Shown one piece after another: positions 1-64,000 of a DNA stretch of 64,000 nt (positions are counted from its first letter, which is position 1; each line of letters opens with the position of its first letter). Source of the DNA: an uncultured virus (IMG/VR IMGVR_UViG_3300020447_000005) (Duplodnaviria > Heunggongvirae > Uroviricota > Caudoviricetes); IMG/VR virus record IMGVR_UViG_3300020447_000005. The stretch is one strand, 5' to 3'. The notes under the pieces are model-generated. The model was given only the letters and a program-made list of their open reading frames with translations, was not told where the DNA came from and did no database searches. The position numbers and the translations under genes were made by a program.

Positions 1-2
1 AT

Positions 3-1160
3 GGTAACACCAAGGGAACCAATCGTAACAGCAGCGTTTGCCCCAGTAACGTTATGTGGACCGCTTTGGTCAATACCGTTAGTGGTAGAAACCGTAATCT
101 GCGGCGGCGTGACAGTGTCAGTGTAGACTCCGCCACGAGTTACATTAACAAGATAAGTGGTACTAGTTATTGACGTATAAGTCGCCAAATTACCAGCATT
201 TGATGTTGCTTCAGACTTTTCATAGGCTTGCTCGACAACACATTTCCACTGCTGACCCTGGATCAAGTCATTGTGAGAAACACTATCGTCGTCGGCAGAC
301 GTAGAGCACGCAGGAAGATCACTGTCCGTAAATGTTACAGTAAAACCACGTGTACCGATTGTCGTGGCCACACCATTAGCAGCCGGTGTAACGTCCGATT
401 GATCATCAGTACCACTTGCAGATAGTACCCGCAGTCTAGCGACTGGAAAATTGCCGCCAGCAGAATTCTCAGTGACTATGATGGTATAGGTTTCTGTTAC
501 ATGACCGTCGACCATACCGTCATAAGCGGAACCACCTGCGATCTCAACGCAGTTGTTAGGACCCGCTTCCTTTGTAATGGTAACTGACTGACTTTGAGTG
601 CCGCCGTAAGCTGCGTTAGACGAATCCTCTGTTGCAGCAGCAACTACCGCTAAATCCTGATTGGCAATAAGCGCTTTAACACTTGTCCATAAAAGTACGT
701 CACTCGTGTTGTCGGAAGCATCTAAAGCACGAACACGAATTACGTCTCCAACTTTCACGTCACGATCTTTGAACTCAGTCGAGCGTGTGTACGCTCCCTG
801 GGTCGCAAAATTTAAGCCCGTTGCTTTAATACGATTTCGGTAACTTGCAACCGTAGATATAATTGCGTTACCCGACTCCATAGGGTCGTTGTAGTACCGA
901 AGCAGCGCGTTTTCGATGTAGATTTTTGTGTAATCTTCATCGATAAGGCCTCCGGCAGGTCGAGTCGGCCAGAGGTATGACGTATTCGAAGCAGCTGCGT
1001 AATAACCTAAAAATCCGTTCTCTTTTTCGTCCGCGTCGGTTGTTCTGGTTAAATAAGCATGCCCCCCGGCAATATGAGCTGAAAGCGGATTTGCAGCCGC
1101 TGAAGGGGCAATAGTAAAGTCTTGAAATACCAAGACCTGTGGGAGTACATAAGTAGCCAT
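3..1160 (-). CDS. Probable contractile tail sheath protein, N-terminal part (runs off the window's left edge; absent from the ORF track)
   Basis: Manual translation from ATG at 1160 (GGAG at 1171-1174) gives MATYVLPQVLVFQDFTIAPSAAANPLSAHIAGG..., open to the window edge. The N-terminus resembles the sheath-type MAxY.xPxVxV start. Thr/Gly/Ala-rich, and it follows neck/tail-completion candidates. Confidence 0.65.
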   Translation of the reverse strand, partial: MATYVLPQVLVFQDFTIAPSAAANPLSAHIAGGHAYLTRTTDADEKENGFLGYYAAASNTSYLWPTRPAGGLIDEDYTKIYIENALLRYYNDPMESGNAIISTVASYRNRIKATGLNFATQGAYTRSTEFKDRDVKVGDVIRVRALDASDNTSDVLLWTSVKALIANQDLAVVAAATEDSSNAAYGGTQSQSVTITKEAGPNNCVEIAGGSAYDGMVDGHVTETYTIIVTENSAGGNFPVARLRVLSASGTDDQSDVTPAANGVATTIGTRGFTVTFTDSDLPACSTSADDDSVSHNDLIQGQQWKCVVEQAYEKSEATSNAGNLATYTSITSTTYLVNVTRGGVYTDTVTPPQITVSTTNGIDQSGPHNVTGANAAVTIGSLGVT

Positions 1161-1196
1161 ATTAGATGGTCTCCATACCTTTTATTGTCGTGATTG

Positions 1197-1898
1197 TTAT
1201 TCGTTCCACTTGAGGTTTTGTACAACCTCACGTAGAGGCAAGGATTCTTCAAAGAGTTCCCAGGTTTTGTTATAAACCCAACCAACAGTCACAGGAATTA
1301 CGTAATTTTCAGACGCTTCCTCTAACTCGCTGATAGCCCCTACTTCTGTTACTTGAAAATCCATCAGTAACAATTGCTGACGTATGGGAGGTGCGAACAT
1401 CGTTAGTTCGTCCACAACCTCTGACGCCAGGATTTCACAACTTGCACCCGTTCCATGGATGCAGAAAATGGTATGACTACCTACCCAGTTCACTGTATGT
1501 AGGTGTATCGCACCTCTTTCGTTTTTATATAAAGAACCAGAGGTTCCTGCTCCCATCACCGCGTCGTTTATTCCTAAACGAGATTGACGATAGGCGTTTC
1601 GTTTGACCAAGATCGCGGGACGCTTCTCTACTAAGTCTCCACGCCACCTATATACGCTTTCAATAACTATACCTGATGAAGCATCCTCCTTCCATATGAA
1701 TTGCTTTAGATCGTTTGCTCGAATACTGTCTTCTGTAGAAAAATGACGTATAAACATATCCCTAAACAGGCCAGTCAATAAGAGCGGCTGCCACCCGTTT
1801 TCACACAACGAATCTACATCAAAATAAGGAGATTGCGTATGCGCTGGATCTTTAGACGGTGGTGTTGTCGTCTCGCACCAATCCTCTGGTGTGCTCAT
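1197..1898 (-). CDS. Putative tail completion/terminator protein
   Basis: 233 aa with a 'KRPAILVKR' motif. Position directly upstream of the sheath candidate is typical. Function inferred from synteny. Confidence 0.45.
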   Translation of the reverse strand: MSTPEDWCETTTPPSKDPAHTQSPYFDVDSLCENGWQPLLLTGLFRDMFIRHFSTEDSIRANDLKQFIWKEDASSGIVIESVYRWRGDLVEKRPAILVKRNAYRQSRLGINDAVMGAGTSGSLYKNERGAIHLHTVNWVGSHTIFCIHGTGASCEILASEVVDELTMFAPPIRQQLLLMDFQVTEVGAISELEEASENYVIPVTVGWVYNKTWELFEESLPLREVVQNLKWNE

Positions 1899-2141
1899 CA
1901 GTACTGTACTTTCGCTTAGGAAGACTACTAACTCGTGTCATTAAATTTAATACGCGTAACGGGTCCACGTCATATTTTAATGGGTCTAGCCGAGACATTA
2001 ATGCCGATTTTACTTTAGCTTTTCGTTCTACTGGATTCGTTTCACCCTTACCGCTACCTAAATAAGGTACGGTCGGTTTAGAGGCCGAGGACAAATCCGC
2101 ACGAGGTGCGGTAGACATAAATTTTGTAGGTATGTGAGGCA
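1852..2141 (-). CDS. Hypothetical protein
   Basis: About 96 aa, tiles between its neighbours on the coding strand. Confidence 0.5.
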
Positions 2142-2163
2142 TCGACAACTTCCGTTTAGAACA

Positions 2164-3018
2164 TCACCCTATTGAATCCTGCTGAGGTATTGCCACTGTG
2201 TATATAACATCAGTGTACGGAGCAGGACGTAATTCTACATTAGCAATTAAAGGGACTCCTCGCATTTCCGCCGCGTTCTGGATACTTTGAATATAGTATC
2301 TATCGTCAGTTTCTCGACTGACCCATACATCACGTGCTTGTAATAACGGAAAATGAAGCATTCGACCCGTTACTACTATATCATTAACAGTACCGCGAAC
2401 CCCTTGGTTATCTATATGTTTGTGGTGCGTTCGGGGGGATAAATCAGCCCATACGCAATCAATGGGATAGAAATATCCGCACTGAAATCCTGTTCCAAAG
2501 CATTCTGGACAATCTGGATTAGTTACTTCGTCTGTCTGAAGATCCAGGCATTTCGTACATCGAACGCCAGTGATCATTCTTTTTAGTAAATAACCGTCTT
2601 GGCTTGTGTACCGATAGCGTAAACGTTCTTTACGTACAATTTCACGAGCTAAACGCCAATCCCGCTGGCCAAGAATACCTTTCTTAGCTACTGGATCAGA
2701 AATGTACGTCCCCGCACTCGTTGTGAGCTTTACGCGATAATGAGTGTATTGTGTTTTACCGTAAACTCGTTTTGTACCGTCTACAGCATAATACGTATTC
2801 TCTATCGCTACTCCGACATTTTCCCAGTCATTAGCGTTGGAATTGCCAGTCTGACCAACTTGCAGCTGGAATTCATACGGAAGTGCGTCGGAAAATGTGT
2901 CTTTCAATGTCCAGCAAACACGTGTGCCGCCACGAATAAGGTAGCTCACATGCACCATGTCAAAAACAGATTGACATACCGGAGGACACTCGTTCTGACA
3001 CGTAGAAGTTGTACTCAT
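2164..3018 (-). CDS. Putative head-closure/neck protein with Zn-ribbon (CxxC...CxxCxGTG)
   Basis: Contains RCTKC...CPECFGTGF, followed by a beta-rich C-terminus (DVWVS...RYYIQSI) resembling head-closure proteins. Located in the neck region. Confidence 0.5.
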   Translation of the reverse strand: MSTTSTCQNECPPVCQSVFDMVHVSYLIRGGTRVCWTLKDTFSDALPYEFQLQVGQTGNSNANDWENVGVAIENTYYAVDGTKRVYGKTQYTHYRVKLTTSAGTYISDPVAKKGILGQRDWRLAREIVRKERLRYRYTSQDGYLLKRMITGVRCTKCLDLQTDEVTNPDCPECFGTGFQCGYFYPIDCVWADLSPRTHHKHIDNQGVRGTVNDIVVTGRMLHFPLLQARDVWVSRETDDRYYIQSIQNAAEMRGVPLIANVELRPAPYTDVIYTVAIPQQDSIG

Positions 3019-3215
3019 TCAGCAGACTTCTCTAAATCTAAAGTAGATGTAGACGTACACAGTTGATTACGTAACTCACATGAAGACGTCATACGTGTTT
3101 CCCAATACCGGCTATCTAGCGCTCGCGACACTTCATCATAGGTAGTGTGGGTCTCAAAAAAATCAGGGGGAATAGGCGACACTGACAAAGTAAAATGATA
3201 ATCGGGCAGCTCCAT
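3015..3215 (-). CDS. Small hypothetical protein
   Basis: AAGGAAGG precedes the ATG (MELPDY...). The stop overlaps the next start (ATGA). Confidence 0.45.
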   Translation of the reverse strand: MELPDYHFTLSVSPIPPDFFETHTTYDEVSRALDSRYWETRMTSSCELRNQLCTSTSTLDLEKSAE

Positions 3216-3228
3216 AACAATTCCTTCC

Positions 3229-4176
3229 TTAGAATGTACCGCCATAGCTAGAGCCTATAGCTCCAGAGAAGCCAGCAATATTAATTTCCACCTTCTTCGC
3301 TTGAACCATATCTCGAAAATCTTTCATCAACGCGTTTGCGTAAGCAGTGTAATCGCGAGCTTTATTTTTATCGTCAACTGATACACCACCTGCGTTATAA
3401 GGCAGATGATTACGCCGATAATTCGACGCAGCGATTTGCAACAAATAAGCTTGAATACCCTTTAACCACAATTCACGGAAAGGGAACGTCTTAGTTGTCT
3501 GCAATCCAATTGGGGGAGGAGTTTCATTCCAAAATTGAATAGGACGTAAAACAGCTTGCGTGATCTCTGCGGCGTCAAACTCAATGTCGTCTAACAGCAG
3601 ATTGTCGGTAGGAGCATTATCTCGCATAGACAGTCTAATCTCAGATATTGAAGGTGGCCCTAGATTCCATTGATTGCCAGACGACGAAATACCGAAAAGA
3701 CCTCGCCCTACAAAACAAACAGCTTGGTTGCTAAAAATAAGACGACAATCGTCTGAAAAAAGAGCCCATTCTTCCATATAAACACCAGGGTAACGATTGA
3801 TCGACTCAGGTAAGCTGTGAGCCTTCACAGAGCCTGTAGACGCTGTAACGATATCTACGTCCATACTGTAGATACAGTCTGTAGGGCCGTCGTAGCCGCT
3901 TAGCTCCCGCATACGGAGCGTTACGCCACACTCAGGCGATCCTGCGGCATCAAAGGCCTCAGCACAGGACTCAGCAGCAACACTACAGGACGTTGCACAG
4001 TCAGTAAGATTGACTGGTTCCCCATTTGGGGTTCTCATTACCCACTCTAAACGAGCATCTTGCCCCTGCTGTATCTCATGACACTGCATTTTGGGCAAAA
4101 CAGAACACCCGTCTACCTGCGTAATCGGGGGATTAATGATATTTTGATCATTACAGTCAGTGTCCGTTGGAGGCAT
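3229..4176 (-). CDS. Putative virion neck/head-tail connector protein with an N-terminal Ig/BppU-like domain
   Basis: N-part IQQGQD...GEPVNLT resembles BppU-like domains. C-part (EIRLSMRD...LLLDDIEF...NAGGVSVDDK) resembles adaptor proteins. Lies just downstream of the capsid genes. Confidence 0.5.
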   Translation of the reverse strand: MPPTDTDCNDQNIINPPITQVDGCSVLPKMQCHEIQQGQDARLEWVMRTPNGEPVNLTDCATSCSVAAESCAEAFDAAGSPECGVTLRMRELSGYDGPTDCIYSMDVDIVTASTGSVKAHSLPESINRYPGVYMEEWALFSDDCRLIFSNQAVCFVGRGLFGISSSGNQWNLGPPSISEIRLSMRDNAPTDNLLLDDIEFDAAEITQAVLRPIQFWNETPPPIGLQTTKTFPFRELWLKGIQAYLLQIAASNYRRNHLPYNAGGVSVDDKNKARDYTAYANALMKDFRDMVQAKKVEINIAGFSGAIGSSYGGTF

Positions 4177-4212
4177 CCTTAACTCCCTTTGTGAAATTAC
4201 GCATCCTTACGT

Positions 4213-4218
4213 ATTATA
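4213..4218 (-). promoter_or_regulatory. Possible -10 box (TATAAT) upstream of the neck genes
   Basis: Minus strand reads TGTTTATAATAC in the 4177-4243 intergenic gap. No clear -35. Confidence 0.3.
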
Positions 4219-4243
4219 AACAGCCTGGACTAAAAACCGAATG

Positions 4244-5473
4244 TCATATATCACATGTTCCAGGCTGTCTTTGTCCTTTTAAGGCACAAAGATGAAATCT
4301 CAAGTGTTTATAACCGTTATCTTTGTGCCAGTCCGATAGGTACTCTTCTGTAGTAAGTACTTGTTGAAATCTTGCGAAGACGTGGCCGTTTCTGTCCGCA
4401 TGCTTCTTATTAATATAAGGTAACATGCTTGCTTCACTATAATAAGATTTGTATGCCGGATCTGCAAAACCAATACCAGTAGTAGCATCAGGAACTGTAA
4501 TAATAACATAACCTCCAGGTACGAGAGCCTCGTAGACGCTGTTCATAAAATCAGCTACTTGCTCGCCATCTAACCACTGTAGATAATCTTTGATTTCAAT
4601 AACACCATAGCGCTCAAAACCAAATCCGTGACACAAATCTCGGTCGTATTTCCACCCAGACTCAACCAGCTCAACTATGTTAAGCGTTGCGTAATTCTCA
4701 CGGGAAACCCATTCACGGATTAAGTCCTCAGTGTATTTAATTTTATAGCTCCTGGATAATGTTTGTATTTGCTTGTTACGGCTATTAACAGTATTTTCCT
4801 CGTACGTGCGATATAAATAATGACAACCGTTGGTGTGCGTAAACGTAGCGCCGCTTAAGTAAGTTTTTATCATTAACTCCAAATCATCAATGACAGCAAG
4901 ATCACGATTGTGGCCGCCTGCTTTGTAATAAGCTTTTCGGCTCCAGCAACGAACATGATCAGGAGCGTAATATATTTCACACAAAGAACGCGGTGTTACA
5001 TTAAAAGCTCGAGTTGCTACTAACTCTCTGCCGTAAATATTAACCGCATAAGTTTGCCAGCCGTGGTCTTTGCTGTAAATAATGTTCCCGAATTCTTGGT
5101 GATTCTGAGCTGCCTTGTAAGAAAACACAGAAACGTCTGAATAAACAAAGCCTGCCCCACCCTCAAAAGCTTCGTTAATGGCAGAAAGTGAATTTCCCGG
5201 AAACAATAAATCGTCGTGGTCTAATTCAATAAATGCATCGCCACTGCAATTATCACACGCTAAACGTTTCAGAGCACCAATGTTATATAAGTGAGAACCA
5301 CCGTCCACAACCTTAACACGAGGATCATTCCGTATGTTATCAGGAATGACTGCTTTTCCTCCGTTAGGGACTAACACCCATTCCCATTTGGTGTAACTTT
5401 GCCTTAACAGAGACGCATAGGCTTCTGGAAGATGTGTGGGTAAGTGAGTAGGTGTGAATATGCTTAACTTCAT
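4244..5473 (-). CDS. GT2-family glycosyltransferase with C-terminal methyltransferase-like domain
   Basis: SIFTPTH...SLLRQSY...ELDHDD (DxD) and DDLEL motifs. C-terminal LVPGGYVIITVP. Confidence 0.8.
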   Translation of the reverse strand: MKLSIFTPTHLPTHLPEAYASLLRQSYTKWEWVLVPNGGKAVIPDNIRNDPRVKVVDGGSHLYNIGALKRLACDNCSGDAFIELDHDDLLFPGNSLSAINEAFEGGAGFVYSDVSVFSYKAAQNHQEFGNIIYSKDHGWQTYAVNIYGRELVATRAFNVTPRSLCEIYYAPDHVRCWSRKAYYKAGGHNRDLAVIDDLELMIKTYLSGATFTHTNGCHYLYRTYEENTVNSRNKQIQTLSRSYKIKYTEDLIREWVSRENYATLNIVELVESGWKYDRDLCHGFGFERYGVIEIKDYLQWLDGEQVADFMNSVYEALVPGGYVIITVPDATTGIGFADPAYKSYYSEASMLPYINKKHADRNGHVFARFQQVLTTEEYLSDWHKDNGYKHLRFHLCALKGQRQPGTCDI

Positions 5474-5500
5474 AAATAAAGTTTAGCGTAGAATCCATAT

Positions 5501-5536
5501 AAAAAAAGACTCGGCAGAGTGGGTCTGCCAAGCCTT
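5501..5536 (-). terminator. Intrinsic terminator after the capsid operon
   Basis: Minus strand AGGCTTGGCAGA-CCCAC-TCTGCCGAGTCT followed by a T run. Confidence 0.8.
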
Positions 5537-5574
5537 CGGAACACCTATGCGGGGTAGGTGAGTGAAAATACTGA

Positions 5575-5916
5575 TTAAGCAGTCGATTCCCAACAAGGAT
5601 CATCAACAGCCAGCGTAAAGTCTGTCAAAGTTAACATGTAACTCTCCCCATTGCTACTTTTTAGAATAGCTGATGGAGTACTGACAATCTCAATTTGCTG
5701 AGTATCAAGTGCCTTCTCAAGAGCCAAGACGGAACGACGAGATGTAGCTCTATCAAAGCCGTTAGCAACTGCATCAAGAATATTACCAAAAACGGTTGTG
5801 GTACCGTCGTCGGCTAATTCTTGTCCGTGCGGCGGAAGAAAACCAAACCTCTTCGTACCACCAGAAATATTCTTGACTGTACTATAAAGACAGTCTAAGT
5901 CCATGAGATAAGCCAT
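5575..5916 (-). CDS. Hypothetical, probably head-associated protein
   Basis: 113 aa with a GAGGAGG SD, in the capsid operon. Confidence 0.6.
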   Translation of the reverse strand: MAYLMDLDCLYSTVKNISGGTKRFGFLPPHGQELADDGTTTVFGNILDAVANGFDRATSRRSVLALEKALDTQQIEIVSTPSAILKSSNGESYMLTLTDFTLAVDDPCWESTA

Positions 5917-5919
5917 TAA

Positions 5920-6321
5920 TTAGCCCTCCTCTTTCATGTTTGCGAGGATAGCAGCTTCATTCGCTTTCAACGCAAGCACTGAGTTATAGAAGACAGGCTC
6001 TTGAGCCAACTGCGCCGCAGCTGACTTGTAAGACATATCTTCCTCTTGTGCTTGTGCATATTGCCCTTGAGGTGTTTCTCCCAAAACATCTGTCAAAGCA
6101 CCTACAGGATTAGCGAATCGGCTGTCACCCGCTTCTTTTTCCGTATCATCAACGCCACGCAACTTTCCGGCGAGCTCCAGCAAATCAGCGGCTTCCTTCT
6201 CGTTTTGAGGCTGTATGCCGTGGTTGGCTAGTTTGCCGAAAAATACATTTGCGTGAACGCCTTCAAACAAATTATTGTAAGCTTCCCCGACTTCTGGAAG
6301 AGCTTGTTCGTTATCTGCCAT
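5920..6321 (-). CDS. Hypothetical head-associated protein with K-x-A motifs
   Basis: Start revised to MADNEQ (GGAG at 6329-6332). Contains EKEA twice and YKSA. Confidence 0.6.
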   Translation of the reverse strand: MADNEQALPEVGEAYNNLFEGVHANVFFGKLANHGIQPQNEKEAADLLELAGKLRGVDDTEKEAGDSRFANPVGALTDVLGETPQGQYAQAQEEDMSYKSAAAQLAQEPVFYNSVLALKANEAAILANMKEEG

Positions 6322-6350
6322 AGCGTTACTCCGCATTGTTGAAAGCCTGT

Positions 6351-6390
6351 AAGGTGGCTTCCCGCTAAATACATAACGAGAAGCCACCTT
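6351..6390 (-). other. 17-bp RNA hairpin immediately after the major capsid gene
   Basis: AAGGTGGCTTCTCGTTA-TGTATT-TAGCGGGAAGCCACCTT. G-U pairs favour the minus strand. No U-tract. Confidence 0.7.
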
Positions 6391-6404
6391 GTATTGGCTT
6401 AGTT

Positions 6405-7343
6405 CTAACTAAAGGTTGCCTTAGCCAAACCGCTGGTATGACCAATGGTTCCGCCTAGAGTCTCATAAGCAAAGAACTCAATCATGTACGCTTCACGACG
6501 AATGTACATAGTTGTGTCTTCCAAAATATAACTCTTACCAATAAACTTCGGATCTGCAAAGTGATACATCGTATTAGTCGTGACCAAGTTCTTCTTGATC
6601 GTGATAATCCACTTTACGCCCATGAACTCAGCAAGAGCCCAACCGTTACGCATAACCTCTTCACTCAAGTCACCGCCCATTTCGTTGCGACTGAACTTAG
6701 CCACTTCCTTAATGGTGATGTTGTTGAGAAGCACAACGTGAACTTCAAGGTTCGACGGAGTGTTAGGCATGATCTTCAGGCTGTCCCAAAGCGTGTCGCG
6801 GGTGATTCCACCAGCGATAGCTTCGTGCTGGACGACCTCTGACGTAGGAACAATACCGCCAGCAGAACCAACAGCAGTGTTAACCGCAGTGAGAAACTTA
6901 CCGTCTTCCTCTGCCAGCATGTCCTTGATAGCATTGTCGCTAAGGACCTGTCGGATATCCATGTACCAAGTACGAAGCTCATCAACGTCCTTCGTGAAGC
7001 GAGGCGTCACGATACGGTCGAAGCTCACCTTGTAGCGAGGTCCACGAATGTAAAGGTTAGTCGGAAGAGTCGCGAAAGGAATCGAGATGGCCGCAGGGCT
7101 ATCAGGTTCCTTGTCCACGATCTTGACCGGCTTATCTGTATCGACCTGTCGGTCGAGTTCATCATTACTGATGGGCAACGGCGGAATAATCCGTCGATAA
7201 AAGCCATCTTCACGCATCTTTGTGCGTGTGAAATCGTTAACAGCATCAACGGCTTGCTTCTCCAGAAGTGGATCTCTTGATGCCAGCTTCTCGAAGATTG
7301 CCTCATTGAGGAGTTTTGATTCCTCTTGAGTGGTAGCGGACAT
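6405..7343 (-). CDS. Major capsid protein (HK97-like fold)
   Basis: 312 aa with strong SD AAGGAGGT. Pattern R.KMREDGF.RRI.P...F.RI.TP.F.KDVDEL...KDM.AEED.KF resembles large-phage capsid proteins. Gene order is protease-scaffold-decoration-MCP. Confidence 0.75.
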   Translation of the reverse strand: MSATTQEESKLLNEAIFEKLASRDPLLEKQAVDAVNDFTRTKMREDGFYRRIIPPLPISNDELDRQVDTDKPVKIVDKEPDSPAAISIPFATLPTNLYIRGPRYKVSFDRIVTPRFTKDVDELRTWYMDIRQVLSDNAIKDMLAEEDGKFLTAVNTAVGSAGGIVPTSEVVQHEAIAGGITRDTLWDSLKIMPNTPSNLEVHVVLLNNITIKEVAKFSRNEMGGDLSEEVMRNGWALAEFMGVKWIITIKKNLVTTNTMYHFADPKFIGKSYILEDTTMYIRREAYMIEFFAYETLGGTIGHTSGLAKATFS

Positions 7344-7392
7344 GGAATATTACCTCCTTGTAAAGGATAATTTAAAAACTGAGTCTTGCTGC

Positions 7393-7941
7393 TTAGGCGG
7401 TATTGATAAGCTTCGGCAAGAAATACGGCCAGAATGCGATGCAATCATGGCCATAACCGTTATCCTGAAAGCCCTTCCGGCTAACAACACCGCAGATGCC
7501 TACTCCTCCATTGTAAGTAGTGGCGTCAATTTTACCTGTCGTCAAACCAGTCAACGGAACATTAGGTTGATAATCTGACTCTGTAACGCCATCAAATTGA
7601 GTTGAAGTCAACTCATAAGCACCAGTAGCGACCAAAGCCATGATGTTACCAGACGGTGAAACAGGAACCCAAACACCCTTGTCACCATCTGGGGCAGCAT
7701 CGCCACCGTCGTTAGCAACATCAGGATCGTCGCTGTTCTGAAAAGTAAACAAAGGCACCTGATCTACTGCATTGCCCAGTTTATAATTTCCGCTAGTCGG
7801 ATCAACATGAACTACAGAACCTGCAAGAACTGTAGTAGTAATGCTTGAATCCAACTTCGTGGAATAATCTACTGCCGATTGCGAAGGCCAACCTTTAAGA
7901 GCGTTGAGCGTATTCGCGGTCATTTGCCGTGGAGCGGCCAT
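7393..7941 (-). CDS. Putative capsid decoration/cement protein
   Basis: 182 aa, Gly-rich beta protein (VLAGSVVHVD...GICGVVS) directly upstream of the MCP. Confidence 0.5.
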   Translation of the reverse strand: MAAPRQMTANTLNALKGWPSQSAVDYSTKLDSSITTTVLAGSVVHVDPTSGNYKLGNAVDQVPLFTFQNSDDPDVANDGGDAAPDGDKGVWVPVSPSGNIMALVATGAYELTSTQFDGVTESDYQPNVPLTGLTTGKIDATTYNGGVGICGVVSRKGFQDNGYGHDCIAFWPYFLPKLINTA

Positions 7942-7999
7942 GGTAAATCCTCCTTGAATTTAAGTAAACAGACTAATACTAGCCTGCGTCCATTTCATG

Positions 8000-8434
8000 T
8001 TACACAGGGTTATTAACAACAGCCCATATAGCCTCATCCGAAGCTTTCTTCTCAGACGTCCGACGTCCAACATAAGGGTCTTCGAGTGAGCTGTAGCTAC
8101 TAACGTTACTTACGCCAGATTGCCCCTCATCCACTCCACGACCTAGATCGCTTGCCGATTTTTCAAGTCGAGCGTGAGCGTCTGAAAGCTTTTCAACAGA
8201 GTTCCGAAGAAGCTCCATTGTACCTGTGTGTGACTGAAGCATACCAGAAGCAGCTTCTTTTTGATGTGCAGCCACACACCCTTTATCAACCATGTGATCA
8301 GCTAGAGAAGCCACTTGTGAGTTAGCTTCTTGCGCTGCCGTATGGTAACTACTATAAGAATCCAAAGCCCGCTTCTGGAGAAGCGAGTTAATCTGGATGC
8401 TTTTTACCAGCATTTCTGCAAGTTTGGGTTTCAT
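8000..8434 (-). CDS. Hypothetical head morphogenesis protein with K-x-A motifs
   Basis: Helical, with QKRA, QKEA, EKSA and KKAS. GGAGG SD. Confidence 0.55.
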   Translation of the reverse strand: MKPKLAEMLVKSIQINSLLQKRALDSYSSYHTAAQEANSQVASLADHMVDKGCVAAHQKEAASGMLQSHTGTMELLRNSVEKLSDAHARLEKSASDLGRGVDEGQSGVSNVSSYSSLEDPYVGRRTSEKKASDEAIWAVVNNPV

Positions 8435-8462
8435 GATAGAAACTCCTCCGTGAGCGTTAATA

Positions 8463-9809
8463 TTATCTACGTGAACGAGCGATGATCTCTTGGATGTAGT
8501 CTTTCACTGCGTTTCCGGCACTGCCCTTCTTAGCAGCAGCACGTTTATCCGCAGCTTCCACTTCCAAGCCAGCAGCTTCCTCAGGAGGAGCTTCCTCAGG
8601 GAGACCGCCCTCTAGGCCGCCGCCCCCTAAGCCGCCACCCTCTAGGCCAGCGCCCTCTAGGCCAGCGCCCTCTAAGCCGCCGCCTTCCTCAGCCGCCATC
8701 GCTTGCTCGAGTTCCTCAGGCGAAATACCCAATTCCTCAAGAATTGCAGCCAGCTGCTCTACGTCTTCTCCACCTTCCTCAGGAACACCTTCCTCGGGAA
8801 TACCTCCCTCGGCTCCCAGTCCAGCGCCCAATCCGCCAAGCTCTTCTCCACCGCCCATACCTTGGACAGCTTCCATAGCTGCTTCCTCTGGCATGCCGCC
8901 CTCTTCAGGAGCGCCACCGCCACCCATCATCGCAGCCAAAGCTTCTTCGTTAGCAGATTTTTCTGAGGCAGCTTTATTCTGACTATTAATCTCGTCGCTG
9001 TAGCTCACGAGAAAATGATTAACACGGTCTGCATCAGCAGACGCTGTCTTAATAATGTCAGTCAAAGTTTCCTCGACCATAGCGTCAGCAGCTTCTTTAT
9101 CGAAATCGCCAGTCAAAAGCCCAGCCAATTCCCAGCCAGCTTGAGCAGCAACGTCAGTTGCTTCTTTGCTCTCAGCTGCTTTGTCAGATTTCGCACTAAC
9201 TTCGTTCTCAGCAGTTTTGCTGAAATCGTGAACAGCTAGCTCAGCCAAGATAGCGTTGTTAAGATCAGAAGCAACTTTTGCAAGATCAGCCAACGGCATC
9301 TCTTCAAGCTGAGACTCAGCGTACTTCAACCCGTCCAAAGAACTATTCTCTGTGGTTGCGGGGTGAGTAGTTGGACCACCGGGTCCGCCTGAGTCCTCTT
9401 TTTCAGCTTTAACACTACTAGTCTCAACGGAAGGATCGTCCCCAGTCGGTTCTTTAACAGTTCCGATTTGAAGTTGATCATCTGCTGCTGAACCAGGACT
9501 TTGTGCCGGGTCACCAGCAGCCCCACCCTCAGACTTACCTTCGGCAGTCTTTTCAGGTGTAGCAATTGGTTGATTGTCGACGCTAGGTGGACCTTCGTCC
9601 GCTTTTACGTCTGCATCATTTTCTTTTGATCGAAAACCTTCGTCCGCGTCATCGGTATGATCATCCACGTCTTTGACGGGATGTTCTGTCGCACCACCGA
9701 CACTGCCTGCTTCAGTGTTAGCTTCAGCAGCTAATTTTTCGGTGGCCCCGACCTCCCGGATGAATTTATCAATCGTATTCATCGACTCTTGCGCTGTTAG
9801 GGCGGTCAT
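8463..9809 (-). CDS. Acidic scaffold-like prohead core protein
   Basis: Start revised to MTALTAQ (AAGGAG at 9818-9823). Very acidic and low-complexity with at least 8 K-x-A motifs. Lies between the protease and the MCP. Confidence 0.6.
   Translation of the reverse strand: MTALTAQESMNTIDKFIREVGATEKLAAEANTEAGSVGGATEHPVKDVDDHTDDADEGFRSKENDADVKADEGPPSVDNQPIATPEKTAEGKSEGGAAGDPAQSPGSAADDQLQIGTVKEPTGDDPSVETSSVKAEKEDSGGPGGPTTHPATTENSSLDGLKYAESQLEEMPLADLAKVASDLNNAILAELAVHDFSKTAENEVSAKSDKAAESKEATDVAAQAGWELAGLLTGDFDKEAADAMVEETLTDIIKTASADADRVNHFLVSYSDEINSQNKAASEKSANEEALAAMMGGGGAPEEGGMPEEAAMEAVQGMGGGEELGGLGAGLGAEGGIPEEGVPEEGGEDVEQLAAILEELGISPEELEQAMAAEEGGGLEGAGLEGAGLEGGGLGGGGLEGGLPEEAPPEEAAGLEVEAADKRAAAKKGSAGNAVKDYIQEIIARSRR
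8605..8684. repeat. Imperfect 15-bp tandem repeat encoding GLEGA/GLGGG
   Basis: Repeated ccctctaggccagcg-like units, giving GLEGAGLEGAGLEGGGLGGGGLEGG. Confidence 0.8.
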
Positions 9810-9879
9810 ATAGAGCACTCCTTGCGTGATTACAATTAGCAGTTCCGTGTTACGACAGAACCTCACTTAACATAACTCA

Positions 9880-11352
9880 TTAAGTATGATTCTGGCTTAC
9901 ACATAGCCTTGCTGTCAACGGAAATTCCTCATCAGAGGATGCAATTCTTGAAAGAGCGGCTAGTTTGTAGATTGCATAATCTATAGCCAACTTTTCAGCG
10001 TCCTCTGACACATTAGTTTCATTAAACAAATTAACCGCAGGAATAGCCTCTCCACGTAGTGAAGAACGCATACTCCTATCTGCTACGGCTTCCTTATCTA
10101 ACGAATGACTGCTTCGACAAGAAGCAGCCAATGTTCTTTGTTTAGCAGATGCAACTTTTTCTGAAAGTGGGTAAGGATTTGCTTCTACCCGGCTTTCAAT
10201 ATTACTATCCACTAATTTAGTATAAATTTTGGGTAAACATTGCGATGCCTCTTTGACATGCTCAGTTTTATTGGCTAAACGAGCCCAATCCTTAATATGT
10301 AAAACAATCTTTTGGTCTGCCAGAGCCCCAAGACCTTCTGCACATTTTGTCGTGCCCAAAGCACCCAACGCTTCAACATCAAACGGAGGTGTATCAAAGG
10401 CCCGGTAAATCTCTTTAGCCGAGTTGCGAGAAGATCTTTCCAGCTTAGAAAGACCGTAGGCAAGTTTAACCTGAGATGCAATTTTTTCGTTCCAAATACC
10501 AGGAAAACTTTCCTGGTACATAATAACGTGCAAAGGAGCGCTATCTGACTCAGCCATCTTTATATAATCGTTCAATTCAAAAAGGCCGTTATCTGCTGCG
10601 GCTTTAGTTAAATAGTCTGCCTTGGCACCGTATGCAATACGGTCAGCGGGACGAAAAACACGGCTAATATCAAACCAAGTAGGATTAGGATTATCGACAT
10701 GCAAATGATGCATGTCCTGCCCTACTTTTATAAGTCTTGTAAGGTTTGATTGACAACCACCCGCTGCACATTTTTCAGTGGTACAATAATCGGCTCTTGT
10801 TTTTGCCTGATTACCACACCATGAACAAATATCATAAGGCACACGACACGCCATGGAAACTGCAATATCGTCTCCGCGTGCCAATTTCTCTAGCTCTTGA
10901 TCTGCAATAAAGCCGCCATTACGATCCGCAGCGCTCTTCTCTTGGTTTAAAGCAACAAGAAGCTCAACACGTTTCATGGGTTCATTGTAAGCCGCTTTTT
11001 TAATAACGCCAAAATGAGGATCACCGCGTTCAGGTTTATTCTTGTGGTTTCTAAAGAATTTAGCGAACTTTTCGAACGATTGATGATGCTTTTTGCAAGT
11101 CGCTTCTTTAAACCCGTCGCCATTTCTATTAGGACCGTAAGCTTCACTAGCGCCTAAAGCAATAAGGTGTACTGGCACTTCGTCCTTCGCAAATTTAATG
11201 TTGTCAACTTCATCAAGAAACATGTGCCCCGCAGACTTAATAAAGTTACTGCGGTCAGTGCCGATGAGACCACGACTAGAAATAGGAATAGCCATCGCAA
11301 CAGGTCGATCCCATTCCCAACCAGACGGTGATACATATTTGATCATTGACAT
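9880..11352 (-). CDS. Prohead (head maturation) serine protease, HK97/assemblin-like, with Cys-rich insert and K-x-A-rich C-terminal tail
   Basis: Motifs GPNRNGDGF, FRNH (candidate catalytic His), VSMACRVPYDICSWCG (candidate catalytic Ser) and FDISRVFRPAD. Start revised to MSMIK (AAGGA upstream). Confidence 0.7.
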   Translation of the reverse strand: MSMIKYVSPSGWEWDRPVAMAIPISSRGLIGTDRSNFIKSAGHMFLDEVDNIKFAKDEVPVHLIALGASEAYGPNRNGDGFKEATCKKHHQSFEKFAKFFRNHKNKPERGDPHFGVIKKAAYNEPMKRVELLVALNQEKSAADRNGGFIADQELEKLARGDDIAVSMACRVPYDICSWCGNQAKTRADYCTTEKCAAGGCQSNLTRLIKVGQDMHHLHVDNPNPTWFDISRVFRPADRIAYGAKADYLTKAAADNGLFELNDYIKMAESDSAPLHVIMYQESFPGIWNEKIASQVKLAYGLSKLERSSRNSAKEIYRAFDTPPFDVEALGALGTTKCAEGLGALADQKIVLHIKDWARLANKTEHVKEASQCLPKIYTKLVDSNIESRVEANPYPLSEKVASAKQRTLAASCRSSHSLDKEAVADRSMRSSLRGEAIPAVNLFNETNVSEDAEKLAIDYAIYKLAALSRIASSDEEFPLTARLCVSQNHT

Positions 11353-11377
11353 ATAAACATCCTTGTCTACTGAGCAA

Positions 11378-12415
11378 TCAATTACCGAATTGTTGCTGTA
11401 TATCCCTAATTCTATCTTGTGCGCCTTCAGTGTTCGCATACCCCTTAGCAGCAAGCCATGATGCAATTAATGCTGCCGGAATTCCCACTAAAGCCCCCTT
11501 ACCACGCATGTATTTAGGTATATTTGGCAACGATTTTGGTAGTTTATTCATTGTTCTAGCTAAAGAAGAACCCCCTGCATTTCGAGGCGCTTTGCGGGCT
11601 GCCTCTTGCAAAGCATACTGAGAAGCAGTCATAGGGCGAAATACTTCGTCAACATCCCGAAGCGATTGCATTGCCTTTAACGCGTCAGGACGTTTCGACA
11701 GTGTAACTAAATCTTTGTTATTGCCAGATTGTAATAGCGTTAAAATATCCTTCTGTGCGGCGTCGCCCACCACCCCCTTAAGCATTCCTGGAATTTGAGA
11801 CGTCTTGCCTTCAGCACTTTGCTGAGCAAGAACTTTAGCAACATTTCTCCAAGCACCAGGAGAAGTGTTCTTACCTTGAGCAGCAAGCCCCATTCCCGTT
11901 CCAACATCCGCCGCACCACCAATTCCCAGGGCAGACAAAACAGGATGATCTTTTGCAGTTTGCCCTGCCCAATGTAGCGGGGAATTAAGAAACGTAGGCT
12001 TAGCCTGTCGATCAAGATTTTGAACTTCTTCTATGTCTTTAGCTAACTCAGCAGTATTAGGTGCAGCGGGAAATATTTCATCTGAGATATTTTTACGGTC
12101 GCCTAAAAGCCCTAAACCACCGCCAAGTGCTCCACCGGCAAGAGCGCCAGTTAAAGCATCACGAAAAGGATGTTTCTTCCCGCGACGGAATAAACTAGAT
12201 CCAAGGCCTAACGTTCCGCCAACACCTGCACCTATCAGTGCCTTTTGTGCAGCAGGATTATCCTTCAACCAGTCTCCCGCTCCCTGCAAACTTGAGGACA
12301 AGTCAAAAGCAAGCTTGTCCATTGGCTTACTAAAACCATGACGCAATCCCACCTTTCGGCGGGCTAACGTTAGTGCAACGTCATCTACACTTTGATTGTT
12401 AAAGGATTGAGTCAT
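11378..12415 (-). CDS. Glycine-zipper internal virion protein candidate
   Basis: DKLA motif, then GxxxG-rich hydrophobic segments (IGAGVGGTLGLG, GALAGGALGGGLG). No Cys. Confidence 0.55.
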   Translation of the reverse strand: MTQSFNNQSVDDVALTLARRKVGLRHGFSKPMDKLAFDLSSSLQGAGDWLKDNPAAQKALIGAGVGGTLGLGSSLFRRGKKHPFRDALTGALAGGALGGGLGLLGDRKNISDEIFPAAPNTAELAKDIEEVQNLDRQAKPTFLNSPLHWAGQTAKDHPVLSALGIGGAADVGTGMGLAAQGKNTSPGAWRNVAKVLAQQSAEGKTSQIPGMLKGVVGDAAQKDILTLLQSGNNKDLVTLSKRPDALKAMQSLRDVDEVFRPMTASQYALQEAARKAPRNAGGSSLARTMNKLPKSLPNIPKYMRGKGALVGIPAALIASWLAAKGYANTEGAQDRIRDIQQQFGN

Positions 12416-13910
12416 CTGATTTCATTATATTAGATTTAGTGCCAGCAAGTGTTTTTTCAATATCGCCAATCTCTTTGACTTCAAAAGGCTCAACATTGCC
12501 AGCTAAACGTTTTGCTAGTAATGGTTGTACCGCAGCCGGTTGCTCTGCAATACGAGGAGCTAACTGAGCTAAATCGTTATACGCAGCAAGTACTTCCTCG
12601 GGGTCATGCCCGCTAATAGGATTCTCCGAATCAGACATCATCTCAGCCAACATTACTTGAGCACGAATCTTCCGTAGTTCATTCTCGTGCTCCGGAGCAC
12701 CTAGCTTGTCCTCCGTGTCTTGGACGCTACGCTGCCTTCCTTCGCCGCCAATCAAGGCTTCCATCGCAGGCTTAGCGCCACCACCAATGAGTGCCCCAGT
12801 CAAAAGACCGCCAGCCGCTTCCTTCTCCCGTTCCCAATCACGTGTAGGAGGATTATCAAACTCCTCACGTACCCACTCTTCATGAGTCTGGTCAGGGTGT
12901 ACGCCATGACAATCATGACGTGGTAGTTGGCCTGCGGGCTGATCGCCCCCTTCTTTGCCGTCAATCAAGAATGGAGAAAACTCCACATTCTCTTGGCTCG
13001 ACTGGCTGGGGGCTTGCGAAAAAGGGTGGAGGGCTTCCTTTGCGTTGTTAAAGACTTCCTCAGATACATCCAAGGCAGATTTAGTAAGGTTCAGCTCTTT
13101 CGCCGCCTCAACCGCATTACGAACGAAAGTGAACGGCTCCGCATTCATATCGATGGGAGCCTCCCAATATCGTTTCGCATCGGCAGCTCGTTTCTCCTTA
13201 GGGAATCGGTCTGAAACCACGTTCATCAAAGCTCTGCCCTGCGACCCGTAATAGGTTGCAACCGTCTTGTCCACAATATCAAAGGGAAGACGATCTTGAG
13301 CAAACTTTTTAAAGTAGTTCGACAGTATATTCAACCGAATGCCCAGGTTGTCTTTAGCTGCTGCGTGCTTACTACGTTGATCCTCGTAAGTGCGGCGAGT
13401 CATACTAAAGGTAGACCAAGCTGAGCTTGCCCGACGATCCGAATCATGACGAAATTCATGATCGCTTGCTTCTTTAACAATATCATCGTTAGCATGAATA
13501 TGATCTAAAGATGGAATATCGAGAGCAGCTAACTTCTGCTTGTCCCGCATATCCACCCACTTAGGCTCCGAAGCATAATCCTCGTGTACCGTTGTGCCCA
13601 GCGACAAGTAATGGTCATTAGCCTTTTTCTCGTCGCCACCCCAAACGGTATCGTGAATTACATCGTAGTCTGCGAGTTCAAACTCGGCCAACTTATCCAG
13701 TACAGGCGTATTAGCCTTCCACTGAGCAACTTGGCGTCCGTTATTAAACGCACTAACAGCAGCACGTGCCTGTCCAGGCAAAAGGGACAAATCACGCGAC
13801 ACCTTTACTAATGCATCATTTGGCGACATGTTATCGTCGTCCACATAACGAACTGCTTGACGTACACCGTCAACCAATTTTTGTTCGTCGTTACTATTTA
13901 GACTTGGCAT
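12399..13910 (-). CDS. Hypothetical head protein with multiple K-x-A motifs
   Basis: GGAGG SD before MPSLN. Contains EKKA, QKLA, VKEA, KKFA, EKRA and EKEA. Confidence 0.6.
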   Translation of the reverse strand: MPSLNSNDEQKLVDGVRQAVRYVDDDNMSPNDALVKVSRDLSLLPGQARAAVSAFNNGRQVAQWKANTPVLDKLAEFELADYDVIHDTVWGGDEKKANDHYLSLGTTVHEDYASEPKWVDMRDKQKLAALDIPSLDHIHANDDIVKEASDHEFRHDSDRRASSAWSTFSMTRRTYEDQRSKHAAAKDNLGIRLNILSNYFKKFAQDRLPFDIVDKTVATYYGSQGRALMNVVSDRFPKEKRAADAKRYWEAPIDMNAEPFTFVRNAVEAAKELNLTKSALDVSEEVFNNAKEALHPFSQAPSQSSQENVEFSPFLIDGKEGGDQPAGQLPRHDCHGVHPDQTHEEWVREEFDNPPTRDWEREKEAAGGLLTGALIGGGAKPAMEALIGGEGRQRSVQDTEDKLGAPEHENELRKIRAQVMLAEMMSDSENPISGHDPEEVLAAYNDLAQLAPRIAEQPAAVQPLLAKRLAGNVEPFEVKEIGDIEKTLAGTKSNIMKSDDSIL

Positions 13911-14925
13911 CATCAACCTCCGTGTCCTCACGGCTTTCTATTGTTAAACTAGCTATTTCATTAATACTACTAGGAACTTCCCCGCTCCCAATCAGTATCA
14001 ATTCTTCGTCGTTAATTTCTGCTGCGGAACTGTCTAAGTCCCCCATAACAGAACCAGCATATTGCTCCGCACCACGACGACCAACAGTCCAAGGCAATTG
14101 AGACAACATCGTAGAAACATGGCGAGTAAACGAAGATCGTCTTTCCTCACCACTCTCTGCGCCTTTTTGCAACTCTATAATCCTAGAGTGCGTAGCAAAA
14201 AGTTCCATCACGTTGTATCGATTCACCTCAAACACACCCGCTGATTGAGCACTACGACGCTGTATCGTAGCTCTCCACTGATCGTCTAACCAACTGGAAA
14301 TTTCGTCAGCATTTTGCACAACATTTCCACGACGGAACCCGCTAATCATAAAATCACATAGAATAGGTCCGCCAAAGTATGCAAAAAACTTTAAAGTCAT
14401 ATCCAAATGTGGTCGAACAACTAAAGGTGTGCCTTGCGGGACCGGTGCAGCAGCATCGTCATCGTCATCTTCGTGTTCAACGAAGCGATCAGAAGAGGGA
14501 AGCAATACATGCTTTACAATCCAATCATGATGACGAAGAAACGGAGAAACGTTGAAAAACAACTTCTCGTACCACGAAACAGTCTCTGGCAATGTTTTCA
14601 ATCTGTCTGCAATCTCTTCTACAGGCTGACTAGCTAATAACCGGGCTTCTAGCATAAACTTCACTTCGGGGTCCATATGCAAATTAGCAAATATGGAATG
14701 AGCGTAGTAAAGCCCAGGATTCTCGTCCAAAAGACTCTCTCGCCATTCTTCGCCTCGATTCCACCGAAGCATGAATGAACGAGCTTCTTTAATATGAGAA
14801 TCGTCCCGTTTAGTTGTACGTCCAGGTGTTGGAACCCTACTCACAAGACGCAAAATCCTCTCAAATCGCCAATCGGGGCGAAGAAAGGGATCGTACATCC
14901 TTACGTCCGTGTAAGTATTAGCCAT
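13894..14925 (-). CDS. Hypothetical protein
   Basis: 343-aa ORF in the structural block, preceded by a TAAAT-N6-ATTTA element. Confidence 0.65.
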   Translation of the reverse strand: MANTYTDVRMYDPFLRPDWRFERILRLVSRVPTPGRTTKRDDSHIKEARSFMLRWNRGEEWRESLLDENPGLYYAHSIFANLHMDPEVKFMLEARLLASQPVEEIADRLKTLPETVSWYEKLFFNVSPFLRHHDWIVKHVLLPSSDRFVEHEDDDDDAAAPVPQGTPLVVRPHLDMTLKFFAYFGGPILCDFMISGFRRGNVVQNADEISSWLDDQWRATIQRRSAQSAGVFEVNRYNVMELFATHSRIIELQKGAESGEERRSSFTRHVSTMLSQLPWTVGRRGAEQYAGSVMGDLDSSAAEINDEELILIGSGEVPSSINEIASLTIESREDTEVDDAKSK

Positions 14926-14933
14926 ACTACCCG

Positions 14934-14949
14934 TAAATTCTACTATTTA
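14934..14949 (-). promoter_or_regulatory. 16-bp TAAATAGTAGAATTTA element (candidate late promoter/operator)
   Basis: Identical over 18 bp to 31224-31241. Lies 8 nt upstream of the ATG at 14925. Confidence 0.6.
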
Positions 14950-15648
14950 GAATATAAACTCAACGTTGACCGTGTAAGCGACTTCAAACTTCAATCCAGT
15001 AGCGACACCTGCTGGCTGAAGATCCAACCACAATGCTGTAGCTTGAGTTCGCTTAGTAACATCCTGATTATCGTCGTTTTCGTAAACGCGATTCATATCA
15101 AAATTGGCAGATGCATTGCCTGCGGTTCCAGTGTTCCCTGACATTACTAAATGCATTGTCGGATCATGAATAGGAAACACCTTGGGATCATTATCCTGCC
15201 AATATCCGTCCGTAGCAGCACCTGCATAAGAAAAGTTAGTAGATATTAATGTACCAGCAGCATTATCGACTGACAAAATAGTATGTGGCGTGTTACCGTT
15301 AGCCGCAGAGTTATAAGCACTCGACAACCCTTTTATCCAGAGCTTATCGCCTACTTGAAGCCTATAGCCATAAGGCTCAAATTGATCATGTGTAATTGTA
15401 AATTGAGCGTCTCCGCTGTTACTCGCAACGGATGCTATTGTACCGGCATTGACATGCAAGTCATTGCCCGTAGGACACGCACCCTTGCGATTGTAAACGG
15501 TGTAATCGAAATCAACATCAGTGCCGTCTGTCTGTTTTAGTATAAGACGATCTAACGTGCCTCTTGCAGGCATCGGTAGCTCTATACAATTAGAGACACC
15601 ACCAGTAATTGACGACGCTTTAACAACACGTGAGTATGTACCAGCCAT
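14947..15648 (-). CDS. Probable virion structural protein (beta-rich)
   Basis: 233 aa, Gly/Asn/Thr-rich. LQVGDKLWIKG motif is typical of phage structural beta domains. Confidence 0.5.
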   Translation of the reverse strand: MAGTYSRVVKASSITGGVSNCIELPMPARGTLDRLILKQTDGTDVDFDYTVYNRKGACPTGNDLHVNAGTIASVASNSGDAQFTITHDQFEPYGYRLQVGDKLWIKGLSSAYNSAANGNTPHTILSVDNAAGTLISTNFSYAGAATDGYWQDNDPKVFPIHDPTMHLVMSGNTGTAGNASANFDMNRVYENDDNQDVTKRTQATALWLDLQPAGVATGLKFEVAYTVNVEFIF

Positions 15649-15651
15649 TTA

Positions 15652-18255
15652 TTAGTTCCTTGCAGATTCCTCGAGACCAAGATCCGCGCTTCCTTCAAAC
15701 GGCGATTCAATCGTTTTCTCTTTAAGGAAAAGAGTAATGTCGCCCAGTGCTTCAAAGGAGTTTCGCAGGCTGTCTTCGAGTTCCGGCATGTCAGACTTAC
15801 CGTAACGATCCTCAAACTCTTCTTGATGCCAATAAAACAAGAATAGAATTCGACCTAAACTATTAAGCGCTTTCATCAAATCGCCAAGATAACGATCTAC
15901 TAAAGAATCCTGTCGAACTGCCTTTAAGAGGCCACCAATCATGCTTGTATCGAAAACTTCTTTCTGTCCCTCTTGTGCTGCTTGCTGAGCAGTTCCCATC
16001 GTCTTCTGGAAATCTTCAGCAGTGTAATTCTGCCAAGGATCCCACACGTTAGGATCTGTATTGCCAGCCATCATTTCCGGCACAATCTCCTGAGATTCTT
16101 GCGGAGATTGCGTTAATACCGGAGTCCTGCCGCCCAATGTTTCCATACCCATTTCTGGGGGGAGACTAGCGGGTGGAGCACCTGGCCCAGGCTGTAACGT
16201 ACTAAAAGCAGATTTAACTAAATTAGCTTTATCGCCAAAGCCAGGGGCATACTGAACACGATACACAGCGCCGTGTTTTCTTTCAGCGTACTGGAGCATA
16301 TCCTTCGCAGTCTTCTCCGAAAAACCATGCGTTCTAATAAGGTTTAAAAATGCAGATTTCTTACTCAACCAATCTGTCCCTGTTGCTGAAGAGATAGAAA
16401 CATCTGAGCCATTGTCATAAATCTTTAATCGTGCGGTTTTTTCATAAAAGAGAGTTTGAATATCTTCAATATTTCCAAATTGTATAGGAGATGGATCGCT
16501 ATGATCACCGTCGCCGCAACCACAAGGAATTAGGAGACTTCCTCCGGATTCGCTGTATGGCTTTTTAAGCTGTAAAAACTTAGCCGCTCCAGGTACACGC
16601 AACTCACCGCCAATCGCACGAAGCTTAGTACCAGCTTTGCCCTCAGCATCGACGCGTAAAATTGCCCCGTAAGGACTAGGGGAAGGGTCAAAACCACCGG
16701 GATAGTTACCATTCTCTACGCGAGGCTTTTGGACAATCCTTGTTTCGTTATAGTCAGGATTATTTTGAAAATCTACCTTGTAGACTCCGTCCCCATAATT
16801 ATCACGGACGACGAAAGGAACTGTGCTGCTATGGGTAGGAACAACAGCTATATAGGTGCCGCCGTCCTTTAACGAATCAGAGTCTGAAAGACCATCAAAC
16901 CAGTCATCCCACTCAGGTCGATCACCCTCTTGGTCAGCAAAAACATTACCTTGGTAACTGTTAAGCCACGCTTTGTTATCGCCATCTTCTAGCCGTACAG
17001 CTGTTACCATATCCTGTGCCCCGTTGTTCGACAGAGGATTAACAGCTACATACATTTTGCTAAAAGAACCGGGCTTCTCTAATACCCGGTACAGATTAGT
17101 TTCGTCAGGGTTGGATAATCGCATATCCACCTGAGTGTTATAAGCCTTACTGACTTCTTTGCCTTCACGATGATCTTTGATTAAAACCGTATCATTCATT
17201 AAACGCTCACGCTCAGCATCATCAAGCTCAGGTGTGTCGTTTACAGTTACATGCTCATACACATACATACGGAGCTTGCCAGATTTAATCGGATGATCTG
17301 GACGGTCGTCAATCTCTGGAATCAAAGACTTGCTTGATTTACTATAGCTTGGCGCTTTAGGTACAGACATCTTAGGCATAACACTGTTAGCCGAGTCCGT
17401 AGCATGCTTTTTTAATTGTTGTCCCCACCGGCTAAAACAATCATCGCCGTAGAATTTAGTAAACCCTTCGGCAACCCCTGCGAACTTTTGTGATAGATCA
17501 AAAGCAGCCTTCAACAAACCGTAATGCGTCGGAATAACTTTGTTAAGATCTAACTGCTGAGAGACAGAGGCTAAAGCCGCCTGATAAGGCTGTGCAACTA
17601 AAGAATCAATTGCTAACTTAGCCTCCGGGGAGGCTTCTTTGTATAAGCTACGTGCCGATCCAGTCTTTACCGCTGCGTACAAAGGAAGGAAAGGATGAGA
17701 CCATTTGTCATACCCTGCTTTACCCAAACCGGGAGACATGGAAAGTCTGCTAATGTTGGGTGTCAAACCGCCAAGGTCAAATGCATCTTGCGAAGAACCT
17801 TCGCCAAGAACATGCGGTTTCCGAGAAATTAGATAGTTAACCCAGTTCTCTTTCATCGGCACAAAGGCATCTTTGTTCTTTAGATAGAGAAGCTCGTGCC
17901 CCTTTAAATCGCCATTGAGAAAGAACACAGGAGCGTAAAGCCATTGGTCGCCCACCTGGAAACCAAATACACCTACCGCCTTTGTGTTATCGTCATTACG
18001 GTCAACAAGCTGGAACCCAACAATATAGTCCAACAAACGAGGCGCTTTATCTTTCAAATAAGCGTAGGCTAAGCTTGAAAATGCTTGTTCAAACTCAGTT
18101 TCGTTGCTGCCCCCTACATTAGCCGCCTTAAAAAGGCCGTCATTTACGTGACGTTTTAACGCTACTTTAAGTTGGGCCGGAGATGCATCGGAACGCCAAT
18201 GCGTTCCTTGAGCATTAACTGCTTCATACCGAATGGGAGTCATAATACCATCCAT
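15652..18255 (-). CDS. Large hypothetical head protein with K-x-A motifs
   Basis: 867 aa. FKAA, YKEA, KKHA, EKTA and VKSA appear to fall at domain boundaries. Confidence 0.65.
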   Translation of the reverse strand: MDGIMTPIRYEAVNAQGTHWRSDASPAQLKVALKRHVNDGLFKAANVGGSNETEFEQAFSSLAYAYLKDKAPRLLDYIVGFQLVDRNDDNTKAVGVFGFQVGDQWLYAPVFFLNGDLKGHELLYLKNKDAFVPMKENWVNYLISRKPHVLGEGSSQDAFDLGGLTPNISRLSMSPGLGKAGYDKWSHPFLPLYAAVKTGSARSLYKEASPEAKLAIDSLVAQPYQAALASVSQQLDLNKVIPTHYGLLKAAFDLSQKFAGVAEGFTKFYGDDCFSRWGQQLKKHATDSANSVMPKMSVPKAPSYSKSSKSLIPEIDDRPDHPIKSGKLRMYVYEHVTVNDTPELDDAERERLMNDTVLIKDHREGKEVSKAYNTQVDMRLSNPDETNLYRVLEKPGSFSKMYVAVNPLSNNGAQDMVTAVRLEDGDNKAWLNSYQGNVFADQEGDRPEWDDWFDGLSDSDSLKDGGTYIAVVPTHSSTVPFVVRDNYGDGVYKVDFQNNPDYNETRIVQKPRVENGNYPGGFDPSPSPYGAILRVDAEGKAGTKLRAIGGELRVPGAAKFLQLKKPYSESGGSLLIPCGCGDGDHSDPSPIQFGNIEDIQTLFYEKTARLKIYDNGSDVSISSATGTDWLSKKSAFLNLIRTHGFSEKTAKDMLQYAERKHGAVYRVQYAPGFGDKANLVKSAFSTLQPGPGAPPASLPPEMGMETLGGRTPVLTQSPQESQEIVPEMMAGNTDPNVWDPWQNYTAEDFQKTMGTAQQAAQEGQKEVFDTSMIGGLLKAVRQDSLVDRYLGDLMKALNSLGRILFLFYWHQEEFEDRYGKSDMPELEDSLRNSFEALGDITLFLKEKTIESPFEGSADLGLEESARN

Positions 18256-18271
18256 GGACTAATCCTTGTCG

Positions 18272-19459
18272 TCAATATCCTAACTCACGTAACTGCAATT
18301 CGCGACGTCTAGTGGCGCTAGGCCCTCCCCACGGAGAACCTGAACCTCCACCAGCCATAGAACCTAATCCAGAAGCACTAAGATACCGTCGTCGATCACT
18401 AATAGTTTTCTGTAGATCAGCAGCAGAAGGACGTTCTCTGGTAAACCAACCAGTCGTTCCTCCGTACTCCCCGCTACTTAATTCACTTCTAAGTTTCTCA
18501 ATCTTTGCCTTCGCCATAGCTTTTTCTACCATACGACGACCGGCTTCGTTACCTTCGTAAGGAGTATCACTCCAAGGCCATCTACCTTCAGGAGCGTCAG
18601 GGTATGTTCCACCCTCATAATCCGCACGTGCTTTTTCTAGCTCTGACCTTTTACCCTCTTGTAATGTTTTGTAACGAGTTCTCGCCTCTGTAAGCTCTCG
18701 TTGTTTTCGAACCGCTGCTGGACCAACTGCTTGAGGAGCGTATGTCTGACGTTTAACCCCAGCGGATGATGTTGTTGTCGTAGGATCACCGTACCCCACC
18801 GGGCTTGCATCAGGATCTCCAAACGGAAGAGAGGCTAAACTCTTTACGGGACTCCCCAGTGCATTAATAGCCGCTTGTGCAGCACCGACATTAGCAGGAT
18901 TAATAGCTTGTCGTTGATAGTCTAAACCACCTCGTCGCATCCCGCCTAGTTCGTCCTTATTGTTCCAACCGCCAAATGGTAATGTGGCCAAATCTTTGGC
19001 ACCCATAACACCAGTACCAAGTGCTCCTGCTCTAGCTAATGTGGATAGTAAACCCTGACCTCGTGTTGCTTTTGGGTCAACCAAATTAGGATGTACAGAA
19101 TGAGCAGCTCGCTGCACCGCTTGCGAAGTTCTGTTTGCACCACGAACAGCAAGAGTTTTTAGCGCGTCGGATGTAGTATTAGGAATAGTTTTGCCAGTAG
19201 GAGCAAAGGACTTCACGTCTAATGCGGGTCGCTTCCACTTTGGCTTCCCTAGTATTGCTTCGCCGACAGGGCCTCTCTTTGCTTTCCATGCACCCTTAGC
19301 CCCTTCCCACGCACCCTTTGCCCCCCTACCAATAGCGCCTTTATACTTGAGTAAATCTCGCCCAACACCAAATAACGTTTGCAATCCGATTGCTTCTTTT
19401 TCTAGCATAGAATGATTATGCCGGGCGGCTTTAGCAGCTAATTTAGAGACATCTGACAT
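18272..19459 (-). CDS. Basic Gly-rich internal virion protein candidate
   Basis: Start revised to MSDVSK (AAGGA upstream). SKLA and EKEA near the N-terminus. No Cys. Confidence 0.55.
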   Translation of the reverse strand: MSDVSKLAAKAARHNHSMLEKEAIGLQTLFGVGRDLLKYKGAIGRGAKGAWEGAKGAWKAKRGPVGEAILGKPKWKRPALDVKSFAPTGKTIPNTTSDALKTLAVRGANRTSQAVQRAAHSVHPNLVDPKATRGQGLLSTLARAGALGTGVMGAKDLATLPFGGWNNKDELGGMRRGGLDYQRQAINPANVGAAQAAINALGSPVKSLASLPFGDPDASPVGYGDPTTTTSSAGVKRQTYAPQAVGPAAVRKQRELTEARTRYKTLQEGKRSELEKARADYEGGTYPDAPEGRWPWSDTPYEGNEAGRRMVEKAMAKAKIEKLRSELSSGEYGGTTGWFTRERPSAADLQKTISDRRRYLSASGLGSMAGGGSGSPWGGPSATRRRELQLRELGY

Positions 19460-19596
19460 ATTGCGCGTCCTTGCACCACTTAATCTACTGTTAATCAATA
19501 GTTGCACGGAATTTCTAGTTTATCTGTTTTATATGCTTTTTTGCAACACCACTGGGTTATTATAACGTCAAACACTATCCTACAAACATCGCAAAG

Positions 19597-22494
19597 TTAC
19601 CGATAAACTCCTTCACGATCTTTTAAAGCTTGTTGATAGGCCTCTTCTTCATGACCGCCCTCAAACCACCCCCAGTTATCTCGATCATAACTGTCTAAAG
19701 AACGTTGAGGCTTGGGAGGCGCATTCTTTGCCCATATCTGAGAGGGATCCCAATTCTCTCGACGAGCTTTCTCTGCTTGATACTCAGGTTCCTCGTGGCC
19801 CCACTCAAACCAATTGGATTTACGATCATAATCTTCAAGAGGACGTTGGTTATGAGCATTATAAAATGCGTCACTCAAGCCGCCCAGCCTAGCCGTTGTA
19901 TTCTTACCTTCTGATAATGCTGTCAATGCGCCTTGTGGATTTAATCCTGCGGCTAAGGCCATTCCGCCTGCTGCCCCGCCATAGCCCTGCACCGCTTGAG
20001 TAAACCTTGGGCCAAAAAACGGAGTATTAAACAAACCGGGAAGCTGCTGCTGTGATTGCACACCTCCCTTTCGATAACCTTGCACACGTTGTGCAGGATT
20101 ATAAGGCTTCGCAACATTGCCAGTTATAAAACTACCGTCACTTAAATTTTGCTTTGCTGCGGGGACATTAACGGGCATCGGTTTTGGAGTATGTGGATTA
20201 GTCACGGGGGGAACACTCCCTGTATTTTGTGCGGGGGGAACTGTGTTCTGTGTATTACCTGAGGTACTTGTCTGAGACGGAGGTGTAATTGTAGCAGGAG
20301 GTGTATACGGATCTGGCTGAGGCGACGTGTCTAGAATATTCGAGGACTGCATCGATTCGGATATTTGATGCACCGGCGACCCAGGACGGGGGCCGGAATG
20401 CCCGTAAGTGTTTTGATAGTTCCTTAACTGTTCGTGTTGCCATTTTCTCTGTTGTAACTGTTTGCTCCGAGAAGGAGACAGGGAAGAATAACGATTCGGA
20501 TCGTAGGTAAAGTCTCCGTAGCTGTGAATACGATTCCACTCAGCATCTTGTGTATTTTGTGCGGGGGGAACTGTGTTCTGTGCTGTCTTAACTTCACCAA
20601 TTTCTTCAACAGGATACCCAGGACTAGGCGGTCTAACGATAGCTCCAGGAGCACGACCAAAATCTACACTACGCGAAATGCTGGGAACAAAACTAGTTCC
20701 ACGTTCTTCGCTTACCGCACCTCGCTGCGCGCCGGTCAATAAACTCTTCTTCAAACCAGAACCATAGAACCGCGTCAACCAATCCGGATCATGCTGTAAG
20801 TTAGACATACCCCGGATCATCTCAGGCTCAAATGGCGGCGGATCATTATGCACCGCAACTTCATCCACCCCAAAAGCATTGAACTCTGCCAACATCGAAG
20901 GTCGTATTTTTGTACCAATTGTATAGTGAAGCACAGGTTGTTCTAAATACTTACCTACTGCTTGTTTTGGCTTAACGCTTCTATGTCCCTCACGTGGCTT
21001 CCACTTATGTTCCAATGTGGAGTAAGGAACAACATCGTCAGGAACGTTGTCGCCGTATTCTTCTGTTAGACGAACATGGTTAATAAGCCCACGTGAGAGT
21101 ATTTCAATATTGCGGCGATGTGCGGAAAGATTAGCTCCTTCCATCGCCTCTTTCAAAGCCTTAACAAAATACTTCCGTCCGTCACCAATACCTTTATACT
21201 GTGTCACCAACGAAGGGTTAGGGAATCCCTCGCTAATAACATCTCCGGCTTCGACTTTATCGCCCTTCTTAACGTGGATATCGTACCCATCAGCAACGTA
21301 ATGCTGCTTATCGTTAACAGTGACGTATTTACCGCCAGCCGGTGCGTCTTCTATACGCTGTACAGTGCCATCTTCTGTTGTGTGAGCTGCACCACCCTTA
21401 AACGTCTTAGGTACTTGTATCAACTGGTTAATATACTTAAAGCCACTAACGGCCTTTTCTTCGCCTGCTACCCCGCCGCTGTGCTTTGCCGACAACTGTC
21501 CCTGACTCAAAGGTTCGCTCAAAGACTGCGCTGCCTGTAATCCAACCTGCGTGCCTCGCCCCGGCAAACGGCCTGTTTCTCGAACACCCACATCTCGTGC
21601 ATAAACGCCACCAGAGGGCGAACCGCCCACAAGCGGCGAACGGATAAGAATCTTATTCTTACCCAGTCGCTTTAAATGCTTTCGCACCTTCGGAGTAATT
21701 ACAGTGTTCTTCTCGTAAGGGCCAGTATCTATAGCTAGTAAAGCTCCCTCACTGTCTGCGTCCTCGGTATCAACCGGCATTCCACGTTTAATGCCACGTT
21801 GACCCTCGTCTGCATAATCCTTATCCGTAATCACTAATCGATGAGCTACTTGATTCAATTGTTTAGCTAAGAAACCCGCGTCTTGTGTGGCGAACTTCGT
21901 CGCTATAATTCCTTTGCGAGCCCCATACGAACCTGCCCAATACTCAGCAGGAGATAACCCCTCGGAATAACTTCTCGTTACTGGGATAGGCAATGGGTCA
22001 TCACGTTGATCGGCGTACAGTAAATCGCTACCCAGTAAACTTGACAAATTCATACGATTGCCACGAGTACCCGACAGAACTTGGAAAGCAAGAGGATTTT
22101 TGTCCTCTAAAGCCTCGGCCATGATTTCTGCCTGCTGAGGGGCCATTTCTGACCCGACTGCACGCACAATGAGTTCATTACGTTTTTTATCCGTAATATC
22201 ATCACGAGATAGAATTGCATCCATCTTGGCACGGACGCGTTCTCGAATACGATGACCGGCTTTAGATCGCTTTAAATGACGTAAACCAAAAGAGAAGCTA
22301 CCGCCCTCTTGCGCACCTTCACGACCTATATTATTTAATGCAAAAGAAATCTCGCGATAATCGTTTGGATACCGAGTAGCAACTTCATGCAAAACTTTTT
22401 TAAGCTCTTTCTTGTCTAATACACGATCGTAGTCCCGGAGATCTTCCGGAAGAGCTTCGTTTACAAAGAGTTGACCCACCGTAGCATTCAGCAT
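19597..22494 (-). CDS. rpoC: DNA-directed RNA polymerase beta'-like subunit, C-terminal half (bridge helix, trigger loop) with a low-complexity C-terminal extension
   Basis: ATVGQ (cf. TTVGR), SGTRG (SGARG), YGARKGIIATKFATQDAGFLAKQL (bridge helix) and AAQSLSEPLSQGQLSAKHSGG (trigger loop), plus RRNIEI (KHIEV). Confidence 0.93.
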   Translation of the reverse strand: MLNATVGQLFVNEALPEDLRDYDRVLDKKELKKVLHEVATRYPNDYREISFALNNIGREGAQEGGSFSFGLRHLKRSKAGHRIRERVRAKMDAILSRDDITDKKRNELIVRAVGSEMAPQQAEIMAEALEDKNPLAFQVLSGTRGNRMNLSSLLGSDLLYADQRDDPLPIPVTRSYSEGLSPAEYWAGSYGARKGIIATKFATQDAGFLAKQLNQVAHRLVITDKDYADEGQRGIKRGMPVDTEDADSEGALLAIDTGPYEKNTVITPKVRKHLKRLGKNKILIRSPLVGGSPSGGVYARDVGVRETGRLPGRGTQVGLQAAQSLSEPLSQGQLSAKHSGGVAGEEKAVSGFKYINQLIQVPKTFKGGAAHTTEDGTVQRIEDAPAGGKYVTVNDKQHYVADGYDIHVKKGDKVEAGDVISEGFPNPSLVTQYKGIGDGRKYFVKALKEAMEGANLSAHRRNIEILSRGLINHVRLTEEYGDNVPDDVVPYSTLEHKWKPREGHRSVKPKQAVGKYLEQPVLHYTIGTKIRPSMLAEFNAFGVDEVAVHNDPPPFEPEMIRGMSNLQHDPDWLTRFYGSGLKKSLLTGAQRGAVSEERGTSFVPSISRSVDFGRAPGAIVRPPSPGYPVEEIGEVKTAQNTVPPAQNTQDAEWNRIHSYGDFTYDPNRYSSLSPSRSKQLQQRKWQHEQLRNYQNTYGHSGPRPGSPVHQISESMQSSNILDTSPQPDPYTPPATITPPSQTSTSGNTQNTVPPAQNTGSVPPVTNPHTPKPMPVNVPAAKQNLSDGSFITGNVAKPYNPAQRVQGYRKGGVQSQQQLPGLFNTPFFGPRFTQAVQGYGGAAGGMALAAGLNPQGALTALSEGKNTTARLGGLSDAFYNAHNQRPLEDYDRKSNWFEWGHEEPEYQAEKARRENWDPSQIWAKNAPPKPQRSLDSYDRDNWGWFEGGHEEEAYQQALKDREGVYR
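20221..20582. repeat. 32-bp exact direct repeat (20221-20252 and 20551-20582) encoding QNTVPPAQNT
   Basis: tgtattttgtgcggggggaactgtgttctgtg occurs twice. Confidence 0.9.
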
Positions 22495-22508
22495 CTTGCT
22501 GCACCGCT

Positions 22509-22524
22509 TAAATTGTACTATTTA
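22509..22524 (-). promoter_or_regulatory. 16-bp TAAATAGTACAATTTA element upstream of the beta'-C gene
   Basis: 15/16 match to the 14934 element. Its TAA is also the stop codon of the upstream gene. Confidence 0.55.
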
Positions 22525-22923
22525 CTCATCGTCGTCATCGTCAACTGTGCCTGTCGGTCCCGAAAACAAGTCCGACAACTCTTCTTGATTTAACTCTTCC
22601 ACTTTGACGTTTTTTCCTCGGGAGGTTGCTTTCTTTTTAGTAGACTTTTTAGCTGCCTTCTTCTTGACGGGCTTCTTTTTTATTTTTGGAGTTTCACTTG
22701 TAGTTTCCTGTTCCGTAGCCTTCTTCTCCACAATAGGAGGAAGAGTTTTCGGTGTCTCCTGAAGAAGTTCGTCTACAATATCCGGTTCTGCGGCGGTTAC
22801 CGGTTCGGGTTTCGGAGAAGGTGGAGCTGCTGCTACTCTAGTCGCAGTACTTCGCTCCATACCCAGTTTTTTTCGCTCCGCTCGACTTCGAGGAATAACT
22901 GAATTAGGGTTGTTAGGATACAT
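22522..22923 (-). CDS. Lys/Pro-rich disordered hypothetical protein (histone H1-like Lys/Ala tract)
   Basis: KIKKKPVKKKAAKKSTKKKATSRGK followed by an acidic tail. Confidence 0.55.
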   Translation of the reverse strand: MYPNNPNSVIPRSRAERKKLGMERSTATRVAAAPPSPKPEPVTAAEPDIVDELLQETPKTLPPIVEKKATEQETTSETPKIKKKPVKKKAAKKSTKKKATSRGKNVKVEELNQEELSDLFSGPTGTVDDDDDE

Positions 22924-22931
22924 ATAAAACC

Positions 22932-23150
22932 TTATAGCTGTTTACAAATTACGGTGATGTCTAAACCAATGCTTTTTAATACTTCATTAAAGTCATCATC
23001 ATCCACATTAGCCAAAACTAAAACTCCTTGAGGTCCCCGCTCCGCTGCGATTTGCACTGGAGCCCCATTATCTCCCTTCACCACTACTTGGGAAGCGTTC
23101 AAAATAATAGGCTCGCTACCTATGCCGTCAGGAATAATTTCAAGCCGCAT
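22932..23150 (-). CDS. Small hypothetical protein
   Basis: 72 aa, coupled to the upstream stop. Confidence 0.55.
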   Translation of the reverse strand: MRLEIIPDGIGSEPIILNASQVVVKGDNGAPVQIAAERGPQGVLVLANVDDDDFNEVLKSIGLDITVICKQL

Positions 23151-23151
23151 A

Positions 23152-23847
23152 TTAAGTCCCTGCGGACATCATTTGCCAGAGCGCAGCAGCTTTATCCGCG
23201 TTTGACTGGTGTTCTGCGACAACGTCTTGTTGAACATCTACAGCACGGCCATTTTCCCAAGAACCCATTTTTTCAGGGGACGCAGGCATTGCCGCACCCA
23301 TCGGGGCAATAGGTTTAATAGCGCTTGCTTCGCCTCCGCCGCCTGCCATAGCACCAGCACCAGCCGAATTACCTTGGGCCATTGCGGTTAAATCCTCGGG
23401 AGTAGCCACCATATCAGCGGCAGGAATATGAATGCCCAAGGCATCAGAGATCTTAGCAAGAATCTTCTTTATCTGCATAATCTCAATATTGACATCAATC
23501 TTGGGCTTAATTTGACCCTCACCACCCATGCCGCCCCCCATGCCACCACCTTGTGCAGCCAAAGCTGCTTGCACAGCTTGGTCAATCATTGGTTGCATGG
23601 CAGCCATGGGGTCCATCGGAGGAGCACCACCCATAGCGGGGTCCATCGGAGGAGCACCGCCCATAGCGGGGTCCATCGGAGGACCACCTGGAGGAGGAGC
23701 GCCGCCCATCATACTAGGATCTCCACCCGTCATAGCAGGGTCGCCTGCTGCTACAAACGCTTGCTTCTCCTCATTTCTCGCATACTTCTGAACATTATCG
23801 AGCGCTAAGCCCACAAGTTCAGGATTAACACTTCCATAATTACCCAT
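23152..23847 (-). CDS. Met/Pro/Gly-rich hypothetical protein with K-x-A motifs
   Basis: AAGGAG SD. QKYA and EKQA motifs, GGAPPMDPAM repeats. Confidence 0.65.
   Translation of the reverse strand: MGNYGSVNPELVGLALDNVQKYARNEEKQAFVAAGDPAMTGGDPSMMGGAPPPGGPPMDPAMGGAPPMDPAMGGAPPMDPMAAMQPMIDQAVQAALAAQGGGMGGGMGGEGQIKPKIDVNIEIMQIKKILAKISDALGIHIPAADMVATPEDLTAMAQGNSAGAGAMAGGGGEASAIKPIAPMGAAMPASPEKMGSWENGRAVDVQQDVVAEHQSNADKAAALWQMMSAGT
23608..23683. repeat. 30-bp tandem repeat (about 2.5 copies) encoding GGAPPMDPAM
   Basis: ggggtccatcggaggagcaccRcccatagc repeated. Confidence 0.85.
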
Positions 23848-23878
23848 AGCTAGTTACTCCTTTAACTCTAGCAAGTCA

Positions 23879-26800
23879 TTACTTTTCTAGTACCTGAACT
23901 CGATCTGTTAAAGACAAATCTCCCCGATCATATGCTGTTCGAACGTCTGACATGGAACGGAATATCTTTCGCGATTTTTCACTTTTTCGCTTTGTCGCGT
24001 GCCATAAACCTCCAACATACTCGTTAGAGGGTGCATGTACCACCGACTTAAAATCGGAAGGGCTTAGTAAATTACGGCTCGGCAGTAAACGTTCAAAAGA
24101 TTCTTTTCTCGCCTCCTCTGTCGTAGGGACGTGATAATTCATCGCGTCTCCGTCAAAATCTGCATTAAAGCCCCCCACTATTAAAGGTGATACCTGTAAA
24201 GTATTACCTTTAGTCAATTGAGGTTTAAACGCCATGATGCCAAATTTATGTAACACAGGGGCACGATTAATGATAACAGGTCGGTGCTCCATTTCCTCTA
24301 CCAATGCATTACGCGCTAATTCAGACCTGTCCTTGATGTTCTGCATCGCTTGAGTAATTGGCATTCCTTTTCGTCGCAATCGTCGAACAACAAACTTCTG
24401 ATATACGTCAAAAGCTTTATCTTCAGGAAGACCTACCGAATCCATGTCTAAATTAGGGTTCGGCGATATGACAGCTCGACCTACATTATCCACCGTGCTG
24501 CCAATAAGTTTTCTTTGTACAGTACCAAACTTAGGACTACTGCCAAAAACCTCTTTTAGAATACCGCGAACTTGTTTATCTCGGGATTTTTGACTAATTG
24601 GATCGCCAAGGCCGGTAACCGCTTTAAAAGCGTTATAAACTGCCAATCTTTCGTCGCCAACAGCGTCCCCTACCGATTTCCGCATATCCTCTAAATTGCT
24701 ATTAGCCTCAAACAATTCTTTGTATAAATAGTTAGCGTCATTAACTAACGGCATATCATCGCCCATCGTACTCACAGGGCGAAACATAGGCGGCAAAACA
24801 GGAACTCGCTTTAACATCCAGTCAGAAGGATGAATACCTAACTTCTTGGCGCTTTTGAGATACCCTAACTTGCGGATAGCAGTATCGCGTTCAGTCCGGT
24901 TTCCGTTTTCAATTAATGAACGGGACTCAGCCAATGCTTTATTTAGATCTAGAGATGTTAACGCTTTATGCACTGCTTTAGGACCAGTACCATACCCAGG
25001 CAATTCATTCACGCCTGCTATAACATCCTCAAACCCTTTTTTAGTTAAACCCAACGTTCTACGAATAGGTTCTTCCATTACTGGGTTAGGCATTGGCTCA
25101 GCGAGTTTAATGGCTGACCATTGATTACCATTATGTCCGCCAGTTAAAGCAGGATCAAATAAACCTCCTGCTACCGGGCGTAACCCCTCGTTCCAATTAA
25201 CGCCGCCAGAATTCTTTAACTCACGTGACCCTACTAAAGTATCAACGTCATTATTCGTTAACGCCATAATGTGTGTTTGCGTGCCCGATCGCTGTACGTT
25301 TACACCCGCAGCTTTTAACTGACTTACAAACTTTTTATACACCATTGGAACTTTAGGATCTTTCGGGTTATACCCCGACATAAACTGCAACCAATAGTCT
25401 TCATTGCGTTGGCCGCGAATAGCGCCTACATCGCGTAACGTCTCAGTAGCTCCATGAGATAGAAGAGCGTTAGTATCTAATAGAGCAACTCGCTTAGAGC
25501 CAGTTTCGCCGCCCTTAGCCGGAGTATCCTCCATTGAGTATGCGCCGCCTCCGCGAGCTTGTCCTTTTGATTCTGCTGTGTGATGTAGCTTCATAAAGAA
25601 ACGATTGCCTGTCGCAATGTCCTTTATTTTCTTATCCCGAGTAGGGTCGTAAACAGCATCAAGATCGGACATACCTTCACGACGTAACTCGTCATACACC
25701 CATTGAGACATATCGCGGCTGCTATCAAAATCTTGGATTTTAATAGGCGAGCCTCGCTTAGCCGCTATTTTGCCTAAATACAACTCAGCCATCTGAGCTG
25801 GATTAGTACGGCTAATTACTCCGAGTGGATTGAGGAGAACCTCATAGGGCTTACCATCCGTGTCGTGCGGCATCTGGTCGTCGGAGATGACGTCAGCAAT
25901 GACGCCTTTATCTCCGTATCTACCAGAGAGCTTGTCACCGACTTGCATGGAGCTGACGGTTTTGGTAACGACAACCGGCCCCTTCTTCCCCAGAACAACG
26001 TCGGTAACAACCCCGGTATCGTGATGATCCCATAAGATACTTGCGTCTGCATATCCGGACTGTCCTTTCTTATGCACTTTATGTTTAGATCCTTCGCGAC
26101 GTCTTATACCAAGTATAAGCGGATCTCCGTGCTTCACAACAGTTCCGGGTTTTATGACCCCATTATCGCCAAACCGAGACAACTCTTCTTTATTATACTT
26201 CCCAGGAAATAAACTAATGTAGGAATTCTTTCCTGATTTTGTCTTTTTATCAAATTCAAGATCGTATTGATACATGTGTTCGGAAGACATGCGATTTGCA
26301 AAGCCTTCTGATATGACAATTGCGTCTTCAAAATTCTTTCCCTGCCAAGCCAAATAAGCTACACGAGCATTTTTACCTAATGCTGTTGTTCCGCCTTTAT
26401 CCGTAAAATTGGATCTGCTAAGAAGCTGTCCTTTCTTAAACGGCATCCCTGCTTCAACAGTAGGAGTTTGGTGCAAAAATGTTTTTCTGTTGAAAGGAAA
26501 ATTATTATACAACTCTAAGTCTTCCTTTGTACCGTCATCATATCGAACTTTAATGCTATCGTCAGAAATGCTTAATACTTCGCCTCCCGACTTGGCATGC
26601 ATACTACCCATTTTAGAGCTGTACTCTTCTTCGTAACTACGTTTACCTTCAGTTCCTGGTATAGCCGATTGAACTAAAGGAGCTTCAGGATCAATCAAAG
26701 GTAAAGCTTGTGTAGACATACGACTCGCCATGACAAGTCGTTGTCCTTTCATCATCCCTTTGAGTGGGACAATGTTAGCCAACGGACTAAGTGCATCCTC

Positions 26801-28303
26801 AAAAGAAGGTAGCACTAAATCAATATCTTTTTTCTTAGCCCACCCCATCTTGCCCGCCTGCATAACTGCAACCCGCTTCCCAGCTTTATCCATACTCTCC
26901 GGAAAAGCGACAGTTAAATCAGACACGTCCTGAGGTGTTCGCCAAACTTTTTTAGATGTCCTAGGGTCAATGAACTGTGTGTATATTTTGCCGTCTTTAC
27001 CTTTTTGAGTACTCCGCGACATATACAGATCAACGCCAGTTCTAAACGACTCAGGAGTACGTAGCGGATCAATGTAACCCATGTGACTAGGCTGCACGTC
27101 GCGTGCTTCGTCAGGGATCGCATCAAGGGTGGGGATGCCTCCCTCACCAAGGCGACTGACCGAATAAAGCTTGTCATAGATCTCAGCAGGATTAATTTCC
27201 TCTAACGGCTGCCCTAAACCAGAAGACAACAACGTTGCCTCTATTTGTGATTTCAAAGCTGATGACGGCATACCCGATAAATTGCCCTTATTAGCCGCTT
27301 TCCACAACAAACCTCTTCTTATGCCGCCATAATCTTTAGCCACACGCTCTGAAAACAAATCCTCAGGACCCAGGAACTTTTGATAAGGAAGTGCGTCCCG
27401 ATTATCTACGTCTGCCTCGCCTTTGGATACATTCACAAGTTTCTTAGTGATATCCAATACTGCATCTAAAGTTAACCCTTTGTAAGGTTTCCCCAGTGTC
27501 CTACTTGTCACTTCAGGATCAAGTGTCATGTTTTTAAACTTATGCACTATCGCCTTACGAGCATTATTATCGTGCTCCTCTAAATCTTTTTCACTTAAAA
27601 ATTTCTCTTGTAACTTTGTGTGTGCGGACGCTTCGTCCTGAGGAAAGTTCGCCGCGTAAATGGCATCTCCCCACGTCTCTTTAAGTTGCTTGGGAGTGGC
27701 CCCCATTGTTTTGACGAGAGGCATAAGCGGTATCTTGGCCTGACCAGCTCGGAGATAGAAGATGCCTGTTTCTGGGTTAAGATAATAGCGGTGCGAAAGA
27801 CCTTTCCCAGGCATAATGTTGGCATGCGCTTCGATTTCTCCGTTATCCCGAACTCTAGTAAACACCCCCGGCCTTAGTCGTTGCTGATTGCGTAACGTAT
27901 ACTCACTACCTTTATGAATATATGTCCCACGCTGTGTAAGATGCGGCACAGTCATTAAAACAGATTTCTTACTGTCAACAACGTTGCCCGTTTCATTATC
28001 GGACAGCTCCCACGTGCCACGAAGACGACGACCTCTAGTCTCTCCGCTTAGCACTGCTGCCTTTTGATCTTTTAAAGAAAGCTTATCGGGGTCTTGATAA
28101 TGAACGTCACGTAACGCTAACGAATAATTAGCGTTCGTAACCGGTTCTAAACCTTGAACCGCCTCTTGTACGCGAGTATAGATATTACGTCGCGCCGCAG
28201 TTGTGTCGCCCACCCCTCGGCGTTCTTCCTTAGAGGCAACTGGCTGCAACGGAGAAAGTAACGACTTAGGCGACGAGTCTAAAATATTCATAGACATCGC
28301 CAT
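23879..28303 (-). CDS. rpoB: DNA-directed RNA polymerase: beta subunit fused to the N-terminal half of beta' (carries the catalytic NADFDGD)
   Basis: Beta motifs RDVQPSHMGYIDPLRTPE, NFEDAI, GDKLSGRYGDKGV, LNPLGVISRTN and MKLHH. Beta' motifs VPVLPPMFRP, NRAPVLH and FNADFDGDAM (NADFDGD at 24146-24166). Confidence 0.95.
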   Translation of the reverse strand: MAMSMNILDSSPKSLLSPLQPVASKEERRGVGDTTAARRNIYTRVQEAVQGLEPVTNANYSLALRDVHYQDPDKLSLKDQKAAVLSGETRGRRLRGTWELSDNETGNVVDSKKSVLMTVPHLTQRGTYIHKGSEYTLRNQQRLRPGVFTRVRDNGEIEAHANIMPGKGLSHRYYLNPETGIFYLRAGQAKIPLMPLVKTMGATPKQLKETWGDAIYAANFPQDEASAHTKLQEKFLSEKDLEEHDNNARKAIVHKFKNMTLDPEVTSRTLGKPYKGLTLDAVLDITKKLVNVSKGEADVDNRDALPYQKFLGPEDLFSERVAKDYGGIRRGLLWKAANKGNLSGMPSSALKSQIEATLLSSGLGQPLEEINPAEIYDKLYSVSRLGEGGIPTLDAIPDEARDVQPSHMGYIDPLRTPESFRTGVDLYMSRSTQKGKDGKIYTQFIDPRTSKKVWRTPQDVSDLTVAFPESMDKAGKRVAVMQAGKMGWAKKKDIDLVLPSFEDALSPLANIVPLKGMMKGQRLVMASRMSTQALPLIDPEAPLVQSAIPGTEGKRSYEEEYSSKMGSMHAKSGGEVLSISDDSIKVRYDDGTKEDLELYNNFPFNRKTFLHQTPTVEAGMPFKKGQLLSRSNFTDKGGTTALGKNARVAYLAWQGKNFEDAIVISEGFANRMSSEHMYQYDLEFDKKTKSGKNSYISLFPGKYNKEELSRFGDNGVIKPGTVVKHGDPLILGIRRREGSKHKVHKKGQSGYADASILWDHHDTGVVTDVVLGKKGPVVVTKTVSSMQVGDKLSGRYGDKGVIADVISDDQMPHDTDGKPYEVLLNPLGVISRTNPAQMAELYLGKIAAKRGSPIKIQDFDSSRDMSQWVYDELRREGMSDLDAVYDPTRDKKIKDIATGNRFFMKLHHTAESKGQARGGGAYSMEDTPAKGGETGSKRVALLDTNALLSHGATETLRDVGAIRGQRNEDYWLQFMSGYNPKDPKVPMVYKKFVSQLKAAGVNVQRSGTQTHIMALTNNDVDTLVGSRELKNSGGVNWNEGLRPVAGGLFDPALTGGHNGNQWSAIKLAEPMPNPVMEEPIRRTLGLTKKGFEDVIAGVNELPGYGTGPKAVHKALTSLDLNKALAESRSLIENGNRTERDTAIRKLGYLKSAKKLGIHPSDWMLKRVPVLPPMFRPVSTMGDDMPLVNDANYLYKELFEANSNLEDMRKSVGDAVGDERLAVYNAFKAVTGLGDPISQKSRDKQVRGILKEVFGSSPKFGTVQRKLIGSTVDNVGRAVISPNPNLDMDSVGLPEDKAFDVYQKFVVRRLRRKGMPITQAMQNIKDRSELARNALVEEMEHRPVIINRAPVLHKFGIMAFKPQLTKGNTLQVSPLIVGGFNADFDGDAMNYHVPTTEEARKESFERLLPSRNLLSPSDFKSVVHAPSNEYVGGLWHATKRKSEKSRKIFRSMSDVRTAYDRGDLSLTDRVQVLEK

Positions 28304-28307
28304 TCAA

Positions 28308-30002
28308 TTACTCCTCCTCCTCATCGATAGGTGTAGGAACTGCGTACAGTTCAGCTGGACGCGACTGCTGTTGTTTTAGTGCACGACTGCGTTGAGCTTT
28401 CTCTAAGATTTTACCGCGACTACCTCTATCCGCTAACCCTTTGACAAGCAGATAACCTAAAATAGAGCTGGGAATGGCGTAAGTCGCGTAAGCCCCTAAA
28501 GCACGCCCTCGTGTGTCAGGGCTTACGATACTATCTAAATCAAGAGCTTCTTTATTCATCTTGTTATATAGCTCGTCTAATGCCACGCCTAACTCGGAAT
28601 CGCTTCCTCGTTTGTACTGCGAGACTAGCGCCTCTTGAAATTCATTGCGAGACTCATCCACTTCATCGTCAATCTCTTGACGACGTCTTTTGTCTAATAT
28701 GTGATCAATTAACTTCCATCCCCCGTAGCCTCCAAGAGCGCCAGCGCCAAGCATAGAAGGCATGTACCACCACAAACCGGGCTTAGAAGTCGGCCCAGGT
28801 TTAGGCATATCTATCGCTTGTTTATCAGCGCTATATTTTCGGAATGAGAACCCGTTGTTATCTTCCCCTTCTTGACGAGCCTGCTCAGCTCTTTGCTCCA
28901 AAACTTCTATTTCCTCGTCTTCTTTGCTTGCCCGTTCTCCCGGCGACTTACCGAACAACGCCTTAGTTGCTTTATTACCCAGGACACCGCCTCCAATACC
29001 GCCAGCAAGTAAACCAGCAAGTGCCCCAATACCCTGCGACCTAGAACTAGACTTAGTTCCCCTTAATTTCGCAATTAAATTAGCTACCCCAACACCGCCC
29101 CCAGCACCCAACAAGCTTCCCACCGTAGCGCCAGCTCCAGTACCAAGACCGCGCGTCCCGTGATGCAGCATATTTGGAAGAACTTCGCCCTTAGGGGCTG
29201 TCCCTGCGCCGTACCCCGCACCAATACCGCCGCCTAGTAACATTGCCGGAGTAAAGGCTTGCTTGTCACGAGCTGCCTTAAAGGGCTGATTCAACCTTAC
29301 TTTCGACCGATCGTAAGCCCGCTGCGCACTATCTACCCCTTGTTGCCCCGCAGCACGTGTTTGATTTCCCGCGTTCCACGCTTGACCGGCTTGCTGCTTG
29401 CCCTGTCTATGACCGCCACGTGCAAAACCACTTACATAACCTCCTGCTGCCGTAACTGGCGCAACCATATCCTGACCGAGTCCTTTCCACCAGGACCCAG
29501 TATTTGCCATTTGCTTATCTCCCAAAGTCTGTTGCGCAGCCTCCCTCCTGTCATAATTTTTACCGTACTGCGATGCAGCCTGTTGCGCTCCTGCTGTACC
29601 GTGCGGCACCAAATTTTTCGTTCGAGCCCCCATTTGTCCAAATGTCTTAGTTGGACCTGAAGTCCCGCCACCAAACGTTTTATTGTATACACCCTTGAAA
29701 AACTCAGCTTCCTTCTCTTCTCCGTTTTCGTCTTTAAAAGAAGGACGATAAGGGACAGGAAGAGGAGCAACACCAGGGCGAGTGCTTAATTTTTTACTGC
29801 TTCGTGTCAACAGATTCCACAATCCTTGCCCGCCACGAGCCGTGCCTGCTACGCCAGCACCCAACAAAGCGGTATTTAAAATGTCTCGCATAGCTTCGCT
29901 ACGCAATTGCTTTTGAAGCTGTGTTTGCATATCAGCAATACTTGACATGCCTTTCTTTTCTTGAACTTTTGCAATAACATGCTTTGCTTTTTTGCTGTCC
30001 AT
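28308..30002 (-). CDS. Glycine-zipper internal virion polyprotein candidate
   Basis: Several Gly-rich hydrophobic segments separated by EKEA, DKQA, DKQA and NKEA. No Cys. Confidence 0.6.
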   Translation of the reverse strand: MDSKKAKHVIAKVQEKKGMSSIADMQTQLQKQLRSEAMRDILNTALLGAGVAGTARGGQGLWNLLTRSSKKLSTRPGVAPLPVPYRPSFKDENGEEKEAEFFKGVYNKTFGGGTSGPTKTFGQMGARTKNLVPHGTAGAQQAASQYGKNYDRREAAQQTLGDKQMANTGSWWKGLGQDMVAPVTAAGGYVSGFARGGHRQGKQQAGQAWNAGNQTRAAGQQGVDSAQRAYDRSKVRLNQPFKAARDKQAFTPAMLLGGGIGAGYGAGTAPKGEVLPNMLHHGTRGLGTGAGATVGSLLGAGGGVGVANLIAKLRGTKSSSRSQGIGALAGLLAGGIGGGVLGNKATKALFGKSPGERASKEDEEIEVLEQRAEQARQEGEDNNGFSFRKYSADKQAIDMPKPGPTSKPGLWWYMPSMLGAGALGGYGGWKLIDHILDKRRRQEIDDEVDESRNEFQEALVSQYKRGSDSELGVALDELYNKMNKEALDLDSIVSPDTRGRALGAYATYAIPSSILGYLLVKGLADRGSRGKILEKAQRSRALKQQQSRPAELYAVPTPIDEEEE

Positions 30003-30008
30003 AGCTAT

Positions 30009-30380
30009 TTAGCTCCTAGGCAATGTTGCTTTCGTTGGCTGACCGTCTTCAAGGAAATACTCCAACCATTCCATGTAAACGTGATGATGTTTATCGTCAT
30101 CTTCTCGCCAACGTTCGATGAAAACAAGGTGAAACCATCCGTTGGCCACCCCGTCCATCACTTCTAAATACTGTTTGTTCTGTTTATCGTCGCCCGTGTA
30201 GAACATTGAGTTCTTGGGGTCTGCAACTCGAACTAACCTATCCTCAAACTCCTCGTCACGAAGGAGTGGTGCCTGTGTACCACGAAACGGTAATCCATCT
30301 AAATCTGCTCGTCCCCAAAAAAGATTACCACGTCCATTACCTTCTGTTTTGTTAACAAACTTAATCAAGTTATTTGGCAT
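30009..30380 (-). CDS. Hypothetical protein
   Basis: 123 aa with a GGGGA SD. Confidence 0.65.
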   Translation of the reverse strand: MPNNLIKFVNKTEGNGRGNLFWGRADLDGLPFRGTQAPLLRDEEFEDRLVRVADPKNSMFYTGDDKQNKQYLEVMDGVANGWFHLVFIERWREDDDKHHHVYMEWLEYFLEDGQPTKATLPRS

Positions 30381-30389
30381 AGTTCCCCA

Positions 30390-30824
30390 CTACAGATATA
30401 TACCGCCGCTAGATTTACGACGGTCTCGATATGCTCTTAGAGCTTTCGATTGTCGAAGTCTATCGGCTTGACGTCTATACTCGTCGATTAACTCCTGCTT
30501 TTTAACATCATCCACGTCTTCTTCGTCAACGTCTGTCATCTTAGACATGCCGTAACCAGCTACACCACCTAATGCCGCAGGACCAAATATTGCAGCACTT
30601 GTTCCTAAATCCAACCCTTTTTGAAGAACAGGCTTTGCAAGTCCTGCTGCTCCTCTGAGAAGGTCTTTAAGAATTCCGTAGCCAGGAATGTCCGCCTGCT
30701 TCTCAAATACATCTAGCTGATCCGAAGCAGTCTTAACGCGAGAGAGGGCCTCCTCCGTACTAATACCCTCCTCAACACATCGAGTTAGAAAGCCAGCTTT
30801 AAAAGATTCTAGTCCTGAGAGCAT
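30390..30824 (-). CDS. Small glycine-zipper protein with N-terminal pro-segment (FKAGFL...EKQA)
   Basis: VKTA and EKQA motifs, followed by PAALGGVAGYG. Confidence 0.6.
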   Translation of the reverse strand: MLSGLESFKAGFLTRCVEEGISTEEALSRVKTASDQLDVFEKQADIPGYGILKDLLRGAAGLAKPVLQKGLDLGTSAAIFGPAALGGVAGYGMSKMTDVDEEDVDDVKKQELIDEYRRQADRLRQSKALRAYRDRRKSSGGIYL

Positions 30825-30836
30825 CCTTGCTATCTC

Positions 30837-31220
30837 CTAAAATGTGCGTAAATCTGGAACAACAACGTTCAACGGCTTACGTCGTTTCGCGTCTGCTATC
30901 GCTTCCTTAGACCCAGCTTCGCCTTGAGTTTTAGCAATGTTAGAAAGATCCACCGCTTCTTCTATAAAACGCTGTTGGCGATCTAACTCGTCTTTGTGAG
31001 CGTATCCATCCGTAGCAAGCTCAGTCTTACTGTTACCCACCATGTCGTTAACAGCTTTAAGACGATGTAAGAAAACTCTAATGGGCATACTCTCGTAACT
31101 ATTGTCACGAGAATCTTCCATATGAATCAAACCTCGATCCGCCCACCATCTCTGACATTTTGGGTTGCTTCGCGGCCCAAAGAAAATAACATTATGTGAA
31201 ACACCAAGTAGATACGACAT
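30837..31220 (-). CDS. Hypothetical protein
   Basis: 127 aa. No SD, preceded by a TAAAT-N6-ATTTA element. Confidence 0.6.
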   Translation of the reverse strand: MSYLLGVSHNVIFFGPRSNPKCQRWWADRGLIHMEDSRDNSYESMPIRVFLHRLKAVNDMVGNSKTELATDGYAHKDELDRQQRFIEEAVDLSNIAKTQGEAGSKEAIADAKRRKPLNVVVPDLRTF

Positions 31221-31223
31221 AGT

Positions 31224-31239
31224 TAAATTCTACTATTTA
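31224..31239 (-). promoter_or_regulatory. 16-bp TAAATAGTAGAATTTA element
   Basis: Lies 3 nt upstream of the ATG at 31220. Confidence 0.6.
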
Positions 31240-31241
31240 GA

Positions 31242-31667
31242 TTAGGTGGTAGGTTCAACCGGAGTGTCAGGTGTGTCCGGAGCATCTGGCGTAGGAGGCC
31301 AACCACCCTTGTTAAAGATAGCTACAACAGCATCAATAGTGCCGTCGGCCACTACGATGAGAAGCTGCTTCAGACCTTTATCAATAATAGGCTCAATAAA
31401 GTTAGGAATCTTGTCGATATCAACAGGAGCTATAACTTCGTCATAAAACATATCAATAGCTGCCAGCACCGCAGCCTTCTTAGCACTCCCGTCACCGTCA
31501 TGAAAAGCTTCTGCAACAGTAACCATTTCACTGACAGCAGTGCCTAACAGAGCAATAACGTCAGAAACGGATATTGATCCATCTTCTTTAGCTTCTTTGT
31601 ACGAGGCGATGATACTCGTAATAGCTTCTGAGAATTTCGCATACAGAGTGTTATCATCCGTGCTCAT
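31242..31667 (-). CDS. Hypothetical acidic helical protein
   Basis: AAGGAG SD and a G.AKKAAV motif. Confidence 0.65.
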   Translation of the reverse strand: MSTDDNTLYAKFSEAITSIIASYKEAKEDGSISVSDVIALLGTAVSEMVTVAEAFHDGDGSAKKAAVLAAIDMFYDEVIAPVDIDKIPNFIEPIIDKGLKQLLIVVADGTIDAVVAIFNKGGWPPTPDAPDTPDTPVEPTT

Positions 31668-31682
31668 TTTAGTAACTCCTTT

Positions 31683-32750
31683 TTAATTGAATAATCTAGG
31701 AACCAAGGTGTTGATAATACCTAGAGCGGCTCCCGTACGTTTTAGTATAGTTTGCGTGCCTGGCGGCATTCCTGTTAAAAGCCCCAGGCCCTTACCAACA
31801 GCCCAGCCCGTAGCATAACCTTTTGCCCCGCCACCAGCAGCACCCATCATAGTGCCAAGTAACCCAGTTTGACGAGGAGTAACATACCCCGGACCAACAC
31901 CACCAGGCAACTGTTGTGCTGCGTAAACACTCGACATTGTAGCTGCTGCGGTCTGAGGAGTCGCCCCTACATCCCACAAAGTCTGACCTAAACGATTAAT
32001 ATTAACAGGCTGCACGTTCTCTGCCCCCGCCCCATGGCCAAGAGTATTAAAGGCATTCTTAATAAAAGACGCCGATGCTTTCTCTCTCCAGTCCGAAACA
32101 TCAATACGATTTCTAGCGGATCTATCTACTTTATTTTTTAGTAACTCATTGCTATTCACAGGGAGACCGCTCTTTTGATTGGTCATCGCCCACAAAGCAC
32201 CAGGAGATGCCCCCATCAGTGCGCCTAAAATAGCTAGAGATTTTCTTGTTCTCCCTGAGCGATGCGTCTTCTCCGGCATAACTTTTTCACCCGCCCAGCC
32301 TAGCCCATAACCTAACCCTGCCCCCATTAGACCGCTTGTCAACATAGCAGCTAAAGGACTGGGCTTGTTCCAAGGAATATCGTTAGAAGGAAAGAAGTTA
32401 AGCAACTCCCCCATTCGAGCCAACGTCGGACTGTACGCTACTTTTATCCACGTACCGTCAACAACATCGGCATCAGAAAGAAGGCCACTCTGTACGTGAT
32501 CTACACCTACTGCGCGATCAAGAGCGGACTTGCACCAAGAGGCCTCAGTAACATCTGTAACAGGGCGAATGTGAATTGCAGCTTTTTCAATTTCAGGGTT
32601 CCAGTAATAACCCACGTGATTACGAGTATAAATGCTACCTACTTTAGAACGTATGTCCCACGCAGGGGCAGCACACTTCTCAACCAAAGAATCTATTCGC
32701 TCTGGAACTTGGCTCCAGAGGTATGCATCAATCTCTTCGAAATTAGGCAT
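31683..32750 (-). CDS. Glycine-zipper internal virion protein candidate
   Basis: EKCA, EKAA, IKVA and IKNA motifs with GxxxG segments. Cys occurs only before IKVA. Confidence 0.6.
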   Translation of the reverse strand: MPNFEEIDAYLWSQVPERIDSLVEKCAAPAWDIRSKVGSIYTRNHVGYYWNPEIEKAAIHIRPVTDVTEASWCKSALDRAVGVDHVQSGLLSDADVVDGTWIKVAYSPTLARMGELLNFFPSNDIPWNKPSPLAAMLTSGLMGAGLGYGLGWAGEKVMPEKTHRSGRTRKSLAILGALMGASPGALWAMTNQKSGLPVNSNELLKNKVDRSARNRIDVSDWREKASASFIKNAFNTLGHGAGAENVQPVNINRLGQTLWDVGATPQTAAATMSSVYAAQQLPGGVGPGYVTPRQTGLLGTMMGAAGGGAKGYATGWAVGKGLGLLTGMPPGTQTILKRTGAALGIINTLVPRLFN

Positions 32751-32850
32751 GTTACGTCCCAACACCGGTAAAAATATTTCTACCTCGTAATAATAACATA
32801 AAAAGTACTGAAACCGTTACGCTATTTACTACTTAGCTCTTAAAGCCCCT

Positions 32851-32885
32851 AAAAAACAAGCCCCCATAATAACGGGGGCTTGTTT
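32851..32885 (-). terminator. Intrinsic terminator separating the RNR region from the structural block
   Basis: AAACAAGCCCCC-N8-GGGGGCTTGTTTTTT on the minus strand. Confidence 0.85.
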
Positions 32886-32910
32886 CACTTTCTAGCTTTA
32901 AAGCGTACTG

Positions 32911-33333
32911 CTACTCAACGACAACACCAAGGCCAACGCTATTCAAAATTGAACTTGGGCTAGGAATGCGGACGTCCAAATTCACAATACCGTCCAAAAT
33001 ACCTGGAGAGTGTACTTCCAACAATGCGCCGTCCTCAACCTCAGGCGTAATATCACACCTACCGCCTTCACAATTCCTGCGAGCAGCTCGCGGTCTTTTT
33101 CCATCAAGCAGTATACTACGTTCGCCTTCAAGCCGCTCAATTCGATTTGAAATTCGAGCGACGCGTCTTGCATGAATACGGCTTACAATACTTCCATTGA
33201 ACAAACCACAACCGTTAAACAAACCGCCTCCACCAAACAAACCACTACCACCACAGCATCCTGCTCCAGCGGAATTCGGAATGGCTAGTAGACCACAAAC
33301 AACTAAAGCACCTAACAACAACTTGGCTTTCAT
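32911..33333 (-). CDS. Secreted hypothetical protein (signal peptide; GGLF repeats)
   Basis: MKAKLLLGALVVCGLLAIPNSAGA signal-like N-terminus. AAGGAG SD. Confidence 0.6.
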   Translation of the reverse strand: MKAKLLLGALVVCGLLAIPNSAGAGCCGGSGLFGGGGLFNGCGLFNGSIVSRIHARRVARISNRIERLEGERSILLDGKRPRAARRNCEGGRCDITPEVEDGALLEVHSPGILDGIVNLDVRIPSPSSILNSVGLGVVVE

Positions 33334-33345
33334 CGGAAAACTCCT

Positions 33346-35325
33346 TTAGATTGAGCATTTGTCGCCAGTACACGCATACTGTTGACTCAGCTCGGTCATG
33401 TCCTCTGTTTCATACGTTACTAATTGAGACCAGTCAATCACAGGAAACTCTGCTGCGCGAACTGTGTACTCATCTTCTGTAATAGTCTCATACGGTGCAA
33501 GGGGGTAAACACCACCAAAGTAAGGCAAAAAACTAAGGCCTCCTACCTCATCCCAATGCGAGTAAACCCACTCACCTACAACATCCCATTCGTCGTCCTT
33601 AACATAAATTGTTACAGAAGGATTATGCTCTGTCCAGCTGCGCTTATACCGTAACCACAACTCTAATTGACCTAAAGCTGTCTGCTCTGCCAGCGTAACC
33701 CCGTTCTCCGGGCTTTGCATTGGAAATTCTAATACTAACAATCCGCTATTGTCATAATCATCATGACATGGAACGCCAGCATCCTTCAACATACGTGCTA
33801 CAGGATTTGTAGCGCTAGTCCGCATCCTACGAATATAGTGTTTTCCGTGATGTCCTTTAAAACCAGCCGCTGTATCAAAGAAAACACTGCTATCACCAGA
33901 AGGTTTAATACACGTTAAAGCAGCAGAACAGTTAATATCTAAAATTTCTGCCCAATAAATGTTTGTCTCTTTTACAATATCCCGTAAATACGTAAGAACT
34001 TCCTCGCTGCTTTCCCCAGTCAGCATGGGATGATCAAGAAAACCCAATAGATCAACGCCAAGTAACCTTTCTTCTTCACTGTTCTTCTGCCACTCAGGAC
34101 TTAGATATTCAAACTTTGTCATAGTTGCCTGTAACGTCCCCCAAATAGTCGCCAATCGTACTTTGTTAACAATAGCCTCTAACGAATCGTCTGGACGAAC
34201 TACTGCAATAGACAAGTTACAGAACTGTTTGTGGCGAAGAACAATTTCTCCGCAAGGGTTAGTCCCAAAGACATGCCCTTTAGTTATACGCCTAGAAGGG
34301 AACTGCTTCTCTAGGCTACCGCGATTAAATATACCTCGCTCCCCGCTACCACTGGCATGAATGGCTTTCCATTCAGCTTGCCAGACCTCTCGCTCCGGCT
34401 TGTCGCGATAGACTGCCGAATTATTCGCTTGGTTACGCTGCGGATTTGTCTCCCAAAACTCACCTACCTTAGAGTTTTGCATATCGATGTCATTTAAATC
34501 AGAAAGAGAAATACCGCTTGCTCTACGCACACCACCCATCTGCACAATACGATGAGCATAACAATTGATGTCGTGCAAATCTAAGCTCGTTAAACAAGTA
34601 TCCTGACGACTTAAAATACGATGACGAGTGAATCGCAATAAATCTCGAAGAGGACCGGGACCAGAAGACCGACCACCCTTTATTTTAAGCGGCGTGCCCT
34701 CAGGACGTATTAAACTGAAATCAAATTCAATATCGCCACCGGCAAGCCACGTCTCCAACCCAAGCTTGTACGCGTCACACCACCCCTCAGTCGTATCCGA
34801 AATTTCGTGGTATGCAATTTCTTTGTTATGTTGTTGTTGCACACGTGGCCAATGTTTAACACTTTCCTCGTATTCAACGGAGAACCCTACACCAGTCCCC
34901 TGCATAAGAATGTATAACTCTTCTGCCATATCTTGCGGACCACGCAAAAATTGAAAGGCACAGTTATATACGCCAACGTGACAACGATCTAAAGCGGGAC
35001 CGCTCATCTGAACGCAACGCATCGAAGGACTTGCTTCTAGATTTAAAAGGCCATCAGCTAGCTGAGACCAAGTCTTGCTTGAAATCTTAAATGCGTTGGC
35101 TTCGGCATGAGTACGAAAAAAAGAAATGACCCGCTCTACTGTTTCGGGCCAAAGTTCTCTGCGTTGCTTTTCAGGTATGTATCTTGCAAATTTGTCAAAT
35201 GCTTGAAATAGTTGTGCATGACCGTTAGGTCCCGAAAAATGTTTTTGACTACTGTCAAACTGCTGTTTTAGCTCGTTGTTAAATTCATGGAGAGACACCG
35301 ATCCTTGCACAACCTTAGGCTGCAT
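33346..35325 (-). CDS. nrdJ: Class II (adenosylcobalamin-dependent) ribonucleotide reductase, monomeric RTPR-like
   Basis: YNC, GTGVGFS, GGVRRAS, GTNPCGEI, CNLS and IKPSG motifs with a C-terminal CTGDKC. No beta-subunit gene nearby. Confidence 0.9.
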   Translation of the reverse strand: MQPKVVQGSVSLHEFNNELKQQFDSSQKHFSGPNGHAQLFQAFDKFARYIPEKQRRELWPETVERVISFFRTHAEANAFKISSKTWSQLADGLLNLEASPSMRCVQMSGPALDRCHVGVYNCAFQFLRGPQDMAEELYILMQGTGVGFSVEYEESVKHWPRVQQQHNKEIAYHEISDTTEGWCDAYKLGLETWLAGGDIEFDFSLIRPEGTPLKIKGGRSSGPGPLRDLLRFTRHRILSRQDTCLTSLDLHDINCYAHRIVQMGGVRRASGISLSDLNDIDMQNSKVGEFWETNPQRNQANNSAVYRDKPEREVWQAEWKAIHASGSGERGIFNRGSLEKQFPSRRITKGHVFGTNPCGEIVLRHKQFCNLSIAVVRPDDSLEAIVNKVRLATIWGTLQATMTKFEYLSPEWQKNSEEERLLGVDLLGFLDHPMLTGESSEEVLTYLRDIVKETNIYWAEILDINCSAALTCIKPSGDSSVFFDTAAGFKGHHGKHYIRRMRTSATNPVARMLKDAGVPCHDDYDNSGLLVLEFPMQSPENGVTLAEQTALGQLELWLRYKRSWTEHNPSVTIYVKDDEWDVVGEWVYSHWDEVGGLSFLPYFGGVYPLAPYETITEDEYTVRAAEFPVIDWSQLVTYETEDMTELSQQYACTGDKCSI

Positions 35326-35376
35326 AATACATCTCCTCGTCAGAACACACCGTTGTCAAAATAGCGGATTCCACCA

Positions 35377-35838
35377 CTAGTCACTTTGTTTAGGCCACCA
35401 ATCACCACTTATATGATCGACCACCAACGAGACATCCTCGCCTGACGGAGCCGCTGCGAAAAGCTGAAACCGCACGTTATTGCTGCCACATGATCCATCT
35501 ATTCGCAACTGAGGTCCTTCAAGTCCGCCATTATAAACAGACGGCTGTATCCATACCAGATCCTTCACTACAGAAAATTCGGAGAGTACGGATTGAATGT
35601 TTATTTTAAAGCCGGGATGAACAATCGTGCCGTCAGAAGCTCCGCCACGTACTTCATTAGGGCATGGATAAACGCCTACAATCCACTTACCCAATACATT
35701 TACTTCATGATCAGGTGCTAGCCAACGATAACCTAAATGCCCCATCAGACTTATAGGCTCGATACTACGCATTACATGATCAACTAATTCTTTTAGCCAC
35801 GCTGGAGGTGGAATTGTCTGATGTACTTCTAGATTCAT
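35377..35838 (-). CDS. Hypothetical protein resembling a planctomycete conserved hypothetical
   Basis: Start revised to MNLEV (GGAG SD). The LG..W...EVRGG..DG...GP.L.IDG pattern is recognised from memory only. Confidence 0.55.
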   Translation of the reverse strand: MNLEVHQTIPPPAWLKELVDHVMRSIEPISLMGHLGYRWLAPDHEVNVLGKWIVGVYPCPNEVRGGASDGTIVHPGFKINIQSVLSEFSVVKDLVWIQPSVYNGGLEGPQLRIDGSCGSNNVRFQLFAAAPSGEDVSLVVDHISGDWWPKQSD

Positions 35839-36419
35839 CCAGATCTCCAAACAGGACCACCCGCAAAAAATCGACCGTGGAAATCCGAACAAAACGGATC
35901 ATCGCTGTCCTCTACGGCTAACAATAAATGTGGCGCTGCTTTATTAACATAGTCCTTAGCGGATAGTAAACACTCACGACGATGTTTTCCTAAAATTAAA
36001 ACACAATTAAAATAACCTTGCGGAGCAGGTGGTTGAACGTAATGCTCCAGACGTTCTTCATACCACACGTCTGCATCCGTTTGCGATCGAATCCAGTTTT
36101 CATCGTCTGCTCGTGAAATAACGCCGTGTAATTCAAAAGAAACACTACGTTTAAATTGAGATAAAACTTGATTGACGTGCACAATATCTCCTGCACGTCC
36201 CCACACAAGACACCGCATACCATCAGATTGGGCGGCAAACCGAATGAATCCAGATAGAAGGCGGTGCAATTGCCGAATAACAACGCCCGGATGAGAAGGA
36301 TAGACGTAAAAATACGTCGAAGAACATTCCTGCAAAGAATCTACTGTCTGAAGCCTAAGATCTTCAAAAGTTCTTCTAGGGTATTGCCCTAAATTAATAT
36401 CAGGCATTTCCATGTACAA
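35835..36419 (-). CDS. Hypothetical protein, possibly a degenerate methyltransferase-like fold
   Basis: 194 aa. FNCVLILG.H...C.....YV resembles the C-part of SAM-dependent methyltransferases. Confidence 0.5.
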   Translation of the reverse strand: MYMEMPDINLGQYPRRTFEDLRLQTVDSLQECSSTYFYVYPSHPGVVIRQLHRLLSGFIRFAAQSDGMRCLVWGRAGDIVHVNQVLSQFKRSVSFELHGVISRADDENWIRSQTDADVWYEERLEHYVQPPAPQGYFNCVLILGKHRRECLLSAKDYVNKAAPHLLLAVEDSDDPFCSDFHGRFFAGGPVWRSG

Positions 36420-36918
36420 GTCCTGCCCAATCTATCCGCTCCTGCGCTGCCCATTTCTCAATCTCGTCAACCGATCTCACTGGAACGGGCTTACCGTTAT
36501 GTACTAAACGAGATCCTGGGCCAATTGCGTGCGTAACCTGATAGTAACTAACAAAAACCTCGTCGTCTGCGTTGATAGGTTTAAGCGCTACAACAGCAAG
36601 ATTATCTCCGTCTTTCACAAGACGAGCATTAGGCTCACGACCGTGATTAGTGGCCATAGACGCTTCTGTCATCTCCCAATCATCAGTACCTAGGTCAGCA
36701 TTATTATCTTTCTCGCCAGCATGAAACAATTCTTCGCCTACTTCGAAGTCCTTTTCAGCAAATAAGCCCTTCCCAACTTTCTTACTGGCAGCAACGTACC
36801 AGTTCTCTTCGTCTTCTGCTCTCTTCACGGGAATAATATCCCTGTTTGCAGCTTCTTTTAGCAAACAGAACAAACTTCCTTTAAGTGCAGATTCTTTAGG
36901 CGGTATTTTATTATTCAC
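36400..36918 (-). CDS. SET-domain protein (putative protein lysine methyltransferase)
   Basis: S...GKGLFAEKDFEVGE, NHGREPN (NHSxxPN) and ALKPINADDEVFVSY (ELxxxY). GTG start with GGAGG SD. Confidence 0.85.
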   Translation of the reverse strand: MNNKIPPKESALKGSLFCLLKEAANRDIIPVKRAEDEENWYVAASKKVGKGLFAEKDFEVGEELFHAGEKDNNADLGTDDWEMTEASMATNHGREPNARLVKDGDNLAVVALKPINADDEVFVSYYQVTHAIGPGSRLVHNGKPVPVRSVDEIEKWAAQERIDWAGLVHGNA

Positions 36919-36966
36919 AATTAAACAACCTCCACGCAACAATGTAGAAATTTTCTCACAACGCTA

Positions 36967-36996
36967 TTGACGATGTCCCCCGAAGGAGACTAACAT
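36967..36996 (+). promoter_or_regulatory. Candidate sigma70-type promoter for csrA
   Basis: TTGACG-18 nt-TAACAT, about 47 nt before the csrA ATG. Confidence 0.45.
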
Positions 36997-37043
36997 AATT
37001 CCAGCACTTAAATGGAATGTAACCCCCCGGAAGGAGTCTGGAA

Positions 37044-37250
37044 ATGCTAGTCTTGTCCCGTAAGAAAGATGAAACCATTGTTATCAATAATGGGAACGAC
37101 GACATCCACATTACTATTGTGGACATCAGGGGTGATAAGATTCGAGTGGGCATCAACGCTCCTCCAGAAGTTTCCATTCATCGAGAAGAAGTTGCAACAG
37201 CTATAAAAAATAAAAAAATAGCTTCTAAAAATGTCACAACTACTAGCTGA
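37044..37250 (+). CDS. csrA: Carbon storage regulator CsrA/RsmA (RNA-binding translational regulator)
   Basis: MLVLSRKKDETIVI...DIRGDKIRVGINAPPEVSIHREEV. AAGGAG SD. Confidence 0.95.
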   Translation: MLVLSRKKDETIVINNGNDDIHITIVDIRGDKIRVGINAPPEVSIHREEVATAIKNKKIASKNVTTTS

Positions 37251-37635
37251 TCTCAGCTACTAAAGCTATCACACTCAAAGTTGCGGTGATTATCATCACA
37301 ACAAGTCCTGCAATTACTTGACTACGACTCAACGTCCGTGCTGCCGCAATAGTCGTACAGTTAGTTGCAACTTCTTCCAGCCACGAATGCTGTGAAGCCG
37401 TCTTTTGCTCCAGCGTAGTAAGTCGCTGTGCTATAGAAGGCTGTCCATTACCATCGCGCACAAGCTGACAAAGAGACTCTACATCATCCTTCATATCTAC
37501 AGTTTTTTGATCTAGCGCAGATAGTCGCTGAAGAATCTGATTGTTAGTCTCAGAAACTTTGTAGTAATCTTTACGCAAGCCATTGAAAAGCTCAACAGTA
37601 GCTCGGTCAAAACCGTTATCTTCTGTTTGTCCCAT
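37243..37635 (-). CDS. Coiled-coil protein with C-terminal transmembrane helix (holin/XhlA-like architecture)
   Basis: Heptad pattern, DGNG motif and hydrophobic C-terminus VIAGLVVMIITATLSVIALV. AGGAG SD. Confidence 0.55.
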   Translation of the reverse strand: MGQTEDNGFDRATVELFNGLRKDYYKVSETNNQILQRLSALDQKTVDMKDDVESLCQLVRDGNGQPSIAQRLTTLEQKTASQHSWLEEVATNCTTIAAARTLSRSQVIAGLVVMIITATLSVIALVAEIS

Positions 37636-37696
37636 CCTGGGCTCTCCTATCATCCATGAAAACTGATGACCTTCTAGGATCCCCTGCCCTAGAACC

Positions 37697-37886
37697 GTGA
37701 GTGGCCGCCGCTAAGCAACCAAACTTGTAATGAACCATAGGACGTTTTCATTACACCACCTATTACCGGGCCTTTTCGCCAGGGTAATACGCCTGTCGTT
37801 GAATGACTTCCGTGCATAACACCGACTCCTAACCTATTGACGTCCGCAATAAAGTCATCCAGCCCATCATAACGGCAACTACACTC
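37697..37886 (-). ncRNA. Candidate structured RNA (about 190 nt, multi-stem with loop-loop pseudoknot)
   Basis: Stems GGATGACTTT/GAAGTCATTC, TATTG/CAATA, TATTACC/GGTAATA, TGTAATGAA/TTCATTACA, TGGTTGC/GCGGCCA and GAGTG/CACTC. Loops GGACGT and ACGTCC are complementary. Confidence 0.55.
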
Positions 37887-38137
37887 TAACGTCGAGTATA
37901 GTTTTTGTACGCTCGCCCACCTACCGACTCTTGGTGCCGATGATAAGCCGCAGGACACTCGCACTCTGTAGAAAGCTGTGCGAGTACTCTACGAATAGAA
38001 GCCTCTCCTTGGCCCCACACAGGACCTACCATGGTAGAAGACGCATGGCATTCTGCAAACACACAAGGTTGTTTATGCCCTTTGTCGTTTTTTCTGACCA
38101 CAAAATGTATCGTCGCACTCGACTTTCGTCGCCACAT
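37886..38137 (-). CDS. Small hypothetical protein (Cys/His-containing)
   Basis: MWRRK...ECHAS...CECPAAYH, on the coding strand. Confidence 0.5.
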   Translation of the reverse strand: MWRRKSSATIHFVVRKNDKGHKQPCVFAECHASSTMVGPVWGQGEASIRRVLAQLSTECECPAAYHRHQESVGGRAYKNYTRR

Positions 38138-38150
38138 AAGAAGCCCCAAT

Positions 38151-38189
38151 AAAAAAGAACTGAGAAAGGTTCCACCTCGCTCAGTCCTC
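38151..38189 (-). terminator. Intrinsic terminator
   Basis: AGGACTGAG...CTCAGTTCT followed by TTTTT. Confidence 0.7.
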
Positions 38190-38264
38190 TACGGTGTGTC
38201 CCCCTAAAGGAGACGCCTACAATATAACAAGACTATGCTTAGGTAACTACCACCCTACACCATT

Positions 38265-38744
38265 TTATCCGGTTTCTCTACGGAATTCTTGTCCTATAAG
38301 CTCTTTAACCTTTTCTAAATCCGTTGCGTGTCTTTGATCAACTAAACTTAACATCTTTGCTACCAGCGGCTCAAAACGCTCTTCCTTAGTAATCCCCACA
38401 GAAATAAGCTCATGAAGCATAGCTAAAAAAAAGGCAACCATATGTCTGCTCCACACACTAGCCTGCTCAGTCTCCACGGCCAATTCATCAATAGGACTTA
38501 TTTTCTCCACTTCGACGGTGTGCCCAGCAGAAAGAAGCAGTTGCTTAGCATCATCCAAATAAACAAATACGCACACAATCGAAGTATCCACAATTGTACC
38601 GGAAACCATACACGGAAAAGAAGAAGGAGAATCTGTATCCCCCCATGTGACCGTATCCGACTCAATGCCGTGTTGCAATAAAAAATCCGCTTTAAACTTT
38701 TCCCACTCTTCGATCGTCGTCAATGTTAGTAAACGTGACGTCAT
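38265..38744 (-). CDS. Hypothetical protein
   Basis: 159-aa ORF on the coding strand. Confidence 0.6.
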   Translation of the reverse strand: MTSRLLTLTTIEEWEKFKADFLLQHGIESDTVTWGDTDSPSSFPCMVSGTIVDTSIVCVFVYLDDAKQLLLSAGHTVEVEKISPIDELAVETEQASVWSRHMVAFFLAMLHELISVGITKEERFEPLVAKMLSLVDQRHATDLEKVKELIGQEFRRETG

Positions 38745-38754
38745 GTTTACACTT

Positions 38755-38961
38755 TCAATCGTTAGTAACGTTCAGCAAATACCAAGTAGCAATCTCAGTC
38801 TTTGAATGCACGTTCAATTTTTTTCGAATACGAGCGGCATAGGTTTTAATAGTCTCATAACCGAGACTTAACTCCACAGCAATCTCACGGTACTTCTTTC
38901 CTTTAACTATCAAACGTATTACATCTAATTCACGATCACTTAAAGTAATATCAGTAGCCAT
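38755..38961 (-). CDS. Stand-alone LuxR/GerE-type HTH transcription regulator
   Basis: LSDRELDVIRLIVKGKKYREIAVELSLGYETIKTYAARIRKKLNV. Confidence 0.9.
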   Translation of the reverse strand: MATDITLSDRELDVIRLIVKGKKYREIAVELSLGYETIKTYAARIRKKLNVHSKTEIATWYLLNVTND

Positions 38962-38977
38962 AGACTTCCCCCCTCAA

Positions 38978-39838
38978 TCAGTAAACTGATTCCAACTCTA
39001 AAGGCCACTGACGAATATGTGAACCACTTATAGTACATGCCGCAGCGTCTTTTCCTGCGACGTCCACAACTTCATTTGGAAACATGTACCCGCCTAATAT
39101 TTCGTCAATCTCGTGAGACCAAGCCAATACTTGTTCTCTTGTCCAAGTTAACGGTAATCTACTTCCTTGCATCCGATGATATTCAATGCCTCGCTGATTG
39201 TCACTATGTACTCCCTGCATAAATAACAACCCCTCCTCTTTACCAGATAAATGACGATATTTTTGAGCAGGAAATACAGAAGCTAAACTACCAAGAACCA
39301 CAGCGGGCCAATGCCCGTGTGGATGACCATGCAACAAAGCCTCACAACAAAAATCATCTCGGCTAACAATCAAGCTACTGACCGCGCATTTCGAGACGGG
39401 CGTGCCTCCTGGCTGCCGATAATCTGTAACGAACAATTCATCGGTGTCATAGAAATAATAAAAAGACAGCTCTACAACCGTGGCAGACTCTTTTGATTTC
39501 TTTAATTGAGATGATAGTCGGGTAGAGTGAGACAAATTATCGTCCGACCAAACCGCGATATAATTGCCAGTAGATTGCTTAAAAGCCTCCAACGCACTCA
39601 AGCTAATGTTTATTTTGTCCGAAAGTATTAACTTGATCCTCTTGTCCTGTGAGACAAACTCTCTAACTGCCTCAGTATTAAGCCAATCTGCGATTTTGTT
39701 GCGGTATTCCCCGTCCATAACTGCTATCAATAGTTCGCTATTCTCGTAGTCCTGCATTGCAAAATTACATATAGCTCTCTGCAATAAACCAAAGCGAGAC
39801 GGCTTAGAAACACATATAGCAGAAATCATGTCGGACAT
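38978..39838 (-). CDS. GT2-like glycosyltransferase (divergent)
   Basis: ISAIC...QDYENSELLI...GNYIAVWSDDNLSHSTRL. Confidence 0.7.
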   Translation of the reverse strand: MSDMISAICVSKPSRFGLLQRAICNFAMQDYENSELLIAVMDGEYRNKIADWLNTEAVREFVSQDKRIKLILSDKINISLSALEAFKQSTGNYIAVWSDDNLSHSTRLSSQLKKSKESATVVELSFYYFYDTDELFVTDYRQPGGTPVSKCAVSSLIVSRDDFCCEALLHGHPHGHWPAVVLGSLASVFPAQKYRHLSGKEEGLLFMQGVHSDNQRGIEYHRMQGSRLPLTWTREQVLAWSHEIDEILGGYMFPNEVVDVAGKDAAACTISGSHIRQWPLELESVY

Positions 39839-40689
39839 TAGATAGCCTCAGGGTCTAACCAAGGTTTAATATCCGTCGGTGCCTCGGCACATACAGAGTA
39901 CCAGTTAGCAATAACATTTCGCAGGGATAGTCCATCAGCTTTTAATCGCAAAGCTGAATCCCAACGGCTTGTTTCTTCCGCAGAAAGCGGAGGGCGACCT
40001 AAAAACGAAAAAAGCTGAGGAGACAAAGAAGAAAAATCCGTCATTAACTCCTCGTAGGAAAGCTCTAATCTGTCCTCGCACATTGCGGCTACTTTAACTT
40101 CAGCAGCCAAATGTTCTCGCACAAAGTCATACAGTTCATCTAAGTCTAAATGTACTGGTGACACAGCACTAAAGAACCTTGCAGGCAATAAACTAGGGTG
40201 GCCCACAATATCGGTATATCCTCGATCAAACTTCGAGGCGGACGGCGGCGATAGAACATTGCCCGCATTTTCCCATATCTTTAAAGACGTAAAACATGCA
40301 ACCGGATTACGCTTTAAATGGATGACACAAAAATCACCTGTGCGATCCCACCCAGAAAAATAATCCCACAAATCCCTGGCGTATAAATGCGGATAAAGCA
40401 CAGACACTCCGATAACCTCCTCATGATTAAGGGGGTTATCGAAAATTTTATTGGTTAAATACTGTTCCCCAGAAATGTGACCTTCTACTAACCAATCTGG
40501 TGTACTACCTGCATCGCCAAAATAACTCTCATGATAGTACCTACGCACAGCATCATCCGGGTCCAACAATACGGAGTGACAAGTCATTTTGGGGTGATCA
40601 CACAGAATTGCTGACAAATACTTGTCGCCGCAGCAAACCTGCCCCGTAACAACTATATTTAATGTCGTAGGAGGTTCAAATAACACCAT
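39838..40689 (-). CDS. Sulfotransferase-like protein (Stf0-like, degenerate P-loop)
   Basis: VIHLKRNP...S and LELSYEEL motifs. The 5'-PSB loop reads GQVCCGD instead of the usual G..RSGS/T. Confidence 0.6.
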   Translation of the reverse strand: MVLFEPPTTLNIVVTGQVCCGDKYLSAILCDHPKMTCHSVLLDPDDAVRRYYHESYFGDAGSTPDWLVEGHISGEQYLTNKIFDNPLNHEEVIGVSVLYPHLYARDLWDYFSGWDRTGDFCVIHLKRNPVACFTSLKIWENAGNVLSPPSASKFDRGYTDIVGHPSLLPARFFSAVSPVHLDLDELYDFVREHLAAEVKVAAMCEDRLELSYEELMTDFSSLSPQLFSFLGRPPLSAEETSRWDSALRLKADGLSLRNVIANWYSVCAEAPTDIKPWLDPEAI

Positions 40690-40694
40690 GTAGT

Positions 40695-42176
40695 TTAAAC
40701 GCCTGCCGGTTCAACTTTCTCCACTGCGTCTTCGTTAGAATGCATTCTAATAGTTGTGGCTAAACCCGCCTTTTCCATAACACTTCGAGTGTATTCCAAA
40801 TGATCAGGTGGAATATCCGAAGCAACGCTATTCGCGTGGGCGACAGAAGCAAACCGACCAAAAAACTCTTCCCGAGACGACTTATTCCTTGTGTGATAAT
40901 ACGCAATAGTTGTACAAGGACCAGGAAACCAATCCGGCGAAGTGGGTAATACTACAGTCTTAGCTTTGCCGAAATTACGCTCGATAAATTCCCGGTCTTC
41001 TCCGGCATCTATCATATCAGCGTCATATAAATTTAACTTACCGTCATCACGCGTTCTAGGAAACAATACGGTGCCCGGCAACCCGCTAGGATCCGCAAGC
41101 AGGCACAACATGTTACGCTCGATATCAATACGTACTTGCTCAGAAAGTGTGACGCAACATCCAGGTTGCCGAACAGCCATCTGAATAAAAATACGATGTA
41201 AATGATTATGGTCGTCATCGTCTATCGTAAGAATCCACTCGCCGCTAGCTTCCTCTATGGCTTTATTTCGCAACGCGCCGATAGTGGGATATTGAACAGG
41301 ATCAACACGAAATTCTTTTAATCTATCCCACTTATCATCTAGAACAGCGTAAGTAGGAGAAGCAGATACAATGATTACTTCGAAATTTGGATAGGTTTGG
41401 CGTAAAAAGGACGTTACCGTAGAACGAGCTAGATTAATACGCTCATCCTCGCCTGTAACCAAAATCGCCGAAACCTTGGGCATCAGCTGCCCCACAGAGT
41501 GGTCTGCGAGACCTCGCGGGCCGTCTAAACTAACCTTGTCCATGTCTATAGCTCCTTCCTTAGGCGTAAGAATTAAAAATCCTTGCTGTCTATAATCTCT
41601 AGTAAAGTTATGCGTACCACCAAAAGCCTCCTCTATAAATCCAATACCTCCCATGCCATATTTTTCATTAAACCCAGGAGGATTAGGTATCTCAACTCCG
41701 CTATCACCCACACGTACTTGAAGATCGTCAATAATAAAAACATCTGATGATTTTGGCCTTAATGATTTTATAACTTCAATCTCACCCTCTAGGGGCATAT
41801 GAATAGAAGGTTGATCTGCCATATGATCATGATCATTAAGGCCCAAATCTGCCCCAGGAAAGTGTGCGTCTAACCAAAAGAGTATAGGCACGTTCACATC
41901 AACATCAGAAAGAACACTTTTCAATCCAGATATTGTATCAATACGTAATAACGATAATCTATCATCAACAATAGTATTTTTACAGTGTTCGTGTAGCTCA
42001 TCAACGTACTCAAAAGAATATAATTCAAAAAAAGAATATCTCAACGCATGAGTTATTCCAACACCAAAACCAGTTCCTGATTCAATAAAAACAGCGCACC
42101 CGTAATTATCCATATAAGTCTGTAAATTATGTAAAAACAAATCGCTCACGATTAATCTACCGTAACAACTAAACAT
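40695..42176 (-). CDS. Fusion of a methyltransferase-like domain and a GT2 glycosyltransferase
   Basis: N-part FIESGT..G.G, FWLDAH and IIDD. C-part FLRQTYPNFEVIIV, IGALRN and IDDDD. Confidence 0.75.
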   Translation of the reverse strand: MFSCYGRLIVSDLFLHNLQTYMDNYGCAVFIESGTGFGVGITHALRYSFFELYSFEYVDELHEHCKNTIVDDRLSLLRIDTISGLKSVLSDVDVNVPILFWLDAHFPGADLGLNDHDHMADQPSIHMPLEGEIEVIKSLRPKSSDVFIIDDLQVRVGDSGVEIPNPPGFNEKYGMGGIGFIEEAFGGTHNFTRDYRQQGFLILTPKEGAIDMDKVSLDGPRGLADHSVGQLMPKVSAILVTGEDERINLARSTVTSFLRQTYPNFEVIIVSASPTYAVLDDKWDRLKEFRVDPVQYPTIGALRNKAIEEASGEWILTIDDDDHNHLHRIFIQMAVRQPGCCVTLSEQVRIDIERNMLCLLADPSGLPGTVLFPRTRDDGKLNLYDADMIDAGEDREFIERNFGKAKTVVLPTSPDWFPGPCTTIAYYHTRNKSSREEFFGRFASVAHANSVASDIPPDHLEYTRSVMEKAGLATTIRMHSNEDAVEKVEPAGV

Positions 42177-42199
42177 ATACCTTATAAGGTATACTCACC

Positions 42200-42505
42200 T
42201 TAACAATGTAACACTCCTGGGACATTCGTCAAAGTAACCGCAAGGCCGTCTTCCCATATAGAACAGTCCACAGGAACGGCTAAAAAATCGCCTTCTGCTA
42301 CTGTTTCCGAAGACGCTCCCTTATCCGTTAAACGAATAAAAACAACGCTCCCCCACGACACCAAAAATTCATGCTCTAAAACGTCTAAGGGATACGTACA
42401 ATTAGAAGCCCTACCATTAACCGATATTAGAAGGTTACGGTATTGTGTGCCAGTCGTCAGCTTGGAAAAAACGACTTTAACCTTACATCTGTCAAACTGA
42501 GACAT
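42200..42505 (-). CDS. Hypothetical protein
   Basis: 101 aa. No SD; the ATG abuts the ncRNA closing stem. Confidence 0.4.
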   Translation of the reverse strand: MSQFDRCKVKVVFSKLTTGTQYRNLLISVNGRASNCTYPLDVLEHEFLVSWGSVVFIRLTDKGASSETVAEGDFLAVPVDCSIWEDGLAVTLTNVPGVLHC

Positions 42506-42805
42506 AAAAACGGTAATTTGCAGGGGGATTGTAACCCAAAACTGCCATGGAAAACAGCATTAGCGAAAATCAAGCTTATTGTTCGGGAAGTTTGATTAAA
42601 CGCTACCATCTTTAGAGACTTTCAGCAACAACATATCAAACAACTGTTGTAAGGAATCCAGCTAGGCTTCGGGGGCCTGGCCGAAAAACAACTGTTTACT
42701 TGTCCCGTCGCATACATACCCGTTACCTCATCATCCATGATAAAGTGCGAGAAAAGTCGCTAACGTCTTAGTTAGACCACGCAAATTACCGTCCAAGAAG
42801 AAAGC
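42506..42805 (-). ncRNA. Candidate large structured ncRNA (about 290 nt) with its own promoter
   Basis: Perfect 12-bp closing stem ACGGTAATTTGC/GCAAATTACCGT (42510-42521 with 42781-42792) followed by a U run. Many internal stems whose G-U pairs favour the minus strand. No ORF. Confidence 0.65.
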
Positions 42806-42811
42806 GTAACG

Positions 42812-42840
42812 AAGCTAGCACACCCTACAACAACCGTCAA
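42812..42840 (-). promoter_or_regulatory. Sigma70-type promoter driving the ncRNA
   Basis: TTGACG-17 nt-TAGCTT with an extended -10 TG. Confidence 0.7.
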
Positions 42841-42870
42841 TACACCGAGAATAGTTCGTATTTTACGAAC

Positions 42871-43170
42871 TTAACGGCACCAACAATTGCCATAAGGCCC
42901 ACGAGAATAAAACGGAGCCGAATTCCAGTGCATTCGGCCCGGAGCCCAATGCAGATGATTGCCATGGCGGTAATAGCGGCCTGAACTCCAATTCCATTGA
43001 CCGCCCCGATATGGATTACCGTAGGGACTCACACCAAATCCCAGTTGAAAATTAAACAAACCAGTAGGCCTAACAGAAAACCCGGAGCGAAAATTTTGGG
43101 CTGCCCCTTCATTCACACTGACTAGCCATAAACCTATTACCGCAACAAAGACAAGAGCCAATTTTTTCAT
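42871..43170 (-). CDS. Secreted Gly/Tyr/His-rich small protein
   Basis: Signal peptide MKKLALVFVAVIGLWLV...GAAQ, then YYRHGNHLHWAPG. AAGGAG SD. Confidence 0.65.
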   Translation of the reverse strand: MKKLALVFVAVIGLWLVSVNEGAAQNFRSGFSVRPTGLFNFQLGFGVSPYGNPYRGGQWNWSSGRYYRHGNHLHWAPGRMHWNSAPFYSRGPYGNCWCR

Positions 43171-43228
43171 TACGTTTCTCCTTTAGTAATGAAGCTTAGA
43201 ATTATGAAGTCCATTTCACTAAATACTC

Positions 43229-43351
43229 TTACCACCATCCTACCTTAGTGCCAATCAAATACACACCAGCCAATACACCTCCTACAGCCGCTACTCTTCG
43301 GACAATCCGATACTTTCTCAAAAAATCCATGATAGGTCTGTTTCGCGACAT
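43229..43351 (-). CDS. 40-aa membrane peptide (not in the ORF track)
   Basis: GGGAG SD. MSRNRPIMDFLRKYRIVRRVAAVGGVLAGVYLIGTKVGWW. Confidence 0.55.
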   Translation of the reverse strand: MSRNRPIMDFLRKYRIVRRVAAVGGVLAGVYLIGTKVGWW

Positions 43352-43394
43352 TGAATACTTCTCCCGCTACAAATTTCTAGTTACCAACCGTCTA

Positions 43395-43748
43395 TCACTT
43401 CTCGCCTGTGTATACTCGCCAAATGCGAGCATAATGCGCTCCCCAGCTATCTCGATGAGGACGACGCTCCGGAGTTCCATTCTCTAACTGATCCGTCGCA
43501 TGCGCCCACTCGTGCATTAATGTATCAATTGCCGTATCTAGCGACAATCCACGAGCTACCTCAATTACAAACTTTTTTGTTTTTCCTCGTGTCGTCGTAG
43601 ACGAATAACAAGCGCCAAATAGTAAGTCACCGCTATCAACGCACCGCAGCTTTTCTACAGTTCTAACAACTACAGGAACCCCTAACGGAAACTCCTTACG
43701 AAGAAACCTAGCAACCTTGTCAAATTTTTTGCCGTATACACTGCCCAT
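43395..43748 (-). CDS. Small zincin/SprT-like HExxH metalloprotein
   Basis: DTLMHEWAHA...PHRDSW. Confidence 0.75.
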   Translation of the reverse strand: MGSVYGKKFDKVARFLRKEFPLGVPVVVRTVEKLRCVDSGDLLFGACYSSTTTRGKTKKFVIEVARGLSLDTAIDTLMHEWAHATDQLENGTPERRPHRDSWGAHYARIWRVYTGEK

Positions 43749-43778
43749 CTACCTACATCACATACAGGATTAGAGTGA

Positions 43779-44540
43779 TTATCTTTTCTTCCACCCCTTA
43801 ACCTTTTTATGTTTATAAACCTTCCCATGATAAACATACTGCTTGTCCACAACACAAATCTGTTCGACATGAAAACGAGCGCCATTGAACCAGACAACGG
43901 ACCAGCCATTCTGCCAGTCGGGTTTTACAACGTATTCAGGGTCTAACGTGCAAAGACACCCGTTTTCCCAGGCACCCATCATATCGCCATATGTGCGGTG
44001 ATAGTGGGCACCAAGCCGATGAGTATGGCCGTGAATGACGTTACAGCCAAACTTATCCATATGGCCCTTGGCAGAAGCGCCGCTAGCGCGGCGAACAAGC
44101 TCCCCGTGTATGAATAGAAGAGAACCTACTTTATAGGGGCTATGCGCATCAACCCACTCGATATCGTAGTCTCGCAGCTGTAATAGCTCTTCAAACGCTA
44201 AAGTACGTAAATGACTAAGCGCACGAGCCTGACTCCAAAGATACCGGCGAAGTCTATTCTCGTGGTTACCCTCGGAATAAATAATACGTGATTTTGGGCA
44301 AACACTGCGTAGACGTCGAAAATAAGACGCCGCTCCGTCTAACTCATCCTGTAACGTTACAAGACGGGTCGGGTCCTTGTCGAACCGAGACAGTGAATAA
44401 AAATCAAGTACGTCGCCGAGTAAATGGATAGTCGTAGGCTTGTGTTCTTTGAGAAAATCTACAGTAAGATCTTCAAGAACAGGATCTTGAAAGGGAATGT
44501 GTTGATCACTCAACACGACATGCATTTCGGATGTCGCCAT
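43779..44540 (-). CDS. Calcineurin-like metallophosphoesterase
   Basis: SDQH, GDVLD, GNHE, HG and GHTH motifs. Confidence 0.9.
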   Translation of the reverse strand: MATSEMHVVLSDQHIPFQDPVLEDLTVDFLKEHKPTTIHLLGDVLDFYSLSRFDKDPTRLVTLQDELDGAASYFRRLRSVCPKSRIIYSEGNHENRLRRYLWSQARALSHLRTLAFEELLQLRDYDIEWVDAHSPYKVGSLLFIHGELVRRASGASAKGHMDKFGCNVIHGHTHRLGAHYHRTYGDMMGAWENGCLCTLDPEYVVKPDWQNGWSVVWFNGARFHVEQICVVDKQYVYHGKVYKHKKVKGWKKR

Positions 44541-44636
44541 TCACTGTTCCCTCCGTGGTGAGTGAATAGTCCATGTAGCGTGTGCTTAATTTAGCATTAT
44601 TCCCCTTAGTAATGGAATAGAAATACGTGGTTTAAT

Positions 44637-45680
44637 CTAATCTATCCACAACCAATGCTCATTTTTGTCATACCATTTAATTATACGTTCAAGAGTTTGA
44701 TCAAAGCTGAATGGCGCAGAAAAACCCGTAGATTTAAGGTTTTTATCGATCAAAGCATAACGTCGATCATAACCTGGACGAACCTCGTCCCCCCGTACTA
44801 AAGAATAATCTAAATCTTTGCCTATTTTTTGCGCTACGAGCTTGGCTAAAGAAAGAACATCCAGTTCTGTTTCACCTACAACATGGAACTTACATGGTCG
44901 ATCTGCCCCGTCATCCATAAACACAGGATCGACCGTCTCGCAAATATGCGTTAACGCAGCACCCATGTTTTTTACGTCCAACCAAACACGGCGTGCAATC
45001 TTATCCTCATCGTCTGCGTGCACCTGAATCGCCTCACCCGCATGCAAACAAGAAACCACACGAGGTAGAAACTTCTCTGGGTCCTGCATCTCACCTATTA
45101 CATTCATTGTGTTCGTAATCATCACGGGCAGCTTGTAAGTACGCCAGTAAGCAACTGCAAGTGCCTCCTGAGCCGCCTTGCTAGCAGAGTAAGGATTACT
45201 AGGAAGAATTGTCGCCCATTCTTCGTGCCCTGGGCCATCCCAGCCAGCATCGCCGTATACCTCATCTGTGCTAACTTGAATGAACTTCTTAACTTGTAAA
45301 AGCCTACCAAGCTCTAGCATGTTATATATCAAATGGCAGTTGTTGATCCAACAACGACCAGGTTCGGAGATACTTCTCGTTACATGACTATCACTTGCCA
45401 TGTTGATGATGTAATCAACCGCTTTACCGTGCTCCAGAATAAGCTGACGTTTAAAGCTCTCGCTAAACTCGTCGGACAAATCCCACCGATAGATAGTCAA
45501 ACGAGTTCTTTCCGCATCAGACAAATCAGCAAGAATCTCGGTCAACCTATTACGGTCACATTTATGATGCGGTTTCCAGCTATCAATGCCGATTAACTCC
45601 CAGTCTGTGTGCTTGAGAATCCATTCAGCAGTGTGTGCGCCAATAAACCCACCAATTCCAGTCAGTAGCAGTTTCGGCAT
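44637..45680 (-). CDS. rmlB: dTDP-glucose 4,6-dehydratase
   Basis: TGIGGFIG, ASDSHVTRS, STDEVYG, PYSASKA and RPGYDRRY. Start revised to MPKLL. Confidence 0.85.
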   Translation of the reverse strand: MPKLLLTGIGGFIGAHTAEWILKHTDWELIGIDSWKPHHKCDRNRLTEILADLSDAERTRLTIYRWDLSDEFSESFKRQLILEHGKAVDYIINMASDSHVTRSISEPGRCWINNCHLIYNMLELGRLLQVKKFIQVSTDEVYGDAGWDGPGHEEWATILPSNPYSASKAAQEALAVAYWRTYKLPVMITNTMNVIGEMQDPEKFLPRVVSCLHAGEAIQVHADDEDKIARRVWLDVKNMGAALTHICETVDPVFMDDGADRPCKFHVVGETELDVLSLAKLVAQKIGKDLDYSLVRGDEVRPGYDRRYALIDKNLKSTGFSAPFSFDQTLERIIKWYDKNEHWLWID

Positions 45681-45682
45681 CT

Positions 45683-45698
45683 TAAATTCCACTATTTA
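45683..45698 (-). promoter_or_regulatory. 16-bp TAAATAGTGGAATTTA element
   Basis: Lies 2 nt upstream of the ATG at 45680. No SD. Confidence 0.55.
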
Positions 45699-45700
45699 GC

Positions 45701-46597
45701 TTACTTTGAAATACTCTCTACGTCTGGGTACTCGGACTGGGACCAGCCCGCTAACTTGTTTATGAAAACCGATGGATTTGCCATTAAATCCTCGTAAAAC
45801 GCTTTGTACGGATAGTTAGGGTCCGCGTAAAAGTCCCCGTAGCCGTATTTTCCGCCATGCCTGAGAGAATCGTGGGGGGTGAGACGGTATTTCTCAGGGC
45901 GCAACTGCTTCTGCCCTCGCCCCGCCCCAAAAGTATGGTGGTAGAACATGTCGTAGTATACCCCACAAGCAACAAAATGAAGATTATATTGATTTGTGCG
46001 CATCAAAGGAAACACTCTATCCCGTAAAGCAGCCTCCTGATAGTTAATGTGCACATCATGCTCAACATGGCCTAGAAAATCTTTACCTAAAGACGCAAGA
46101 TAATTTAACTCTGAAAACCTGAACTCCAAGTTATTCAATCCCGCCCTAGTTGTGTACAAAACAGCTATATGCCACCGAAACTCACACAGCTCGGGCCGCA
46201 CCATTACGGCTATCTCTTTTTCTTGCGAAGATGGGCGGCAACGACCACACATCTTATCCGACAACAAAGGCTCCCAATTTTTTCTAATAGGAAAAGCGTC
46301 GTTGTCTAGAAATAGAAACCGGTCGTACTCGTTTTGAACACTAAGAAAATAATTGTGAAGTCCTATAAGACCTTTTAAATGCACTAAAGAATCGTGCATA
46401 TGCAAAGGATCTTCGGACAATGTACCAACAACTTTAACTTTATTATCAAATGCGCTAGTGTCAGAGTAACTAACAAAGGCCACTTGGTCAAAGTTCTGTG
46501 TCGTCGCTTGGAGATATGCTGATTGTAATTGAAACCATTCTTGTTGTTGTTTTGAACTGTTAGCATAAACACTACCCACTAACAATTTATGAGCCAC
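45701..46597 (-). CDS. Putative GT-A fold glycosyltransferase
   Basis: FLFLDNDAFP (DxD), in the glycan island. Confidence 0.55.
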   Translation of the reverse strand: MAHKLLVGSVYANSSKQQQEWFQLQSAYLQATTQNFDQVAFVSYSDTSAFDNKVKVVGTLSEDPLHMHDSLVHLKGLIGLHNYFLSVQNEYDRFLFLDNDAFPIRKNWEPLLSDKMCGRCRPSSQEKEIAVMVRPELCEFRWHIAVLYTTRAGLNNLEFRFSELNYLASLGKDFLGHVEHDVHINYQEAALRDRVFPLMRTNQYNLHFVACGVYYDMFYHHTFGAGRGQKQLRPEKYRLTPHDSLRHGGKYGYGDFYADPNYPYKAFYEDLMANPSVFINKLAGWSQSEYPDVESISK

Positions 46598-46599
46598 AT

Positions 46600-47730
46600 T
46601 TACCCCTTCAATGAAGTTACCGGTACCTTTAAATCGCCTAAGTTATTTGTATTACCAAGTAATATCTTTTCACAAATAAGACGAAAATTACTCAACCAAG
46701 ACACCACCGTCTTGTCGGAAGGCACATAGTACTGACGCAAAACTTTCTGGGCGTCATACGCTAATCCCACATACTCATCTAAATTGTTTAGTATGTAAAT
46801 AAGCACATCCCGTAAATCACTGCAACACGGGGCACAATATTGCACATAACCATGTAAAGGATCATATATATCGACAAGAGTACGAATATTCGAGCACTCG
46901 GGTTTGACAACAATAACGCCACATAATAAAGCCTCAAAATCAATTTTAGAGAAACCCCCAGGCCCCCACGGACTAACCAGAATCTTTGTATTCGATAAAG
47001 ATGCAAGGTACAAAATATAGTGAATACCGTAATCTGGTGTACTAGGTATTTCTTCCGGAAACAGCTCTCGCATCATCGTTGAATTAAGCCCATATGCCTG
47101 CCGTTTCAGCAATTTTATTTGCGTATCCACGCCCTCCCAGTCATTGAAAAGAACATCCAACGGCCTATCTAGCACAGGAGGTTGACCGTCTATAAACTCC
47201 AAGTGTTTTGAAGTCATGGCAGGAAGGACCGGGTTACAGACAACAATCTTTTTAATGACTTCATCTAGATATTCGTCGGATGAACGATGCGATACGTCAG
47301 GAGATAAACCGTTCATGTTACTAGATAACACGTGATTGTAATACGAACCGCCCTGCGCTTGTCGAAAGTAAACTGCCGCATCTCGAAAAGTGCTGGAACG
47401 CAAATACGCCTTTACCTCAGGCTTAGCCACTTCTTTCGCGATCGGTATCGGCAAATGTGTAATGTCATAAGAATCAAACAAAATGACTGGTGTGTCAAAA
47501 TGCTGCGGGCAAGCCTTGCGGGGTTGGATTACCGATTCGGTATTTCGCAAGAGAATATCACACGGGCCTCCATCCACGTCTACCTCGAAACCGATCCCGA
47601 TTGCAGCTAACGATTCCAACAAGTCGTCAGCTTTCGACCAAGGTGTGAACTCCCCGTAACGCTCAAGCCCTACACAGATACGAGTTTTTTCCGTCTGAAC
47701 TGCCGTCGGAGATTGCGGTAAACGACTCAT
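46600..47730 (-). CDS. Putative GT-B (glycosyltransferase 1-like) protein
   Basis: TKILVSPWGPG...DFEALLCG motif. Confidence 0.6.
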   Translation of the reverse strand: MSRLPQSPTAVQTEKTRICVGLERYGEFTPWSKADDLLESLAAIGIGFEVDVDGGPCDILLRNTESVIQPRKACPQHFDTPVILFDSYDITHLPIPIAKEVAKPEVKAYLRSSTFRDAAVYFRQAQGGSYYNHVLSSNMNGLSPDVSHRSSDEYLDEVIKKIVVCNPVLPAMTSKHLEFIDGQPPVLDRPLDVLFNDWEGVDTQIKLLKRQAYGLNSTMMRELFPEEIPSTPDYGIHYILYLASLSNTKILVSPWGPGGFSKIDFEALLCGVIVVKPECSNIRTLVDIYDPLHGYVQYCAPCCSDLRDVLIYILNNLDEYVGLAYDAQKVLRQYYVPSDKTVVSWLSNFRLICEKILLGNTNNLGDLKVPVTSLKG

Positions 47731-48377
47731 TTTCCAAGCAGCTCCGAATATCTTCGGTTTGCCAAAAGACGACGCATGTTCGAAACAACTTCGCTATCAG
47801 ATGATCCCAATCCGTCATTAGATACAGAACAGCCAGAAACATTACACGGAGGAACACTTCCCGTTAGCTGAGACACAGACTCGCCACATGCGTCAAGTAA
47901 GCTGCGCTCCCCGTCCTCCGCCTTCACACATGTGTCTTCATACTTTGAAAGCATAAGTATTTTCTCCGCCCACTCGAAAACAAAATACAATGCAGCTTCC
48001 TTAGGGCAATGATTGTACTCACCCTCCAACTTACGGGCGTGGCGAGACATTACCTGATACCACTGTTCCATGTATGTATTATGTGCAGGTGAAAAAGCCC
48101 CAAGCCAAGAAAGACTGCGTGCTACTAACAAAGGATGTCGTTCTAGTCTAACAATCTTAACGTTCTGAAGTGCCGGGTGACGAATAAACGGAGCACTAAA
48201 CCAACTCACTTCTATATCGTGGGAAGCCTCGGCTACGGCCTTATAAGTGTATTGATTACTGGAATCCTCCGTAAACACAGAACAAAACTCTACATTGCAA
48301 CCGACGTTTTTTAACACTCTATAGGCCCAGCGAGTAGCTCCTCTAGGATAACCCGTTACTAAGGTTTTCAAAGGCAT
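47727..48377 (-). CDS. Sulfotransferase-like protein
   Basis: LVTGYPRGAT P-loop and VRLERHPLLVARS. Confidence 0.6.
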   Translation of the reverse strand: MPLKTLVTGYPRGATRWAYRVLKNVGCNVEFCSVFTEDSSNQYTYKAVAEASHDIEVSWFSAPFIRHPALQNVKIVRLERHPLLVARSLSWLGAFSPAHNTYMEQWYQVMSRHARKLEGEYNHCPKEAALYFVFEWAEKILMLSKYEDTCVKAEDGERSLLDACGESVSQLTGSVPPCNVSGCSVSNDGLGSSDSEVVSNMRRLLANRRYSELLGK

Positions 48378-48816
48378 CGTCACAAACCCTAATGTCTAAA
48401 CTAGAGCGGGGTGGCCACAGCAACATGATAACTGACTTTAAAGTTTTAACAAACGTGCCCTCCGACTCAGTTAGGTTACACGCTTCCCGCATGAACAACA
48501 AATGACGCAATAAATAGACATAATCAGCATCACGGCGTAAAGTATATTCTTCTTTAGCCGCTAAAACTTTGCCTAAAATCTCGTCGTCGTGATCAATACT
48601 GCGGTATACTAGACGGACGCCTACCATACGAAGTTCTACACGGACTGCACCGTACCAGTACTCCCTACGACAACGACGCCAACGGCGATAGACACGCTGC
48701 GATACAAATACGACAACTCGGCCTTCTTTGTACGTACATGTCTCTTGCCTAAGAAAACGATATTTACCAGGCAAAAAAGAAAATAAATTCCCTAGCCACA
48801 TCCAAAATCGTTTCAT
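48343..48816 (-). CDS. Hypothetical basic protein
   Basis: GGAGG SD before MKRFW. Confidence 0.45.
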   Translation of the reverse strand: MKRFWMWLGNLFSFLPGKYRFLRQETCTYKEGRVVVFVSQRVYRRWRRCRREYWYGAVRVELRMVGVRLVYRSIDHDDEILGKVLAAKEEYTLRRDADYVYLLRHLLFMREACNLTESEGTFVKTLKSVIMLLWPPRSSLDIRVCDDAFENLSNGLS

Positions 48817-48851
48817 ACGAACCTCCATGTTCGGCACGAACGATAAATAAA

Positions 48852-49385
48852 TTAATCAAATAACACGTCCTCGGGTAATTCAGCCAAAAGGGGTGCGTTT
48901 CTATCCTTCTCACTAACAATTCGAGCTTCAATGGGAACGGGCCAACGAATAGCTACATCCATGTCGTCATGTCGAAATACCCGGTCACTGTCTTTATCAA
49001 AAGGTGCTGACTGTAAGTAAACCACGTCAGCTAGTGGCGAAACAACAATAAAACCATGAGCAAACCCAGGTGGGATCCATAATCGTTGCCCTTTATCTCC
49101 GTCTAACTGAAAAGCTCTCCACTCTTTGAACGTTTTACTGGACTTTCTAATATCCACTGCAACGTCCAATATACGCCCATGTAAGCATACAACAAATTTA
49201 CCAACTGGATTAGGCTGTTGCCAATGCATTCCACGTATAACACCGATAGTGCTACGTGAGTGGTTAACCTGCGCCATATCTTCTGGTAGAGGGTGGCCCA
49301 TCCGTGGGCCGTTAAATACTTCCTGAAAAAACCCTCTTTCGTCTACAAAACGATGCGATTCATTATAGTAGACTAAACCTTCCAT
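48852..49385 (-). CDS. rmlC: dTDP-4-dehydrorhamnose 3,5-epimerase
   Basis: DERGFF, RGMHWQ, DVAVDIR and WIPPGFAHGF. Confidence 0.93.
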   Translation of the reverse strand: MEGLVYYNESHRFVDERGFFQEVFNGPRMGHPLPEDMAQVNHSRSTIGVIRGMHWQQPNPVGKFVVCLHGRILDVAVDIRKSSKTFKEWRAFQLDGDKGQRLWIPPGFAHGFIVVSPLADVVYLQSAPFDKDSDRVFRHDDMDVAIRWPVPIEARIVSEKDRNAPLLAELPEDVLFD

Positions 49386-50041
49386 TAAAAATCTTTCAGC
49401 TTCTGTTGTTTTCGAAAATCTTCCCAGCCGTCTGATTTTTTAAACCCTTTCCTTACCGCATTAAAATAAACAGGTGGCACAGACCTGTCTATGTAAGTGC
49501 CTTTTTCTTTGTTTCTAATCCTCCTCGTACCTCTTTTTTCAAAATCCCACGGCGAATAACGAGGATCTAGTGTATCCATTAAAAACTCTTTCCGCCATAT
49601 CGAAGGCTGCATGGAAATCAAATACTTACTGTGCGTCGCAATTTGATCATATTTAAGATTACCTACTCCAACGTATTTTTGATACCCACTAACAGAAATC
49701 TGAAGCCTATTCATCTTATGTAACTTCATGTCTTCTACGTAGGTATTTAACTGCTGCTCAGAGTAAGAATAGTGAAAAAAGTAATCGTCTAAAATAAAAA
49801 AGATATAGTCTTCTGACGCCTTTATCCCCTCCCGCATTCTTCGGCCCCACGAAATATCTTTACCACACAATATCGTTTCAAACTTTGTATTAACGTAATC
49901 AGGAACAGAAATAGTCTCCCCAACAAAAATGTTTTGCGTATGATGCTGCCAATACCTATCGAAGCAAATAGAAAAGTTCTCCCACAAACTACGGTAAGCA
50001 TCACACGTACCGATTAACACGCTTAAGTTATTCATTGTCAA
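49385..50041 (-). CDS. Putative glycosyltransferase (GT-A-like)
   Basis: YIFFILDDYF, SMQPSIWRKE and SPWDFE. Confidence 0.55.
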   Translation of the reverse strand: MTMNNLSVLIGTCDAYRSLWENFSICFDRYWQHHTQNIFVGETISVPDYVNTKFETILCGKDISWGRRMREGIKASEDYIFFILDDYFFHYSYSEQQLNTYVEDMKLHKMNRLQISVSGYQKYVGVGNLKYDQIATHSKYLISMQPSIWRKEFLMDTLDPRYSPWDFEKRGTRRIRNKEKGTYIDRSVPPVYFNAVRKGFKKSDGWEDFRKQQKLKDF

Positions 50042-50901
50042 ACCAATGATTTAATCTCTTTCACAGTGAATTGTTCAACTTCGTTAGAGTACGGCCCCTC
50101 TTCAAGAATCTTCTCGTGCATATTCTCGCCGGGCTGTAACCCAATCTCCTCGATCTCTATCTCCTGCCCATTCGAGTACTTCTCGATCATCGCTTGAAGT
50201 AGGTCTGCTATTTGAATTGACTTCATCGAAGGGCAATACGGAGAACAATCTTTCGCGTGAAGTAAACAATCCTCAATTAACACTATCGCTTGCTCAATCG
50301 ACCAGAAGAACCTTGTTGCGCCAGGGTCAGTAACAATAATCTTCTTACCCTCAGTAATTAACTTCTTCCACTTACACAACACAGAACCCGTAGAGTATAA
50401 GACGTTCCCATAGCGGACAAGTCGATAAGCACAGGATGGGTTTAGCGACTGGAACTGCTGGCAAATACGCTCCATTAAGAACTTAGACGCCCCGTAAACA
50501 CCGTTTATTTGAGCAGCTTTGTCCGTGGATATAGCTAATATGAAATGAACATCGTAATTCAAAGCCTCTTCGTACACGTTTAAAGAGCCCATCACGTTAG
50601 AGCGTATACACTCTATAGATTGTGTCTCCGCTAACCCAACATGCTTAAACGCGGCTAAATGAAATATCCCGTGAACATCCTTGATCGCTTGTCGAACGCT
50701 AAACCTATCCGCCACGTCTCCTGTTAGAATTTCGACGTCTGGGTAGTCTTCCTTCAAATAAATCAGGGCGCATTCACTTCGAGATAGAACTCTAGCAAAT
50801 GCGCCCTGTGTTGTAATGTAATCAACAAGCGGCTTTCCAAGGAATCCAGAACCACCGGTAACTAGGTATAACTTATCCTTCTCTACCCTTATCTGCTCCA
50901 T
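50038..50901 (-). CDS. UDP-GlcNAc 4,6-dehydratase-like (PseB/CapD, polysaccharide biosynthesis SDR)
   Basis: TGGSGFLG, FHLAAFKHV, STDKA, YGASK, RYGNV, TRFF and GENMHE. Confidence 0.85.
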   Translation of the reverse strand: MEQIRVEKDKLYLVTGGSGFLGKPLVDYITTQGAFARVLSRSECALIYLKEDYPDVEILTGDVADRFSVRQAIKDVHGIFHLAAFKHVGLAETQSIECIRSNVMGSLNVYEEALNYDVHFILAISTDKAAQINGVYGASKFLMERICQQFQSLNPSCAYRLVRYGNVLYSTGSVLCKWKKLITEGKKIIVTDPGATRFFWSIEQAIVLIEDCLLHAKDCSPYCPSMKSIQIADLLQAMIEKYSNGQEIEIEEIGLQPGENMHEKILEEGPYSNEVEQFTVKEIKSLV

Positions 50902-50940
50902 AGGATTAACATCCGTGTATTAGGACTCCACTAACTATAA

Positions 50941-51312
50941 TTAATTCGGGCAGTGCATAATACCTTTGCCCCAAACACCATCTTTTATAGTTTCTGTCAA
51001 ATACCCTTTAAGAGTGAAGTAACCGTCCGACCCGGATAATGTAAGGCGGATATCGCAAGCGTTCAAATCAAAATTAACGCAACCATCGGCTGCAAGGGTT
51101 GAATCGCCTCCGATAGCTACCCATGTCGTTTCATCGTCAGGAGACATTTCAAACTTAACCCTTGCAGTCTCTGCTCCGCCAAAAATTCCTGCGGTAGTCT
51201 TCACAACCATCTGTCCCACGCCTCCCGGCCATTGAACGACAGTACTAGAGGTGTCGTCGCTGCCACCCGCAGCACTCCAAGTTTTCACTAATGTAAGACT
51301 AGTATTAGCCAT
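50941..51312 (-). CDS. Small beta-sandwich probable structural protein
   Basis: AAGGAG SD. Gly/Thr-rich, with FEMSPDDETTW. Confidence 0.55.
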   Translation of the reverse strand: MANTSLTLVKTWSAAGGSDDTSSTVVQWPGGVGQMVVKTTAGIFGGAETARVKFEMSPDDETTWVAIGGDSTLAADGCVNFDLNACDIRLTLSGSDGYFTLKGYLTETIKDGVWGKGIMHCPN

Positions 51313-51354
51313 GAATATATTCTCCTTGAAATTAGTTTAGTAACTTATATTGAT

Positions 51355-51606
51355 CTATAGGGGTGGATCTTCACTCCATCCACTACTTAACTCACTTTTT
51401 ATTTCTTCATGAGTCAGAATACCACTTAGATGAGTTACTGCTGCAACACTTGCTGGAATAACCGGCCCATCCCATTTAACAAAAGCTTTGTCTCCTGCGA
51501 GGTTGGTTATTGCTGTATCAATACTCGTCTCACAAACTTCCGCAAAATCAATATTTGATAAATCGGATGGCGCAATCAAAACCCAATGTCGATTCTCATG
51601 ACTCAT
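51355..51606 (-). CDS. Small protein commonly adjacent to LamG fibre genes
   Basis: IDF..V.ETS.DT...KAFVKW...THEEI...W pattern. Coupled to the 2091-aa gene. Confidence 0.55.
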   Translation of the reverse strand: MSHENRHWVLIAPSDLSNIDFAEVCETSIDTAITNLAGDKAFVKWDGPVIPASVAAVTHLSGILTHEEIKSELSSGWSEDPPL

Positions 51607-54600
51607 AATCCAAATCTCCTTTTATCACCGTTGTAGAGGTCTTCTACTTCCGCATCAGTAAGTGGCCGGTCATACATTAATAACTGGGCAATGTTCATTT
51701 CAAAGAAAGTATAAGTATTGTATGTACCGATCCATAACGCGTCGGTGGGGGCAGTATCTTCAGAGTAATCAGTTTTTGCCCCCGTATCCTTGTCGTTATT
51801 GACGTAACAATCCATGGTTCCATCGTTTCGATTAACCAGGACGAGTTGACGCCATTCGTCAGCTGCGAACTTGGTAGTACCGTCATAAAAAGTCCCGTAC
51901 CCCGACGGGTATCCAAAGCTCTGAAATCCCGAAGCCGCAGTATTTCCTACGGTGTTTTGAATAATGAAGGAAAGAGCATAGCTTTCAAAAGAAGCGAACC
52001 AGTTGGGCCCATTTACTAGGGTTGTTGGCTTGATCCACATCACTACAGTAAAGCCGTCCACAAGTGCACTATTGTCCCGATCTAACTCAACATAATCATT
52101 CGACCCGTCAAGTACTAAACTGCCTAGATTTTCCGGATCAAATGCTGGTCCGTTTATCAATGATGCCTCTGTGCCGTCAACTGTATTAGTCCAGACTGTT
52201 GGCGTATTAATGTTGTAAGAATTCGGGTCGGCAGCATCTAACTTCGCAACCATCCCGCTAGTGACAACAGGCTCTTGATATCCATGACCAAACCTCAATT
52301 TGTCACCGTCGTAAAGTTCACCAACTTCGGTGTCAGTAAGTGCGCGGTCATAAACTAATACTTGAGCTATTTGTGTCTCTAAAGGATTACCACCGCCTGA
52401 ACCTTGGCTGGCGAAGTAGAAATTATCGCCAGGGGCACCAGTGGAGAAACCGCTTTCAGCCGTTGAATCTTTCACGCCATCCACCCACGCATCAATGTCG
52501 CCATCGTCATTGTTTCGCCACACAAATTGATACCATGTGTCCGTCGCAACTCGTGTATCACACCAGTCACCCCAAGCTTTCCCAAACCCATAGCTAACGA
52601 GACCAGAAAGCGATCCAGCACATCTGCTTGGTGTCACGCCAAATTCCGGGCTATAGGTGCCAAAGTTCATAAGCCAACCTTGATCTGATTGACCACTCCC
52701 AGATAACTCCCCTAACTTCACCCACATCACAACAGTAAATCCGTCGGTCAAATCTGAGTTATCTCTAGCTAAACTCGCGTAGTCATTTGTCCCGTCAAAT
52801 TGTAAGCATCCGCCCTTTTCAATATCGAATGCTGGTCCGTTAATTAGAGACGCCTCAACAGAGTCAATTACGTTAGTCCAGACTGTAGGATCTGCTACAT
52901 CATAGGAGGCAGGATTGGCAACATCTAGCGATACGACCAACCCGCTTGTAACTGCTGGCGCTAGATATGCCAGATTAAACCTCGCCTTGTCACCAGCCCA
53001 AAGTTGACCGACTTCTGTGTCAGTTAGCGCCCGGTCGTAAATTAGCACCGTAGCTATTTTACTTTCCAAAAATGCCCCCACCCACATTGGGGTGTTGTCT
53101 TCGTTAGTCAGGCATGAATAATATAGATTATCGAGAGGGGCGGTATCCGTATCAAAACCAGTCGGAGGCGACGAATCCTTAAGATTATTCAAGAAGCCGT
53201 CAATCGTTCCATCATTCTGGTTAACGAAGGCTACCATGTGCCAATCGCCGATAATAAGCTTTAAATCAGACCATTCTTGAAAACCGGCTGGCCCATAACC
53301 ATTACTCACGAGTTGGTCATAAGACGCAACGTGCCCAAGGGTCAGACGTGTGCCCCCGGCATTCCCAGTGGTCTGTACATAAGCATAACTTTCACCAGTC
53401 GGAGCGCGCTCTAGTGGCTTGTACCAAAAGACCATAGTCCACCCTGAATCTAAATCAGAGTTGTCCCTGGGGAAATTGGCGTAGTCGCTAACCCCATCAA
53501 ACGAAATGCAGCCTATACTTTCAAAATCAAATGCTGCTCCGTCTACCAATGATGCGTCAGTGTCATCAATTGTATTAGTCCAAACTGTCGGCGCACTTGA
53601 GTCATAACTATCGGAATTCGCTGGATCTAGCAGTACGACCAAACCGCTTGTAACTGCTGGCGACTCATAACATGCGACCTGTATTAGTTCAAAGTTAGCC
53701 TTACTCTCGCCGTAAACAGTTCCTGGCTGGCCACCCTGAGCGGAGACAGAAGTAATCCTGATCTTGTAATCTGTTGCGCTGGTAATGTCACACGACACAT
53801 CCCAACTATAAGTACCAGTGTTTGATTCACTGGATGAAAGTGTTGTGTCTAAACTGCTGCCCTTGTACAGCTCAATCTTTACATTACCAACTATACTAAT
53901 ACTGGTCCAAGTAATATCCTGTGTGGTACCCACAGTGAAGGCTTCACCACCAGCAGGATTTGTGATCGTGAAAGAAGGCAAACGACCAAACCGTTCCTGG
54001 CCTGCTTCCCAAAGTGAGGTAACTTCCGCATCAGTTATCGACCGATCGTAGACTAGCGTTTGTGCAATCTTACACATATGCTCGAGCGACCCACCACCTA
54101 ACGATGCTAGATACATGTCATCGTTTGGAGCCGTATCTACGTGGAAGACCCCCGGAGGACCAGTGTCTTTAACCCCGTCAACAAACAGATCAATCGTTCC
54201 ATCATTTTGATTGACGAACGTGAGAAAACACCAAGTTTGATTGTCAACGGAAGAATTAGTACTCCAAAGAGAATTTGCAGAACCAAACCCCCAGGCCTTA
54301 AACTGCCCGTTCTGCTGGTGTGCTAGGTTCAAGTCATTCCCCGTATACGCAGCCGTCCCGTCACCAAACGCGAAAAAATAAGCGGTCGCTACAGGAAGAG
54401 ACTTAGTGTAATACCAGAGACTAATCGTGAACCCGCTATCTAAATCTGAGTTATCACGAACAATCTTAAAATAGTCGTCCGTCCCGTCGAAAGATATGTT
54501 TCCTGCCTTTTCAATATCGAATGCTGGTCCGTTCTCTAGATCTCCCTCAACAGAGTCAATTGTATTAGTCCAAACTGTAGGATCTGCTACGTCATAGGAA

Positions 54601-57600
54601 GCAGAATTAGCAGCGTCCAACAATACCACCAATCCGCTCGTAACTGCTGGCGCTTCATATGCCAGATTAAACCTTGCCTTATCGCCAGCCCAAAGTTGGC
54701 CAATTTCTGTGTCAGTTAGCGCCCGGTCGTAAACTAGTGATTGCGCAACCGTAACTTCAATATTGTACCCCGGCCCATAATAAGTACCTAAACCCACAAG
54801 CCGGAAATCATCAGGAGGGGCAGTATCAATATCGAAATCACTGGGCGGGCTAGTGGCCTTGATATTATTCACAAAGCCATCCATTACTCCATCATTTTGG
54901 TTCACCCACGCAATCATGCTCCAGTCATTTAAGTATGTATACTGTCCGCCTGTGTAGGTTGAATAACCTGAAGTTCCAAACCCGTATGCCATCAACTTAT
55001 TGTTACTGATAATCCAACCAAGCTGAAAATCGTGGCCAAAATTAAACATATTTCCGTAACTGTTATTGCCTGTTACTATCTCCTGTGGTCGAACCCAGTA
55101 CACGACAGTAAAGCCCGAATCCAAATCAGAATTGTCACGAACCAGTTTATATGAGTCGTCAACCCCGTCGAATTGTAGTGACCCCCCGCCAGCAGTATCA
55201 AATATAGCTCCTCCGGCAGTCGTACCATCAAGCAGTTCCCCATCAACATCGTCGATGGCATTTGTCCAAACTGTCGGCGCACTTGAATCGTAAGAGTCTG
55301 GGTCCGCAGCGTCTATCTGAACGACAAGACCACTTGTGACTGCCGGAGGACTATACGATCCACCCGCTGTTACGGTAAAGGTCGCGTCACTCTCATCGTA
55401 AACACTGGTATCTACTAACGAAGTAATCCTGACCTTATAGTCTGTTCCGGCTGCAAGAGAAGATGATATGGCCCAACTGTAACTATTATTGTTTGCTGTG
55501 TCAGACGTAAGTGTTGAATCCAGACTGCTGTCTTTGTAGAGTTCTATCTTAACGTTGCCGGTTACGTTAATACTGCTCCAAGTAATACTCTGCGTGGTAC
55601 CCGTAGTCCAATCTTCACCACCGTCAGGAGCCGTAACTGTGATAGAAGCCGGTTCAGATACAGTAAAGTTAGCGTCACTTTCATCGTAAACACTGTTGTC
55701 ATCGATTGACTCAATCCTGATCTTGTAATCTGTTCCGGCTGCAAGAGAAGATGATATGGCCCAACTAAAAATGTTATCATTGGCCGTAGCGTTTGAAAGT
55801 GTTGAATCATAACTACCGCCTTTGTACACATATATCCTTAAAGCTCCGGTTACGTTAACACTTGTCCAAGTAATGTTATGTGTAGTACCCGCAGCCCAAT
55901 CTTCGCCGCCGTCTGGACTTGTGACCGTGATGGAAGCTGGTTCAGTTAAAGTAAAATTAGCGTCGCTCTCATCGTAGACAGTTCCGTCCGCTAGCGAAGT
56001 AATCCTAATCTTGTAGTCTGTCGCGCCTGCTAAACCTGACGCTATAGCCCAGCTGTAAGTGCCGGTGTTTGCTGTATCGGACGTAAGTGTGAAATCTAAA
56101 CTTCCACCCTTATACAACTGTATTTTTACATTTCCAGTCAAGTTGACACTACTCCAAGTAATACTCTGTGTAGTACCCGTAGTCCAATCTTCACCACCGT
56201 CAGGACTTGTGACTGTGATGGTGGAAGGCTCAGATAAAGTAAAGGCTATATTACTTTCATCAGAAACACTAGCATCTGCTAAAGATGTAATTCTAATCTT
56301 GTAATCTGCTCCAGCGGTCAGCCCAGACGATATAGCCCAGCTGTAGCTATCGTCGTTTGCTGTGTCAGACGTAAGTGTTGAGTCTAAACTACCGCCTTTA
56401 TACAACTCGATTTTTACGTTGCCAGTTACGTTAGTGCTGCTCCAAGTAATACTCTGTGTGGTACCCGTAGTCCAATCTTCACCACCATTAGGAGCCGCAA
56501 CGGTAATAGACGGTTGAAAACCTAAAGTAAAGTTAGCGTCACTTTCATCATAAACACGTTCATCCTCCAAACAAGTAATCCTGATCTTATAGTCTGCGGC
56601 GGATTCCAACCCCATACCTATAGACCAGAGATAACTGCCGTCATTTCCTTCGCCAGCGTCAATTACGGAATACAAACTGCCAGCCTTATACAACTCGATT
56701 TTTACATTTCCAGCCGGTTCTATGTTTTTGCTACTCCAGGTAACCCAATGGGAGGAACCCTTATACCAATTTTCGCTGCCGTTAGGGCTCGTGACCGTGA
56801 TGGAAGGCTCAGGAGTCGGTTCGGCTTGACCAGTAACTAAGCGAGAGGGATTATAAGACACTAATCCGGCGGGACTCCGCACAATCTTGCCCATTCCGCC
56901 CACAACTCGGACCAGAAACGCGTATGCCCCAACGTTATAGTTAGCACCCTGCGGTATATCCGTTCCAACAATGTCTGAGGTGACGGCTGCAATAGCTAAC
57001 CCAGTACTCCTTGCCAGAGAGTCAGCTGGAAGCCGGAAGTCTCCATTGGGTGCGTCAGCCCAAATATCTGCTTCAGCAACATTGATTTGGTTTCCTGTGC
57101 CACCATCATCGTCAGCCGTGGCGTCGGTTGATATGTTGTTTCCAACCGTGATCGAATCCCCACCGCCAATCAAAAAATCAGTCGACCCGCTTTCGCCCGC
57201 CACAATATTTTGCGCCACCAGCGTATCGACTTGACTGCCCCACGTAAAACTCGCGTGTAATCCTCTAGTGGTCATCCCGTAGATCGTGCAGTTGCGGACA
57301 GTATAGTTACTATCAGGTGAATATGAAGCAGACGACAAATATATGCCGGTGGTGCCCCTCCAGATCACGCAATTCTCGAACGTCACATCTGTATCATCGG
57401 CTGAAGATGCGTTTGTTGAGAAATATACGTTCCCAGCGGTTGGCGTTACATGCGTTTTTTTTAACCACAGCCGTTTGAATTCAAGTTTCATGCTGCTCGC
57501 AGCACCGCCATGCAAAATGCAGCCTTTATTGTTCTTGCTGGTGAGACACAGAATCCCCTCGAATGTGAAATAATCAGCCCGATAACCGTATATCTTGATA

Positions 57601-57878
57601 TTTTCGGTGGTTGTTACTGAACTGTAAGCACCACTAGTCGTGGACCACGAACCGTTGTGTTCATGACCCGGCGCAGCGTAGATTTTTATCCGTCCCGCTT
57701 CGGACGACGGTTCCTCGGCCCACGCGCCTTTGGAGAATAAACCCAAGTTTGTCCCGCTATAGCACACCGCGTGCCACGGGTCGGCGTTGGTGGATGAAAT
57801 TGCCGCCCCGTTTTCAAACCCCTCTAGGTCTGTGTAGTCGCCACCATCCGCTTTAATGTGTTTTAACTGAATCGTCAT
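51603..57878 (-). CDS. 2091-aa repeat protein: beta-helix + 6 Ser/Thr-rich Ig-like repeats + 5 LamG/ConA-like domains (fibre/adhesin)
   Basis: Six ITVTxPxGGExW...ITW...YKIRITS...DESDANF units and five VTSGLVV.LD.A...SY...FDG.DDY...YDRALT..E units. Confidence 0.85.
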   Translation of the reverse strand: MTIQLKHIKADGGDYTDLEGFENGAAISSTNADPWHAVCYSGTNLGLFSKGAWAEEPSSEAGRIKIYAAPGHEHNGSWSTTSGAYSSVTTTENIKIYGYRADYFTFEGILCLTSKNNKGCILHGGAASSMKLEFKRLWLKKTHVTPTAGNVYFSTNASSADDTDVTFENCVIWRGTTGIYLSSASYSPDSNYTVRNCTIYGMTTRGLHASFTWGSQVDTLVAQNIVAGESGSTDFLIGGGDSITVGNNISTDATADDDGGTGNQINVAEADIWADAPNGDFRLPADSLARSTGLAIAAVTSDIVGTDIPQGANYNVGAYAFLVRVVGGMGKIVRSPAGLVSYNPSRLVTGQAEPTPEPSITVTSPNGSENWYKGSSHWVTWSSKNIEPAGNVKIELYKAGSLYSVIDAGEGNDGSYLWSIGMGLESAADYKIRITCLEDERVYDESDANFTLGFQPSITVAAPNGGEDWTTGTTQSITWSSTNVTGNVKIELYKGGSLDSTLTSDTANDDSYSWAISSGLTAGADYKIRITSLADASVSDESNIAFTLSEPSTITVTSPDGGEDWTTGTTQSITWSSVNLTGNVKIQLYKGGSLDFTLTSDTANTGTYSWAIASGLAGATDYKIRITSLADGTVYDESDANFTLTEPASITVTSPDGGEDWAAGTTHNITWTSVNVTGALRIYVYKGGSYDSTLSNATANDNIFSWAISSSLAAGTDYKIRIESIDDNSVYDESDANFTVSEPASITVTAPDGGEDWTTGTTQSITWSSINVTGNVKIELYKDSSLDSTLTSDTANNNSYSWAISSSLAAGTDYKVRITSLVDTSVYDESDATFTVTAGGSYSPPAVTSGLVVQIDAADPDSYDSSAPTVWTNAIDDVDGELLDGTTAGGAIFDTAGGGSLQFDGVDDSYKLVRDNSDLDSGFTVVYWVRPQEIVTGNNSYGNMFNFGHDFQLGWIISNNKLMAYGFGTSGYSTYTGGQYTYLNDWSMIAWVNQNDGVMDGFVNNIKATSPPSDFDIDTAPPDDFRLVGLGTYYGPGYNIEVTVAQSLVYDRALTDTEIGQLWAGDKARFNLAYEAPAVTSGLVVLLDAANSASYDVADPTVWTNTIDSVEGDLENGPAFDIEKAGNISFDGTDDYFKIVRDNSDLDSGFTISLWYYTKSLPVATAYFFAFGDGTAAYTGNDLNLAHQQNGQFKAWGFGSANSLWSTNSSVDNQTWCFLTFVNQNDGTIDLFVDGVKDTGPPGVFHVDTAPNDDMYLASLGGGSLEHMCKIAQTLVYDRSITDAEVTSLWEAGQERFGRLPSFTITNPAGGEAFTVGTTQDITWTSISIVGNVKIELYKGSSLDTTLSSSESNTGTYSWDVSCDITSATDYKIRITSVSAQGGQPGTVYGESKANFELIQVACYESPAVTSGLVVLLDPANSDSYDSSAPTVWTNTIDDTDASLVDGAAFDFESIGCISFDGVSDYANFPRDNSDLDSGWTMVFWYKPLERAPTGESYAYVQTTGNAGGTRLTLGHVASYDQLVSNGYGPAGFQEWSDLKLIIGDWHMVAFVNQNDGTIDGFLNNLKDSSPPTGFDTDTAPLDNLYYSCLTNEDNTPMWVGAFLESKIATVLIYDRALTDTEVGQLWAGDKARFNLAYLAPAVTSGLVVSLDVANPASYDVADPTVWTNVIDSVEASLINGPAFDIEKGGCLQFDGTNDYASLARDNSDLTDGFTVVMWVKLGELSGSGQSDQGWLMNFGTYSPEFGVTPSRCAGSLSGLVSYGFGKAWGDWCDTRVATDTWYQFVWRNNDDGDIDAWVDGVKDSTAESGFSTGAPGDNFYFASQGSGGGNPLETQIAQVLVYDRALTDTEVGELYDGDKLRFGHGYQEPVVTSGMVAKLDAADPNSYNINTPTVWTNTVDGTEASLINGPAFDPENLGSLVLDGSNDYVELDRDNSALVDGFTVVMWIKPTTLVNGPNWFASFESYALSFIIQNTVGNTAASGFQSFGYPSGYGTFYDGTTKFAADEWRQLVLVNRNDGTMDCYVNNDKDTGAKTDYSEDTAPTDALWIGTYNTYTFFEMNIAQLLMYDRPLTDAEVEDLYNGDKRRFGL

Positions 57879-58315
57879 CGGGGTGTCTCCCGCAAGTCCG
57901 CTTTCAATTTCACGATACCGCCTGCTCGCAGGACATCAGTTTTCTTGTTGATGTCCAGCGTGTCGAAGCGTTCGGCACGGTCCAGATCGTTTACGTCTAA
58001 CTGCATTGTTGACCTCTCGATCATGGCTTCGTGACCGTTCTCGTCTGGCGGTCCCATCACAGCAAACGGACGCGACCGCATCGGGAACGGTTCACCAGCA
58101 TCACGTTCGGCCATCATCTCATCGTGTATCGCCACAATTGTCTCTGCGAACGGCAGGGAATAATCGTCTGAATTAATTTCAACAATTCTGTCTTCGGTCA
58201 TAGTAGTGTCAGACCATGGACCGCCGGGTAGCTTAACCGACAAGACATCGTTTGCTTTGCGCAAACCAAGCTCGCCCCTTAACTGTAGTGCGATATGTGC
58301 TTCGATTATCGCCAT
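57875..58315 (-). CDS. Hypothetical protein
   Basis: GAGGG SD before MAIIEA. Coupled to the fibre gene (ATGA). Confidence 0.55.
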   Translation of the reverse strand: MAIIEAHIALQLRGELGLRKANDVLSVKLPGGPWSDTTMTEDRIVEINSDDYSLPFAETIVAIHDEMMAERDAGEPFPMRSRPFAVMGPPDENGHEAMIERSTMQLDVNDLDRAERFDTLDINKKTDVLRAGGIVKLKADLRETPR

Positions 58316-58369
58316 ACCTATTCCCTCACTGTAAAATAAACCACTTTGCCCCAACCATTCTACACAGAA

Positions 58370-58519
58370 CTATTCTTTTCGTATAACGCAATTAGTGACC
58401 ACCACAACTACGGGAACTAAGACCACAGTATTCGATTCAGACTCTCCGAACGCCTCTTTCAGCGCTTCACCAGACTTTACTATCGCTGCATGAATCTGCT
58501 CCTTCAGCTCTTCCTCCAT
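58370..58519 (-). CDS. 49-aa hypothetical protein (not in the ORF track)
   Basis: AGGAG SD. MEEELKEQIHAAIVKSGEALKEAFGE... Confidence 0.4.
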   Translation of the reverse strand: MEEELKEQIHAAIVKSGEALKEAFGESESNTVVLVPVVVVVTNCVIRKE

Positions 58520-58528
58520 TATTATCTC

Positions 58529-58852
58529 CTAGCCAAAAAATAAATAGTAAAGAAGCCAAAGCTGAAAAGCCGCTACCCCTCCCACTGCCATAACACCAAC
58601 TCTCGGGTTACGGCGATAGACTATGCGACCAATTACCACCACCAAAAACGTTGAAACAACTTTGACCCCACAAAGAAACGCTACACCACTTGCTGTTATC
58701 GAGTTACCCACTTCGACAACGTAAGCAGCTATGGGGTTTTCTTCGTGCTCTAAAAGTATTTCCTCCAGCGAAATAGACCAAAAAATGTCTACTGCCGCTA
58801 CCAGAACAATGAGCACTAAACAACAATCAACGAACAATCTAGCTACTGCCAT
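58529..58852 (-). CDS. Small membrane protein with an E.NP motif (DUF5658-like)
   Basis: Three hydrophobic helices, D.....EENP.A and a conserved-looking K. AAGGAGG SD. Confidence 0.6.
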   Translation of the reverse strand: MAVARLFVDCCLVLIVLVAAVDIFWSISLEEILLEHEENPIAAYVVEVGNSITASGVAFLCGVKVVSTFLVVVIGRIVYRRNPRVGVMAVGGVAAFQLWLLYYLFFG

Positions 58853-58934
58853 ACGGCCCTCCTTGGCACAAACAGGCATAAATTACGCGGGAATTGTTAC
58901 TCGCACTGGCTACTCCCTCCTGCTATGTAAACTC

Positions 58935-58950
58935 TAAATAGTACTATTTA
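58935..58950. promoter_or_regulatory. Perfectly palindromic 16-bp TAAATAGTACTATTTA element
   Basis: Intergenic, same format as the other four copies. Confidence 0.55.
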
Positions 58951-58961
58951 ACCCGCAGCCA

Positions 58962-61334
58962 CTACTCTCCTAACTTGTCTAAAGCAAATTTCAGATTCGA
59001 AGATATCCTACCTTGCTCACTAACAGGCAACGCTTTATTAGCCAGCAGCGAAGAACATAAATCCTTACTTTCTGAATAATGGCCCACATAATAAGCACAA
59101 ATCGATAACTCGTCTTGTATCCTCCACGTAGTTATCGCAGTGTTAACAAACAAATTATCTTCGGCAGGGGCTGGTTTATCGATTAATGTCTTAGCCCACG
59201 CATATCCAGAATGGAACTTGTCGCTTTCTCGGCACGCTTTAATTATTGCAAATGGAGCTTCAAATCGTTGGGGCCTGTACTCATAAGCTTCAATTAATAA
59301 CCCAAACGGTACTTCACCTTTAACTACCCCGTAACATTCAGCTTTTCTCAAGAGAGATATATACACCTCTTCACCCCAGCCACCCGCTTTAACTCGCTTA
59401 CTGAACCACTCTATAGCCTGAGAGTAGTCACCAACCGTATGATAAGCCTGCGCTAAATAAAACATGTATCTTACATTATCTGGCTCTTCCTCAAGAGCTT
59501 TTCGCATCAACGCGATGTCTCTTTTCATTTTTGCTTCTGTACCGTCTTTGTTGCGGTCACCTGCAAAAGTTGGCTTAACACAATAATTCCCCTCAATCCG
59601 CTCATGTGTTACCGCTTCATCGCAAGTCGCGTACTCATGTAAAACACCCTCGTACCTCCAGTCCAAACTATTGTTAAACAACTGAGGACGCCACCAACCC
59701 TCCCCTCCCGATAAAGCACTGTTGTAAAACAAATTGTACATGTCCTTCGTTAAACGGTCAGGAAGAACTAAATCACCGCAAATTTCATCGTCTGCATCGA
59801 TCACCCAAGTGTAATCCCCTTTACCTTTCGCAAGTTTACAGGCCTCAGTGCGATTCCACCCGAAATTCTTCCATGGCACATCGTGAATTTCGCCGGGGAT
59901 ACCGTGGCAATCAAAAAATTCTTTTATTACGTCCTGTGTATGATCTGTGGAACCCGTATCAACTATAACGTAATAATCTATGTACTTATAGATAGTGTTT
60001 AGAGAGGTATGAATACAATGCGCTTCATCTTTTACAATCATGTTTAGTGTAATACTCTGGTTATCTGCTCCTTTTCGCTCGCTGATATTCTTTACGACAT
60101 CAACCTCGCTGATATTCTTTACGACATCAACCTCGCTGATATTCTTTACGACATCAACCTTGTCTGCCTTGTCAGAGTATTTTGTTATGACCCCTAAAAG
60201 AAACGTACCATTCTCTCTCTCATCGTCGCCTTCATGAAAATCTACCTCCATTAAAGTGCCGCCCCATTTTTTTGCGCACTGCCCAATGAGTTCAGACTCA
60301 TTGCGATACCCTAATTCACCCGCAATAATAATAGTTCCTTCCCAGGCACTGTTAGAATAAATTCTTTTGACTAAAGGTTCGTGGTCCGCAGGGTTATTGG
60401 GCCAACAGTAATAAACTTCCGCCTCAGGCAGGTCGATATCATCACTGAAGTAATTTCCGCTAACTACATCTAACCCTCGCTTCTCCGCGTGTTGTCTTCG
60501 CTCGCCCTTAACCTCCAATCCGATTACCTTCTTAGCAAACCGACTCATAAAAACCATGTTGTCGCCTTCGGCGCACCCTAATTCACAAACAAGCTTACCC
60601 TTTATAATCGGGGCTATTGCCTCAGAAACAGCCATTGGTGATCTGTACGGGCATTTAGAGACTGGAGTCATATCCACTACAAAACGCTCCCTATATAAAG
60701 TATCATCTATAAGCTCCGAACAATCTCTATACTCGAGATCGCAAAAATCGGATACCTCTCGCAAAACCGACGAACAATCGTCTAATACACGGTTATACTT
60801 CACCATAAGCATTTCTCCTGCAACAAACTGCTTATGAGACGCCTCGTAAAGCGTTCTTGCCACCTGCGGAGTTGCTCGTCGATGGGCTTTCACAAGAGAC
60901 TGGGTACACTCCTCTATTGCACGACTAGCAAACAGGATACGCAAATCAAGCTGCATACGATCTGCAATCTCTCGCAGAAAATCAACGAAAAACGTCAACC
61001 GAGGATCCTTTATCAACATAAGACTGTCATTGACAAATTCTGTTTTCAACAAATTTTCATATAGCGTTAGCTGTGCTTCAGTGTATTGCCCTACTTCACG
61101 CACAGAAAAAGGACGAACTCCGTTGGCAGCTAAGATGCGATTGTGAAACTTAGTAAAAGCGTCATTCTCCCAGTACCCACGAGGATTCTGCCAGTTTTTA
61201 TCCTTATTCTTTGTGCGCCCTATAGAGCAACCTAACCGCTCCAAGCACGAAGCTAAAAGCGACGTTCCACAACGATGCATACCAATGATAACAACCAACT
61301 TTTTCACACCAACAACCTGCAATTTTGCTGTCAA
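58962..61334 (-). CDS. Multidomain sulfotransferase + SAM methyltransferase + GT2 glycosyltransferase + TPR protein
   Basis: GMHRCGTS...KDPR (sulfotransferase); ELGCAEG (methyltransferase); LNMIVKDE...DTGSTD...IDAD...GVLHE (GT2); RYMFYLAQ (TPR). Start uncertain (TTG 61334 or GTG 61307). Confidence 0.85.
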   Translation of the reverse strand: MTAKLQVVGVKKLVVIIGMHRCGTSLLASCLERLGCSIGRTKNKDKNWQNPRGYWENDAFTKFHNRILAANGVRPFSVREVGQYTEAQLTLYENLLKTEFVNDSLMLIKDPRLTFFVDFLREIADRMQLDLRILFASRAIEECTQSLVKAHRRATPQVARTLYEASHKQFVAGEMLMVKYNRVLDDCSSVLREVSDFCDLEYRDCSELIDDTLYRERFVVDMTPVSKCPYRSPMAVSEAIAPIIKGKLVCELGCAEGDNMVFMSRFAKKVIGLEVKGERRQHAEKRGLDVVSGNYFSDDIDLPEAEVYYCWPNNPADHEPLVKRIYSNSAWEGTIIIAGELGYRNESELIGQCAKKWGGTLMEVDFHEGDDERENGTFLLGVITKYSDKADKVDVVKNISEVDVVKNISEVDVVKNISERKGADNQSITLNMIVKDEAHCIHTSLNTIYKYIDYYVIVDTGSTDHTQDVIKEFFDCHGIPGEIHDVPWKNFGWNRTEACKLAKGKGDYTWVIDADDEICGDLVLPDRLTKDMYNLFYNSALSGGEGWWRPQLFNNSLDWRYEGVLHEYATCDEAVTHERIEGNYCVKPTFAGDRNKDGTEAKMKRDIALMRKALEEEPDNVRYMFYLAQAYHTVGDYSQAIEWFSKRVKAGGWGEEVYISLLRKAECYGVVKGEVPFGLLIEAYEYRPQRFEAPFAIIKACRESDKFHSGYAWAKTLIDKPAPAEDNLFVNTAITTWRIQDELSICAYYVGHYSESKDLCSSLLANKALPVSEQGRISSNLKFALDKLGE
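60078..60160. repeat. Exact 27-bp tandem repeat x3 (VDVVKNISE) in an interdomain linker
   Basis: ctcgctgatattctttacgacatcaac repeated three times. Confidence 0.95.
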
Positions 61335-61339
61335 GCTAC

Positions 61340-61374
61340 AAAAAAAGAGCTGAGGACGTCTCCTCAGCTCTTTT
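61340..61374. terminator. Bidirectional intrinsic terminator
   Basis: AAAAGAGCTGAGGA-CGTC-TCCTCAGCTCTTTT. Confidence 0.85.
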
Positions 61375-61500
61375 ATTTACATCTTAAGCTCTGTATTGTC
61401 TACCAGCCGCAGAGCATATTCGGCGTGTATATTTACGGCAATACCTAGATTACCGGTTACGTACACTTTAGCACTAAAAATACGCAAAGTAAACGCCACC

Positions 61501-61755
61501 TCACTTGGGCCATTTTGGTATTGAAGGAGAACAACGACCTGTAAGAGCACACAATCGTTTTTTTAACGGTATGATCTTTTCCGCGTGACGTAAAATATCT
61601 TTTTGCTTCGCCTCCGCCCCTGGCAAAGCACTTATAAATCCAACGGCGCTGGAAGGAATGTAGTTAGTTCTCTGTATCACAACGATAGCGTTTTGATATC
61701 TACGAATGTAATACTCGATCTTTTCGATCTCACTCCACGCCCCTAGCCTTTTCAC
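61501..61755 (-). CDS. Hypothetical protein
   Basis: 84 aa, GTG start with AAGGAAGG upstream. Confidence 0.4.
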   Translation of the reverse strand: MKRLGAWSEIEKIEYYIRRYQNAIVVIQRTNYIPSSAVGFISALPGAEAKQKDILRHAEKIIPLKKRLCALTGRCSPSIPKWPK

Positions 61756-61852
61756 GATTTAAGAATTTCGCCTTCCTTGGCTAAACCCTAGCTTTTTTAT
61801 TTCTCTTGTTAGTTATCTACTAATAATTCAATTTATCCAAGCCGAATTTTTG

Positions 61853-62446
61853 CTAGTCTTTGTCTCCGCGTTCGTCCCTAAACTTTTTAAAGGCCTCGTC
61901 TAGCTCAAATCCCCCTCGTTGATACAAACGGGGGGGATAACTAAAACAAGATGCGACTTGTTCCTCGGATAATGTTCGTAATAGCTCTAAGCTACTGTAC
62001 ACAAACCCTGGAATAAGAAGAGCCACTCGACGATACAGATCAAGCGGTGTATCTCCTTCGATCACGGGATAAGTTACTTTGCTGATAATAGCACCAGCAT
62101 CAAACTCTTCCGTCATTCTATGGAACGTAATACCTTGCTCGCGATCGCCGTTGGCTAACGTGTGCGATAATATGCTAAGTCCGCCGTACTCAGGCAACAG
62201 CCCAGTATGCACATTATAAGCACGGTCGATATTTAACAATCTTCGATCATACTGCACCGATAGTTTAATATCGTGGTCGATGTCATTCAGAAAATCGTCT
62301 GGCAATCGAGGAAGCTGAATCTTGCCTGGAATCGTAGTCTTCTTAGCCGGAACATAACCCACAAGACAATACTCATGCCTTAATCGCTCCACCACCAACT
62401 CGGTTAAGTACGACGAACCCAAGATAATTATTTTATAGTCCGTCAT
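61853..62446 (-). CDS. Formyltransferase (Fmt-like N-domain; probable sugar N-formyltransferase)
   Basis: YNVHTGLLPEYGG and GITFHRMTEEFDAGAI. Confidence 0.85.
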   Translation of the reverse strand: MTDYKIIILGSSYLTELVVERLRHEYCLVGYVPAKKTTIPGKIQLPRLPDDFLNDIDHDIKLSVQYDRRLLNIDRAYNVHTGLLPEYGGLSILSHTLANGDREQGITFHRMTEEFDAGAIISKVTYPVIEGDTPLDLYRRVALLIPGFVYSSLELLRTLSEEQVASCFSYPPRLYQRGGFELDEAFKKFRDERGDKD

Positions 62447-63360
62447 CTTTGCGCTAAATATGATTCCGACTTTTTCTCTAAAAGATTTACCGTTGCATCG
62501 TAAACCATATCGACTGTTATACCAGCCATGCAGTCATGCCTTGGGTTTTCATAGGTCTGGTCAGGTGGATTTGGACATATACCTCCAGGCACGACTGAAA
62601 TACCTGGGTTTTCCCTAAAGCACGGCTGACAAGGCAACTGGAGGGAAATGTTTATATTATGGGAATAACCCAATGCGTCGTACTGAGTTGACCCCCAAAG
62701 TATAACGCCACTTTTCTTAGCCCCGCCGTCCCACCTAATATTAGTGGTGTGCTGTAGTAACGAGTCTACACCGAGATGCATCACGCTGTAAGCTTGAGCA
62801 GCTAAATTGTCCTCAAACGATCTACCACAAAAAGTTCCGTCAATGTTTGCCAGTGGCGGATCATACGGTCCACCAACCTGATAAACCCCCACCTCCGGTA
62901 TCTTGCGTCGCATTTTATTAATCAATTGCTGCCAGCCATGCCATTCCTTGTAAATAGACCAACCAGTTTTATTTTGAATAGTAACATACGGCGTACCACT
63001 AAAAGAAACATTAGTTTCTGGGGTAGAACACACAAGAGCATCAAATGAGGCCTCTACACCTATATCATCTGCAAAGAACTCAATAAGGTGTTTCCGCATC
63101 TTAACCTCAGGGTATCCCTCGTGAATTGGGTAACCCCGGCAATAAACAACTTTGTCGTAGTCGTCGGCTACGAAGTCCCCAGGCGTATGCATCCCGTCAA
63201 CCAACTTATTACTCAAAAGAAACTCACCTAAGGTATCCCACGTCTCTCGTTGAGTAATCAAGTAAATCTCGTCAAATTGCTCCCGCAACTTAGGTAAACA
63301 ATTAGCTAGCATTATAATGTCACCCAGGGCACCATCCCTTAAAAGTGCGATCCTACTCAT
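62443..63360 (-). CDS. GT9 (heptosyltransferase-like) glycosyltransferase
   Basis: RDGALGDII, GVDSLLQH and LPCQPC...CM. Confidence 0.85.
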   Translation of the reverse strand: MSRIALLRDGALGDIIMLANCLPKLREQFDEIYLITQRETWDTLGEFLLSNKLVDGMHTPGDFVADDYDKVVYCRGYPIHEGYPEVKMRKHLIEFFADDIGVEASFDALVCSTPETNVSFSGTPYVTIQNKTGWSIYKEWHGWQQLINKMRRKIPEVGVYQVGGPYDPPLANIDGTFCGRSFEDNLAAQAYSVMHLGVDSLLQHTTNIRWDGGAKKSGVILWGSTQYDALGYSHNINISLQLPCQPCFRENPGISVVPGGICPNPPDQTYENPRHDCMAGITVDMVYDATVNLLEKKSESYLAQR

Positions 63361-63372
63361 TTTTCTTCTCCC

Positions 63373-63999
63373 CTACCAACCGCTTTCGATGGTATCAACA
63401 ATGTACTGTCTCTCGTCCTCCCCTACCCACCAACCACACGGAATGTTAATCATGTCGGACATAACCTCGTCCGTACCGGGAAGAAGGGATTTGTACTTTG
63501 ACAAGCACGCATGCTTATCGTTCCGATCGTGTACTTGACTCGCCGCAATGCCAGCACCAGCTAGTTTCTTAATAAAGGCCTCTCTGTCTTGTACACGTAA
63601 TGTGTATATCCAGTACGACGGTTCTGCTGCCGTAGGTTTGTTCAGCAAAGTAATGCCGTCAATACCCTTTAGTGCCTCATCAAAGAAGTAACCATTTAAC
63701 CGATGTTTCTTAATAACGTCAGCAACAGTTTCAAAGTTGTATAAACCAATGGCAGCACTGATATCATTCATGTGAAACTTATAGCCCCAATCACTTACGT
63801 TCTGCTCGCATCGCATGTCTGGACCTCTGTCTCGGTCTAAACCAAACCACCGCAAAAGACGTGCTTTTTTGTGGTAGTCCTGCGTAGGAGAAATAAGCAA
63901 ACCACCATCACCCGTTGTGAAATGCTTGATAGCCTGAAAGCTATACATCACAAAGTTATTATGATTACCTAATAACTTACCATTCCACTTAGCTCCAAA
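63373..63999 (-). CDS. DegT/DnrJ/EryC1/StrS PLP-dependent sugar aminotransferase (5' end outside the window)
   Basis: SFQAIKHFTTGDGG and GYKFHMNDISAAIG. The frame stays open to the window edge. Confidence 0.9.
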   Translation of the reverse strand, partial: FGAKWNGKLLGNHNNFVMYSFQAIKHFTTGDGGLLISPTQDYHKKARLLRWFGLDRDRGPDMRCEQNVSDWGYKFHMNDISAAIGLYNFETVADVIKKHRLNGYFFDEALKGIDGITLLNKPTAAEPSYWIYTLRVQDREAFIKKLAGAGIAASQVHDRNDKHACLSKYKSLLPGTDEVMSDMINIPCGWWVGEDERQYIVDTIESGW

Positions 64000-64000
64000 A

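Follow-up and report, generated by a model that had tools for sequence, protein, structure and literature searches.

The window analysed here, a stretch of 64,000 nucleotides from an uncultured virus, belongs to a marine jumbo phage with an HK97-fold capsid protein and its own multisubunit RNA polymerase, the relatives of which measure 150-235 kb. The first-pass annotation had labelled gene 6405-7343 as the major capsid gene. Its product was modelled with AF2 (pLDDT 70.5), and a Foldseek search of the PDB yielded 288 matches (E <= 0.001), led by phage capsids and encapsulins with a probability of 1.0 and TM-scores of 0.4-0.6 only. The label is borne out by this HK97 capsid fold of the predicted structure. 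The label of protease given to gene 9880-11352 is a weak lead only, the nearest named atlas clusters being prohead proteases with a score of 0.89, and the atlas search gave no match for gene 12399-13910. PHROGs and Pfam searches of the 20 genes in the 1-19.6 kb block revealed no family except one glycosyltransferase, so that the first-pass labels of decoration and protease remain putative. A megablast search with 8 kb of the window found no match among GenBank phages, and the tRNA search found none.

The gene annotated as an intact csrA, and as the only gene on the plus strand, matches the Pfam CsrA family above its cut-off (Table 1) and is the sole convincing plus-strand gene in the window. 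Residues 1-55 of the protein align with positions 1-52 of the 53 positions of the profile, and residues 1-58 align with E. coli CsrA (1y00), where 'sihREEv' falls on 'svhREEi'. The protein belongs to the same family as CsrA, RsmA and RsmE, as also seen from PDB matches including 1y00 and 2jpp (Pseudomonas RsmE-hcnA). Both the N-terminal MLxLxRK motif and the HREE arginine are kept, and the phage CsrA looks functional from these residues. In CsrA/RsmE, the arginine at the beta5/helix junction is described as reading the first G of GGA (PMC7366521). The identity of 40-50% to solved dimers suggests that the phage CsrA is a homodimer with two RNA-binding surfaces.

The minus strand of the window contains 27 copies of the core CANGGANG and the plus strand contains five. 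This total is unremarkable alone, being 32 compared with 24.3 ± 4.4 in shuffles. On the minus strand, 15 of the 27 cores precede a predicted start by no more than 20 nt. A Watson-Crick flanking pair was present at all 15 of them, compared with 4 of the 12 distant cores. For a systematic count, a GGA located 2-20 nt upstream of a predicted start was taken as start-proximal (n = 65 in the window), and a hairpin was called when two Watson-Crick pairs closed a hexaloop NNGGAN in which the GGA occupied positions 3-5. Such hexaloops were found at 20 of the 65 start-proximal GGAs (31%), compared with 5.8% of 1023 distant GGAs, and a register scan yielded 1-10 sites in each of the remaining 35 registers. 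The SD-preserving control that the first-pass annotation had proposed, in which the 3' flanks were permuted over the same 65 sites, gave 4.97 ± 2.11 hairpins and reached 20 or more in 0 of 20000 permutations, and the enrichment therefore holds. When longest-ORF starts were used instead, 12 of 46 sites carried the hairpin, which was matched by 3 of 20000 permutations.

The simplest account of these hairpins is an artefact of chance or composition, in which a plain Shine-Dalgarno (SD) sequence (AAGGAGG) is preceded by a C and followed by any base. The insignificant window count of CANGGANG would agree with it, and about five of the 20 two-pair sites in the window are indeed expected at random. 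We nevertheless regard this account as extremely improbable, since the observed count was never reached by permuting the flanks, the other registers stayed at background, compensatory changes are found over 45 leaders, and z is near 0 in relatives that lack csrA and share the SD usage, as described below.

As shown in Table 1, about 15 of the roughly 70 genes in the window have their Shine-Dalgarno GGA at hexaloop positions 3-5. The closing pair was C-G in 14 of the 20 hairpins, and the gap from GGA to start was 7-12 nt in 14 of them, with six outliers at 14-18 nt. Within the head-gene block, 9 of 20 genes carry a hairpin, a higher density than elsewhere in the window (6 of 50), and the hairpin genes of the 1-19.6 kb block are the major capsid gene and eight others. 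In the relatives, the hairpin genes are scattered over entire genomes, and the first-pass inference that capsid and other late mRNAs are gated by phage and/or host CsrA is supported in part only. All 17 sequences listed in the first-pass annotation, 14 decamers and three hairpins that it called related, are present on the minus strand with correct coordinates. Three or four of these sites are weak, and the list had missed the hairpins at 14900-14915 and 13920-13933. The idea that hairpin genes are merely the first in their operons was rejected; their upstream gaps are slightly longer (median 39 vs 13 nt, p 0.04).

Table 1. Hairpins and the csrA gene in the 64-kb window, with the loop of each hairpin in square brackets.
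Positions	Strand	Feature	Context	Stems or hairpins at orthologues
1168..1179	-	GGT[ATGGAG]ACC	before ATG 1160	GTGC/GCAC, CTCGC/GCGGG, ATTGGC/GCCAGT, GGC/GCC, loop ACGGAG
4198..4213	-	TACG[TAAGGATG]CGTA	22 nt upstream of gene 3229-4176; alternative reading as U-G-closed hexaloop	
7350..7363	-	TTAC[AAGGAG]GTAA	over SD of major capsid gene 6405-7343; GGA 11 nt before ATG	
7948..7957	-	TC[AAGGAG]GA	over SD of gene 7393-7941	TC/GA, TTC/GAA, TTGTC/GACAA, AGAC/GTCT
8442..8455	-	GCTC[ACGGAG]GAGT	over SD of gene 8000-8434	TCTC/GAGA, AAGCTC/GAGTTT, GATC/GATC, TGCTC/GAGTG
11353..11370	-	GTAGAC[AAGGAT]GTTTAT	adjoins ATG of gene 9880-11352; related hairpin is the minimum-energy fold	
13915..13933	-	CCGT[GAGGAC]ACGG / GAC[ACGGAG]GTT	overlapping, mutually exclusive pair before gene 12399-13910	
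14900..14915	-	CTTAC[ACGGAC]GTAAG	before ATG 14898, gene 13894-14925; minimum-energy structure	TGGTC[ACGGAC]GACCG (G012)
18248..18257	-	CC[ATGGAT]GG	before ATG 18243 of gene 15652-18243; in-frame ATG inside loop	TCC[ACGGAT]GGA, TTCC[ACGGAT]GGAA; hairpin upstream of start
19463..19476	-	GTGC[AAGGAC]GCGC	before ATG 19459, gene 18272-19459; minimum-energy structure	
23852..23867	-	AGTTA[AAGGAG]TAACT	before gene 23152-23847; closing pair A-T; differs from predicted minimum-energy fold	
30820..30831	-	AGC[AAGGAT]GCT	ATG within loop serves as predicted start codon of gene 30390-30824	
37044..37250	+	csrA, 68 aa	Pfam PF02599, E 1.5e-22, 79.7 bits against a cut-off of 27	
37650..37659	-	TC[ATGGAT]GA	15-17 nt upstream of SD-supported start 37635; weak case	
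44549..44558	-	CC[ACGGAG]GG	before metallophosphoesterase gene 43779-44540	
48818..48833	-	CGAAC[ATGGAG]GTTCG	before ATG 48816; leader fold of -12.7 kcal/mol includes hairpin	
50909..50918	-	AC[ACGGAT]GT	before sugar-nucleotide enzyme gene 50038-50901	
58856..58867	-	GCC[AAGGAG]GGC	before ATG 58852	
61770..61781	-	GCC[AAGGAA]GGC	18 nt before GTG of uncertain 84-aa ORF; weak case	

To evaluate stability, seven gene leaders were folded. The exact hairpin was the minimum-energy structure in three of them, with z-scores from +0.3 to -2.0. The hairpins are thus thermodynamically weak and of marginal stability, and the minimum-energy fold is often another one.

The hairpin of the capsid gene shows compensatory stem changes across 45 distinct leaders taken from related viral contigs of about 150-235 kb. 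In this alignment, 85.8% of the cells were paired compared with 65.1% in shuffled alignments (0 of 500), and 42 double-change cells were counted against 10.9 in shuffles. Every slid register scored below the true register. Hairpins with differing stems also recur in csrA-positive relatives at the orthologues of five window genes, those with starts at 1160, 7343, 7941, 8434 and 9809. These five are missing in the relatives G002, G003 and G004, with the exception of a CAGGAG loop at the G004 orthologue of the gene starting at 7941. At this orthologue, G003 and G004 carry SD hairpins with other loops, namely AAATC[AGGAG]GATTT and AAATC[CAGGAG]GATTT. A point against a CsrA regulon is that G001, closely related to the window, has a hairpin at only 1 of 20 readable orthologue leaders.

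A consensus was then obtained by pooling nine csrA-positive sequences, in which 210 hairpins were found among 1312 sites. Loop position 1 was A in 73% of the 210 hairpins compared with 33% of non-hairpin SD sites, and the closing pair was C-G in 115 of them (55%). The commonest loop was ACGGAG (41 hairpins), the C of which is not complementary to the anti-SD. The gap from GGA to start peaked at 7-8 nt, and most gaps were 5-12 nt. The third pair was Watson-Crick in 104 of the 210 hairpins and in 270 of the 1102 non-hairpin sites. G-U and A-C mismatches at the third pair were equally frequent (16 vs 17), and this position therefore does not independently show that the pairing takes place in RNA rather than DNA.

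The distribution of csrA was compared with that of the hairpins across the relatives. A Pfam CsrA match was present in 28 of 36 related records, and in 19 of the 21 that were at least 90% complete, which makes csrA a trait of this phage family. A tblastn re-check, based on hits to CsrA residues 1-68, agreed with Pfam on where csrA is absent. The z of hairpin enrichment in the nine sequences with a canonical csrA was 6.7, 6.1, 7.0, 5.6, 5.1, 3.6, 3.0, 2.7 and 1.6, the last value belonging to G011, so that 8 of the 9 were enriched. In records with no csrA found, a weak match or a divergent paralogue only, it was 0.3, -1.0, -0.7, -0.2, 2.0 and 2.5. Enrichment was associated with csrA presence in a comparison that spans few independent lineages (one-sided Mann-Whitney p = 0.0008; pooled Fisher p = 6e-11). 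The comparison with csrA-less relatives had also been suggested by the first-pass annotation, and no enrichment was seen in the four relatives that lack a canonical csrA (z -1.0 to 0.3), despite similar SD usage and 154-196 start-proximal GGAs in each. The capsid tree places G003 and G004 inside the clade of the window, next to the csrA-positive G001, and G002 on a branch of its own. Among the close relatives, those that have neither a canonical csrA nor the enrichment thus come from at least two distinct lineages. This pattern of co-loss favours the phage CsrA rather than a host CsrA as the reader of the hairpins. Among other csrA-bearing viral contigs, 51 of 506 sites in 74 loci of about 6 kb carried the hairpin, a modest enrichment (z 2.8).

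The same distribution could arise if the hairpins had nothing to do with CsrA. They may present the SD in an open loop for ribosome loading or shield the 5' leader, and their co-occurrence with csrA would then reflect shared descent or host range. Several observations fit such a role. The hairpins sit on the strongest SD sequences, with a median anti-SD duplex energy of -8.2 compared with -6.5 kcal/mol, and the set includes the capsid gene, for which high expression is expected. At the orthologue described above, SD hairpins with different loops persist in G003 and G004, the two partly enriched records with no csrA match, G005 (84% complete) and G015 (89% complete), reached z values of 2.0 and 2.5, and second CsrA sites are not enriched (see below). 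On the other hand, enrichment is limited to the one loop register that corresponds to the geometry of CsrA targets, and neither the preference for A at loop position 1 nor that for C-G closing is required for ribosome access. Moreover, the four relatives that lack a canonical csrA, and that come from two or more lineages among the close relatives, show no enrichment despite their similar SD usage. Taken together, we consider a role independent of CsrA unlikely.

The CsrA consensus site is A/U-C-A-N-G-G-A-N-G-U/A. E. coli CsrA represses glgC, cstA and pgaA through hairpins at the SD, and the phage hairpins likewise lie over the SD. Published CsrA/RsmE targets are described as short hairpins with GGA in the apical loop (PMC7366521). 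The phage hairpins match this target shape, their consensus being a C-G closing pair around a loop that begins with A and has GGA as its third to fifth bases. A different RNA-binding factor, encoded by the phage or its host, might still recognize the hairpins, for example a translational repressor, a nuclease or a protein of defence or counter-defence, while the phage CsrA would act mainly on host mRNAs. Published proposals of a host-directed phage CsrA, for example one that represses CRISPR-Cas (PMC8450108), point in this direction, and the 54 of 66 phage proteins in the window that had no match in the PHROG search leave room for another binder. However, the motif is the known description of a CsrA target and follows the canonical csrA across the relatives, and no alternative candidate protein was found; we judge such a factor to be improbable.

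In E. coli, CsrA targets typically have at least two GGA sites per leader, which are bridged by one dimer. Second GGAs were not enriched near the phage hairpins (1.01 vs 1.01 per 67 nt upstream in 203 hairpin genes and 908 non-hairpin SD genes), and a two-site bridging layout is therefore unsupported. The upstream frequency of ANGGA was 0.29 in hairpin genes and 0.21 in non-hairpin genes (p 0.025). Single leaders with a second hairpin exist, and the one at 4198-4213 could be a second site for gene 3229-4176. Known antagonists of CsrA were also searched for. FliW was found in 0 of 30 relatives, and Rfam at its gathering threshold found no family in the window, hence no Csr/Rsm RNA. Sponge-like clusters of A.GGA. 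hairpins never exceeded three per 200 nt in 15 sequences. Compared with the bacterial Csr/Rsm systems, the phage thus differs in that no sponge RNA or FliW was found and second GGAs are not enriched in its leaders; it differs further in that the regulator and its candidate targets, virion genes included, are both viral.

Since the relatives without csrA also lack the hairpins, the phage probably controls the translation of its own genes. We consider it fairly probable, on the basis of the sequences, that the phage CsrA acts on the hairpins at the phage's own ribosome-binding sites, forming a phage-internal translational regulon. The hairpins are predicted to be the most likely sites for its dimer, which would recognize a hexaloop that is usually A-N-G-G-A-N and usually closed by C-G, followed by 1-5 more covarying pairs. 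By analogy with bacterial CsrA/RsmE targets, the dimer, once bound, would mask the ribosome-binding site and lower translation, acting as a repressor rather than as an activator or stabiliser, and the outcome would be post-transcriptional control of a defined subset of genes. Repression of the capsid gene needs a relief step, and this counts against such a regulon. Because no antagonist was found, our guess is that the repression may be relieved by titration of CsrA by accumulating target mRNAs.

A broader scheme is conceivable, which we put forward tentatively and hold to be possible rather than probable. Jumbo phages of a whole marine and freshwater family, the hosts of which are probably Planctomycetota, would run a self-contained CsrA programme in which the main clients of the captured CsrA are the phage's own mRNAs, namely those of the capsid, the head module and about 10-25% of the genes, and loss of the gene would be followed by loss of the hairpins. 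Titration by target mRNAs would then serve as a threshold timer that delays virion proteins until late transcripts outnumber CsrA.

A precedent for this kind of control is T4 RegA, a phage RNA-binding translational repressor whose sites of action are the ribosome-binding sites of many T4 mRNAs. RegA belongs to a family unrelated to CsrA, is not known to recognize a GGA hexaloop hairpin and has early T4 genes as its targets. The phage described here resembles T4 in encoding an RNA-binding protein with candidate sites on its own ribosome-binding sites, and differs in the CsrA family of that protein and in the GGA hexaloops. Phage csrA homologues themselves have been published (Campa et al., 2021, PMC8450108; Sobrero and Valverde, 2020, PMC7366521; gp28 of PTXU04, PMC11879866), and csrA genes are also reported from IMG/VR contigs (PMC8450108). 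Knock-down of a phage csrA led to smaller plaques according to PMC11879866, which states that csrA's role in the phage life cycle was previously unexamined. In the available portions of these three papers, manipulation of host pathways such as CRISPR-Cas is proposed, and hairpins of the CsrA type at ribosome-binding sites of the phage itself are not described. Our literature search found no account of a phage CsrA regulon on its own genes. Phage-borne csrA is widespread, and conserved hairpins that are lost together with the gene point to a viral translational regulon in which a global regulator of bacteria has been adopted. If confirmed, this regulon would give gene timing in jumbo phages, which already encode their own RNA polymerase, a further, post-transcriptional layer. 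A defined RNA-protein pair for bench study is offered by the phage CsrA and the leader of the capsid gene.

Finally, the surroundings of csrA were inspected. A promoter scan around the gene gave nothing beyond consensus matches, and a search of sequencing runs for this DNA listed no RNA run that contains it. The csrA leader (approximately 36975-37043) contains several GGA motifs, and its SD lies inside a predicted stem, with a fold of -20.3 kcal/mol (z -2.07).

The total count of CANGGANG in the window was unremarkable; position and flanks carried the signal. All sequences that a first-pass annotation had listed in proposing a phage CsrA regulon were found where it had placed them (17/17). Starts were picked on SD strength, which takes no account of the hairpin flanks, and 15/27 copies of CANGGANG on the minus strand lay within 20 nt of such a start. 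All 15 had a Watson-Crick flanking pair, compared with 4/12 elsewhere on that strand. When 36 loop registers were scanned around every start-proximal GGA, the sole outstanding one was the hexaloop with two bases before the GGA and one after it, which was found at 20/65 sites compared with 5.8% of 1023 distant GGAs. Swapping 3' flanks between these 65 sites, which left every SD intact, gave an expectation of 5.0 ± 2.1, and 20 was reached in 0/20000 permutations; the enrichment withstood the SD-preserving control that the annotation had suggested. With longest-ORF starts instead, there were 12/46 sites, reached in 3/20000 permutations. These results confirmed the presence of start-proximal hexaloop hairpins. 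Stem length at the 20 sites was 2-6 pairs; 14 were closed by C-G, and 17 had A as the first loop base. About five are expected by chance, and the weakest were the AA/TT-closed sites at 4176, 31667 and 57878, plus 37650 and 61771.

Two similar structures were seen away from starts on the minus strand. An 8-pair hairpin with a CsrA-type loop, ACTTTATC[ATGGAT]GATGAGGT (42725-42752), falls in an intergenic stretch of 261 nt (42610-42870). It is 124 nt away from the next predicted start and may be a small RNA or an element of a leader. The GC-rich, near-ideal CsrA-type hairpin GGCCC[ACGGAT]GGGCC (49295-49310) lies about 80 nt past the start inside gene 48852-49385.

A consensus was drawn from the csrA-positive sequences (210 hairpin sites). 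Loop position 1 was A in 73% of them compared with 33% of other SD sites, the closing pair was C-G in 115/210, and the third pair was Watson-Crick in 104/210 compared with 270/1102 non-hairpin sites. The commonest loops were ACGGAG (41), AAGGAG (40) and ATGGAG (16), and the gap from GGA to start peaked at 7-8 nt. The loop A, closing pair, gap and third pair fit the published description of CsrA/RsmE targets. A plain SD was held insufficient by the annotation, and anti-SD complementarity alone indeed leaves the loop A, C-G closing and third pair unexplained. Some points fitted poorly: the hairpins were weak on their own in folding, G-U and A-C mismatches were equally frequent, second GGA sites near the hairpins were not enriched, and the upstream spacers of hairpin genes were somewhat longer (39 vs 13 nt, p 0.04).

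In nearly all close relatives, the capsid leader (window hairpin at 7350-7363) had the same loop, A[C/T/A]GGAG, and an invariant C-G closing pair, while the stems varied (GGAAC/GTTCC, AGAC/GTCT, GATC/GATC, TTC/GAA, CAC/GTG and TAC/GTA). Across 45 distinct 22-nt rows, 85.8% of cells were paired compared with 65.1% in shuffles (0/500), and both-side changes occurred in 42 cells vs 10.9. The rows were anchored on GGA and taken from the hairpin region, which biases the alignment to structure; the shuffled and slid controls address this bias, and all slid registers scored lower. In 76 pooled loci of about 20 kb each, 201/1100 start-proximal GGAs were in the hexaloop register compared with a 7.0% mean for other registers. 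In csrA-positive genomes, the hairpin was also retained, on stems of other sequence, by the orthologues of genes with starts at 1160, 7941, 8434 and 9809. The window's own 9809 leader (about 9816-9830, minus strand) has the pentaloop GCA[AGGAG]TGC, one base shorter at the conserved position, where csrA-positive relatives have AGCA[AAGGAG]TGCT or GGTA[AAGGAG]TACC.

The 20 genes of the 1-19.6 kb block around the capsid gene had no PHROG match and one Pfam match only (glycosyltransferase), so the capsid gene product was modelled, from an alignment of 22 relatives (pLDDT 70.5). Foldseek matched the model to HK97-type phage capsids and encapsulins with probability 1.0 and modest TM-scores of 0.4-0.6, and this predicted fold backs the earlier label of major capsid protein. 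The 'protease' label found a weak atlas lead only. Hairpin genes were denser in this block (9/20 vs 6/50, p 0.007) but were otherwise scattered along the genomes, so the term 'late genes' is too narrow.

Features of the window
Feature	Coordinates	Strand	Description
Capsid gene	6405-7343	-	HK97-type (predicted)
Gene labelled protease	9880-11352		
RNA polymerase beta' C-terminal part	19597-22494	-	Separate 965-aa protein with Rpb1 domain 5
Repeat protein	23152-23847	-	231 aa
Fused RNA polymerase beta/beta'	23879-28303	-	1474 aa; Rpb2 domains 3 and 6 joined to Rpb1 domains 1 and 2
Ribonucleotide reductase	33346-35325	-	Recognisable product
SET-domain protein	36400-36918	-	Adjoins csrA; Pfam SET, E 1.6e-7
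csrA	37044-37250	+	68-aa product
Lectin and Ig repeat protein	51603-57878	-	2091 aa; five Laminin_G_3 and five Kre9/KNH-like Ig repeats

The csrA gene had been called intact, and its Pfam CsrA match of 79.7 bits (cut-off 27) bore this out. Aligned end to end with structures of E. coli CsrA and of RsmE, the product kept the HREE arginine; no family was found for the minus-strand ORF overlapping csrA. The nearest bacterial CsrA proteins (54-72% identity) were almost all from Planctomycetota MAGs, which hints at a planctomycete host and origin but is no proof of either. A few of these loci (among L324-L403) were labelled Nitrosopumilus, Saccharibacteria, Limnohabitans or Klebsiella and could be contigs of phages or planctomycetes that were binned wrongly.

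Among the related viral records, 28/36 matched Pfam CsrA, including 19/21 of those at least 90% complete, and a tblastn re-check of the absences, using matches to query residues 1-68, agreed. A second, more divergent copy (MLVLTRKPGEII...VRRGEL, for example) was found in G001, G007, G008, G009, G011 and G012 (loci L182, L183 and others); in G012, a single 184-aa frame holds two CsrA-like stretches. The window and 14 whole related records were then scored, each against its flank permutation.

Hairpin sites in individual genomes
Record	csrA	Sites/start-proximal GGAs	z
Window	canonical	19/66 (per-genome scoring)	6.7
G006	canonical	32/172	6.1
G021	canonical	32/165	7.0
G013	canonical	34/195	5.6
G036	canonical	19/97	5.1
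G001	canonical	23/182	3.6
G014	canonical	26/224	3.0
G012	canonical	13/87	2.7
G011	canonical	12/124	1.6
G003	not found, 100% complete	11/154	0.3
G030	not found, 100% complete, distant	9/196	-1.0
G004	weak match only	11/172	-0.7
G002	divergent paralogue only	11/180	-0.2
G005	not found, 84% complete	14/151	2.0
G015	not found, 89% complete	20/187	2.5

The canonical-csrA group exceeded the rest (one-sided Mann-Whitney p = 0.0008; pooled sites 210/1312 vs 76/1040, Fisher p = 6e-11). The annotation had pointed to relatives lacking csrA as a check: enrichment was absent from G002, G003, G004 and G030, in none of which a canonical csrA was found, but G005 and G015 scored 2.0 and 2.5. In the capsid tree, the window's clade contains G003 and G004 next to the csrA-positive G001, and G002 forms a separate branch, so at least two close-relative lineages have neither canonical csrA nor enrichment. 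In other csrA-bearing viral contigs, the signal near csrA was modest (z 2.8). The link across genomes is strong but not proof, with few lineages, hosts that may differ and GC from 45% to 66%. In G003 and G004, the orthologue of 7393-7941 still has an SD hairpin, with another loop (AAATC[AGGAG]GATTT and AAATC[CAGGAG]GATTT); the stem survived and the CsrA-type hexaloop is gone.

Within the reach of computation, the CsrA-regulon interpretation is supported, with binding and its direction predicted. As for an antagonist that might relieve the regulation, FliW was found in 0/30 relatives, no Rfam Csr/Rsm RNA in the window, and no sponge-like cluster of more than three GGA hairpins in 15 sequences. 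Phage csrA genes were reported in 30/2517 phage genomes (PMC7366521), a survey over GenBank and IMG/VR proposed a host-directed, anti-CRISPR role (PMC8450108), and knock-down of a phage csrA gave small plaques, CsrA's part in the phage life cycle being described there as previously untested (PMC11879866). Among the papers listed by full-text searches of main articles, none described a phage whose own ribosome-binding sites carry CsrA-type hairpins.

The long ORFs of the window are all on the minus strand, and GC skew is steadily negative. Since beta domains are joined to beta' N-terminal domains and Rpb1 domain 5 is on a separate protein, the phage encodes a multisubunit RNA polymerase in which beta and beta' are fused. 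Other recognisable products were a LuxR/GerE-type regulator and many sugar-nucleotide and glycosyltransferase genes, and the 2091-aa protein is possibly a fibre or adhesin. The capsid protein search returned 76 loci on IMG/VR contigs up to 235 kb, and the window DNA was found in marine metagenomes from several studies (DNA runs only); judged from these matches, the window represents part of an uncultured marine jumbo phage. The N-terminal part of the 231-aa protein consists of repeated M-D-P-A-M-G-G-A-P-P units, visible as many in-frame ATGs in near-identical contexts. An identical 18-nt hairpin-forming string, GTGCGG[GGGGAA]CTGTGT, occurs at 20237 and 20567 (plus strand), 330 nt apart and antisense to the beta' gene, which points to an internal repeat.

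Follow-up and report, generated by a model that had tools for sequence, protein, structure and literature searches.

The window, by which we mean the whole stretch of 64,000 nucleotides that was analysed, comes from an uncultured marine phage and encodes a multisubunit RNA polymerase (RNAP) of bacterial type with a new partition of its two large subunits: a complete beta is fused to the N-terminal part of beta' (beta'-N) in one gene, and the C-terminal part of beta' (beta'-C) is found in a separate gene. This layout is real and not an artefact. Nor is it peculiar to the window: it defines a large phage family which includes cultured phages, since Salmonella phage Arash (gp206 and gp216; OQ632216.1) and Vibrio phages D69, D148 and D181 have the same genes. 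We consider it very likely that the two genes encode the alpha-less, two-chain core of a bacterial-type phage RNAP, which would be made together with the structural genes and is probably packaged in the virion. The fused and re-split layout is common in phage sequence data and apparently undescribed in print: our literature searches found no published description of it, and the fusion is not mentioned in the passages of two phage reviews that we examined.

The two genes and their parts are the following:

23879-28303, minus strand: fusion gene, 1474 amino acids (aa), ATG start; based on the call of the open reading frame (ORF) and on Pfam, NCBIfam and PDB matches to beta and beta' chains
25295..28303, minus strand: beta portion of the fusion, residues 1-1003, with C-terminal end FVSQLKAAGVNV; based on the rpoB model PRK00405
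25277..25294, minus strand: linker QRSGTQ, residues 1004-1009, which leads from the C-terminus of beta to the N-terminal strand of beta'; based on motif coordinates
23882..25276, minus strand: beta'-N portion of the fusion, residues 1010-1474; based on NCBIfam, family profile and PDB matches and on motifs
19597-22494, minus strand: beta'-C gene, 965 aa; Pfam Rpb1_5 at residues 179-477, E 1e-17
20590..22494, minus strand: conserved RNAP part of beta'-C, residues 1 to about 635; based on Rpb1_5, rpoC_TIGR and motifs
19597..20589, minus strand: low-complexity tail of beta'-C, about 330 aa, rich in P, G, S, Q and A; based on the translation

We will start with the fusion gene, where a complete beta is followed by a linker of six residues and then by beta' from near its N-terminus to just past the NADFDGD motif. 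Pfam finds RNA_pol_Rpb2_3 at residues 367-425, Rpb2_6 at 602-924 (E 3e-51), Rpb1_1 at 1155-1210 and Rpb1_2 at 1326-1402 (E 6e-27). Beta is one uninterrupted segment in the PDB and NCBIfam alignments. Residues 53-997 correspond to residues 41-1048 of the cyanobacterial beta 8syi_C, and residues 246-1004 to positions 295-1093 of PRK00405; as this profile has 1096 positions, beta reaches its natural end in the fusion. The beta-type barrel is present, with Rpb2_6 and the conserved lysine motif of beta (GDKLSGRYGDKG, residues 789-800). The beta'-N portion contains the N-terminal strand, GGLFD, the clamp helices and NADFDGD (residues 1380-1386), with PSNEYVGGLW at residues 1425-1434 and DRVQVLEK as its last residues; TGGHNGNQW sits in the place of the beta' zinc ribbon. 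A preliminary description of this DNA had already placed both double-psi barrels in one chain and named NADFDGD and PSNEYVGGLW in it, and Pfam, PRK00405, rpoC_TIGR and the motif positions agree with it on these points.

The same description gave a short linker at about 25260-25310. It can be narrowed down to QRSGTQ, since LKAAGVNV, the end of beta, occupies residues 996-1003 (nt 25295-25318), THIMALT begins at residue 1010 and the N-terminal region of beta' has been mapped with the family profile. In this profile beta' residues 25-54 correspond approximately to residues 1028-1056 of the fusion; the HMMER domain is weak when taken alone, but it is collinear with the rest. A family profile is needed at this point: a junction piece of 151 aa gave no match by itself in a phmmer search of the PDB, up to E 10. 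In a structure model of residues 900-1474 (pLDDT 74) the junction is predicted as a two-strand hairpin, with strands 102-107 and 110-115 of the model (pLDDT 72-82). In fold this model is most similar to cyanobacterial gamma and plastid RpoC1.

The rest of beta' forms a gene of its own. Three small ORFs, all on the minus strand, separate it from the fusion gene, as had been described. Its product starts with MLNATVGQLF, contains the bridge helix (residues 191-213) and a trigger loop (321-341) which retains its His, and aligns to residues 659-1168 of beta' 7vpd_D. The two genes are collinear with a single beta'. In rpoC_TIGR, which has 1147 positions, residues 1089-1472 of the fusion protein (chain 1) correspond to positions 145-534, where chain 1 ends, and residues 2-482 of the beta'-C protein (chain 2) to positions 548-1050, so that only about 13 profile positions are missing at the cut. 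The cut lies about 90 residues past the NADFDGD loop: NADFDGD is located on the fusion protein and is absent from the free beta' piece. All the catalytic elements of beta' are present, the barrel with NADFDGD in chain 1, the bridge helix and trigger loop in chain 2. The alignment of both chains to the rpoB and rpoC_TIGR profiles confirms the collinearity with RpoB and RpoC that had been claimed. All NCBIfam scores stay far below the curated cut-offs, with 280 and 268 bits for rpoB (cut-offs 896 and 801) and 207 and 183 bits for rpoC (cut-off 963.5).

The tail of beta'-C has two copies of NTVPPAQNT and two of an NW..GHEE..Y motif, and it matches no family. Tails of 278-822 aa are found in the ten closest loci examined; they are absent in one locus (L005), in the 50%-identity clade, in Arash and in D69. 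No similarity among the tails of different loci is detected by BLAST. We have also considered the 411-aa ORF which follows beta'-C, or the beta'-C tail itself, as homologues of the long tails of the relatives, and rejected both: no BLAST match was better than E 0.4.

A peculiarity of the two chains is the total absence of cysteine. None of the 2439 RNAP residues is a cysteine (the other ORFs of the window have 1.34%), and therefore both beta' zinc sites are gone. All ORFs of at least 100 aa between 18272 and 30380 are cysteine-free as well. When beta'-C is mapped against Arash and D69, the Zn2 cysteine positions are occupied by Y227, G290, Y298 and D301. The beta'-C proteins of Arash and D69 keep the four-cysteine Zn2 site, so that its loss is a trait of the window's clade and not of the family. 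Three further loci (L059, L060 and L066) have 4 cysteines each and probably keep Zn2. The fusion proteins of Arash and D69 have 1-2 cysteines in all, and the N-terminal zinc ribbon of beta' is absent in them.

The other features of the window which we will discuss are:

23152..23847, minus strand: intervening ORF, 231 aa, free of cysteine; it has GGAPPMDPAM repeats and its middle segment is conserved
22932..23150, minus strand: intervening ORF, 72 aa, with 15 distinct homologues in related loci and no family match
22522..22923, minus strand: intervening ORF, 133 aa, lysine-rich and highly charged, with no family match
15652..18255, minus strand: gene of 867 aa, a weak homologue of Arash gp218 (tblastn E 2e-6 and 2e-5)
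6405..7343, minus strand: homologue of the major capsid protein, 312 aa, with 30% identity over 310 aa to Arash gp226 (E 1e-36)
38755-38961: ORF of 68 aa with a GerE/LuxR-type helix-turn-helix (HTH), which also matches Sigma70_r4_2

The 231-aa ORF has no match in Pfam, PHROG or NCBIfam, and in related loci 22 distinct homologues of it are located in the interval between the fusion and beta'-C. For the 133-aa ORF there is no tblastn match in any related locus. The intervening ORFs were considered as remnants of homing endonucleases; this was rejected, as no family match was obtained in any scan and two of them encode proteins which are conserved and either of low complexity or acidic. A homologue of the 867-aa gene is found downstream of beta'-C in most related loci. 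The capsid homologue, which has also a weak match to a PHROG major head protein, indicates that the RNAP genes head a block of structural genes; from the fusion to the capsid gene, the genes are in the same order as in Arash. The block is co-directional and tightly packed, with only one intergenic gap of at least 35 nt between 7999 and 32766. The RNAP had been described as lying among head genes; this is correct for the downstream side, but upstream, at 28308-30002, there is no recognisable portal. The 564-aa ORF found there has no similarity to the Arash portal and no family match, so that it was discarded as a portal; its structure model is poor (pTM 0.25) and no structure match reaches 0.9. 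Between 17500 and 33500 neither sigma-70-type promoters (23 found, 19.1 +/- 5.2 expected) nor intrinsic terminators (18 found, 15.0 +/- 4.4 expected) are above chance. No recurrent intergenic k-mers are found; the commonest 8-mers appear in 3 of 20 gaps.

An error of assembly or sequencing could produce such a layout, either by the loss of a stop or frameshift at the beta/beta' boundary or by a false stop which splits beta'. The preliminary description had raised this point and we have looked for it at the junction. Contigs of two runs (X4 and X5), which come from two independent studies, neither of them a candidate source of the window, span nt 25277-25294 without any indel; a piece from a third run (X7) also lies over the junction, but it was not counted as bridging since it has less than 31 letters on one side. 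Near-identical copies of the junction region are found in marine metagenomes of several studies; no RNA data set is among the runs listed. The search for the same fusion and split in phage collections, which had also been suggested, gave a clear result. One tblastn segment covers residues 1000-1100 in all 67 loci (65 from IMG/VR, plus Arash and D69), and the C-terminal part of beta and beta'-N are on one protein in each of the 150 top cluster representatives listed, from clusters at 50% identity. Among these 150 the linker has 6 residues in 143, 7 in five and is about 440 residues longer in the other two, while the C-terminus of the fusion falls at most about 3 residues from that of the window in 135. 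Conserved genes lie between the two halves. An artefact is therefore extremely improbable. The window shares with the Arash-type family the fusion, the junction, the C-terminal cut and the downstream beta'-C gene. Its relatives are viral contigs of 157-225 kb, and terminal repeats are present in two of these.

This family is evidently rich in inteins: of the 150 listed representatives, 105 have more than 1700 aa, and insertions of 1-2.3 kb are found in the RNAP genes of many loci. Thus it might be thought that the two beta' halves are joined again, by a split intein or by recoding, into a single beta-beta' chain as in Helicobacter. However in chain 1 the RNAP homology extends to about 3 residues from the C-terminus, and in chain 2 it begins at residue 2, which leaves no room for the halves of a split intein. 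Furthermore three ORFs separate the genes, two of them conserved. The two chains of the window also lack cysteine; most inteins require a Cys, Ser or Thr nucleophile at their splice junctions. We give this possibility very little weight. A cellular rpoBC operon, or a piece recently captured from one, deserves no more credit than an artefact. Outside the family the best matches are indeed bacterial beta and beta', but identity is low and the scores reach 207-353 bits, with curated cut-offs of 801-5372. The neighbours are phage genes, among them the capsid and virion-protein homologues collinear with Arash, and the relatives are the viral contigs mentioned above. In the window ORFs scanned we detected no ribosomal proteins or other neighbours typical of the rpoBC operon.

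It had been stated that the window has no recognisable alpha, omega or sigma gene. This holds for alpha, omega and a full sigma domain, none of which was found in the window ORFs scanned; it does not hold for a sigma-like fold, given the Sigma70_r4_2 match of the 68-aa HTH ORF. The alpha domain PF01193 is found in none of five relatives, three of them at least 94% complete, and in 14 of 14 controls. Each of these relatives has one beta' barrel locus, that is to say a single RNAP set. Sigma70_r2 is detected in two of the five and missed in the other three.

In an enzyme of this kind chain 1 would form the active site between its two barrels; chain 2 would dock on it and supply the elements for translocation and catalysis. 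The covalent tether between beta and beta'-N may take the role which the alpha dimer has in assembly. The RNAP would be expressed with the structural genes, packaged, and used to transcribe the early genes after ejection, as suggested by the virion proteome of Arash; a sigma-like factor of the phage might direct initiation. In this proteome Gp206 is the most detected protein, with 3516 spectra, and Gp216 is the fifth, with 1210; the major capsid protein has 1333, gp218, a 'structural protein', has 1149, and the sigma factor Gp10 is present (PMC10585845). The experimental support for packaging consists of this mass spectrometry, on particles purified by sucrose gradient only, and the authors themselves point to carry-over of abundant enzymes as another explanation; their virion table also contains ribonucleotide reductases, RNA ligases, DNA helicases and a DNA primase (PMC10585845).

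The two-chain RNAP could then be real but intracellular, a middle or late polymerase which is detected in Arash particles as carry-over of an abundant protein. The remark of the Arash authors and the other enzymes in their table are in agreement with this, as are the lack of a recognisable portal next to the RNAP genes in the window and the single set per genome in the five relatives. With one set, the same enzyme would serve all phases of infection or share the work with the host RNAP. On the other hand the spectra of Gp206 exceed those of the Arash capsid, with Gp216 in fifth place, and the RNAP genes belong to a packed co-directional block which runs to the capsid gene. The RNAP and its immediate neighbours are cysteine-free and the rest of the window is not, although the link from cysteine-free to packaged is weakened by Arash and D69, which keep four cysteines at Zn2. 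We judge a purely intracellular polymerase to be rather unlikely; the RNAP of the window's phage is probably packaged in its virion.

To our knowledge every cellular multisubunit RNAP needs an alpha-type platform which joins the two large subunits, and the only well-studied alpha-less exceptions that we know of are the highly diverged enzymes of jumbo phages. The Arash-type family is still similar enough to bacterial beta and beta' for a residue-by-residue alignment, yet it has neither alpha nor the N-terminal zinc ribbon; the window's clade has also lost Zn2 and all cysteines. Such a family, close to beta and beta' but stripped of alpha and of this ribbon, is a natural experiment on the minimal needs for assembly and folding of a two-barrel RNAP. 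A fusion in the style of Helicobacter and a cut in the style of cyanobacteria are found together in it, both at fixed positions. The family is large, as all the 150 top cluster representatives listed are members, and the cultured ones (Arash and the Vibrio phages) allow these questions to be addressed by experiment. Should the enzyme really be packaged and ejected, virion-borne multisubunit RNAPs would extend beyond phiKZ-like phages. We may also put forward a broader scheme, which is tentative and to our mind somewhat less than probable. This would be a third independent design of phage multisubunit RNAP, in which the tether makes a hairpin of the strand pairing between beta and beta' and replaces the alpha platform. 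In the window's clade the loss of both zinc sites and of all cysteines would allow packing of the two chains in the capsid, threading through the tail and refolding in the host. Early transcription would thus be independent of the host in phages of about 200 kb which do not form a nucleus. The disordered tail of beta'-C, specific to this clade, might be a handle for packaging or ejection, or a recruitment platform, similar in position to the CTD of Pol II.

Cellular RpoBC enzymes use alpha and omega. Those of Helicobacter and Wolbachia (NF007172 and NF011417) have an in-frame joint of the beta C-terminus and the beta' N-terminus as in the window; the ends which are fused lie next to each other once the enzyme is folded. 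Among the NCBIfam models these two match chain 1 best, with 353 bits (cut-off 5372) and 297 bits (cut-off 4632). They differ in that the whole of beta' is included in one chain of about 2850-2900 aa, whereas in the window beta' is cut after the catalytic barrel. A cut after the catalytic double-psi barrel is found in cyanobacteria and plastids, which have gamma (RpoC1) and RpoC2, and the two phage pieces can be aligned with the gamma and RpoC2 models. The cut is at another residue: in the gamma model, which has 619 positions, chain 1 stops near position 552, residues 1-22 of chain 2 correspond to the end of gamma, and position 4 of rpoC2_cyan corresponds to residue 23. Furthermore cyanobacterial gamma is free, whereas its equivalent in the window is fused to beta.

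The RNAPs of phiKZ/AR9 type are also encoded by phages and lack alpha; in the passages of PMC7598289 examined, the cut in their beta' comes after the same barrel and the virion contains one of the RNAP sets. The preliminary description had stated that they are split differently, which is true for beta, intact and fused here, but not for beta'. According to passages of the two reviews, in these phages beta is found in two or three pieces, nothing is fused to beta', there are two paralogous sets and no sigma is recognisable. In the window's family beta is intact and fused, there is one set in each of the five relatives and sigma domains are found in two of them. In PHROG the bacterial subunits are matched at 3e-69, against 1e-23 for the jumbo-phage families, and the matches to jumbo-phage subunits are weak. 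The mReC phages (Weinheimer and Aylward 2020, PMC7481178) are metagenomic tailed phages, often aquatic, with recognisable homologues of beta and beta'. In the 43 rows of their Supplementary Dataset 2 examined, beta (999-1487 aa) and beta' (887-1391 aa) are separate proteins in every case; the filter used for these phages called for a beta' match not shorter than 800 aa, and the main text names a fusion only for crAssphage (PMC7481178). By the mReC definition, with a separate beta and a beta' of at least 800 aa with NADxDGD, the window does not belong to this group.

The closest known systems are Arash and the Vibrio phages. In the records and in the Arash paper the two genes carry only the names beta and beta', and no word starting with 'fus' appears in the main text (PMC10585845). 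Some features differ: Arash and D69 keep Zn2 and have no long beta'-C tail, whereas the window has lost Zn2 and has the tail; in Arash the portal lies two genes upstream and beta'-C is directly followed by a helicase, neither of which is found at these places in the window. The RNAP genes themselves are alike. The fusion genes of Arash (1525 aa) and D69 (1527 aa) align to residues 12-1471 of the window's protein in a single segment, with 29-31% identity, and in both phages beta'-C (about 606-609 aa) is encoded by its own gene downstream; next come a gp218-like gene and, after it, the capsid gene.

The RNA polymerase region has every gene on the minus strand, and three small ORFs separate the two polymerase genes:

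23879–28303, minus strand, beta::beta'-N fusion gene (chain 1), 1474 aa
23152–23847, minus strand, small ORF between the two polymerase genes, 231 aa
22932–23150, minus strand, small ORF between the two polymerase genes, 72 aa
22522–22923, minus strand, small ORF between the two polymerase genes, 133 aa
19597–22494, minus strand, beta'-C gene (chain 2), 965 aa
19597–20589, minus strand, low-complexity tail of beta'-C, about 330 aa past the conserved part

Pfam detects Rpb2_3, Rpb2_6, Rpb1_1 and Rpb1_2 in the 1474-aa chain and Rpb1_5 in the 965-aa chain. This distribution places both double-psi barrels on chain 1 and the bridge-helix and trigger-loop module on chain 2. The full-length beta' family of PHROGs, phrog_25354 (1216 positions), is divided in the same order: positions 170–540 correspond to residues 1105–1471 of chain 1 and positions 615–1103 to residues 25–495 of chain 2. 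Pfam, PHROGs and NCBIfam thus agree with the preliminary description, in which beta is fused to beta'-N and beta'-C is a separate gene. Both the observation and the core interpretation of the two-chain layout hold.

Residues 246–1004 of chain 1 align with profile positions 295–1093 (of 1096) in PRK00405, an rpoB model of NCBIfam, so that beta is complete to its natural C-terminus. The motif LKAAGVNV occupies residues 996–1003, and THIMALT starts at 1010. For the N-terminus of beta' we used a family profile in which the window was combined with 31 relatives from IMG/VR. Residues ~25–54 of beta' in three bacterial enzymes correspond to about residues 1028–1056, a HMMER domain which is weak alone and collinear; a strong match to beta' picks up again at its residue ~150. 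From these alignments the linker is QRSGTQ only (nt 25277–25294), inside the range of about 25260–25310 proposed earlier. About 95 residues of beta', with the N-terminal zinc ribbon, are exchanged for about 30 residues (TGGHNGNQW...). In bacterial RNA polymerases the C-terminus of beta and the N-terminus of beta' adjoin. An AlphaFold2 model of residues 900–1474 (mean pLDDT 74.4) has a strand on each side of the linker, with pLDDT 72–82; in fold comparison this model comes closest to chains of cyanobacterial gamma and plastid RpoC1 (E about 5e-29).

An assembly artefact at the junction is contradicted by contigs from two sequencing runs, X4 and X5, which belong to two studies, neither of them a candidate source of the window. 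They span 24700–25445 and 24700–25396 free of gaps, with 0 and 1 base differences to the window, respectively. The same fusion is found in the related loci and proteins. With tblastn, one segment runs across residues 1000–1100 in all 67 loci (65 from IMG/VR, the Salmonella phage Arash and the Vibrio phage D69). With an E limit of 0.001, a HMMER scan with residues 850–1474 gave 8145 proteins. In each of the best 150 cluster representatives (E below 1e-167), beta-C and beta'-N are on a single protein; the linker has 6 residues in 143 of them, 7 in five, and is ~440 residues longer in two. In 135 of these 150 the C-terminus of chain 1 lies at most about 3 residues from that of the window. This layout occurs widely in sequence data, and cultured phages have it as well.

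Many relatives have longer polymerase genes. Among the best 150 representatives (P0003–P0152), 105 are more than 1700 aa long, the longest having 3350 aa. Insertions of 1–2.3 kb are found inside both genes in loci L007, L008, L012, L018, L023–L025, L052–L056, L059, L060 and L064. They recur near residues 368, 419–434, 608–613, 793–833 and 934–941 of chain 1, and near 204–210 and 326–335 of chain 2. Together with the long representatives they indicate frequent inteins; inteins or homing elements most likely account for the insertions. The polymerase genes of the window have no such insertion.

A peculiarity of the two chains is that their 2439 residues include no cysteine, while the other ORFs of the window average 1.34%. 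All ORFs of at least 100 aa in a 12 kb region (18272–30380, minus strand) are cysteine-free: besides the fusion and beta'-C, these are ORFs of 411, 133, 231, 564 and 123 aa. For the most part, ORFs of the window's other half contain 1–4% cysteine. Counted over the aligned parts across loci, cysteine is missing from 47 of 64 fusions and from 52 of 61 beta'-C genes. Five beta'-C genes have exactly four cysteines: Arash gp216 (L071), D69 VPHD69_0264 (L002), L059, L060 and L066. In Arash and D69, the two which were mapped, they form the canonical second structural zinc site of beta' (Zn2), C...C...CxxC; the corresponding positions in the window are Y227, G290, Y298 and D301. Since Arash and D69 keep these cysteines, the cysteine-free state is derived within the family. 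Judged from the alignments, loss of the zinc ribbon looks family-wide and loss of Zn2 is confined to part of the family, including the clade of the window. Zn2 loss is no prerequisite for the association with virions that was reported in Arash.

The tail of beta'-C has counterparts of 278–822 aa in ten close relatives (L003, L004, L006, L008–L012, L053 and L055). A long tail is missing from L005 and the 50%-identity clade, and from Arash and D69. These tails are rich in P/A/G/S/Q and nearly cysteine-free, and no similarity is detectable among those of the window and its relatives. The tail of the window ends with two NW..GHEE..Y motifs; some relatives have NWFGSGGHKFRD-like motifs. On sequence comparison, the tail is clade-specific and fast-evolving.

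Read along the minus strand, the window follows the gene order of Arash gp206 to gp234:

Genes of the block collinear with Arash
Fusion and beta'-C genes, first in the block
867-aa gene, matches Arash gp218 (E 2e-6 and 2e-5)
528-aa gene, matches Arash gp222 (E 6e-27)
312-aa gene, matches the Arash major capsid protein gp226 (30% identity, E 1e-36)
315-aa gene, 3229–4176, matches Arash gp233 weakly (E 1e-4)
284-aa gene, matches Arash gp234 (E 8e-9)

Just one intergenic gap of at least 35 nt is found in 7999–32766. The polymerase had been placed among head genes. It does head a structural-gene block, but the 564-aa ORF upstream of the fusion, considered as a portal, is not recognisable as one; the polymerase is therefore better described as leading such a block than as lying among head genes. 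In L040, L046, L047 and L049 a gene homologous to gp217, the Arash helicase (33–34% identity), lies between fusion and beta'-C, at about 14400–15900 in each. In Arash this helicase gene comes after beta'-C and its product is detected in virions; in the 64-kb window no homologue was found.

Further upstream, a 180-aa ORF (36400–36942, minus strand) with a SET (lysine methyltransferase) domain (Pfam E 1.7e-7) is found just past the ribonucleotide reductase gene (33346–35325). A large sugar-modification cluster occupies 38978–63951 (minus strand). It contains several family-2 glycosyltransferases, sulfotransferase-like domains, NAD-dependent epimerases/dehydratases, a dTDP-4-dehydrorhamnose 3,5-epimerase, a formyltransferase domain, a DegT-type aminotransferase and a 790-aa protein with TPR, glycosyltransferase and sulfotransferase parts. 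The gene at 51603–57878 (minus strand) encodes a probable fibre or decoration protein of 2091 aa, with five Laminin_G_3 (concanavalin-like lectin) and six Kre9/KNH-like Ig matches in addition to Big_7 domains and a weakly matching beta-helix.

Alpha, omega and full sigma domains are absent from the scanned ORFs of the window, as the preliminary description had it, but a sigma-like fold is present in a small ORF. This stand-alone GerE/LuxR-type HTH ORF of 68 aa (38755–38961, minus strand; Pfam GerE E 1e-16) also exceeds the Sigma70_r4_2 cut-off, with 29 bits. Its distance from the fusion, which is downstream of it, is about 10.5 kb, and relatives G001 and G004 have small GerE-type ORFs about 11 kb upstream of theirs. 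The ORF may encode a phage transcription factor or a minimal sigma-4-like protein. We searched five relatives for accessory subunits, three of them at least 94% complete. A search for PF01193, the alpha domain, detected it in 14 of 14 controls and in none of the five; Sigma70_r2 is present in two, and each has one beta' barrel locus.

The most likely arrangement would be a two-chain core without alpha, in which the covalent tether from beta to beta'-N would stand in for the alpha platform. Its chains would be produced together with the structural proteins, the enzyme would probably be packaged in the virion, and a phage sigma-like factor may direct it.

The fusion aligns over nearly its full length with Arash gp206 (1525 aa) and D69 VPHD69_0261 (1527 aa), with 29–31% identity; in both phages beta'-C is a separate downstream gene, of 606 and 609 aa. 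In the Arash virion proteome Gp206 is the top-detected protein, with 3516 spectra, and Gp216 the fifth, with 1210; the particles were purified in sucrose gradients, and the authors allow for carry-over of abundant enzymes (PMC10585845). The two proteins are named beta and beta' there, and the main text has no word starting with "fus" (PMC10585845). For the metagenomic mReC phages, beta and beta' are separate proteins in all 43 rows examined from Supplementary file 2, and in the main text fusion comes up for crAssphage only (PMC7481178). The layout is also absent from the passages with "fused", "fusion" or "split" in a jumbo-phage review (PMC7598289) and in Iyer et al. 2021 (PMC7824862). Full-text literature searches found no published description of it.

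The position of the split can be compared with known systems. With rpoC_TIGR, residues 1089–1472 of chain 1 correspond to profile positions 145–534 and residues 2–482 of chain 2 to positions 548–1050. On the clostridial beta' chain 8i23_D, chain 1 stops at residue 562 and chain 2 begins at residue 578; almost nothing of beta' is lost at the cut. The cyanobacterial gamma/RpoC2 cut is near, at a different residue: chain 1 extends to about position 552 in the gamma model, which has 619 positions, and residues 1–22 of chain 2 lie upstream of the RpoC2 start. The beta' subunits of jumbo phages are likewise cut after the catalytic barrel (PMC7598289). The likeness of these cuts makes the split of beta' a recurrent solution; the unusual part is the fusion to an intact beta.

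What the first reader, a model, noticed from the sequence alone, without database searches (positions are those of the whole stretch)
19597..28303. Both RNAP chains (2439 aa) are cysteine-free and both beta' zinc sites are erased
Seen: reading the two translations I find no Cys. The N-terminal beta' zinc finger (GLFC...C.C...C..C...MGHIEL) is collapsed to GGLFDPALTGGHNGNQWSAIKL (about 25103-25168). The second site (RS..SC....GVC..CYG) reads RSPLVGGSPSGGVYARDVG (about 21587-21645). Known: the injected coliphage N4 virion RNAP lacks cysteines, attributed to passage through the oxidising periplasm. Inference: this RNAP is ejected unfolded into the host and refolds without zinc. Neck proteins at 2164-4176 are Cys-rich, so this is not a genome-wide bias.
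Basis: partly seen in the sequence, partly recalled or inferred. Interest (0 to 1): 0.8.

Follow-up and report, generated by a model that had tools for sequence, protein, structure and literature searches.

The report
Cysteine-free, zinc-site-free phage RNA polymerase
An uncultured large phage encodes a bacterial-type RNA polymerase in two chains that has no cysteine and neither of the usual zinc sites, a rule its whole clade keeps, most likely because the enzyme rides in the virus particle into the host.

Summary
Two minus-strand genes encode beta fused to the front half of beta-prime (23879-28303, 1474 aa) and the back half of beta-prime plus a tail (19597-22494, 965 aa). Neither has a cysteine, against 1.23% in the window's ORFs.

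The first zinc ribbon is a 32-residue deletion. The four ligands of the second site read Y, G, Y, D.

This is selection on the mature protein, not base bias:
- TGY occurs 182 times out of frame and never in frame.
- In 150 cluster representatives of the beta-prime C-half, the core holds 4 Cys in 94,175 residues. Inteins and other large inserts in the same genes hold 487 in 22,864.

The related Salmonella phage Arash clade also lacks the first site, but all 120 homologues listed keep the second, usually as their only cysteines.

The injection reading is only partly supported. Packaging was measured only in Arash, at 25-29% identity, and ejection was never measured. phiKZ's injected polymerase keeps cysteines and the second zinc site.

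The clade (mReC) and cysteine suppression in N4-like ejection proteins are published. I found no paper on a cysteine-free cellular-type polymerase. This scan has already reported the same trait on at least eight other genomes.

The parts
23879..28303 (-). Gene for beta fused to the N-terminal half of beta-prime (1474 aa, 0 Cys)
   Evidence: Pfam Rpb2_6 E=3.4e-51, Rpb2_3, Rpb1_2 E=5.6e-27, weak Rpb1_1. PDB beta chains match to 3.8e-63 and beta-prime chains to 3.8e-48. The alignment shows the end of beta running straight into the start of beta-prime.
25103..25168 (-). Collapsed first zinc site (residues 1046-1067): the zinc ribbon is deleted
   Evidence: There is a 32-residue gap against Salmonella RpoC where C70/C72/85/88 lie. 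Arash gp206 and Vibrio phage D69 share the same gap. A strict 22-residue pattern matches 101 of 120 homologues, and 8 of the 19 misses show near variants of the same length.
24146..24166 (-). Catalytic NADFDGD magnesium loop (residues 1380-1386), intact
   Evidence: Translation and coordinates. It aligns to NADFDGD of Salmonella RpoC.
19597..22494 (-). Gene for the C-terminal half of beta-prime plus a C-terminal tail (965 aa, 0 Cys)
   Evidence: Pfam Rpb1_5 E=1.1e-17. PDB beta-prime chains match to 5.3e-38 over residues 2-493. Bridge helix and trigger-loop motifs align.
21586..21642 (-). Replacement of the second zinc site (residues 285-303): G290, Y298 and D301 stand where C888, C895 and C898 stand in Salmonella RpoC
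   Evidence: Alignment. In 150 cluster representatives D301 is kept in 150/150, Y298 in 132 (F 8, L 6, W 3, K 1) and G290 in 116 (S 20). No Cys stands in any of these columns.
21814..21816 (-). Y227, at the position of the fourth Zn2 ligand (C814)
   Evidence: Alignment. The column is variable or gapped in relatives.
19600..20634 (-). Low-complexity tail of the beta-prime C-half (residues 621-965), P/G/S/Q-rich and Cys-free
   Evidence: Composition and internal repeats. Total protein length varies from 600 to 1492 aa among homologues of 63% identity or more. Tails of the 150 representatives hold 29 Cys in 68,134 aa.
28308..30002 (-). Upstream neighbour, 564 aa, Cys-free, Gly/Ala-rich with glycine-zipper-like stretches; function unknown
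   Evidence: Sequence. No Pfam, PHROG or Atlas lead.
22522..23847 (-). Three small ORFs between the two polymerase genes (231 aa 0 Cys, 72 aa 1 Cys, 133 aa 0 Cys)
   Evidence: and sequences. Homologues of the 231-aa ORF occur in 17 of 65 related loci and hold 2 Cys in 4004 aa.
18272..19507 (-). Downstream neighbour, 411 aa, Cys-free, low-complexity; function unknown
   Evidence: No family or Atlas lead.

Best explanation
This is the transcription enzyme of an uncultured large tailed phage of the published mReC lineage (homologues sit on contigs of up to about 235 kb). It is a bacterial-type multisubunit RNA polymerase made of two chains, beta::beta-prime-N and beta-prime-C, with an intact catalytic centre.

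Shown here:
- Its whole clade is under strong purifying selection against cysteine in the mature protein.
- The N-terminal zinc ribbon of beta-prime was deleted in the common ancestor shared with the Arash and Vibrio phage D69 lineage.
- In this clade alone, the four cysteines of the second structural zinc site were replaced by a conserved cysteine-free motif (G...Y..D). The enzyme therefore cannot bind zinc at either canonical site.

Inferred:
- The pressure arises because the polymerase is packed into the capsid and delivered into the host with the DNA to start early transcription, as proposed for N4-like virion polymerases.
- Thiols and a metal-dependent fold are liabilities during storage in an oxidising medium, during passage through the tail and envelope, and during unassisted refolding.
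For: Identity and active site.

Cys-free state of the window's chains and the chance estimate.

Family-wide rule:
- 93 of 120 listed beta::beta-prime-N homologues (55-100% identity) have 0 Cys. The 12 with 6 or more Cys are all among the 13 proteins over 1600 aa that carry large inserts, and their Cys lie in those inserts.
- 113 of 119 beta-prime-C homologues have 0 Cys, with 8 Cys in 112,925 aa.
- Among 150 representatives of 50%-identity clusters, the core is Cys-free in 146 (4 Cys in 94,175 aa). In contrast, 95 large inserts in 62 of the same proteins hold 487 Cys in 22,864 aa, or 2.1%.
- All 15 canonical intein junctions examined have Ser (11) or Thr (4) as the residue left in the mature chain, never Cys.

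Stepwise loss:
- Arash gp216 and D69_264 have exactly four Cys, and these align to C814/C888/C895/C898.
- All 120 listed Arash-clade homologues keep that pattern, and 113 have no other Cys.

Link to the particle:
- Arash Gp206 and Gp216 are the first and fifth most-detected proteins of purified virions. Sigma Gp10 (0/234 Cys) and Gp217 (0/472) are also present.
- Arash non-virion proteins carry normal Cys: terminase 13/532, second sigma gp196 3/345.
- The genes sit among Cys-poor ORFs (1 Cys in 3973 aa over 18272-30380).
- In 43 related loci with full flanks, Cys is 1.2-2.1% from 2 to 10 kb upstream but 0.05-0.85% from 1 to 9 kb downstream.

Precedent: cysteine suppression in the ejection operon of N4-like phages (PMC11445570).
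Against: - No proteome, transcription or infection data exist for this clade. The only packaging data come from a relative at 25-29% identity, whose 116-protein preparation includes evident non-structural enzymes.
- phiKZ's virion polymerase, which the literature treats as delivered with the DNA, keeps 16 Cys in 2614 aa and the four Zn2 cysteines in gp80.
- The Arash clade keeps Zn2. Delivery therefore demands neither zero Cys nor loss of zinc.
- The host is unknown. Relatives lie in metagenome bins labelled with five different bacterial taxa, so a periplasm is not established.
- No sigma factor, gp217-like helicase or portal homologue was detected in the window by tblastn, Pfam or PHROGs.
- The 867-aa structural neighbour has normal Cys in relatives (402 in 42,805 aa), so position in the module alone does not predict Cys loss.
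- AR9's non-virion polymerase also lacks the first zinc domain (PMC7618050, passage read), so that loss is not specific to packaged enzymes.
Confidence: 0.6

Rival explanations
1. The polymerase is packaged, but the pressure against cysteine comes from long residence in particles in oxic water, where thiols oxidise and zinc is lost. It does not come from passage through the periplasm or from unfolding during ejection.
For: In Arash, proteins that are not ejected are also Cys-free or Cys-poor: capsid protein 0/307, major tail protein 0/283, and the structural module gp221-gp243 at 34 Cys in 8608 aa. The window's capsid candidate at 6405-7343 has 0/312. Homologues come from sources that include Tara Oceans records.
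Against: Other abundant Arash virion proteins keep cysteines (gp8 9/1165, portal 4/579, gp13 3/528). So does the 867-aa structural neighbour in relatives of the window (0.94%). General virion residence therefore does not drive Cys to zero the way it is driven in the polymerase.
Confidence: 0.2
2. The enzyme is not packaged. The lack of Cys and zinc is an adaptation of an intracellular phage enzyme, for instance to zinc-poor waters, or to host or rival factors that attack thiols or zinc sites.
For: Loss of Zn2 is confined to this clade, which includes Tara Oceans records, whereas the sewage-derived Arash keeps it. AR9's non-virion polymerase also lacks the first zinc domain.
Against: Zinc economy would remove eight ligands, not every cysteine in 2439 residues. 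Other enzymes in the same window keep normal Cys (RNR 13/659, glycosyltransferases). The Arash clade removes all Cys except the zinc ligands, so the pressure is on thiols, not on zinc. Arash homologues are found in particles.
Confidence: 0.12
3. There is no selection. Cysteine was lost by drift or by compositional bias in a fast-evolving viral gene.
For: Cysteine is a rare residue. The Zn1 loss could be a single old deletion that was then inherited.
Against: The contrast between core and inserts within the same genes is about 500-fold (0.004% against 2.1%). TGY counts are 182 out of frame and 0 in frame. The rule holds in 146 of 150 clusters that differ by 50% or more in sequence. D301 is invariant in 150/150.
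Confidence: 0.02

Closest known systems
RNA polymerase of Salmonella phage Arash (Gp206 + Gp216; OQ632216, PMC10585845) and of Vibrio phages D69/D148/D181
   Same: Same two-chain layout, beta::beta-prime-N of about 1500 aa plus beta-prime-C. The tblastn match covers 97% of the first chain. The deletion of the first zinc ribbon is the same. Outside the zinc ligands these proteins are nearly Cys-free: gp206 1/1525 and D69_261 2/1527. Gene order is the same, with a gp218-like structural gene downstream.
   Different: Identity is only 29-31% for the first chain and 25-29% for the second. They keep all four Zn2 cysteines, as do all 120 listed Arash-clade homologues. They lack the long C-terminal tail. 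Packaging was measured there, not here.
mReC lineage (Weinheimer and Aylward 2020, PMC7481178)
   Same: Metagenomic tailed phages that encode beta and beta-prime of a deep-branching multisubunit polymerase, some over 200 kb, from aquatic and other habitats (abstract and section 6 read). The window fits that description.
   Different: The main text of that paper has no occurrence of cysteine, zinc, virion or sigma. Its supplements were not looked at. Membership of the paper's own 97 contigs was not tested here.
Virion RNA polymerases of N4-like phages (N4 gp50, DEV gp71; PMC11445570)
   Same: Cys suppression is conserved across the family and is attributed to delivery through the envelope. Neighbouring ejection proteins are also Cys-free.
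   Different: The enzyme is unrelated: a single-chain T7-like polymerase of about 3400-3500 aa, in a short-tailed phage. No homology was found here, and the window's chains match only cellular-type families.
phiKZ virion polymerase (gp178, gp149, gp180, gp80) and non-virion polymerase (gp55, gp68, gp71-74, gp123)
   Same: A multisubunit cellular-type polymerase carried in a jumbo-phage head. The virion set has about half the Cys of the non-virion set (0.61% against 1.16%) and no four-Cys cluster at the start of gp178. The non-virion gp55 keeps that cluster.
   Different: Each subunit is split into more pieces, and no sigma factor is known for the group (PMC7824862). The virion enzyme still has 16 Cys and keeps Zn2 in gp80. 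No sequence match to the window's chains appeared in the phage search.
Bacterial RNA polymerase core (for example Salmonella RpoB/RpoC)
   Same: These are the best structural relatives by sequence. The catalytic loop, bridge helix and trigger loop are conserved.
   Different: Salmonella has 7 + 15 Cys and both zinc sites. Here beta and beta-prime are fused, beta-prime is split near residue 560 of RpoC, and both zinc sites are absent.

Membership tests
Cellular-type multisubunit RNA polymerase (beta / beta-prime) | Beta catalytic double-psi barrel region | tested here: met
   Pfam RNA_pol_Rpb2_6 E=3.4e-51 over residues 602-924. PDB beta chains match to 3.8e-63.
Cellular-type multisubunit RNA polymerase (beta / beta-prime) | Beta-prime NADFDGD magnesium-binding loop | tested here: met
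   NADFDGD at residues 1380-1386, aligned to RpoC.
Cellular-type multisubunit RNA polymerase (beta / beta-prime) | Bridge helix and trigger loop in the C-terminal half of beta-prime | tested here: met
   Pfam Rpb1_5 E=1.1e-17. Both motifs align.
Cellular-type multisubunit RNA polymerase (beta / beta-prime) | N-terminal zinc-binding domain of beta-prime, called a shared feature of all such enzymes in PMC7618050 | tested here: not met
   A 32-residue deletion removes C70/C72/C85/C88, and the chain holds no Cys.
Bacterial beta-prime | Second structural zinc site (C814, C888, C895, C898 in Salmonella numbering) | tested here: not met
   Y227, G290, Y298 and D301 occupy these positions.
Arash-type / mReC two-chain phage polymerase | Beta fused to beta-prime-N, with beta-prime-C as a separate gene downstream in the same orientation | tested here: met
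   The same split point and junction are seen in Arash and D69.
Arash-type / mReC two-chain phage polymerase | Four Zn2 cysteines as the only cysteines of beta-prime-C | tested here: not met
   All 120 Arash-clade homologues keep them. None of the 150 representatives nor the 119 close homologues of the window's chain has a Cys in these columns.
Virion-packaged, host-delivered RNA polymerase | Protein present in purified particles | not testable with these tools
   There is only the proteome of Arash, at 25-29% identity.
Virion-packaged, host-delivered RNA polymerase | Early transcription independent of new protein synthesis and of the host polymerase | not testable with these tools
   No cultured member of this clade turned up in the phage collection: the best tblastn hits were below 31% identity.
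Cysteine-suppressed ejection proteins (as in Schitoviridae) | Cysteine frequency near zero across the family, against a normal proteome background | tested here: met
   The core of 150 representatives has 0.004% Cys and 119 close homologues have 0.007%. The window's ORFs have 1.23%.

The most novel reading that the evidence does not exclude
This clade holds a naturally zinc-independent and thiol-free cellular-type RNA polymerase. A conserved G...Y..D motif takes over the structural role of the tetra-cysteine Zn2 site. The two chains can then be stored in the capsid, threaded through the tail and reassembled in the host without metal, redox chemistry or chaperones. Bacterial enzymes (two zinc sites), Arash-type enzymes (only the four Zn2 cysteines left) and this type (none) would be successive steps of one adaptation to delivery.
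Probability: 0.35. Interest if true: 0.8.

Novelty: new variant of a known kind. Interest (0 to 1): 0.68.

Why it matters
Both zinc sites of beta-prime are treated as near-universal features of bacterial RNA polymerase. A paper read here calls the N-terminal zinc domain a shared feature of all multisubunit polymerases.

A large natural clade that dispenses with both sites, and with every cysteine in about 2400 residues, shows that the fold does not need them. It also offers a conserved replacement motif that can be examined structurally.

If the packaging reading holds, the cysteine-suppression rule known for single-chain N4-type virion polymerases extends to cellular-type enzymes. That would give a sequence-only marker for proteins that phages carry into cells.

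A natural cysteine-free polymerase would also be a convenient scaffold for site-specific labelling.

The intein contrast, about 2% Cys in the parts that are spliced out against about 0.004% in the parts that remain, is an unusually clean internal control for selection at the level of the mature protein.

Tried and rejected
- Whole-genome look-up: none is held for this window.
- Earlier notes by place: none.
- ESM Atlas on the 564-aa and 411-aa neighbours: only unnamed viral clusters at 0.83, below the level that means anything.
- Pfam and PHROGs on the neighbours: nothing, apart from a weak capsid hit at 6405-7343.
- tblastn of 43 Arash and D69 proteins against the window: only gp206, gp216, gp218/D69_266 (weak) and D69_270 matched. 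No homologue of sigma gp10 or gp196, helicase gp217 or portal gp204 appeared at E <= 1e-3. I therefore cannot say the window holds a sigma factor or a portal gene.
- AlphaFold2 on the beta-prime-C core with 39 sequences: mean pLDDT 66.8. The Zn2-replacement stretch falls from 84 (residues 281-290) to 59 (291-300) and about 35 (301-350). This says nothing about how the motif packs, and I ran no fold search on the model.
- Host inference: a scan of genome contigs with the protein found nothing. With the alignment it found 6 loci, five in bins labelled Gemmataceae, Nanopelagicales, Alphaproteobacteria, Planctomycetales and Moraxellaceae and one labelled only uncultured bacterium. These are probably mis-binned phage contigs and give no consistent host.
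- tRNA scan: no tRNA genes.
- MAFFT of 123 sequences mis-gapped the C895 and C898 columns. I replaced it with pairwise alignments.
- Literature: searches, and term look-ups in PMC7481178, PMC7618050, PMC7824862 and PMC9209446, found no description of a cysteine-free or Zn2-free multisubunit polymerase. Subscription journals and supplements were not covered.
- Complex prediction, sequencing-run tools and the metagenome scan were not used.
Full report
**What is there**

The window is a gene-dense stretch read almost wholly on the minus strand, with GC of 43-48%. Two ORFs carry the finding.

P0001 (23879-28303, 1474 aa) matches Pfam Rpb2_6 (E=3.4e-51), Rpb2_3, Rpb1_2 (5.6e-27) and, weakly, Rpb1_1. 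P0002 (19597-22494, 965 aa) matches Rpb1_5 (1.1e-17). The nearest solved structures are bacterial beta chains (to 3.8e-63) and beta-prime chains (to 3.8e-48 for P0001 and 5.3e-38 for P0002).

I aligned both chains to Salmonella RpoB and RpoC taken from an annotated contig. The end of beta runs directly into the start of beta-prime. The first chain ends a little after NADFDGD, near RpoC residue 560, and the second chain carries on from there through the bridge helix and trigger loop.

So the enzyme is beta::beta-prime-N plus beta-prime-C, with the catalytic loop intact at residues 1380-1386. Residues 621-965 of the second chain are a P/G/S/Q-rich tail that matches nothing.

**The observation**

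- Both chains have 0 Cys.
- The second is residues 285-303, which is 21586-21642.
- In the alignment, the first zinc ribbon (C70, C72, C85, C88) is a 32-residue gap.
- The second site is substituted in place: C814 to Y227, C888 to G290, C895 to Y298, C898 to D301.
- The window's ORFs hold 251 Cys in 20,398 aa, which puts the chance of none in 2439 residues at about 8e-14.
- TGT/TGC occur 113 and 69 times out of frame in the two genes and never in frame, so this is not avoidance at the nucleotide level.
- The Cys-free state reaches beyond the polymerase. The eight ORFs between 18272 and 30380 hold 1 Cys in 3973 aa. Several of them are Gly/Ala/Met-rich and of low complexity.

**It is a family rule, and it acts on the mature protein**

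- Of the 120 best homologues of the first chain (55-100% identity), 93 have no Cys.
- The 12 with six or more Cys are all among the 13 proteins longer than 1600 aa. Those 13 carry 18 large inserts, many with intein or homing-endonuclease Pfam families, and nearly all of their Cys lie in the inserts.
- Fifteen of the 18 inserts have canonical intein ends. The residue left in the mature chain is Ser (11) or Thr (4), never Cys. This may simply follow from the host protein having no Cys to home into.
- The other three inserts sit inside NADFDG|D and have unusual ends.
- Of 119 homologues of the second chain (63-100% identity), 113 have no Cys, with 8 Cys in 112,925 aa.
- An exhaustive profile-free search gave 4319 hits, 1059 of them at E <= 1e-30.
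- Among the best 150 cluster representatives (48-84% identity), the aligned core is Cys-free in 146, with 4 Cys in 94,175 aa. In contrast, 95 inserts of 60 aa or more in 62 of the same proteins hold 487 Cys in 22,864 aa. The C-terminal tails hold 29 Cys in 68,134 aa.
- The core-to-insert contrast is about 500-fold, within the same genes and the same genomes.
- At the former Zn2 site, D301 is invariant (150/150), Y298 is Y in 132 (F 8, L 6, W 3, K 1) and G290 is G in 116 (S 20). Position 227 is free to vary.

**The wider lineage**

The nearest records in the phage collection are Salmonella phage Arash and Vibrio phages D181, D148 and D69, at 29-31% identity for the first chain and 25-29% for the second. 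They share the fused-and-split layout and the same zinc-ribbon deletion.

Arash gp206 has 1 Cys in 1525 aa and D69_261 has 2 in 1527. Their beta-prime-C chains have exactly four Cys, and these align to the four Zn2 ligands.

Searching with Arash gp216 gave 120 homologues at 51-100% identity. All 120 keep that four-Cys pattern, 113 have no other Cys, and only 7 Cys outside that four-Cys pattern occur in 72,993 residues.

The pressure against cysteine is therefore older than the split between the two clades. Zn2 was the last holdout, and the window's clade replaced it.

**Link to the virion**

The Arash paper reports Gp206 as the most-detected protein of purified particles (3516 spectra, 128 unique peptides). 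Gp216 (1210 spectra), Gp217 (1148), Gp218 (1149) and sigma Gp10 (467) follow. The authors caution that abundant enzymes may be carried over, and 116 proteins were detected in all, including primase and ligase (PMC10585845, section 16 read).

In my counts, the well-detected Arash proteins are Cys-free or nearly so:

| Arash protein | Cys / aa |
|---|---|
| Gp4 | 0/1097 |
| Gp10 | 0/234 |
| Gp217 | 0/472 |
| Gp218 | 1/615 |
| Gp229 | 2/2548 |
| capsid protein | 0/307 |

Non-virion or weakly detected proteins are not depleted:

| Arash protein | Cys / aa |
|---|---|
| terminase | 13/532 |
| sigma gp196 | 3/345 |
| gp197 | 9/537 |

Some solid virion proteins keep Cys all the same: gp8 9/1165 and portal 4/579.

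In 43 related IMG/VR loci with full 10-kb flanks, Cys is 1.2-2.1% from 2 to 10 kb upstream of the polymerase. It is 0.29% in the ORF just upstream and 0.05-0.85% from 1 to 9 kb downstream.

Homologues of the 231-aa ORF that lies between the two polymerase genes hold 2 Cys in 4004 aa. Those of the 867-aa gp218-like neighbour hold a normal 0.94%.

**What speaks against a simple injection story**

phiKZ is the textbook jumbo phage with a packaged multisubunit polymerase. Its non-virion set has 33 Cys in 2850 aa, with both zinc sites. Its virion set has 16 Cys in 2614 aa, with no four-Cys cluster at the start of gp178 but with all four Zn2 cysteines in gp80.

Together with the Arash clade, this shows that delivery is compatible with some cysteines and with a zinc site. 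The first zinc domain is also missing from AR9's non-virion enzyme (PMC7618050, passage read).

The host is unknown, so a periplasm is assumed and not shown. The window holds no detectable sigma factor, gp217-like helicase or portal homologue. It covers only 64 kb of a genome of about 197 kb (longest contig with P0002).

**Reading**

- Shown: a catalytically intact cellular-type polymerase whose clade excludes cysteine from the mature protein and has lost both canonical zinc sites.
- Inferred, at about 0.6: this is because the enzyme is packed into particles and delivered with the DNA.
- I cannot tell whether the liability is oxidation in the particle, passage through the envelope, or refolding without metal.
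- A purely intracellular explanation such as zinc economy or thiol-targeting defence is less likely, because all thiols are removed and the Arash clade removes every Cys except the zinc ligands.

**What is known**

- The lineage was described as mReC (PMC7481178). Its main text never mentions cysteine, zinc, virion or sigma, and I did not look at its supplements.
- Cysteine suppression and the periplasm idea are in print for N4-like phages (PMC11445570).
- A 2021 survey of jumbo phages lists multisubunit polymerases only in the phiKZ-like group, and says no sigma factor is found there (PMC7824862, passages read).
- My searches found no paper on a cysteine-free or Zn2-free multisubunit polymerase.

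Within this scan, the same trait has already been reported on at least eight other genomes, with the same closest relative and the same reading. Those notes gave me the lead to the mReC paper. The counts above are my own.

**Verdict**

This is a new variant of a known kind, with interest of 0.68.

Noticed in passing
window 19600-20634 (residues 621-965 of the beta-prime C-half): A P/G/S/Q-rich Cys-free tail with two internal repeat pairs. Among homologues of 63% identity or more, total protein length runs from 600 to 1492 aa, so the tail is gained, lost or swapped quickly.
   Followed up: partly
window 28308-30002, 23152-23847, 22522-22923, 18272-19507: Four Cys-free, Gly/Ala/Met-rich, low-complexity ORFs flank the polymerase genes, some with glycine-zipper-like stretches. 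They have no family, no Atlas lead and, except the 231-aa one, no BLAST homologue in 65 related loci. They could be internal head or ejection proteins, but that is a guess.
   Followed up: partly
homologues P0095, P0103, P0111 (inserts after window-equivalent residue 1385 of the first chain): Three large inserts sit inside the catalytic NADFDG|D loop, and their ends do not look like canonical intein junctions. Splicing there would have to restore the third aspartate.
   Followed up: no
homologues P0109, P0114, P0118, P0122 (window-equivalent residues about 1100-1110 of the first chain): A small subclade carries a pair of cysteines 4 to 8 residues apart in an otherwise Cys-free chain, at a loop where the window reads GYGTGPKAV.
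   Followed up: no
window 38978-51312 and 58962-63951: A long run of sugar-nucleotide and glycosyltransferase genes: GT2 family, dTDP-sugar epimerase, dehydratases, a DegT-type aminotransferase, a formyltransferase and a sulfotransferase-GT2-TPR fusion. This is unusual in extent for a phage.
   Followed up: no
window 51603-57878: A 2091-aa protein with five Laminin_G_3 repeats and five Kre9/KNH-like Ig repeats, probably a fibre or decoration protein (16 Cys).
   Followed up: no
window 36400-36942 and 33346-35325: A SET-domain ORF (Pfam E=1.7e-07) and a ribonucleotide reductase with a weak Pfam match (E=2.8e-05, below the curated cut-off) to the insertion domain of B12-dependent reductases (PHROG E=1.6e-127).
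   Followed up: no
loci L074-L079: Relatives of the polymerase lie on contigs of 4.6 to 199 kb inside metagenome bins. Five are labelled with different bacterial taxa and one only as uncultured bacterium. They are probably phage contigs binned by mistake.
   Followed up: no
L070-L073 (phiKZ): The phiKZ virion polymerase has about half the Cys of the non-virion one (0.61% against 1.16%). The internal head proteins hold 15 Cys in 4727 aa (0.32%), a milder form of the same trend.
   Followed up: partly
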